Positions 1 to 64,000 of a stretch of 64,000 bases of DNA are shown piece by piece. The stretch is from the NCBI GenBank assembly GCA_963845755.1, contig CAWJTV010000036.1:96001-160000 (forward strand). The letters are read 5' to 3'. A model generated the notes under the pieces. It worked only from the letters and a program-made list of their open reading frames with translations, was not told where the DNA came from and made no database searches. How positions within the stretch are numbered: the first letter of the stretch is position 1; every line of letters begins with the position of its first letter. Both the position numbers and the translations under genes were made by a program. Source of the DNA: an uncultured Planctomycetota bacterium. GTDB lineage: Bacteria; Planctomycetota; Planctomycetia; Isosphaerales; Isosphaeraceae.

Positions 1-1839
1 GTGAACGGCGCGGGCCAGGTCGCGACGGAAGTCCGTGTTGGCCGGGTCCAGTTTCGCCAGGTCCTCGAGCTCCGTGACCGCCCGACGATACGAGGTTTCC
101 GCCTTGGGTAGATCGCCCATCAACGCTTGAATATCGCCGAGTCGGACCAGCGACCGCCCGGCTCCCCAACGGATCAGGGGATCGTCCTCCTTCTGAACCA
201 GGAACTGCTGGTAGCCCGCTTGCGCCTTCTCCAGCAACCGCTGGCGCACGGGCTCCATCTGAGGGATATCGGCGAGATCGACATCGGCCACCTCGGCGAG
301 CAGGCCGTCGGCGGCATCCTGGGCTAGCCGGAGGTTGTGCAGGGCACGCGCGGCGTTGGCGATGGCGATCTCCCGCTGCTGCTCGGCGATCGTTCGTTGC
401 GTCTCGGTCCGTCCCCGCTCGCGGTCGATCAGCACGACGCCGACGGACAGGCCGATCACCGCGGTGACCAGGAGCGCGGCCAGGGTCGTCGCCAGGGTGC
501 GGTGATGCCGGCCCCATCGCATCAATCGGACAGTCAGCGCGTCGCGATGAACCGAGACCGGCTCGTCGAGCAGCCAGCGGCGGACGTCCTCGGCAAGGTC
601 TTCCGGACGCCGGTAACGATGGTGCGGATCATGGGCGAGTGCCTTGGCGCAGATGGCCTCGAGCGCCCGGGGAACGGTCGGCTCGAGTTCGCGCGCCTTG
701 GGGAGGTTTCCTGCCCGGATCTTGCTAAAGACCTCGCCGATCGTCGCCCCGGAAGCCGGGGGCTGACCGGTCAGAATCTCGAACAGGATCGCACCCAGCC
801 CGTAGACGTCAGTCCGGACATCGATCAGGTCACTCCGGCCTTCGACTTGCTCGGGGGCCATGTAGGCCGGCGTGCCGGCCTGGCCGCGCGTCTGCTGGGT
901 CTCGGCGTCGGCGGAGACGGAGATGCCGGGCTCGGGTTGCGTCTTGAAGTCGTCGTCGGTCTGACCGACGATCTTGGCCAGGCCCCAATCGAGGACCACC
1001 ACCTCGCCGTGGCCCCCGAGGACCACGTTTTCCGGCTTGAGATCGCGGTGGATCACCCCGCGAGAGTGGGCATATCCGATCGCCTGGCACACCTTGACGA
1101 ACGGTTCGAGCAACTGCCGTTGCAGCTCGAGCCGGTCGGCGGCCTTGTCGGCCCGGCGCCGATGGAACTCGGCGATGGCATCCCGGAGGGTCTGCCCTCT
1201 CAGGAATCGCATCGTGTAGAACGGCTGATCGTCCTCCTTGCGACGGGCCAGCTCGTAGACCGGGACGATATTGGGGTGTTCGAGCTGCCCCGTGATCTGG
1301 GCTTCCTTGAGGAATCGGCGCCACGATTCGGGGCTGGGGGTCGCCTCCGATTTGATTTCCTTGAGCGCGACGTCGCGATTCAGGTCCGTGTCGTGCGCGA
1401 TCCAGATCTTCCCGAGTCCGCCTTCGGCATGCAGGCGCGTGAGGGTGTATCGCATCGCATCGCGCTGGGCCGCCGGTGGCACGAGCGTTTCGACGAGAAC
1501 ATGGCCCCGGGCCGGCGACAGCCCGTTGATCGACTGGCGAACGGCCGGGTTGGCGATCGCCCCCAGGACGTCCCGCGCCTCGAACTCGGCCACCGCACCC
1601 AGGGTTGCGCGCAGATCGCCCTGGTGCTTCTTCAGCTTACGTTCGAGCTTCCGCTCGACGTCGCCCCGGTCCTGTTCCGTGATCCATCGGCGCTCGATGA
1701 GCAGCTCGGCCAGCGGCCGCTCCAGCCGCATGGCCCAGCCGGCGCAGACATCGGCGAACTGGGCCTGATCGATCAGGTCATCCTGGAGGGCGATGACCGC
1801 GAACAGGAGATTGCGATCGATGTTGATGTTGGGGGACAT
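1..1839 (-). CDS. Ser/Thr protein kinase with hydrophobic helix and helical/TPR-like C-terminus (runs off the window start)
   Basis: Hand translation from ATG at 1839: MSPNINIDRNLLFAVIALQDDLID...; HAEGGLGKIW, VALKEI, HPNIVPVYEL, HRDLKPEN, DWGLAK, GTPAYMAPEQ; later 'LVRLGDIQALMGDLPKAETSYRRA'. Absent from the ORF track because no stop lies in the window. Confidence 0.9.
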   Translation of the reverse strand, partial: MSPNINIDRNLLFAVIALQDDLIDQAQFADVCAGWAMRLERPLAELLIERRWITEQDRGDVERKLERKLKKHQGDLRATLGAVAEFEARDVLGAIANPAVRQSINGLSPARGHVLVETLVPPAAQRDAMRYTLTRLHAEGGLGKIWIAHDTDLNRDVALKEIKSEATPSPESWRRFLKEAQITGQLEHPNIVPVYELARRKEDDQPFYTMRFLRGQTLRDAIAEFHRRRADKAADRLELQRQLLEPFVKVCQAIGYAHSRGVIHRDLKPENVVLGGHGEVVVLDWGLAKIVGQTDDDFKTQPEPGISVSADAETQQTRGQAGTPAYMAPEQVEGRSDLIDVRTDVYGLGAILFEILTGQPPASGATIGEVFSKIRAGNLPKARELEPTVPRALEAICAKALAHDPHHRYRRPEDLAEDVRRWLLDEPVSVHRDALTVRLMRWGRHHRTLATTLAALLVTAVIGLSVGVVLIDRERGRTETQRTIAEQQREIAIANAARALHNLRLAQDAADGLLAEVADVDLADIPQMEPVRQRLLEKAQAGYQQFLVQKEDDPLIRWGAGRSLVRLGDIQALMGDLPKAETSYRRAVTELEDLAKLDPANTDFRRDLARAVH

Positions 1840-2075
1840 GGCAGCGACCTCTTCCCGGGAAGCGAGCCGACGAATTGAAGACCCCGGTGTCTCTCGAGCG
1901 GCTCACGCTTGGGTTGCGGACGGAGGAGTAGGGTGCTCTGTGAGCACCGATGCTCGTCGCCGGCCCTTTGCGGTGCTCACAGAGCACCCTACTTAACTTA
2001 CGAGGTCCATCAGAGAAAGTAACAAATCTTCCCGGTCGCGATGGTTCTCTCGACGGCCGAACGGGTTTTCCGACC

Positions 2076-3833
2076 TTATTTGGACTTGAGCTCGAGGATC
2101 GGATCGAATGGCGTCGGAGGGGCCTTGAGGCATTCCACGGCCCGTCCCAGGAGCGTCAGACTCGGTAGGTCGTAGGTTCCCCCGGCCCCATTCAGCATCG
2201 GAACGAGAAGCTGGCAGCATTCGCTCCACCTGGCGGCTTCGAAAAGGCCCAATGCACGCTCGTAGGACTCGCTCCGACCCTGCCAATCTCCGGAAGCCGT
2301 CTCGGCGTGAAGCTCATGAAGGTCCACTTCCCCGGCAATCCCCACGACCCGCGTCCGGCAAAGCCGGCGGGTCGCGAACGAGCGGCCTAACAGGTTGCGT
2401 GTCGTCCCGGTGATCAGCAGACTCACCCCCAGGTGCTTGGTCGCCCCCTCGACGCGGCTGGCCAGGTTGACCGTATGTCCGAGCGGGCCGTAATTGAACT
2501 TCTTGTGGCTGCCCGTGTTGCCGACCAGGGCGGGTCCCGAGTTGATGCCGATCCCCAATCCCAGAGATCTCCCGAGCCGTCCTTCCCAGATCCGGTTGAG
2601 CTCTGGCAACCCGTCCCTCATCGCCAGCGCCGCGCGGCAGGCTCGCACGGCGTGATCGGGCTGCTCCAGCGGAGCGTTCCACATCGCGAGCAGTCCGTCG
2701 CCGATATACGTGACGACGACCCCCGCACATTCCATGATCTTGGCCGTCAGATGTTCCATGATCTCGCGAATGAGCTCGCAGGTCTGCCGGGCGGACAGTT
2801 GCTCCGAAAGCGCGGAGAACCCGCGAATATCGGCGAACAGCACGGTGACCTCGCGCTCGCGGCCATCGAGCAATTCGGGGTCGCGGTCCAGCGCGGCGGA
2901 CAGGTCGGGCGTGAAGAACTGCTCGAACTGGACCCGACGCCGGGCGGCCTGGGCCTCGCTCTCGAGTCGTGCCAGCCCCGCCGCCACGGCCGCGGCCAGG
3001 ACCTGGGTCAACTGGGCCTCGAGCGGGCGGATCTCGGGCGAGCGCCCCGTCCCGCGCCGGGCTCCGTAAACCACCCCGATGACCTCCTGAGCCTCGTTGA
3101 GGATCGGCGACGCAACCACGGCGGCCACGCCCAGCAGGCTGGCGGCCGTCGCGTGCGCCTCGACCCCCTGGAAGAAGGTCCGTCGTTCGCGGACGACCGT
3201 CTCCAGGATCGAACGGCTGAACTGATCTTCGGCATCCGCCTGCTGAGGATGAGCGGCCACGCGCACCCAGTCACCCTCTCGCGACAGCAGGACCAGGCCG
3301 ATATCCAGACCGATCAGCTCGACGACGGCCCGCGCGGTCTCGGCGAAGAAGTCGGGCGACGATGCCGCGGCCCGTTCCACCCCGACCAGGGCTTCAAACC
3401 AGCGGGTCAGCTCTTCGGTGTCCGGCGCGTCGCCCAGTCGGGGCACCAGGGTCCGGCCGGCAAGACCGGTGGCGAGGGGTGGGTCGATCGTCCTCAGAGG
3501 AGTCGCTCCTGGCGGCTCCTCGCAAACCGCGCACTCGATCTCGATGAGTGTGTCACCCAGTTGAAGTCGGGCCGGTAGACTGGCGGATCGCTCGCCGCCG
3601 GGCTCGATCAGGCTCCCGTCCGCGAGCCGTACCGTCACCTTCGTACTCAGGTTGCAGAGACGGACTCGGTTCCCCTCCTGTTCTTCCAGGCAGAGCTGAT
3701 TGTTGGAAACCGTGGGGTCCTGGAGCACGCTACGGGCGACATCCCTGCGGGGACCACGCCCGAATTCGAGCGGGCCGTCCCGATGAAGGAAACGCTCGCG
3801 CTCCGTCCGATTGCTCACGAGAATCCACAACAT
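2076..3833 (-). CDS. FHA-like/GAF/class III adenylate-guanylate cyclase domain protein
   Basis: 585-aa ORF; degenerate FHA (FGRG...VSNNQL), GAF-like middle region, cyclase motifs VTVLFADIRGFS, YIGDG, GIGINSG, VNLASRVE. Confidence 0.9.
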   Translation of the reverse strand: MLWILVSNRTERERFLHRDGPLEFGRGPRRDVARSVLQDPTVSNNQLCLEEQEGNRVRLCNLSTKVTVRLADGSLIEPGGERSASLPARLQLGDTLIEIECAVCEEPPGATPLRTIDPPLATGLAGRTLVPRLGDAPDTEELTRWFEALVGVERAAASSPDFFAETARAVVELIGLDIGLVLLSREGDWVRVAAHPQQADAEDQFSRSILETVVRERRTFFQGVEAHATAASLLGVAAVVASPILNEAQEVIGVVYGARRGTGRSPEIRPLEAQLTQVLAAAVAAGLARLESEAQAARRRVQFEQFFTPDLSAALDRDPELLDGREREVTVLFADIRGFSALSEQLSARQTCELIREIMEHLTAKIMECAGVVVTYIGDGLLAMWNAPLEQPDHAVRACRAALAMRDGLPELNRIWEGRLGRSLGLGIGINSGPALVGNTGSHKKFNYGPLGHTVNLASRVEGATKHLGVSLLITGTTRNLLGRSFATRRLCRTRVVGIAGEVDLHELHAETASGDWQGRSESYERALGLFEAARWSECCQLLVPMLNGAGGTYDLPSLTLLGRAVECLKAPPTPFDPILELKSK

Positions 3834-3854
3834 CGGAAACCCATCCTCGGGACG

Positions 3855-5316
3855 TCATCGAGACGGCGGTGTCGGGGAACGCGGCTCGAGTCCCGACGGG
3901 AGCCGGACGGGCTCGAAACCTTTCGGGCTGTCCAACCCGTCCGGGAACACGAGCTGTTCGCGGAGTCCCTCGAGCCGAGCCCGCAGCCGGTCCTGCTCCG
4001 CTTTTCGCCCGGGAGCCAGATCGATCCAGGACTGGCGCAGCGGCACCAGGGCCAGGTAGCGCTGGGCCGCCTCGTCCCAGCTCGCGATCCGATTCCCGGC
4101 ATCCTCACGATCGAGCCGGCCGATCAGCGTCTGGACATCATCGGCATGGAATCGCCTCGAGGCGACCGCCCTGAGGCATTGGTCCACCGAGGAGGTCGCC
4201 TCCCGCAGAGCGACCCGGACGGCCTTCACATCGGGGACGTCCTTCTCCATCTGGGCGGACAGCCGGCGCAGCGATTCGAGGGACGGCCGGGCATCCGGCT
4301 CGGCCACGATCTCCTCGACCAGGGGGAGCGTCCAGGAGCCCCAGCGCGGTGAGCCGATCGACGTCCCCGACGGTCGAGGTGCACGACGCCAGGCCTGGTC
4401 GCGCAGGTCGTGATGACAGGAGAAGCAGCCGTACTCGGTGAACTCCGGCCAGGGCGCCGCGTGCTGGTCAACCGCGTCGATCCGCGATCGTAACAGCTCC
4501 AGCGACGACTTCATGACGGCCAGCCGGCCGATCGCCCAGGCGTGCGCCGGGAAATCCACGGCGCGCGCGGGAGAGGACGGGGCCGTCGGCGTCGCATTGT
4601 CCCCCTTCTCAACCCAGTGGGGCGGCATATTATCCAGATAAGCCGAGAGCTCGAAGATCAGCCGCGGGTGGCCGGCGGCGATCAAGTCGTGGTTCACGTC
4701 GCGGACCGGCTGCCCATTGCCGGCGCCGGCGCCGACATGGCAGCCGGCGCAGAGTCTGGGCGCGATGCACGAGATCCTGGGCATTCACCAGGCCCAGCGC
4801 CTGCTTCTCGGGCCAGGGCCGGTTTCTCCACCCAATCGTCGTATGCGGACCGAGCCAGCGCCCGGAACCGCCATGACAGGACTCACAGCCCACGCCGTCG
4901 GAGTCCATCCACGCCGTCGTCGTCAGCTCCGACGCCGGGCGCGGCGTCGTGTGGCAGGCCAGGCAGCGATCGTCCCGATGAGCGGGCTTCACCCGGGCCG
5001 GGTTGACCGCGAGGTTGCGGACGATCCGATCCGAGCGTGGGTCGAACAGGACCTGGTAGGCTCGGGAATGGGCGTCGTCGGCCAGCCAGGTGGTGTGCTC
5101 ATTCCCGAGGATCGTCGAGAGCGAGGACTCTCTCGGCGCGATACTCCCGTGACAGGCCGTCGCCGAGCACGAGCCGGACCCTCGGAACTCGGATCCGGAC
5201 GGCGCCTCCACCGTATAAAGCCGGCGAACCTGACGACCCGGCGTCTCATCTCCGCGGCAGAGCACGACGAGCCAGACTGCGGCCAGCAGTAACGGACTCC
5301 AGCGTGCTCGACTCAT
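3855..5316 (-). CDS. Exported multiheme (about 5 hemes) cytochrome c, c554/c552-like; one frameshift near 4752
   Basis: Signal-peptide-like start MSRARWSPLLLAAVWLVVLC with GGAGG upstream; CSATACH, CLACH, CESCH in ORF 4630..5673 and CAGCH, CFSCH in ORF 3855..4784. Confidence 0.85.
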
Positions 5317-5546
5317 CACGGCCTCCGGAGGTTCGGCGCGATACGCGTTCGACCGATGGGACGGACTTCGTCCCCTGCCAGGATAAGGTGCGGATGGAGA
5401 AAAAGCCACGAATGGCTGAGGTCCCGGCTTTCTTGTAATATAACATTCGACAAGAATCCGGGCGGATCCGATTACGGGATATGACGCCGGCAAGAAAGTG
5501 GGTCGGGCTTGAGAGTCTTCTTCGGTAAGATCTCTGCGCCGTGCGC

Positions 5547-5916
5547 GCATCTGGGGAATTCTGGATTCCCGATTCGAGATTCGAGATTCCCGATGGGACG
5601 ATTTCTGGATCCGGAATCTCGAATCTCGCATCGGGAATCCCTCTGGGGTTGCGGGCGAAGGCCACGTTAGCATCTGGGGAAATCCTGGATTCCCGATTCG
5701 AGATTCGAGATTCCCGATGGGACGATTTCTGGATCCGGAATCTCGAATCTCGCATCGGGAATCTCTCTGGGGTTGCGGCCGAAGGCCACGTTAGCATCTG
5801 GGGAGTCCTGGATTCCCGATTCGAGATTCGAGATTCCCGATGGGACGATTTCTGGATCCGGAATCTCGAATCTCGCATCGGGAATTCCTCTGGGGTTGCG
5901 GCCGCAGGCCGCGTTA
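5547..5916. repeat. Three tandem ~123-bp palindromic units (REP/BIME-like)
   Basis: Units start at 5547, 5670 and 5794. Each has GATTCCCGATTCGAGATTCGAGATTCC...GGAATCTCGAATCTCGCATCGGGAAT (hairpin) and a GCGGCCGAAGGCCACG-type element. Confidence 0.95.
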
Positions 5917-5972
5917 GGCCTGAGCCCGACCTACGGTACCGGGAGCGACTGATTCGAGGTGGTAGAGGCGGC

Positions 5973-6949
5973 ATGCTGGTCTTCGACCGTGACAACTGGC
6001 CGTATCATCGCTCCTGGTGTCTCGCCATCGTGTTGGCGACGGCGGCGGGCGCGATCTGGTACGTCATCTACGGGTTCAGCTCGGGCTCCTGGCACTGGCC
6101 CGGCGGCGGCAGTCCGCCCGGCTTCGCGTACGGGGCGCTGGGCGGCGCGATCATCCTGTTCGAGATGCTGCTCTGGCCGCGCAAGTCGCTCTGGCGGGGA
6201 TGGCGATTGGGCCGCACCAAGTGGTGGATGACGGGGCACATCTGGCTGGGCCTCCTCGCGCTCCCCTTGCTGTTGCTGCACGGCGGGTTCCATTTCAATC
6301 CCGCCACCTCCACGCTCGCCGCCGTCCTCATGTGGTTGCTGGTCGTCGTGGTCGGCAGTGGCATCTTCGGCCTGGTCGTTCAGAATATCGTCCCGCGGCT
6401 CATGCTCGAGCGGTTACCGGCCGAAACGATCACCTCGCAGATCGACCGCGTGCTGGCCCAGTATCGCGATGATGCCGAGTGGTTAGTGCGCGCCACCTGC
6501 GGGGACCCGCCGGCCGATGGGCTGGGCGAGGCCGCCCGTGAGGCCCCGGGATTCGTCGCGATCGGTACGGTACGGCAGGTCGGGCGGGTGCAGGGCAAGG
6601 TCGTCCAGGCCGCCTTCGAAGCCGGCTACGTGCCCGAGTCCGAGCCGCTGCTCGCGTTCTACCGCGAGCTGGTCGAGCCCTACCTGCGGCGAAGTCCGGG
6701 ACGGGGCTTCCGCTGGGATCGTCGCGGCGGACCGCACCGCTGTTCCAGGCCCTCAAGGATCGCCTGCGCCCGGAGGCCCATCCCGTCGTCGATCGACTGG
6801 CCGACCTCTGCGACCAGCGCCGCCAGTTCGACCTCCAGGCCCGTCTACACAGTTGGCTGTTCACCTGGCTCGGCGTCCATGTCGCCCTGTCGGTCGCGCT
6901 GCTGGTATTGATGGTCATCCATGTTTTCTTGGCGTTGAAGTATGTCTGA
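5973..6949 (+). CDS. Polytopic membrane protein, putative di-heme cytochrome b (ferric-reductase-like TM); frameshift near 6700
   Basis: MLVFDRDNWPYHRSW...; several hydrophobic helices; HIWLGLLALPLLLLH and, after the shift, HVALSVALLVLMVIH (both H-x13-H); ends ...ALKYV* overlapping the next start. Confidence 0.75.
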
Positions 6950-8527
6950 AACGAGCAAGCAGCGACAGTCGCGGATCGACCTGGGCTATTATCGGCTCCC
7001 CGACGCCCAGTCGCGCCGGCGGCGCTGGCTGATCCTGTCGGCCCTGCTGATCGCGGTGGCCTGGGTCGCGGCCGCACCGATCTGGAGCCAGGGGCGGGAC
7101 GGCGCGCGTGCGGTTCTTCCAGCAGGCCGGGCTGGCCTCGAAAGGGCCGCTGGCCCGGCCGCACGCGATGTGGGAGTCCAACTGCGAGGCGTGCCACGTC
7201 CCGTTCACGCCGGTCAACGGCTCGCGGTGGTCGCCGTCCTTGCGGAGCGGGTCGCATGCCGGCGAGGATTCCTGCCGGGCCTGCCACGCCGGGCCGAGCC
7301 ACCACGCGAGCCAGCTCGCGCGGGACGTCCCCTCGTGCGCCGAGTGCCATCGCGATCATCGCGGTCGGGACGCCTCGCTCCTGGTCATGGACGACTCGGC
7401 CTGCACTTCCTGTCACCGGGACCTGTCCCAGCACCGCGACCCGGCCGCCGGCCGGATGCTGACGGCGGCCTCGGTGACCCGGTTCGGCGCCGACCCGGCC
7501 CAGCACCCCGGCTTCACACCGCCGCTTGGCGTGCCGGGGCCCGACTCGGGGCGGATCAAGTTCAGCCACGCCCGGCACCTGGCCAATGGCCTGACGATGG
7601 CGAAAGACGGCGTCCCGTTCACGTTCGCCAGCCTGGACGAGCCGGACCGCGCCCGATACGGCTGGACCACCGGCCGGGACAGCGAGTCCATCCAGCTCCG
7701 GTGCGACTCATGCCATCGACTCGATGGCGGGGACAAGGAAAGCCCGGCCCTCCCGCGTTCGCCGGGTGCGTCGATGCGGCCGGTCACGTATGAGACGGAC
7801 TGTCGCGCCTGCCATCCGCTCCCTTTCGACGCGAAGGATCCTCAGCGGAAGATCCGTCATGGCCTCCGGCCGCGAGAGGTCGTCGAGGAGCTGAATCAGC
7901 TCTACACCGCACAGGCGGTCAAGTCCGATCCCGCCCTGCTCCGCCGGTTCGTGCCTCCGCGGCCGATCCCCGGCCGGCCCGTGGCCGAGGAGCAGGCGCG
8001 AGCCGAGAAGGCCGCGGCGGACAGGACGCTGTCGGCCCTCAAGCGGCTCTTCGGCTCGGCCGTCGACGAGGGGGTGAGGAGCAGCCAGGGGCTCCCGATG
8101 GGGCGAGGGGGCTGCGTCGAGTGCCACGAGCTGACACCTTCGTCCCGGCCGCTGGTGGACCTGGACGCGGTATCGAGCCTGGAACTCAAGCCGGTCGTCG
8201 TGCGGTCGCTGTGGTACGAGAGCGCCGCCTTTAACCACGCGGCCCACCGGGCGCTGGAGTGCGCGGGCTGCCACGCGGGAGCCTCGGAGTTCGACCGACC
8301 CGGCCCGCCTGCTGCTGCCGGATGTCGGGCAATGCACGAGTTGCCATGCCCCTGCGACAACCCAGGGGAGTCGTCCGCAAGGCGGGGCCGGTGTATCGTG
8401 CGTCGAGTGCCACCGCTATCATGACGGCGATCATCCTACCCGGGGGGTCGGGTCCACCGCGCGCCGGGGCTCGGTGGAAATGAGCCTGGAGCAGTTCCTG
8501 AGCGGTGGACCGCCGCGCGGGCGGTGA
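6942..8527 (+). CDS. Membrane-anchored decaheme cytochrome c (c3-like); frameshifts near 7105 and 8290
   Basis: N-terminal RRRRWLILSALLIAVAWVAA anchor; CEACH, CRACH, CAECH, CTSCH, CDSCH, CRACH, CVECH, CAGCH, then CTSCH and CVECH in the shifted frame ending TGA 8525-8527. Confidence 0.85.
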
Positions 8528-8577
8528 GCTTTGCCGATGGCGCGGGCGGTGAGCAAGGCGACCGGATAACTTCGGAT

Positions 8578-8735
8578 GACTCACCACAGAGTCACAGAGA
8601 GCACAGAGAAAACAGAAAAACGTACGAATTCTGATTTTCGGTCCGATCTGCTGGGGGGAAGCGATTCCGCATGCGCTCAAGGGATCACGACGCGTCTTCG
8701 TCTTCTCTGTGCCCTCTGTGACTCTGTGGTGAGTC
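8578..8735. repeat. Intergenic inverted repeat (33-bp arms, 1 mismatch)
   Basis: GACTCACCACAGAGTCACAGAGAGCACAGAGAA (8578-8610) pairs with TTCTCTGTGCCCTCTGTGACTCTGTGGTGAGTC (8703-8735). Confidence 0.9.
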
Positions 8736-8866
8736 TCTTGTGATTGGTTGGTTGCGGCTCGGCCGCGCTGTGAACACCGAATTCGGCAAAGTCCGCCGGA
8801 TCGGTGCTCACAGAGCCCCCGACAAAGAGCTTGCGAGACAGTCACTGAGAGAGGTCGGAGCCAACG

Positions 8867-11800
8867 ATGCCGCTGTACTCGGGACGCTATGCTCAGATCC
8901 TCGAGGAAGAACAGGATCCGGAACGATTCATCCGCCGCTTCCTGGCCGTGCTGGAAGCCGACCTGCGTGAGACCGCGCTCCTGGGACTCGCGGCCTGGCA
9001 TCAGGCGAGTCTCCCGAAGGAGCAGTGGCAGGCCGCCTTGCCGAACCTCTTCAAGGCCATCGCCGGCCTGCAGAAGCCCGCGTACGGGCACTGGAACGGC
9101 CTGCTCTATTCGCTCCGGGACGCGTTGAGGCTGGCACAACCGGCGCCGGGTTCCCCGTCGGACGCGAATGCGCCGTGGATGCTGGAAGCGATCCTCGCCT
9201 GGCTCCGGGAGCCGACCGAGCCGCTGGTGGCCGCGGCCCTTCGGGGCATGTCCCAGCCGCTGGGCTACTCGCTGCCGGGTGATCTCAGCCGATGGCACGC
9301 GATCAGCCTGACGGTTTGCCTGCGGAACCGGATCGCGCACGAGCATCCGGTGGACGCCTGGTGGGCGGCCATGGCCCCGGGAGTGATTCGGCTGGCGTCC
9401 AGCCTGGCCGCCCTTCCCCCCTGCCTCGATTCGGGTCGGTTGGTCTATCCGAGCCCGTGGTTCCTCCAGCGCGAGGGCGTCCTTTATGCCTTCGGCGGGA
9501 TCCAGGGGGATGACGTGATCTACGCCGCGCCTGGGCTCGCCGCGGTGCGCCTGCCGGCGACCCAGACAGAGATCGTCCGGGCGTTCCAGCACGCCCTCGG
9601 CCAGGCGGAAATCCAGCAGGCGGCGTTCCGGGAGATGCTCTCGAAGCTGGCCCCCGAGGAGATCCGGGGCGTGTTGCTCGGCGACTTCCTCCTGGGTCCT
9701 CCGGTCGCCCAGGGCGGGTTCGCGGTCGTGCACAAGGGCTATCAGCTCAGCACGCAGCGGAAGGCCGCCCTCAAGGTCTTCCCCGACGCGTTGACGGAGT
9801 CGAAACGCGCGCTCATGCGGAAGGAGGCGACCCATCTGGGGGCGTTCAACACCCCCGAGATCGTCCGCCTGATCGGGCTCTATGAGAACGTCCCCTGGGT
9901 GATGCCGGCTGATATCAGCCTGTCCGCGGAACCCTGGTTCCGGACCTACAAGAAGACGTCGCCCTTCAAGACCTTCCTGGCGATGGAGTGGGTGGACGGC
10001 GAGAAGCTCGATGATCTGTATCGACGGCCCGCCGCCGCGGCGCCGGCGATCCCCGTCCTGGTGGAGTGGTTCGCGACGGCCGCCGAGGCGCTGGCGAAGG
10101 TGCACGCCCATCCCGGCGGCCTGATCCATCGCGACGTCACGCCGAACAACCTGATGGTGACCGTCAACGGGCAGCTCAAGCTGATGGACTTCGGCATCGG
10201 CGCGGAGGAGCCGAGCGGCGCGACCTGGTGACGCGAACCCAGCTCGGCGTGGGCACTCCGGCCTACATGGCACCCGAGCAGCTCGACGAGGTCTGGACCG
10301 ACCGGTCCGACGTGTATGCCCTGTGCGCGACGTTCTACGAGTTGTTCGCAAGAAAGCGGTTGTACGACCACGATCGCTCGGACATGGCTACCGTCAACAA
10401 GAAGAAGCGCGACGGCGATCCACCGGATTCGCCGCGGCGCGGCAATCCCGAGGTCCCCTGGGAGATCGACACCCTGCTCCTGGGCAGCCTTCGGAAGGAA
10501 CCGGAGCTGCGTCCGGCGAGCCGTGAGCTGGCCGATGACCTGCGCCGGGTTCAGGCCAATCAGCCGATCCACTACAAACGGCCGCCATTTCGGCGACGGA
10601 CGGCCTTGTGGTATCGGAGGAACCGCACGGCGGTGAGGGCCGCCCTCGCCGCCTGCGTCCTCCTCGGCGGCCTCTCGACGGTCCTCGGCATGCTCTGGTT
10701 GGGAGAGCAGCGTCGGTCCACCCAGATGACGAGTCAGGTGGGGGGCCTCAAGCAGGCGGTCGATGTGAGCGAGCGGCTGGCCGAGGAGCGATCGAAGGAA
10801 GCGGCGCTGCGCAAGGGGCGCGAGCTTCGCACACGCTACCTGATCGAGGTCAAGGACGCCTACAAGGCCTGGGAGGCGAATCATCCCGATGAGGCGCGAG
10901 TGCTGCTCGACCGGCTGGTGCCCGCGAACACCGGGGGGCCCGACCTGAGGGAGGTCGAGTGGTATTACCTCGACTATGTGCTGAGCGCCACCAGCCGCGA
11001 GCTGAATTTTGGTGGCCAGGTGCACGCCGTCCGCTTCAGCCCCGACGGGAAACGTCTCGCCGCATTGGGGATTGCCGACGACGACTCTTACTGCGTCAAT
11101 CTCTGGGAGTCTCCCGGGTTCAGGCACGAGCGAACGCTGGTGCTCGAGCCCAAGGCGACCTCCGGGAACATTTCGCCAGTGCGCAGTGCGCTCGTCGGCC
11201 CGGAAAACCTGGCCTTTAGCCAGAAGGGATCGCTGCTGGCGGTCACGTATGGATTCCGGCAGAAGACCCGAATCGACGGCATCGTCAAGGTCTGGGAATG
11301 CGACACCGGCAGACAGGTCTTTTCTGCCTCCGACGCCGGTATCGCGGGTGGGGCGGTGCTCTTCAGCCCGGACGGCCGGTACCTGATCGCCGGCGGATAC
11401 AACAACGCGGCCCTGGTCTGGGATCTCCCGGGCGGAAGCCTGCGATGGACCCTGCCGGGCTACGACTCGAGCGGAGTCGTCGGTACGCCTTCGGCCGTTG
11501 CGCACAAGATCGCGCGCCCCGTATTGAACTCGGCAGTCGGGCTCGAGGCTGACGTACGATTGATGCCCTCGGTGAAAGACGTCAGTGAGATCCCGAGACA
11601 GGGCAAAGACCTGCTCATCGTGGCTGAGGTGGATCACGTGCTGCATTTCCGCATATTCAACCGCGCTGGCTACCTGGCCGGGAACAATTTTGAGAGCAGG
11701 CTGCCGTACCGAGCCCGGCAAATCGAGGATCTCCGGAAGCAACTTGTGGACTTGTGGCCTCCTCACCAGCTTACCGAAAGCGAAAAGGGCCGGGTCATCA

Positions 11801-13362
11801 CTGCTGTCGCATCAATCCTCCCTGACACTCACGGGCTCCCTGCGGCGGTCAACCATTTGCTATTCAGCCCGGGAAATCGATACCTCGATCGAGATTCCGG
11901 GACGGGCTGCGCACGAACGGGATGGCCTCCGGCCGATCCCCCTGCCTACGACGATGGGAGGCGGGCTAACGGGACCGTAGAGCGCGACACGATCCTGGCC
12001 TACAGCCCGCCCCAGGGTTCATGGGGGCTGTCGAACGATGTGAGACAGGATCGGCTGACGCTGTTCCATGCGGCGGCCTGGAACGGCGGCCGGCCGGCCG
12101 AGGACAAGACGACCGCCTCGCCGGTACGGGACTTGCGAAACGATTTCTCTCTCGGAATCGGTCAGGATCGGATCCAGACCTTGGCGTTCGGTTCGGACCA
12201 TGTGGCGATCGCCGACGCCGCCGGCCAAGTCGCGGCCATCCAGTTCGACGTCAACGGCGGCACGATCCTCGCGCGTTGCGTTCCGAAGGGCCATAAAGGC
12301 GAGGTCCGCTGCCTTGCCTTCAGCCCGGGTGCGGGCCAGTATCTGGTCGCGGCCGGGCCGCGTAGTCTGACCATCTGGAGTCACATCTTCGCCCTGCCGG
12401 GAAACCGGTTGTTCGCCGATGCGCTGAGGTTGAGGAACGCTGCCAACGCGCTTGATAGCCGCGGGGGTACCAATGGCCGATGGGAATACCGCCTGCTCCC
12501 GGCGCATCCAGGGAGAGGGAGATTCCAGGCGATCGTCGAAATCGATGACCGGGCCTCCCGGCCTGGTCCGCCCCGGAAAGTGGTCACCCCGTTCACGAGC
12601 GCCTTCGCGATCGCCCTGAGTCTCGACGGTACTCGCCTTGCGATCACGAACAACGAGCGGACCACCCGCGCAAAGGCGCCACCGAACCCGGCGCTCGATA
12701 ACATAGAGGGCGCCCGCAGAGAGCCCCCCGACGGACACAATATCTGGATCCTGGACGCCATGTCGGGCGAGCCCTTGCACGTGCTAACCGTGCCCCACGC
12801 TCGGGTGACTCTGAGCCTGGTGTTCGACCGCGACGGAAAGACCTTGCTATCGTCTTCCACCGACAATCAGATCCGGCTGTGGGACGTCGATACCGGCAAT
12901 CTCTTGCGGCAGATGGACTCCAAAGGCGGATTTCGCGAACGGCCGGAGTTAAGCCCCAATGGCCGATGGATCGCCGTCGGTTCCGTCGGAGGCGCCATCA
13001 GTGTCTGGGAAACCGCGACCGCAAAGGCCGTGGCGCATTTTGAAGGCGAACCCGAGCGCTGCATATGGGCATTCCACGACAACCTGCTGGCCGTGCCGGA
13101 GCGAGGGCGGCAGATCAAGGTCTGGGACCTCGAGAAAGGCGCGTTTGTCCAGGAGATGAATGACCTCGGCCGCAAGATCCAGGACCTCGCGTTCCTCGCA
13201 GACGGAAAGCGGCTGGTTTCGTCCAGCGAGGGCACGATGACGCTGTGGACGCTCGAAACGGAAAGTGAGATTTGCTCGATTCCCGTGCCATCCTATATCA
13301 ACGGGCAATGGCCCAAAATCGTGGAGGTGCTCGAGAAGTTGAAGCGGCCGCCGCAACAGTGA
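8867..13362 (+). CDS. HEPN-like domain - Ser/Thr kinase - hydrophobic helix - WD40 protein (no. 1); frameshift near 10215
   Basis: ORFs 8867..10231 and 10066..13362 join: LEADLR...LRNRIAH; AQGGFAVV, AALK, HRDVTPNN, DFG / GTPAYMAPEQ; AALAACVLLGGLSTVLGMLWL; WD40 blades (VRFSPDG, VKVWEC, IRLWDV). Confidence 0.85.
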
Positions 13363-13394
13363 GGGCGGACGTTGCAACCCGCCACCACCACGTG

Positions 13395-13658
13395 ACCACG
13401 GGCGTGAGCCCGTGGTTCGGATGGGGAACCTCCAGCCTCGCACGACAGTGCGATCCGCGCAGCCGCTCGGATCGGGCTGACGCCCGAGCTTGGAGGGTTT
13501 CACCCACCCGACGAAAGTCCGATGCCGCTCTCGGGCCGTTTCTGATCCCACTTCGGAAGCGAGCGTCGCAGTCGCTTGCGAGGACGGCATGCTGTGCGTA
13601 TCGTGATATGACGAGGACCGGCAATCGGCCGGTTGCAGGGACGGAGCACGTCCCTACT
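13395..13658. repeat. Cluster of short REP-like hairpins in an intergenic region
   Basis: ACCACGGGCGTGAGCCCGTGGT hairpin near 13395; AGGGACG-GAGCA-CGTCCCTAC hairpin near 13637-13657 (GTAG end on the minus strand). Confidence 0.5.
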
Positions 13659-13714
13659 GGCGAAGTTCACTCGGGAATGATAGCGAGGTTCGCCGAGTGT
13701 CGGGAGCGGCGGAC

Positions 13715-18057
<4,343 letters not shown>

Positions 18058-18170
18058 CTCGATCCATATCAATAGTCTACACTCAGTCAACGATGGACGT
18101 GTGAAGGTGATCAGTCGATGACAAGCCCTCTGAAGGAATCCTCGCAGCAGGAAAAGCGGAGGCGCGCTGA

Positions 18171-18360
18171 GCGGCCTGACGGGCCGCGGGAGCCCAGCCC
18201 GGGGTGAAACCCCGGGAGTAGAGCGGCCACCTCCAGCCTCTGGCGGCCTGAAGGGCCGCAGGAAGCGTCTCCCGCACCCTTGCAGGGTGCACCGCAAGGG
18301 TCCTAACCGAGGTTCCCGGGGTTTCACCCCGGGCTGGGCTCCCGCGGCCCTTTGGGCCGC
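18171..18360. repeat. Palindromic REP/MITE-like element with 47-bp terminal inverted repeats
   Basis: 18171-18217 GCGGCCTGACGGGCCGCGGGAGCCCAGCCCGGGGTGAAACCCCGGGA matches the reverse complement of 18314-18360 with 3 mismatches; internal hairpins are also present. Confidence 0.9.
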
Positions 18361-18486
18361 ATGTCACCGCGATCCCGATCCAGGAGCCCCGGCCTGAGGG
18401 AAAGTGTCGTTCGAGAGACGAAAACTCCTTCGGTTGTCGAGTTCGCGACGATCGTGACGTCCGTCAGAGGTTCGGGAGCCGTACGC

Positions 18487-22901
<4,415 letters not shown>

Positions 22902-23011
22902 GCAGCGGCTCTGGGTTCCGTCGGGAGGGTGACACTCCGTCCGGGACAGCCTCGCTACCGGGGCTCGGACGGAGCCTTGCCCTCGCGGAGACCGCAGCCT
23001 TGTCGGGCAAG

Positions 23012-25267
23012 CTATGAAACGCCGCCGAACCTCACGAAGATCTCCTCAATCTCCTCAGCCGTGAGTAGCGTCCCCGATTGGGGCGAATCGACGATGGTGA
23101 ACCCGTGGGCGCGGCCGTCGTACCAGGGGTCGGCGTTGTCGTAGCCGGCGCGGAGGGGTTTGGGCACGCCGGTGGCCGGGTCGGTGACGCGGTCGTCGTC
23201 ACCGTAGACCTGCCGGCGACGGTCCGATTCGGCCCGGTCGAGGAGGGCCGCCAGGCCGCGGAGCGAGGCTCCGCTGTCGGGCGATACCGAGAGGATGCAA
23301 CGACGGGGGTCGCGCGGCGACTCGGAGATGAACACCGAGAGGCCCAGGAATCCCTCGCCGCCCGGCGATCGCTCCCGATCGCTCCGGGCCCAGTCCTTGA
23401 AGAACATGCAGCGCTCGGGATCATCCAGGTTCTGGACGTCGCGGACCAGGAGTGCGTCCAACTCCACGCGTCCGCCAAATTGCCCCGGGAAGCTCAGCCG
23501 CGCTTGATGCGCGTGGGACGACGGGTCGGCCAGCTTGCGGCGATAGCGGTTGACGTCGGCCAGGACGTCTTGCCGGTCCTGTTCGTCGAACAGGCCGGGG
23601 CAGGCGAAGGCGTCGATCGACGGCAAGGCCCGCCCATCGTGCCGACTCCGTTCCAGGATGAACGCGACCAGATCCAGCCCTTGCTGGACACACTCTCTCC
23701 AGTACGCGTGATCGGCCGGCCGGCCCAGGCGTCCGTGGCGATTGAGCAACTGCATGTAAGCCGCGTAAGGCGCGAACGGGTTGCTCAAGGAGTGGCCGAT
23801 CGAGCCCTCGTCGATCTTGTCGGCATAACGGGCCAGGGCCTCGGTGCCCAGGGGGAATTCGCCGGTCGTGAGGACGGTGACCGCCAGATAGGCCGAGGCG
23901 ACCGAATCGAAGTCGGGCGACTCGTGAAGCACGATGGTGAACGGTGCGGTCGGGTCGAGCTGGGGTTGCACCGCGCCCAGTACAAGCTCGGGGTTCGAGC
24001 TGACGAGCTGGGTCGTCGAGCCTTCGTAGGCTTCCAGGTGATGGTGGTCGAGCACGCCGGGCCGGAGGTCGTTGCCGACGTCCAGGAACAACCGGCCCGG
24101 GGCCGGCCCCCCCTTCGGCGCCGAGGAGCCGGGGCCGACAAAAACGAAGCGGATCGCATCGCGGCGGACGAGCGGCAAGGTCGTGGGCATGGTGGTGACC
24201 TTTCTCCGGCGCGGCGGACCGGACGGCGCGGCTCCCGGCCGACCCTCCAGGTAGGCATCGAGGTCCGCGGCGAATTCGGCCATGCCCGCGTACCGGTCTT
24301 CGGGCTCGCGGGCGCACGCCCTGAGAGTGATGGCTCGCAGGGCCGGGTCGACCTCGAGCGGAGCGGGCGAGGACGAATCGAGAATGGGGGTGTCTTCGTC
24401 GGGATCGGCCGGGGCGGTTGGACCGGGGGTCGCCGTCGGTGTCCCGCGTTTGAGCAGGTTGACGAGCACACAACCGAGAGCGTAGATGTCGCACTTCGGA
24501 CCGATCTTTTCCGGGTCGCCGAAGAGCTGTTCGGGCGCCATGTAACGAACGGTGCCGGGCCGGACGTTGGTCGAGCTCAGTCGCGTCGCCTCATCGTCCA
24601 GCCGGAGCGCCAGTCCGAAGTCGATGACGACCGGGGTACCGTCGGGCGTGATGACGATGTTCGAGGGCTTCAGGTCGCGATGCACCACGTTCTCGCCGTG
24701 GGCCGCCGCCATGGCGATGGCCACGTCCCGGACGATGGCCGCGCTCTGCCAGGCATTGAGGTTCGTGACTTCCGACAGCGGCGTCCCCGGGACATACCGC
24801 ATCACCAGGTAGTGTGTGCTGGCGACCTGGCCGAGATCGATCACCCAGGCCAGCCCGGGGTGAACCAGCCGCGCGGCATAGCGGGCCTCGCGGCGGAATC
24901 GCTCCATGAGCCGAGGCTTGGCGAGGAAGTCTCGGCGGGGGATCTTCACAGCGACGTGGATCTCCAGCTTGAGGTCTCGGGCGAGAAAGACCATTCCCAT
25001 GCCGCCCCCGCCCAGATACTCCAGAAGCCGATACCGGCCGAACTCCTGAGGAAAAGGGCCCTTCGGATTCGGCATGAGGTCGGACCCGCTGGAGGATCCC
25101 GGATCGCCGATATCCCGCTCAGGGTCGGTGGTCGGGTCCGACATCACTGGCGAGGAAACCGAGGTCGGTTCATCCGGATTGGCCGACGGGCCGATAGGGC
25201 TCGATGATGGAGGTTCCGGCGTTGGCAAGGTGGGCTCGAGACCGTCCACGGAAGGCCCTCCAAACAA
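23012..25267 (-). CDS. Ser/Thr kinase fused to a C-terminal DHH/MYG1-like putative phosphoesterase domain (start uncertain)
   Basis: 751-aa ORF; LGGGGMG, VAVK, HRDLKPSN, DFG, YMAPE; C-terminal FLDVGN...VLDHHH, VLHESPDFDSVAS, DKIDEG, WYDGR. Confidence 0.8.
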   Translation of the reverse strand: MFGGPSVDGLEPTLPTPEPPSSSPIGPSANPDEPTSVSSPVMSDPTTDPERDIGDPGSSSGSDLMPNPKGPFPQEFGRYRLLEYLGGGGMGMVFLARDLKLEIHVAVKIPRRDFLAKPRLMERFRREARYAARLVHPGLAWVIDLGQVASTHYLVMRYVPGTPLSEVTNLNAWQSAAIVRDVAIAMAAAHGENVVHRDLKPSNIVITPDGTPVVIDFGLALRLDDEATRLSSTNVRPGTVRYMAPEQLFGDPEKIGPKCDIYALGCVLVNLLKRGTPTATPGPTAPADPDEDTPILDSSSPAPLEVDPALRAITLRACAREPEDRYAGMAEFAADLDAYLEGRPGAAPSGPPRRRKVTTMPTTLPLVRRDAIRFVFVGPGSSAPKGGPAPGRLFLDVGNDLRPGVLDHHHLEAYEGSTTQLVSSNPELVLGAVQPQLDPTAPFTIVLHESPDFDSVASAYLAVTVLTTGEFPLGTEALARYADKIDEGSIGHSLSNPFAPYAAYMQLLNRHGRLGRPADHAYWRECVQQGLDLVAFILERSRHDGRALPSIDAFACPGLFDEQDRQDVLADVNRYRRKLADPSSHAHQARLSFPGQFGGRVELDALLVRDVQNLDDPERCMFFKDWARSDRERSPGGEGFLGLSVFISESPRDPRRCILSVSPDSGASLRGLAALLDRAESDRRRQVYGDDDRVTDPATGVPKPLRAGYDNADPWYDGRAHGFTIVDSPQSGTLLTAEEIEEIFVRFGGVS

Positions 25268-25309
25268 GCCGATGAAGTCCTCAGGAGACGCGTGCCGGAC
25301 GAAGATCGC

Positions 25310-25410
25310 AATAATCTATGAAAAATTGTTAGATTCGCTCAATAATTGATATTGTTTATATATAATTATAATAATATATTTGCATTTTATTGACGCCAAT
25401 GCAACTAGTG
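25310..25410. promoter_or_regulatory. Very AT-rich intergenic patch upstream of the kinase-DHH gene; probable promoter or regulatory region
   Basis: ATAATTGATATTGTTTATATATAATTATAATAATATATTTGCATTTTATTG within an otherwise GC-rich window. Confidence 0.45.
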
Positions 25411-25627
25411 TACGATTGCTCCACCTGTTATTCCACCTGTTATCAGGAGCACGGCTCTCGATCGATTCACGCCCGGATCGTGCCCGCGCCACACGAGCAA
25501 AGTGGTGTGCGCCACTCATTCGTGAAGCGATCTGGCCCGACAGACATTTTATGAGGAATCCCTCCCGGTCTCAACCGTCAGGGAACGCGGGTCGCTCCAG
25601 ACCACAGGCCGAGCACGGCCGTCGGTG

Positions 25628-27515
25628 TCAGGAGGTCTCGCCCACCACGTCCCAGACCGGTTGTTCGCCGAGTTCTTCCAGGCCCTTGGGCAAGATGGTG
25701 CGAGGCGAGTCGTCGCGGTATCGGAACCGGCCTCGCACTTCGTCGTGCGTCCGCCGGCTGATGCAGGGGATACCCGGCTGGGCCTCGCTCTCCAGGCGAG
25801 CTCCCAGATTGACGGTCGTCCCGATCGCGGTGTAATCCATCAGATCGTAGGTGCCGACGTTCCCCAGCACGGCGTCGCCCGTGCTGATGCCGATCCGGAT
25901 GGCGAAGGGACGCAGGCCGAGGATCGTGCGCGGCTCGTTGAAGTCCGCCATCTCCCGGCAGAGATCCAGGCCGGCCGAGACGGCGCACGCGCTGCGTGAT
26001 GATGTCCGCGGAACATCGCCATGAAGCCGTCGCCGCGGAAGACGCTCACCAGGGCGTCGTGCCGGCGGAGCGTGGCGACCATGTCGGACATCATTTGATT
26101 GAGGGTCATCATGACCACCTCGGGCGGATTGTCGAGGGCATAGGACGTCGAGCCCTTGAGGTCGAGGAACAGCACCGTGAGCGGCTCGGTCGTCCCGGCG
26201 ATGAGCGAGTCGGTCTCCTCCGGCATGCCGCGGCCCCGGACACGGCGGAAGATCCGGGCGGAATACGCGTCGCCATTGACGACCTTCAGCTCCTCGCCGA
26301 TCTGCCGGACCAGATGGGCGCGGCGGCAGGATTCGGCCAGGTCCAGGGCCGAGAGGTACTCACGCGTGGTCAGCGGCCGTGGCTCGCCGGAGGCACGGGA
26401 CAGCCGCGCGATCTCCCACTGCGTCAGGGCCTGCTCGGCCTGTTCTCGCGTCCGGGTGAAATGGTCGAGTGCGGCACGGAGCTTCTGCTTGGCCTCGTCG
26501 TACCGGCCCTGCTGACGGCGGATCATCCCCCAGGATCGGTTGACGTGGGCCAGCCCTTCCGCGAACTCGACCCGACGAAAGAGGTCCTCGGCCTGCTGGG
26601 CCACGGCCTCGGCGGCCTCGACTTGATCGGTCGCCAGGTGGAGCAGGGCGCGATCCTTGCGGGCATAGCCTTCGCTGACGGCCCAACGCCCGGTCGAGGC
26701 GCGAATGCTCGCGTCGAGCCAGCCGGTCGCATCCTCCCAATGCCCGCGCGCTTCGCTCGCTCGGGCGGCCGCGGCGGCGCGGTTGCCACGCTCCAGCGCG
26801 ATCCGCCCGAGACTGTTCTGCATCAGCGCCTCGCCCCATCCGTCGCGCGTGTTCTGCGCGATGGCCAGGTCTTCCAGGAAGCACTTCTCGGCTTGATCCA
26901 GATATCCCCAGTCGAGATGAAGCCGGCCGAGGTTGCCGTAGCTGACCGCCAGGCCGGCCTGATCATCCCATGCCTTCTTGCGCCGATCGCTTGCCGGAAG
27001 AACTCCTCGGCGGCGTGAAAGTTGTCCCGGGCGGCGTAGACCATGCCGAACGTGTCGAGGATCCGCCCGGTGCCGTAATGGTCCCCGCCCAGCAGCCGGA
27101 GCGACTCGCGCAATTCGCGCAGGGCGCCGTCCAGGTCGCTCTTGTGGAACGCGTTGGCCCCGCGAATGTGGGCCACGGCGGCCCGAAGCAGGGTGCTCTC
27201 CGGCTCCGGATCGACCGAATCGAGCAACCGCTCGGCCTCTTCGAACTGCCGCTGACGCATCGCGAGGAACGCCTGGATAAATCGTCTCCATCTCTGGGCC
27301 GCGGGACTCTCGTCGGCATCTTGCAGCAGCGTCTGCGCCGCGTCGTACGCGCCGCGTTCGGCGGCCATCCAGCCGGCGAAGAACGCCAGATCATTCCTGC
27401 GCCCGGCGTCGGACGTCGCGGCGATTTCTTCCCTCAGCTTCTGCAAGCCCATCTCCCAGCCGTACTGGCGGAGCAGGGACAGGACTTTGTCGCCGGTCTC
27501 CGGTTGATTGATCAT
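25628..27515 (-). CDS. TPR-repeat class III adenylate/guanylate cyclase domain protein; frameshifts near 26980 and 25985
   Basis: MINQPETGDKVLSLL...; TPR-like helices (LAVSYGNLGRLHLDWG); LTVLFLDLKGST, FRGDG, RIGISTG, DYTAIGTTVNLGARLE. Confidence 0.85.
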
Positions 27516-27523
27516 GAGTGCTT

Positions 27524-30070
27524 CTACCCTCGTGCGTCCTGTCGACGCACCAGATCCAGCAGCTCCGTGCCTTTCATACGATGGGCGGCGTCGTGGGGGC
27601 AGGCGTAGACGCAGCTCGGCTCCGCGTTCGGGCCGAGGCTGGTACACAGGTCGCAGGTCGTGGCCTTGCGCACGTCGGCCTTCCTCGACTTGTCGTACTG
27701 CTCGACCATGTTGATGTTGCCATAAGGGCAATTCTCGGCACAGAGCCCGCAGCCGATACACCAATCCTCGATGACGATCTCACCTCCCGATCCGGGCGAC
27801 GATCGTCGCCGGATCGATCCTACCGGACAGCCGACCATGCAATACGGATCGAGGCACGAGCGGCACGAGCTGGCCACGAGGAACTGGTCGAACCGCAGTC
27901 CTTCGCGGATCAGGCGGGTCACGCCCTGGTGCGTGTCGGCGCAGGCCTTGGTGCATTCGTCGCAGCGGGTGCATTTCACCAGGTCGAGGACCAGCAGGCT
28001 CTGGGCCTCCATCAATCCCTGGTCCAGGAACGACGCGAGCGGCGTCTCGCGAACTTGTTGCAGGTCGCGCAGGTTGGCCTCGATGCGCTGGCGGGCCTCG
28101 GCGATCACCGCGTCGCGGACGGCGGGCGCCTGGTCGAGGATGGCGCGGAAGTCCGCCGGGCTGATTCGCACCAGGTCCACGTGATCGAGCGCCGTGCAGG
28201 TCGCAACCCGGACGCCGGCCGGGTTCAGCTCGCGCAGCTCGGGCAGGTCGGAGACCACGCCGATCTCGCCGATGTAGCCGCCCGGCCCCACGTAGTTCAG
28301 GACGCGCTCGCCACCGGTCCGTGCCTGCGAGACCTTGACGAACCCGGTCCGCACCAGGTAGAGCCCGTCGGCCGCGGGCGCCCCCTGGCGGAAGATCACC
28401 TGGCCCGGCTCGCAGCGTTGTAGCGAGATTCGCGGCCGCAGATCGTCGACGATCCGTTGAAACCGGGGCTCGTCGTCGCGCAACGGCGCGAACAAGGGGA
28501 TGCTTCGCAGGTGGTTGTCGATGGCGCGCGCCCGGTACTTCGCCTCGAGATCGCGGCGAAACGACGGGCTGCGCTGCATGATGTAGAGCACGTTGCGGAG
28601 CATCTCCAGCACCGTGCAATCCTCCGCCGCGCGGACGGTCGCCGAGTGGGGGTAATGACTCATGCAGGTCATCTCGCCGAAGATGTCGCCTTCGCGCAGC
28701 GTCGCCTGGGGCCGTGCGTAGGGCAAGGCAACCGGGGCGTTGACCGGGATGAACTCGCGCCGCCGATCGTCGGGGCGCGTGGTCATCCGGGTGGTGAATC
28801 GGCCCAGGACGCCCCAGAGGCCGCGCTGGGGCTGATTCTCGACGTGATCGGTCGGGGTGCGGATGTAGATCTCGACCGAGCCCTTCTCGACGAAGAAGGC
28901 CGTCGAGCCATACTCGCCCTCCCGGCAGATGATCTCGCCCTTTCGGAACTCGCGCCGTTTGATCGCCCGGATGTTCCACTGCAGGAACGGGCGCGACACT
29001 CCGCGGAACGCCTCGCGGATCTCCGGGTTCTCGTGCTGGATCAAGCGGTCGACATCGACCGCCCCGCCGCCGGGGAGCTGGGTCTCGACGACTCCGCGGT
29101 GCATCAAGGCGCCGGTGGGGCAGTCGTCGGAGCACTCGCCGCACGCCACGCAGGACGATCCGCCCATCGGGGAGTCGAGGTCGAAGGCGATCCGCGCCTG
29201 ATAGCCTTTGCCCATCCGGCCGATGACGTGGTTCTCCTTGATCACGTCGCAGCCCCGCACGCAGCGGTCGCAGAGGATGCAGGCGTTGTGATCGACGGCG
29301 ATGACCAGGGATGAGTCGTCGCGACGGAGGTCGGCCGCCCGCCCCTCGAACCGGTCCCCGGCCACCCCGAACCGCCGGGCCAGGGCCTCCAGCTCGCAGT
29401 CGCCGGCGCGCTGACGTTCCTTGACGCACGGGGTCGGATGATCGGACATCAGCAGCGACAGCAACGTCGTCACGGCGGACTCGACCCGATGCCGGGCGCC
29501 CGCGTCGGGCGACGCGATGGTGTCGACGATCATCCCGTCCTCGACGCGATGCTGGCACGCGGGGAGGAGCTTGTCGTCGACCTCGACCTTCCCCGTCCGC
29601 CGTCGGAACCGGGCCAGTTGGACGACGCAAACCCGACACACCGCCACCGGGTCCATGTAAGCCGTGTGGCAGAGTATCGGGATCGGGTTATTCGCCTCGC
29701 CGGCCATCCGCTTGAGCGGGCCCACGGAGGGCGAACGGCCGCCCGCTCGCGGGCCGAGATCGGTCCCGTTGCCCTCGACTTTCTCGTAGCGGCGGCCGAC
29801 GGCGTCGTAGATCGTGGTCGGTCGGGGGATGATCTGACCGTCCCCATCATACCTGGGGTCGCCTTGCTCGTCCGTGGCCACCACGGCCTTCTTGACCACG
29901 ACCTCCTCGCCGTCGATTGTGAGCGTGACCTCCTTATCGAGTTCCTCGCGCGTGGCGGCGTCATAGCGGATCAACCGCCCATCGAGATCGCGAACGAATA
30001 GTCCTTCATCCGACCATTCCCATTCGTCGCGATCCTCATTCGGAAGTTCGGCCCGCGGTTCTATGCTCAT
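27524..30070 (-). CDS. Iron-sulfur protein: NuoG/FdhA-like N-terminal [2Fe-2S]+2x[4Fe-4S], two cyclic-nucleotide-binding domains, C-terminal DmsB/NrfC-like 4x[4Fe-4S]
   Basis: 848 aa. ILCH...CRVC...PAC; CILCDRCVRGC; CVACGECSDDCP; ICREGE...FGEM...PHSATVRA; IFRQG...IGEI...RVATCTA; CTRCDECTKAC, CRSCLDPYCMVGCP, CIGCGLCAENCP, CDLC...CVYACP. Confidence 0.9.
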   Translation of the reverse strand: MSIEPRAELPNEDRDEWEWSDEGLFVRDLDGRLIRYDAATREELDKEVTLTIDGEEVVVKKAVVATDEQGDPRYDGDGQIIPRPTTIYDAVGRRYEKVEGNGTDLGPRAGGRSPSVGPLKRMAGEANNPIPILCHTAYMDPVAVCRVCVVQLARFRRRTGKVEVDDKLLPACQHRVEDGMIVDTIASPDAGARHRVESAVTTLLSLLMSDHPTPCVKERQRAGDCELEALARRFGVAGDRFEGRAADLRRDDSSLVIAVDHNACILCDRCVRGCDVIKENHVIGRMGKGYQARIAFDLDSPMGGSSCVACGECSDDCPTGALMHRGVVETQLPGGGAVDVDRLIQHENPEIREAFRGVSRPFLQWNIRAIKRREFRKGEIICREGEYGSTAFFVEKGSVEIYIRTPTDHVENQPQRGLWGVLGRFTTRMTTRPDDRRREFIPVNAPVALPYARPQATLREGDIFGEMTCMSHYPHSATVRAAEDCTVLEMLRNVLYIMQRSPSFRRDLEAKYRARAIDNHLRSIPLFAPLRDDEPRFQRIVDDLRPRISLQRCEPGQVIFRQGAPAADGLYLVRTGFVKVSQARTGGERVLNYVGPGGYIGEIGVVSDLPELRELNPAGVRVATCTALDHVDLVRISPADFRAILDQAPAVRDAVIAEARQRIEANLRDLQQVRETPLASFLDQGLMEAQSLLVLDLVKCTRCDECTKACADTHQGVTRLIREGLRFDQFLVASSCRSCLDPYCMVGCPVGSIRRRSSPGSGGEIVIEDWCIGCGLCAENCPYGNINMVEQYDKSRKADVRKATTCDLCTSLGPNAEPSCVYACPHDAAHRMKGTELLDLVRRQDARG

Positions 30071-30109
30071 GGATCGGGTCCTGATCGGCCGGGCTTCTGC
30101 GTACCAACT

Positions 30110-30165
30110 GGTCAGGCTTTCCAGCCTGAAGCGTGCGGGGAGTCGGGCTGGAAAGCTTGACCTAC
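30110..30165. repeat. GTAG-type REP palindrome overlapping the 3' end of the NuoEF-like gene
   Basis: GGTCAGGCTTTCCAGCCTGA...TCGGGCTGGAAAGCTTGACCTAC, an imperfect inverted repeat reading GTAG... on the minus strand. Confidence 0.75.
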
Positions 30166-32070
30166 GTGAGATTCGTGCTGGTTCCAGTCATGCTCGAACA
30201 GTGAGGCCATGGGCTTGGATGCGGAGGTGCCCAGGCCGCAGATCGAGGTTTGCTCCAGGGTCTCCTGGAGGATGCGCACCAGATCGAACAGCGCAGCACG
30301 CTCCGAGGGGTCGGACGGTCCCTGCGCGAGCCGCTCCCCGATGCGGACGAGCTTCTGGGTGCCGATCCGGCAGGGGACGCACTTGCCGCACGATTCGTTG
30401 CGGAAGAACGTCGTGGCATTGAGCGCAAGGCCGAGCATCTGGACGGCCGGATCGAGCCCCGGGGACCTGGCGACGACCAAGAGCCCGGCCCCGAGCATCA
30501 GGCCCAGCTCATCGAACTCGGCCTTGTCCAGCGGCAGTTCCAGCAGGCTCAGCTCGTTGCGCCCGGCCGGGAAGCTCCTCCGCTGCTTCGCGGGCAGGTC
30601 CGCGGGAGTCAGATTCGCCGGCAGGAATCCGCCCGACGGACCCGAGGGTGCCAGTGCCAGCAGCGGTAGTCCCTTCCGCATGCCCCCGGCCATCGCGACC
30701 AGCTCGCCGACGGTCGTGCCGACGGGCACCTCGTAGACGCCGGGCCTCGCCACGTCGCCGCAGATCGAGAAGAACCGCAGGCCCTTGCCGCGTGGCCATC
30801 GTTCCGGTTTGTCATCGGGCCTTCGACGAGAGACGTACCAGGGGCTGTTCGCCATGCCACTGTCTCGATACCACGCCCCGCCCTTGAGCGCAATCGACGG
30901 GACCCAGGCGAAGGTCTCGACATTGTTCAGCAAGGTCGGCCGGTTGAACAGGCCGTTGGCCTCGATCACCGGCGGCCGGTTGCGCGGCTCGGCCCGATGC
31001 TCCTCGATCGCCTCGATCAGTGCCGACTGCTCGCCGCAGATGTACCCGCCAGGGCTCTCGAAGACCTCCAGCTCGAAGGGCTGGCCGGTCCCCAGCACGT
31101 CCGGCCCGACGACGTCCAGGGCCCGGGCTCGGCGGATCTCCGCCTCGACGGCGCGGATCTGCTCGAAATACTCGTGCCGGATGTAGACGTATCCCCGACG
31201 CGCCCCCACGACCAGCGCGCCCAGGACCATCCCCTCGACCACGAGATGAGGGGCCCGGAGCAGGATCTCGCGGTCCTTGAATGTGGACGGCTCGCTCTCG
31301 TCGCCGTTGCAGATGACGTAGGTCGCATCGGCGCGCTCGGACTCGTCACGGACCTCGCCCCACTTGCTGAATGCGGGGCGACCCGCGCCGCCCATACCGC
31401 GCAGGTCGGACGTCTTCAGGGCGTCGACGAGCGCCTGGCCGACCGCCTTTCGAGCCGCGGGATCCCCGGCCTGCTCGATCGCCGCGGCGAACGCGCGCGC
31501 CGCGGCGTACGGCTCCGGCGGCCGTGCGGCGGGCAGTTCCTCCGCTGGGGAGCCGGCCGGTTCGCCCGGCGTCTCGGCGTGATAGGGGTCGATGCGCCAG
31601 CCCCGCGGCGCGCGATCGACCGGGTCCGGCGGTACCTCGCGGCCGTCGAGGTGCGCCCGGATCAGCTCCCGCATGCGCGCGGTGCGGTCGTCGATCGCGG
31701 TGCGGTCGAGGAACCGCAACTGGTCATGTTGCCCTTTCCGATGCAGCTCGATCAAGACGGCCGGCGCCCCATCGCAGCGGCCCAGGCAGGAGACCCCCTC
31801 GACCTTCACCCGCGACTCGCCGCCGAACTCGCCTGCGACCACCTGGAGACCCAGCAGGCACTCGGCCGCGCCCCGCAGATGGCAGGCCTGGTCCCGGCAC
31901 ACGTGCACCTCGACATCCGGCGGCGGCTCCAGCCGAAAATGCGGGAAGAAGCTGATGACCTCGTGCAGTTGGTGTGGTGGCACGCCGAGACGGTCCGAGA
32001 GGTCCTTGATTTCCTCCGGCGGCAGGTACCCGTGAAGTTCCTGGATCGATCGCAATTGGGGAATAAACAT
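30112..32070 (-). CDS. NuoE-NuoF-like fusion (NAD(P)H-binding FMN/Fe-S diaphorase subunit)
   Basis: Likely start MFIPQLRSIQE at 32070; NuoE CRDQAC...CLGRC; NuoF LRGMGGAG, CNGDESEPSTFKDR, YICGEQSAL, NNVET, ESCGKCVPCRIG, SICGLG. Confidence 0.9.
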   Translation of the reverse strand: MFIPQLRSIQELHGYLPPEEIKDLSDRLGVPPHQLHEVISFFPHFRLEPPPDVEVHVCRDQACHLRGAAECLLGLQVVAGEFGGESRVKVEGVSCLGRCDGAPAVLIELHRKGQHDQLRFLDRTAIDDRTARMRELIRAHLDGREVPPDPVDRAPRGWRIDPYHAETPGEPAGSPAEELPAARPPEPYAAARAFAAAIEQAGDPAARKAVGQALVDALKTSDLRGMGGAGRPAFSKWGEVRDESERADATYVICNGDESEPSTFKDREILLRAPHLVVEGMVLGALVVGARRGYVYIRHEYFEQIRAVEAEIRRARALDVVGPDVLGTGQPFELEVFESPGGYICGEQSALIEAIEEHRAEPRNRPPVIEANGLFNRPTLLNNVETFAWVPSIALKGGAWYRDSGMANSPWYVSRRRPDDKPERWPRGKGLRFFSICGDVARPGVYEVPVGTTVGELVAMAGGMRKGLPLLALAPSGPSGGFLPANLTPADLPAKQRRSFPAGRNELSLLELPLDKAEFDELGLMLGAGLLVVARSPGLDPAVQMLGLALNATTFFRNESCGKCVPCRIGTQKLVRIGERLAQGPSDPSERAALFDLVRILQETLEQTSICGLGTSASKPMASLFEHDWNQHESHVGQAFQPDSPHASGWKA

Positions 32071-32473
32071 CAGATTTCCTGCATGCGATTTGCCAGTGAT
32101 GAAGGACCGTCTCCGCCGGGCCCGACCGTCGCGATGCCTCGATTCCTCGACCGGCGCGTGGACCTCGGGAGTTCCAAGCGTACGCCTCCGCGCCCTTCGG
32201 GTCAACCGGCGGACGAGGTATGAGTCCATCCGCGCCCTGGGTCGAGAAAACCTGGCGATGCGCTCTCGGACCGCAGCTATCCTGATGTTTTTCGGGTATC
32301 ATGAGAGGTGGGAGGTTTCCGAAACGTGGCCCACCCTGCGCCGCCGCTATCCTCATGTCTCGGCGTGAGATGGAGACTCCCTCGCCCTGGTGTCGGCGTA
32401 ACCTTTTACCTCGGATTAACTGGAAGAAGCGGTCCTGGAGCGGGCGTCGGGGAACGCCAAGAGGGAGGCGGGC

Positions 32474-33946
32474 GTGAACAGTGCGAGGTTGGAAGGGCTG
32501 ATTCGAATGATGCGACCCTGCCGGGCCGCGGTGATCGGCGACGTGATGCTCGACCGTTACGTCCAGGGGAACGCCGATCGGATCAGCCCCGAGGCGCCGA
32601 TTCCGATCCTCGATGTCATGGGCGAGTACCAGATGCTCGGCGGCGCGGCGAATGTGACGATGAAAGTCGCGGAGTTGGGATCGAGCGCCGTATGGTCGGC
32701 CTGGTTGGGGTTGATCCGCCCGCCGCCGAACTGCGGGCACTCCTGGCCGGGCAACCCGAGATCACCGATAGCCTGGTCTCCGATTCCGGCCGGCTCACCA
32801 CGGTCAAGACGCGATTCATGGCCCACAACCAGCAGCTCCTGCGGGCGGATCGCGAGATCCGACGCCCGCCGGCAGGCGAGACCCTCCACCAGATCGCGCA
32901 GACCGCAAGGGCCGCGGCGGCCGCGGCCGATGCCGTGATTCTGGTCGACTACGGCAAAGGAGTGCTGTGCTCCGAGGTCATATCCGCCGCGCTCGAGGGT
33001 GCCGGATCGAGCGGCGCCCTGGTAGTCGTGGATCCCCATGGACTCGACTACACCCGCTATGCCGGGGCGACCGTGCTGACGCCCAATTTGAAGGAGGTGG
33101 AACTCGCCAGCCAGCGGCCGATCAACGACCTGACCAGCCTGGAAGACGCTGCGCAATGGCTCGTCGATCAGAGCAACGCGGCCATCGCCGTGACGCGAGG
33201 ACCTGACGGAATCTCGCTGTTCCGCCGCGGAGGTCCCGGCGAACCGGTCACCCATACGCCCTTACCGACCTGGCCGATCGCGGTACACGACGTCACGGGG
33301 GCCGGCGATGCGGTGACGGCGGTCATCGCCATCGCCTTGGCGTCCGGGATCGACATGGCCGATGCCTGTAGCCTGGCGAACCTCGCGGGCGGGAGTGTGG
33401 TCGGTCAGTTGGGCGTTGGCACCCTCTCGATCGCCCACCTTCTGGCCGAGTCGCGACGGGAGTCGCTCGATCCGGGACTCAAGGTCGTGGACATCGCCCG
33501 GGCTTGCCAGAGCGACACGCAGGATCCGCGAGACCGGCGGCCGAGTTGTGTTTACCAACGGGTGCTTCGATATCCTCCACCAGGGCCACATGAATCTCCT
33601 CCGGTTCGCGCGAGGACAGGGCGACATCCTCATCCTGGGGCTCAACAGCGATGCATCGGTGAAGCGGCACAAGGGCCCGAGCCGACCCTACGTGCCGGAG
33701 GCGCAGCGATCTTACATGCTGTCACTCTATCCGTTCGTCAACCTGATCGTCCCCTTCGAAGACGACACTCCGATGAGCATTATCGAAGCGATTCGACCGG
33801 ACGTGCTGGTCAAAGGGGGCGACTACACCCCGGAGACGGTCGTGGGCCGCACCCTCGTCGAGTCGTACGGCGGCGAGGTGGTCATCTGCCCGCGATTGGA
33901 AGGGCTCAGTACAACTGCCCTCCTGCGAAGAATGACGGCCCCTTAG
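32474..33946 (+). CDS. hldE: Bifunctional heptose-7-phosphate kinase / heptose-1-phosphate adenylyltransferase; frameshifts near 32680 and 33510
   Basis: VIGDVMLDRY...RISPEAP, GGAANV, DYGKG, LTPNLKE, DVTGAGD, then VFTNGCFDILHQGH, GLNSDAS, LVKGGDY, GLSTT. Confidence 0.92.
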
Positions 33947-34066
33947 CGATCCAGGGATTGCCTTCGCCGCCCGGCCGACCGCGATCCAGCCTTCAATCGC
34001 CCTCGATGAGTCCGCGCGGGGAACGCGATCGATCGATCGCCCAACGGAACCGCCGGCGCCCGGAAG

Positions 34067-34294
34067 CTATCGGTCGGGCTTCTGATCCGAGCTCATGGCA
34101 TCAACAAGGCTTTTCGGTCGCATATCGGTCCAGTTGGACTCGATCCAGTCGAGACATTCCTGGCGCGAGCACACGGGAAGGACAACCGTCCAACCCGAGG
34201 GTGCCGGCCGGAAGGACGGCCACAAGGAGTACTGGTTCTCTTCGTTGACCAGGACAACGTACTGGCCACCGTCATCTTCGAATGGATTTGTCAT
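34067..34294 (-). CDS. mbtH: MbtH-like protein
   Basis: MTNPFED...[13 protein letters not shown]...P.GW...[25 protein letters not shown] upstream. Confidence 0.97.
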
Positions 34295-34303
34295 GGTGTC
34301 CTT

Positions 34304-35034
34304 TCAGTCGGTAGGGATGGGGCCGATCGGATTGGCGCGCATTCGAATCGCTACCCCGCACGGGATAGACGAAATGCCCTTCGAACAATTGATCAACCTT
34401 GATCTTGACGCCAGGGACCGTGTATCGGATCGCGAGGCCGAGCCGCCGCTTGGTCGACGAATTCCGCGGTGAATGATGCAGGATATTCTCGTGGAACAGG
34501 ATGAACTGTCCTGCGCAGCTCGATCTGTCGGGCCCTGGCTTTATCCATCGTCGAGATCTCTGCGTGTGCATTGAACTCGTCGGATCGTGAACGCGGGACG
34601 TGCGAAACATAATGGAGGTGGCTCTCTGGCACGACTTGCAGGCCACCGTTGCTGGCATCGGCATCGTCGATCGCCAGCCAGACGGCGACGTTGACCACCG
34701 GCTCCATCATCACGAAGCTTCGATCCTGATGCCAGGGAATCTCGCTCCCGCCGGGCTCCTTGTTGAAGAAGACCGAATTCCACAGGACGACGTCCGGCCC
34801 GACGAGTGAGGAGACTCGGTCCACGATCGCCGGGCTCGCGCAGATGTCATAGATAATCCGGCAATCCTGGTGGCGCGATCCCCACCGGTCGCCCCCGTGC
34901 GGTCCGGCCTTGCGGTCCAGCGTGTCACCGATGGCCTGACGCAACGCCCCCATCTCCTCGGAAGAGCAAAACTCCAGGGGAGCGAGATAACCCTCTCGTT
35001 CGTAGCGCTCTCGTTCCTCATCGGTCAGATGCAT
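34304..35034 (-). CDS. Phytanoyl-CoA dioxygenase (PhyH) family Fe(II)/2-oxoglutarate oxygenase; frameshift near 34515, end approximate
   Basis: MHLTDEERERYEREGY...FFNKEPG...IPWHQD...WLAIDDA...NGGLQVVPESH; shifted frame GQFILFHENILHHSPRN...RRLGLAIRY. Confidence 0.85.
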
Positions 35035-35146
35035 GCGTGGCCTCCACGGGCGCTGATGGGCGGATGCCCGCTCCGGAAAGTTGACCCACTCGTCCCGTCC
35101 TGTCTCGCTTCGGCTCGAGGCGTTACGTCTCGATCGGCGCAGCGGA

Positions 35147-36295
35147 TCAGGATCCCATCTTGAAGAGGTCGAGGGCGGTCTTGCCGACGATCTTCTGAGC
35201 ATTCTCGACGCTAGTTGCCTCGAATACCGCCGCGATGGCGCTCCGGGTATAGCCCAGCGTGCTCTCGAGATGCGGATAGTCCGACGACCACATCACCCGG
35301 TCCGCGCCGATGCGATGCAGCAGCTCCAACCCCGTCGGGTCGGTCATGAAGGTCGCGTAGCAATGATTGAACCAGTACCAACTGGGCGGATGGGCCAGCT
35401 TCGGTTGGAGTTGGCTCTGAAACGAATGATAGATCATGTCGGCGTCATGGACGGCGCTGGCGACCCAACTGATGCCACCTTCGAGGAAGACAACCCGCAG
35501 TCCGGGATGACGGTCGAAGACGCCGCCGAACGCCAGGGCTCCCCATGACGGCCGAAAACCCTGCATCTGGCTCAGGACCGACGCACCGATGGCACCCGGG
35601 AGCTGGGTCGGCGTGCTTTCACCGATGTGGAAACTCAAGGGTAGCCCCGACTCCTCGACGGCCGCCCAGAACGGTTCCATCTTGGGGCTCGCCCAGTAGA
35701 TCTGCTCGCCGTCGATGTCCTTGCGCGGATGGATCGGCACCATCACTGTCCGAGCGCCGAGGGCCAGGATCTCCTGGAGCGACTCGCGCGTTGCGGCCGG
35801 ATTCCAATAATTCGGGATGGCCACGAAGAACAGGCGGTCCGGCGCCTGGGAACAAACCTCGGACATGTACTGATTGTACGCGCCGAAGATCCATTCCCGC
35901 AGATCCAGGTCGCCGGCGATGTACAGCCCGAAGAGCCGCTGGGGAAACAAGAGCTCCTTCTCGATGCCTTCCAGGTCCATATCCCTGACCCGATCGGGGA
36001 CGTTACTCATCCCATCGAGGCATTCGAAGGCACTACAGAGCACCTTGGCCTCCTCGGTGGATGGCGGCTTCTCGCCGTTGACGACGATCTGCCAGCCGCC
36101 CCCTTCGAAGAGCATGCGCGGCGCACGGTCCTTGAGGTGTTCGGGAAACCGGTCGATCCAGAGATCGCCTTCGAGCCAATGACTGTCGGCGGATACGATG
36201 GTGGTCCCCGGCGGCCAGGTTGCGCCGGCGGTCTGGGGCCGCCTCTGCGTCGGGACGGCAATCTCATTCATCTCGGGGATTTCCAGTACAGACAC
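35147..36295 (-). CDS. Amidohydrolase family (amidohydro_2) protein
   Basis: 382 aa; VSADSH, LSFHIGE, VFDRHPGLRVVFLEGG, WSSDYPH. Confidence 0.88.
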   Translation of the reverse strand: MSVLEIPEMNEIAVPTQRRPQTAGATWPPGTTIVSADSHWLEGDLWIDRFPEHLKDRAPRMLFEGGGWQIVVNGEKPPSTEEAKVLCSAFECLDGMSNVPDRVRDMDLEGIEKELLFPQRLFGLYIAGDLDLREWIFGAYNQYMSEVCSQAPDRLFFVAIPNYWNPAATRESLQEILALGARTVMVPIHPRKDIDGEQIYWASPKMEPFWAAVEESGLPLSFHIGESTPTQLPGAIGASVLSQMQGFRPSWGALAFGGVFDRHPGLRVVFLEGGISWVASAVHDADMIYHSFQSQLQPKLAHPPSWYWFNHCYATFMTDPTGLELLHRIGADRVMWSSDYPHLESTLGYTRSAIAAVFEATSVENAQKIVGKTALDLFKMGS

Positions 36296-36554
36296 GGGGA
36301 ACCCTCCTGTTCAAAAGATGGTTTTTTGGAAATCAGTTTACTCATCCGGCATTTGACCCCGCAAGGCGAGGCTCGCTCGAAACCCCCCTGCCGGATGGGC
36401 CCCAGGCCGCGTCCGTCGCGTGTAGCCGCGACGAGCAAAGGCATGATACAATCAACCCCGAAAGCACCTGACCTCTCGAATTGGACGTCCACGATGTCGG
36501 TTACGGTGGCGTTCCCGAGGCTCCTGGCGCACACAGGATTGAGGGTTAAGCAGA

Positions 36555-36797
36555 ATGTACACATATATTCCTGTGTCCTTGGTTCAGGAACGGATGGCGA
36601 TCTGCAAGTCCAGGCTCGACGAGATCGGCCGGGCGCTCGGCTCCGAGCTGGAGAAGCCCATGCACCGGAGGAATCCCCTGGTGCTGACGTTCCTGGAGTC
36701 CCAGAGGCAGAAGTTCGACTTTTCCATGGCGACATTGTCCGAACTCCTCGACGCCGCCGGCGAGGCAGGCCCATCGATCGGGACCCGCCCCGAGTAA
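36555..36797 (+). CDS. Small hypothetical protein
   Basis: 80-aa ORF filling the gap upstream of the GT9 gene on the same strand, with GAGG upstream; no recognisable motif. Confidence 0.4.
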   Translation: MYTYIPVSLVQERMAICKSRLDEIGRALGSELEKPMHRRNPLVLTFLESQRQKFDFSMATLSELLDAAGEAGPSIGTRPE

Positions 36798-36856
36798 GAT
36801 TCGCCCACAGGCGGTCCGGCTCCCCGGCTCCCCGCCGCAACCCTCCAGGTTCCAAG

Positions 36857-37729
36857 ATGCCCGATGTCGTTCGAATCCTGGCATTCGGTGGGATCGGAGA
36901 TGCGATCCTGCTGACGCCCTCCCTGCGAGCGTTGGCCACCTCCGATCCGGGGCGAAGGATCGTCGTCTGGACGGAAAACCCCGGCCATAAGGCGGTATTC
37001 AAGGATAATCCGTTCATTTCAACGTTCCGATATATAGGGAGAATTGCCAAGCGACTCTATCACGCAGCCGGCGGGCCGCGGTGGTTGCCCTACGTGTACA
37101 CGGACTACAGTCGCACCATCCCCAGCCTGCTCTACTCGAAACCGGCGTCCCACATCATCGCCGAGATCCTGAACACGTCCGTGCAGGGCCAGGCGCCGGA
37201 GCTCTTCCTCTCCGCCGCCGAGAACTCAGCGGCCTCCGGGCGGGTCGAGGGATTCAAGCGACCGCTCATCGCGATTCACGTGCAGGCCGCCTCGTCTCCG
37301 AACAAGCATTGGGACCTCGCAAACTGGGAAAACCTCGTCTCTCGAAATCCGAATCTGACTTTTGTACAACTGGGTAGCCGGAGCGAACCCACCATTCGTG
37401 GAGCTCGTGGGCTCAAGGGAATCGGGCTGCGTGAGACCTTTGCAACGATCGAGCATTGTGACGCGTTCGTCGGCGTGGATTCCGGCCTGGGACATGCCGC
37501 CACCGCCCTGAACACGCCGGCGGTGATCCTCTTCGGCGCAACCACCCCGATCATCTGGGGCCACGAGAGGAACGCGAATCTGTATCGGAGTCGATACTGT
37601 TCGCCCTGCATCGATCTCATCCAGTCGTCGCCTTGTCCTTTCTCTGTCGCCTGCATGAGCGCCATATCCGTGCAAGACGTCGAGGAAGCCTTGTGGAACC
37701 AGCTACGCCCACGCGGAACTGTATTGTGA
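36857..37729 (+). CDS. Glycosyltransferase family 9 (ADP-heptose heptosyltransferase-like)
   Basis: MPDVVRILAFGGIGDAILLTP...; NKHW, FVGVDSGLGHAATALNTPAVILFG, CSPC...CM. Confidence 0.88.
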   Translation: MPDVVRILAFGGIGDAILLTPSLRALATSDPGRRIVVWTENPGHKAVFKDNPFISTFRYIGRIAKRLYHAAGGPRWLPYVYTDYSRTIPSLLYSKPASHIIAEILNTSVQGQAPELFLSAAENSAASGRVEGFKRPLIAIHVQAASSPNKHWDLANWENLVSRNPNLTFVQLGSRSEPTIRGARGLKGIGLRETFATIEHCDAFVGVDSGLGHAATALNTPAVILFGATTPIIWGHERNANLYRSRYCSPCIDLIQSSPCPFSVACMSAISVQDVEEALWNQLRPRGTVL

Positions 37730-37786
37730 AAACACAATGATATCTATAAAAATATCATAAAAATTATTTTTAAATCAAATTAACTT

Positions 37787-39898
37787 TCAGTTTTGTCCGC
37801 TCATTTCTCCACCGGCGGGATTCCCGGACGCTCGTAGCGTATGGATTTCACCATGGATGGGGACCAGGCCGCCGATCCGGGCGGCCTCCAGGTCATCCGC
37901 GAGCTGTTCCTTCCAGGTCGCTAGGTCCCATTCGGGCGTCGGCCAGTCGATCTCGACGGAGTTGATGCCGGCACGGAGTACCTCCGCGGGCGCCACCAGC
38001 CCGGCCGTCGTCCAGGAGTTCGAGGTGGGTAGGCTCCCGATTGGAAGCTCATTCACCCGGACGACGATCGGCTGACCGCCGGAATGGCGGGTCCGATAGG
38101 TGAGAGTCAACCGGACCGGGAGGGGGCGATTGCAAACGAGGCGAAATTCCGACCTGCGATGATCGGCGCGATAGTAGGCATACTCGGATTCGTCCGGCGA
38201 GACATGGTATGACCTGGCCGAATACGACTTGCTCAGCAGGTCAACGTCTCGCTCATCGACGCCGTGTTCCCTCGCGAGGTGCGACTCGGTCCTCGACCGG
38301 AGGTGAGGATGCTGTCGGTCGATCGCACCCAGGACTTGCTCGACGAGGGGCGGGTTCAGGAACTTGTCCGGAGTTGGACGAGTGGGATCGAACAGTAGGC
38401 TGATCACGGAGGGGTTTTGAAGCTGGCACATCTCATCAAACGATTTGCAAAGTGCCGTCGGGATGCGCCTCATGTGAAAATCCAGGAACAAGGTCATCAT
38501 GCGATCCACGGCCGGCGAGAGTTCCACGGCCTTCTGGCAATGGTAGCGAACGATCTCGGGCCCCTGTCCCCAGTTGCCATTGTGGATGGCCGCGAGAAAG
38601 TGGGCCTCGCCCTCGATCCTCCGGTCAACCGGGAGTTTGACCCGGTTGATCTCGCGGATCGGGCGATGGATCCTGAACAATGACGCGAGGACGACCTGGG
38701 CGACGGCGGCCATCGCCACATGCGTACCTTCGACGGTGAAATGACAATAATCCATGAACATGCGGCGGTCGGGCAGGCCGTTTTGCCAATGGTCCTGGAA
38801 GATGCGCGGGAGGTTGACGAGGGCGAACCGGTTCTTGGCGGATTCGTCGCGGATCGTCTCCTGGATGACCGAGTAACAACGAGGGGACTCCGGACCTCGC
38901 GGCCAGCAGATGCCCGAGTCGCGGGCCACTTCCAGGTGCTTCCTGGCCTCCGCCGTGGCGCCCGCTCGCAGTTTGCTGTCGGCGATGATGTTGGAGCCGG
39001 CGGCGGTCGTCCCCCGATCGAGCGCGAGCAACTCAAGGCCCAGCGCCTCCGCATCTTTCAGGGCTCCAGCTGCCAGTGCCGTCTCCGCGGCCAGGCGCTG
39101 GGAATGCCATCGGGCCATCGCCGGAGGCGTCAGGAGCGGAGGATCGATCGCGTCCGTGCGCCAGTCCACGAGATTGAACTCGGGGAGCACGAAAACCATC
39201 GGGAAGCGATGGGCCTGTGCGATCCGGGCGAGCCCGGCAATCACCGAGAGTACGCGCGATCGTAGCAGCTCCTCGAGATATCGCTTCACGTCCGCCCAAC
39301 CACCCTCTCGCAGTCTGGCGGCCATGTCGTGAAACTCGTGAGGCGTCAATTCGTTCATGGGCTGCCAGTTGTTCCCGGCCAGGACCACGACCACGTCGGG
39401 GTTCAGTTGGACTGCCGCGGCGGCCAACTGCTGCAGGGGCCCGAGAAGCAGATCCGTCCGGGCGAGATCGACGACTTCAAGTTCGCGATCGCCGCTCATC
39501 TCCCGAAGGGCGTTCTGGAGGACTTTCGCGGGGTTGAACTGGGGATCGAAGAAGAAGCCACGGGCCACCGACTCGCCCAGGAGCAGGATGCGCTTCCGCC
39601 GGCCCTTGGGTTCGATGACGCGGAGGTTGGCCCAGAGGGTTGGCGGCTCCGTCGGCTCCGGGGCTCGGACGAAACGATACTCCGCGCCCTGGAGTCTGGG
39701 CTCCCAGATCCCGATCCGGCGCGGCTGATCGACCCGGGCGACCCGGTCGTCCGGTGCGCCCGTCGGATCGAGATCGTCGGCCGAGACGCGGAGGAGTTGC
39801 TTGAACAGCCCGAAGAGCCGAACGCCCTCCCCGGAAGCCATGGAGGATTCGGCCAACGAGCCGGCTGCATCCTTGAGTCGCTGTGATAGATATTTCAT
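37787..39898 (-). CDS. SGNH/GDSL-hydrolase-like protein
   Basis: 703 aa; RILLLGESVARG (block I), LAGNN (block III), FMDYCH (DxxH). Confidence 0.65.
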   Translation of the reverse strand: MKYLSQRLKDAAGSLAESSMASGEGVRLFGLFKQLLRVSADDLDPTGAPDDRVARVDQPRRIGIWEPRLQGAEYRFVRAPEPTEPPTLWANLRVIEPKGRRKRILLLGESVARGFFFDPQFNPAKVLQNALREMSGDRELEVVDLARTDLLLGPLQQLAAAAVQLNPDVVVVLAGNNWQPMNELTPHEFHDMAARLREGGWADVKRYLEELLRSRVLSVIAGLARIAQAHRFPMVFVLPEFNLVDWRTDAIDPPLLTPPAMARWHSQRLAAETALAAGALKDAEALGLELLALDRGTTAAGSNIIADSKLRAGATAEARKHLEVARDSGICWPRGPESPRCYSVIQETIRDESAKNRFALVNLPRIFQDHWQNGLPDRRMFMDYCHFTVEGTHVAMAAVAQVVLASLFRIHRPIREINRVKLPVDRRIEGEAHFLAAIHNGNWGQGPEIVRYHCQKAVELSPAVDRMMTLFLDFHMRRIPTALCKSFDEMCQLQNPSVISLLFDPTRPTPDKFLNPPLVEQVLGAIDRQHPHLRSRTESHLAREHGVDERDVDLLSKSYSARSYHVSPDESEYAYYRADHRRSEFRLVCNRPLPVRLTLTYRTRHSGGQPIVVRVNELPIGSLPTSNSWTTAGLVAPAEVLRAGINSVEIDWPTPEWDLATWKEQLADDLEAARIGGLVPIHGEIHTLRASGNPAGGEMSGQN

Positions 39899-39905
39899 CG
39901 TGTCC

Positions 39906-41666
39906 TCACAGGAGGGTGTATGTGCGATGACCCACCGCGGACCGGGCGGGCGCGGCCATGCTTCCGAGCAGGAGTTGGCAGGCCGGGCCGAGGGCCGATC
40001 GATGGACCGCGAAATCCTCCAGGATCAGGAGATCGATTTCCGATCGAATAAATGATATGATTGCATCGATTGGACTACAAACGATGGGCTCGCCCTTCAT
40101 GTTGAATGACGTATTGAGGAGTATCGGGCATCCGGTACGCTTGGCGAAGGCCCGAAGCAACCCGGCGAACCGGGGGTTATTCGCGTCATTAACCGTCTGG
40201 ACTCGAGCAGAACCATCGACGTGTGTGATGGCCGGTAAGGAAATCGTCGAACGGACCGGGCAGGTCTCGGTCATGAACCGGGAGGGATGGTCCATGTCGA
40301 AGTGTCCGGCGGCCTGGTCTTCCAGCACCGCCGGGGCGAAAGGACGAAACGCCTCGCGTTTCTTCACCAGGGCATTTATCCGATCGCGCATGGTCGGATT
40401 TCGCGGGTCCGCCAGGATGGAGCGGGAACCCAGGGCCCTCGGGCCGAATTCCATTCTTCCTTGAAACCACCCTGCGACCTGGCCTTCGGACAACCGCTCG
40501 GCGACCCATGCCAGCAGGTCCGGTTCGCGGCCTCGAAAGTCCAGATGATCCAGGCCGGCGGACTCGAGCAGGTTGGCGATTTCGGCGGTGCTATAGCCAG
40601 GCCCGAGATAAACATGTTCCATGCTTTGGCGACGCACGCCGGGACGTCCCAGGTTTCCGGCGGCAAGGGCTGCGGCACCGAGACAGCCCCCGGCGTCGCC
40701 GGCAGCCGGCTGGACAAACAAGCGACGAAAGGGGCCTTCGCTGAGAATCCGGCGATTGGCGACGCAATTCAGGGCAACCCCGCCGGCCATGCACAGATTC
40801 AAGGAGCCCGTCTCCGTATGCAGGTACGTGGCCTTCTCGAGGAGGATCTCCTCCAGCACGACTTGCAAGCTCCTGGCGATATCCTTGTGATGATCTCGAA
40901 TTTCGTCATCGGGTTTTCGCTGCGGGTGCCCGAACAGGGCGATCATCTCCTCCGTGTGCATCTGGTCGGGTGAGTTGAAGTCGAAGTATTGGAGATTCAA
41001 GCGGTACTGTCCCCTCGAAAGGTTCGTGATCAGTGCCGAGACCTGGTCCCGGTAGAGGGGCTTACCGTACGGCGCCAGGCCCATGACCTTGTATTCGCCT
41101 TCATTAACCTCGAAGCCGAGATAGCCGGTGATGGCGCTATAGAGCAATCCTAGCGAATTGGGAAAGTCCACCGATTCGAATAGCTCCAGATCATCGCGAT
41201 AACCACGACCGTACGTGGTGGTTTCCCATTCCCCAACGCCGTCCGCGGTCAAGATCGCGGCGTCGTCAAATCCGGAAAAAAAGTATGCACTTGCGGCGTG
41301 GGATTGGTGGTGCCCGAAGTATTGGATGGGCCCTTCGTAGCCCAGCCGCTCGCGAATCTCCGCTTCTGGGCGCAGGGCATTGAGACGTGAAAGTGTCTCG
41401 AAATCGTGCGGCAAGCCCGACATCATCATGCAGATCTGTCGCGCGAGCTTCCGGGCCGGTTGTTCGTAGAAGGCCAACACATCGATGTCCTGAATTCGGA
41501 CTCCACCCGCCTGAAGACAATAATTGAAGGCCGATCGCGGAATCGCCGGATCGTGCTTTCTTCGAGAGAACCGTTCCTCCTCGGCGGCGGCCACGAGGAC
41601 GCCGTCCTGTAGCAGGCAGCAGGCGGAATCGTGGTAATGAGCGGATATTCCAATGACGTTGGTCAT
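39906..41666 (-). CDS. Carbamoyltransferase (NodU/CmcH family)
   Basis: [85 protein letters not shown] upstream of ATG 41666; in frame with the NRPS TE in this assembly. Confidence 0.93.

Positions 41667-64000
<22,334 letters not shown>

Follow-up and report, generated by a model that had tools for sequence, protein, structure and literature searches.

The window, which is the whole stretch of 64,000 nucleotides that we analysed, belongs to an uncultured planctomycete whose genome assembly measures 14.3 Mb and is 88% complete. It carries two groups of redox and cyclase genes, which we name after the ptd operon discussed below. The first group lies on the minus strand and begins with a NuoE-NuoF fusion (30112..32070; Pfam 2Fe-2S_thioredx, Complex1_51K, SLBB and NADH_4Fe-4S), the putative electron input that stands in for PtdC. 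This is followed by an extended PtdE (27524..30070), for which Pfam and alignment indicate a NuoG/HydA-like head, two cNMP-binding domains and a DmsB-type tail with four 4Fe-4S clusters, and by an accessory gene combining TPR repeats with a class III cyclase (25628..27515; Pfam), which is spread over three frames. Further along the same strand, 23012..25267 encodes a Ser/Thr kinase joined to a phosphoesterase domain of DHH-like type, recognised by Pfam and homologues. The second group comprises, on the plus strand, the inner-membrane protein PtdF/PCC4 (5973..6949, two frames) and the membrane-anchored periplasmic decaheme cytochrome c PtdG (6942..8527, three frames), and, on the minus strand, a PtdD-like pentaheme cytochrome of the c554 family with a signal peptide (3855..5316, two frames; Pfam and heme motifs), a class III cyclase preceded by GAF and degenerate FHA domains (2076..3833), which is a recurrent accessory of the core, and a Ser/Thr kinase that is cut by the window's left end (1..1836). 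An insertion of about 17 kb separates the two groups, between which lie three frameshifted kinase-WD40 genes (8867..22901, plus strand; Pfam) that show no conservation with the core.

The gene arrangement given in the preliminary description was verified when we re-measured it: the intergenic gaps are 41 and 8 bp in the first group and 21 bp between the pentaheme and cyclase genes, and the membrane protein and decaheme genes overlap by 8 bp; the downstream kinase gene lies about 240 bp from the cyclase gene. The domain calls (NuoEF fusion, FeS-cNMP-cNMP-FeS protein, TPR-cyclase and GAF-cyclase) also stand in Pfam, except that the FHA domain of the second cyclase is not detected by Pfam and looks degenerate by eye.

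Conserved ligands of the redox proteins

The Cys ligands and the Gly-rich loop of the NuoEF fusion are kept in 38-39 of 39 aligned sequences. The second Glu position of the NuoF motif, which we take to be the discriminator between NADH and NADPH, is variable (E in 20, Q in 13, G in 5 and R in 1 of the 39). Together with the head of PtdE, which has a 2Fe-2S site, a degenerate His-site and two 4Fe-4S sites, the fusion shares the FMN, 2Fe-2S and 4Fe-4S ligands of the NuoEFG, HoxEFU and HydABC modules, and the best structure matches are the N-termini of HydB, NuoF, formate dehydrogenase and HydA. Unlike those modules, it has no H-cluster, Mo or NiFe domain and continues into cNMP domains; neither the additional C-terminal ferredoxin domain of HydB nor a catalytic subunit of the HydABC type was detected by Pfam in the open reading frames of the window. 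The view that a terminal catalytic subunit is missing holds, since Pfam scans of these reading frames and the recurring neighbour clusters revealed no Mo, NiFe or H-cluster subunit.

In cNMP-binding site A of PtdE, Gly-Glu is invariant and the Arg is present in 39 of 40 aligned sequences; the exception in the window is His475, as read in this assembly. The Arg of site B is present in 33 of the 40. The structure model of PtdE matches the tandem cyclic nucleotide-binding domains of PKG and PKA. The AlphaFold model as a whole is poor (pTM 0.45, with pLDDT below 50 for the cluster domains), too poor for placing the clusters.

PtdF contains a W-x3-H-x13-H motif on TM3 and another on TM5, with SGxxG on TM4; in the window each of the two His motifs is read in its own frame, and five hydrophobic segments were counted in an intact relative (L002). 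All 20 full-length sequences retain these His residues, and PtdF is predicted to hold two b hemes. Comparison with Pfam and PDB sequences gave no match, and a Foldseek search with the PtdF model gave nothing at E 0.001 or better. The model is a four-helix bundle resembling CybB, cytochrome b561 and STEAP4 (Z 9.1-9.8), although unrelated bundles score alike, and one automatic Atlas cluster name labels the family as ferric reductase-like. The bis-His pairs on TM3 and TM5 are shared with ferric reductase/NOX and cytochrome b561; PtdF differs from these proteins in that it has five TM segments and a soluble insert, lacks a fused FAD/NADPH domain and is paired with a decaheme.

The heme motifs of both multiheme cytochromes are visible only across frames. 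PtdG has ten CxxCH motifs and, in 19 homologues, ten further invariant His residues. The pentaheme cytochrome has four CxxCH motifs and one CxxxxCH, five spare invariant His residues, and a profile match to cytochrome c554 (1bvb, E 1e-10). A catalytic heme in either protein is unlikely, because the spare invariant His residues equal the number of hemes. We infer that the redox proteins bind these cofactors and form a complex.

The core in relation to PCC4 and ptd

He et al. (2017) named PCC4, a putative porin-cytochrome complex (PMC5566968), and Elbon, Stewart and Glass (Elbon 2024) described the ptdABCDEFG operon (bioRxiv 10.1101/2023.11.21.568154); extracellular electron transfer is proposed in the available text of both papers. 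As far as those texts describe them, PCC4, which is known in Planctomycetes, shares with the window a membrane protein with five TM segments, SGxxG and two W-x3-H-x13-H motifs, an adjacent FeS gene (in subgroup II), a decaheme and a c554-type multiheme, and ptd shares PtdD, a PtdE with cNMP and 4Fe-4S domains, a ferric-reductase-like PtdF and the decaheme PtdG. The window thus contains the five-TM membrane protein, the cNMP-4Fe-4S protein, the adjoining decaheme and the c554-type cytochrome, a tetraheme there, that characterise these clusters. In addition, hhalign relates its PtdF, at 99.3%, to the membrane protein encoded in a complete ptdA-G-type locus, its PtdE falls within the ptd PtdE family in a quick tree, and the PtdD HMM also finds the gene in the PtdD position of ptdA-G-type loci. 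The pentaheme, the cNMP-FeS protein, the two-heme membrane protein and the decaheme form the core, which corresponds to the inner portion of the PCC4/ptd cluster.

The differences concern the two ends of the chain. NuoEF replaces PtdC, and a NuoG-like head is fused to PtdE, whose C-terminal clusters number four here by Cys count, compared with two in the accessible description of ptd; the NuoEF-type family also differs from ptd in usually keeping both cNMP sites. The FAD/NAD(P) oxidoreductase PtdC was found in 0 of 58 NuoEF-type loci, and its sole match in this genome is on another contig, C34. Neither the PCC4-type porin (PtdB) nor the pentaheme PtdA was found by tblastn of the 88%-complete genome with proxy queries from ptdA-G-type loci, apart from one weak match of the PtdA proxy elsewhere (E 7e-6). 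An alginate-export-like barrel and an LVIVD multiheme are encoded on contig C36, 6-28 kb left of the window; they are unrelated to PtdA and PtdB. The locus is a new, NuoEF-fed form of a named but uncharacterised core, which differs in the NuoEF/NuoG-head input and in the unrelated barrel/multiheme pair nearby. The earlier impression that no characterised system has this composition needs qualification: the core already appears in two papers, where it was never functionally tested, and it is the NuoEF input that sets the window apart. The available text of the PCC4 paper does not mention cyclic nucleotides (PMC5566968), and that of the ptd preprint does not mention a cyclase, NuoF, or links to a phosphodiesterase (PDE) or FHA (bioRxiv 10.1101/2023.11.21.568154).

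That the two halves (3855-8527 and 25628-32070) form one system, as had been predicted from the window, is supported by their distribution. Among 121 genomes of the same family, 41 have both halves and 69 have neither, and the five with the FeS half only have a completeness of at most 81%. The neighbourhood search that had been suggested covered 32 homologous loci with good flanks, of which 25 have the membrane protein and decaheme within 10 kb of the NuoEF/FeS half. NuoEF adjoins the FeS-cNMP gene in 51 of the 58 NuoEF-type loci, PtdG was found in 38 and the pentaheme in 26, and the core occurs in several gene orders and phyla. In three genomes the halves are megabases apart. A plasmid search with the membrane protein gave no match, and a search of sequencing runs listed the locus in no RNA run and as small shares only of DNA runs.

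Cyclases, kinases and alternative inputs

Six cyclase domains were found in the genome, two of them in this locus; the presence of two within 30 kb on either side has a probability of about 2.6e-4. Among the 40 genomes of a second set, six have a cyclase within 10 kb of the core, where 0.58 would be expected, and 10 of the 58 loci have one close to the core, leaving 48/58 and 34/40 with none adjacent; in some cases a phosphodiesterase accompanies the cyclase. The cyclase link is thus real but loose: the claim that each cyclase is tightly coupled to a redox gene is borne out in this genome and not elsewhere. Homologues of the FHA-GAF-cyclase lie beside the core in L001, L002, L007, L009, L010, L030 and L058. 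Class III adenylyl cyclases have the base-site pair K-D/T and guanylyl cyclases E-C/G. The FHA-GAF-cyclase of the window has T-G, with Thr occupying the K/E site and Gly the other base site, its close relatives have D-G (four) or N (one), and Cya2 has E-G; judging from these residues, the base specificity of the window's enzyme appears non-canonical. The window's TPR-cyclase has V-T, and the cyclases of L030, L081 and L102 have K-T.

The TPR-cyclase, which has intact frames of 629-667 aa in genomes G334 and G331, is next to PtdE in just two, G000 and G374, of the six genomes that contain it; mostly sited away from the core, it was rejected as a core part. In G334 and G335 it pairs with the kinase-DHH gene. 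The DHH-like domain had no match in the PDB, and 16 of 18 homologues match Pfam DHH weakly, below the cut-off. Genes resembling class II PDEs occur in 5/58 and 2/40 loci, whereas a search of the genome studied here, which is 88% complete, yielded no class II PDE. Kinases, present in 6 of 58 loci, were also rejected as core parts, and the proposed wiring to kinases is weakened, because kinases are everywhere in this genome (291 tblastn hits) and their adjacency is weak evidence.

The same core is combined with one or another of three NAD(P)H flavoproteins that are unrelated to each other: NuoEF with the NuoG-like head, an FNR-2Fe-2S input in 11 of the 40 regions, and a fused Pyr_redox domain in Sphingobium. 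NuoEF and FNR share a locus in 0/58 and 0/40 cases. Since swappable inputs of this kind favour electron flow from NAD(P)H outward, we consider this direction likely. An NAD(P)H-fed conduit also agrees with a soluble transhydrogenase-like gene in 5/58 loci and with genes of the pentose-phosphate pathway, named by eye, in 3-4 loci apiece.

Probable direction and proposed control of electron flow

Based on these data, we favour, with reasonable though incomplete confidence, an inner-membrane conduit of the PCC4/Ptd type that is fed by NuoEF, delivers electrons from NAD(P)H to periplasmic hemes and is controlled by cyclic nucleotides. NuoEF would oxidise NADH or NADPH and feed single electrons to the NuoG-like clusters of PtdE, from which they would pass through the DmsB-type clusters to a stacked pair of b hemes within the five-TM PtdF, and from there to the anchored decaheme and the soluble pentaheme; the last step may lead to the barrel/multiheme pair left of the window. 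The tandem cNMP domains of PtdE would control the flow allosterically, which would make sense because outward flow would drain reducing power and membrane potential, and the nucleotide could come from the FHA-GAF-cyclase, which is often but not always encoded nearby. This chain (NAD(P)H, FMN, FeS, heme b, heme c) agrees with the preliminary description and fits the conserved ligands, whereas the idea of a cNMP switch placed in series is weakened by the many PtdE relatives that lack the upstream FeS head.

It should be noted that several observations count against such a conduit or its control by cyclic nucleotides: most loci are without an adjacent cyclase, site A reads His475, the genome search yielded no class II PDE, many PtdE relatives have no input gene within the region taken around each, and the halves are far apart in the three genomes mentioned.

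The usual docking partners of DmsB/NrfC-type ferredoxins are membrane subunits that react with quinone, and PtdE has a tail of the DmsB type. PtdF could accordingly be a quinone-active cytochrome b in a module whose two arms both trade with the quinone pool, for instance with electrons taken in from an outside donor, and whose cNMP domains tune one arm. In the available text of the PCC4 paper, a quinone-active role is considered possible for the membrane protein, and electrons in the model run inward to quinone (PMC5566968); the recurrence of barrel and multiheme partners near homologous loci agrees with this. We nevertheless regard it as unlikely, although it is the strongest of the alternatives, because the two parallel H-x13-H helices correspond to a through-membrane heme pair as in ferric reductase/NOX, and because the pairing of membrane protein and decaheme is constant, whichever of the three NAD(P)H flavoproteins serves as the input.

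Less probable still is a relay carrying a small current, in which the periplasmic hemes report how oxidising the surroundings are, to be turned into a cell signal by the cNMP, FHA and kinase components. FHA domains are fused in separate lineages to PtdE (L072, L083), multihemes (L080, L088), FNR (L083) and cyclases (L081, L102), HbpS-like heme proteins recur near the core, and a terminal catalytic subunit was not found, all of which would suit a sensor. However, Pfam scans showed no DNA-binding, kinase or cyclase output domain fused to the core proteins, and cNMP and FHA domains are receivers, so that regulation of the wire fits better than output from it.

We give little weight to the possibility that the family is real and the copy in the window is decaying through true frameshifts, a broken cNMP site and insertions. 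The assembly has frameshifts in four redox and cyclase genes (TPR-cyclase, three frames; pentaheme, two; membrane protein, two; decaheme, three) and in the WD40 kinases, in addition to His475 and the insertion of about 17 kb; relatives have intact reading frames. Unrelated genes are frameshifted too (the NRPS region, an SthA-like gene and the LVIVD multiheme), as expected from long-read indel error, a near-identical read contig differs by one base at 25988, near a break in the TPR-cyclase (depth 3.3, weak), and every heme and FeS ligand is kept.

Least credible is a NOX-like defence effector, in which an infection-triggered cyclase would set off the draining of NAD(P)H, a loss of membrane polarisation or ROS production: the topology resembling ferric reductase/NOX, the conflict-like neighbours (a DHH-like domain fused to a kinase or, in other bacteria, to TIR, and kinases with RNRxxH motifs, presumably HEPN-like) and the non-canonical cyclase base sites point that way, but these neighbours are not kept with the core, the decaheme occupies the outer-heme side where O2 would react, and the neighbours in relatives are metabolic genes. 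The only PADLOC hits were to cyclase, cNMP and TPR domains of a generic kind, and the available text of two Kaur et al. papers on conflict systems describes no such system. Comparison with Pycsar, in which a PycC cyclase is paired with a TIR or TM effector that binds cNMP, gave only domain-level matches to PycC and PycTIR; the cyclase is absent from most loci. The suggested use in defence found no evidence, and the papers on the core propose extracellular electron transfer.

The NuoEF-fed conduit may be part of a broader scheme, which we put forward tentatively and think somewhat less likely than not to hold in full: an oxidoreductase for NAD(P)H, spanning the membrane and widespread in bacteria, in which a cyclic nucleotide (for the planctomycete clade perhaps cGMP) would act directly as the switch of the current. 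A dedicated cyclase, a phosphodiesterase and FHA/kinase inputs would govern it, and its electrons would reach the cell surface via either of two barrel-multiheme pairs that are unrelated to each other. We know of no electron-transfer chain that is directly gated by a cyclic nucleotide, and a search of mainly open-access texts found none. Were the scheme to hold, NOX or Mtr would have a counterpart that is gated by a second messenger and can exchange one flavoprotein input for another. PCC4/Ptd has twice been listed as a candidate system for extracellular electron transfer with its function and direction unsettled; the swapped inputs argue for outward flow and define a four-protein set that is open to rebuilding and assay. 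The NuoEF form, common in soil-type Planctomycetota and Acidobacteriota records, can be tested because it is present in named Tundrisphaera isolates.

Relation to the PCC4 and ptd clusters

The window carries PtdD, PtdE, PtdF and PtdG, the core of a cluster that has been described before. One report defines PCC4 by a porin, 4-, 5- and 10-heme multiheme cytochromes, an inner-membrane protein and an FeS gene (He et al. 2017, PMC5566968), and a second names the set ptdABCDEFG and states its function as unknown (Elbon et al., bioRxiv 10.1101/2023.11.21.568154). The assignment follows from the membrane protein (PtdF, 5973..6949, plus strand), whose motifs are exactly those that PMC5566968 gives for PCC4, and which is homologous to the membrane protein of full ptd-set loci. 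The window does not qualify as a complete member: proxy queries for PtdA and PtdB against the genome (14.3 Mb, 88% complete) gave no more than one weak PtdA match (E 7e-6) elsewhere, and PtdC is absent from all 58 NuoEF-type loci, its sole match in this genome being on another contig, C34. Full-set loci do occur among 40 phylum-wide regions, hand-picked around core matches, of which 9 have a match to the PtdA proxy, 10 to PtdB and 11 to PtdC. The text of the two reports mentions neither NuoF nor cyclases, and a literature search on the composition retrieved nothing beyond these reports, though their supplements may bear on both points. The system is thus a variant of a described, uncharacterized cluster, its new parts being a swapped electron input and a swapped outer part.

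At the input, a NuoE-NuoF fusion (30112..32070, minus strand) and a NuoG-like head replace PtdC, the FNR-2Fe-2S protein that serves as input in 11 of the 40 regions; in Sphingobium, PtdE instead carries a fused Pyr_redox flavoprotein. NuoEF and PtdC share a locus in none of the 58 loci matched by the NuoEF-type FeS protein (0/58) and in none of the 40 regions (0/40). At homologous loci L010, L012, L018 and L055, and L019, L022, L023, L026 and L029, the genes directly beside the core are pentose-phosphate genes (identified by eye) or resemble soluble transhydrogenases; their presence in several lineages hints at a supply of NADPH.

The outer part differs from PCC4/ptd in having an alginate-export-like barrel (7/58 loci, 8/40 regions; assigned by Atlas with very high confidence) and a large LVIVD multiheme (7/58 and 12/40) near the core. 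In the host genome, both lie with an HbpS-like gene just left of the window (contig C36:65330-89810; L104, L105), scattered by insertions, one transposase among them. Acidobacterial loci L040, L042, L043, L044, L046 and L050 have another outer set upstream of nuoEF, consisting of a monoheme cytochrome, two multihemes, a TPR protein and a probable barrel, and at L080, L087, L088 and L089, 15- and 17-heme cytochromes, one of them FHA-fused, lie beside the membrane and PtdE genes.

The two halves and their proteins

The preliminary description had joined the cytochrome and membrane genes (3855-8527) and the nuoEF, FeS and TPR-cyclase genes (25628-32070) into one system, and their co-occurrence bears this out. 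Among the 58 loci, the FeS gene neighbors nuoEF in 51 (adjacent), the membrane protein in 38, a decaheme in 38 and a c554-type cytochrome in 26; restricted to the 32 loci flanked by 8 kb or more on each side, the figures are 31, 25, 25 and 19. Within 121 genomes of the same family, which are kin and so not independent, the FeS gene occurs in 46, the membrane gene in 47, both in 41 and neither in 69. The five FeS-only genomes are 54-81% complete, and five of the six membrane-only matches are divergent. Where both genes occur, they lie within 50 kb on one contig in 26 genomes, megabases apart in 3 and on different contigs in 12. Gene order also varies between Isosphaeraceae, Gemmataceae/Pirellulales and Acidobacteriota records, and the 17-kb split in the window is an ordinary rearrangement for the Isosphaeraceae.

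The FeS protein (PtdE-like, 27524..30070, minus strand) has 848 aa in an intact frame. In an alignment of 37 sequences, the cysteines for one 2Fe-2S site, for two 4Fe-4S sites in the N-terminal part and for four in the C-terminal part are fully or almost fully conserved; at the His-ligated site between them, the middle Cys is missing. At cNMP site A, Gly-Glu is invariant and Arg is present in 39/40 sequences, the sole exception being His475 of the window copy, and site B has Arg in 33/40. The predicted model is of low confidence (pTM 0.45). Forms of PtdE without the NuoG-like head exist, so the cNMP domains need not separate two FeS blocks; a quick tree built from 60 PtdE cores places PtdC-type and NuoG-head-type proteins on separate supported branches, and the head-less forms nest within the latter.

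The membrane protein, with five hydrophobic segments, has a basic loop ahead of TM3, an SGxxG motif and, in 20/20 full-length sequences, W-x3-H-x13-H on TM3 and TM5; as both His helices are parallel, one heme is predicted near each face. The decaheme (PtdG, 6942..8527, plus strand) and the pentaheme (PtdD-like, c554-family, 3855..5316, minus strand) have 10 and 5 spare invariant His, matching their heme numbers, so that every heme can be bis-His, which points to wires rather than catalysts. At 5547-5917, in the gap separating the pentaheme gene from the divergent membrane gene, a 124-bp palindromic repeat occurs three times in tandem, its copies 95% alike; it belongs to a dispersed REP-like family with 104 genome matches, both strands counted. 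A second, solitary c554-type pentaheme is found at contig C11:925295-926959.

Cyclases, kinases and possible nucleotide signaling

A tight cyclase-redox coupling had also been proposed. Two of the six cyclase domains found in the genome are at the locus, and among the matches listed, a cyclase lies less than 10 kb from the membrane gene in 6 of the 40 hand-picked core genomes (G002, G068, G072, G076, G170 and G246; five families), against 0.58 expected by chance from 187 matches, 37 of them outside those listed. This amounts to a roughly tenfold enrichment, yet only about one locus in six has the link. In G072, the near-core cyclase is the only one among the matches listed. A class II PDE-like gene is present at 5/58 and 2/40 loci and, with one exception, is accompanied by a cyclase; in separate lineages, several of the components carry fused FHA domains. 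Some loci adjoin cyclases with the canonical K-T base-site pair; the FHA-GAF cyclase of the window (2076..3833, minus strand) has T-G and its clade D-G, close to the E-G of the guanylyl cyclase Cya2, a hint that the nucleotide may be cGMP. At contig C25:47312-52077, a second HbpS-like gene adjoins a paralogous FHA-GAF cyclase.

The TPR-cyclase (25628..27515, minus strand) is rarer, occurring in 6/121 family genomes: in two it follows PtdE, and in another two it lies apart from the core, together with a kinase-DHH gene. The DHH-like domain with which it pairs (23012-24166, minus strand) is unnamed, has a permuted motif order and among 186 homologues is fused to kinase or TIR domains; the two are possibly a separate nucleotide-signaling conflict module. 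The kinases, previously counted as parts of the system, are abundant in the genome (291 tblastn matches) and scarce at the loci (6/58), and are therefore not core. The N-terminal helical domains of the kinase-WD40 proteins (8867-9640, 13697-14740 and 18352-19500) have RNRxxH-type motifs, putatively HEPN-like, and gave no Pfam or PADLOC match in the window scan; contig C22 holds a close paralogue.

Probable electron export and genome setting

With a potential near -320 mV, NAD(P)H is able to reduce FeS clusters and hemes b and c downhill, and the membrane potential likewise aids outward transfer; inward transfer from an Fe(II)-like donor to NAD(P)+ is uphill twice, and the locus holds no coupling device for it. 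Together with three independent NAD(P)H inputs, this favors export, in which electrons from NAD(P)H would pass outward through FeS clusters, b hemes and c hemes. As an open leak would be costly, a cyclic-nucleotide switch could serve to limit it. That the nucleotide gates the wire directly, as the full version of this reading has it, we put forward tentatively, at less than even chances; if true, it would raise the importance of the finding. Overall, the observations of the preliminary description were confirmed and its interpretation was partly supported. Rather than exporting electrons in this way, the system might have a quinone-linked role, which we consider unlikely, or a sensing role, which is more doubtful still.

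Local decay of the system in this genome is quite improbable. Four redox/cyclase genes with reported gaps or heme counts can be read only across frames. The reported spacings (gaps of 41, 8 and 21 bp, an overlap of 8 bp) and heme numbers (10 and 4+1) are all verified. Frameshifts are frequent in the assembly, including in unrelated genes, and would fit long-read indel error. A role in defence is the least probable of all.

The window corresponds to contig C36:96001-160000, and its closest named relatives are Planctomycetales and Isosphaeraceae MAGs, at 70-78% identity. Its remainder (32308-64000) holds HldE-like kinase/nucleotidyltransferase, MbtH-like, PhyH, amidohydrolase, glycosyltransferase and carbamoyltransferase genes and a large, frameshifted NRPS cluster.
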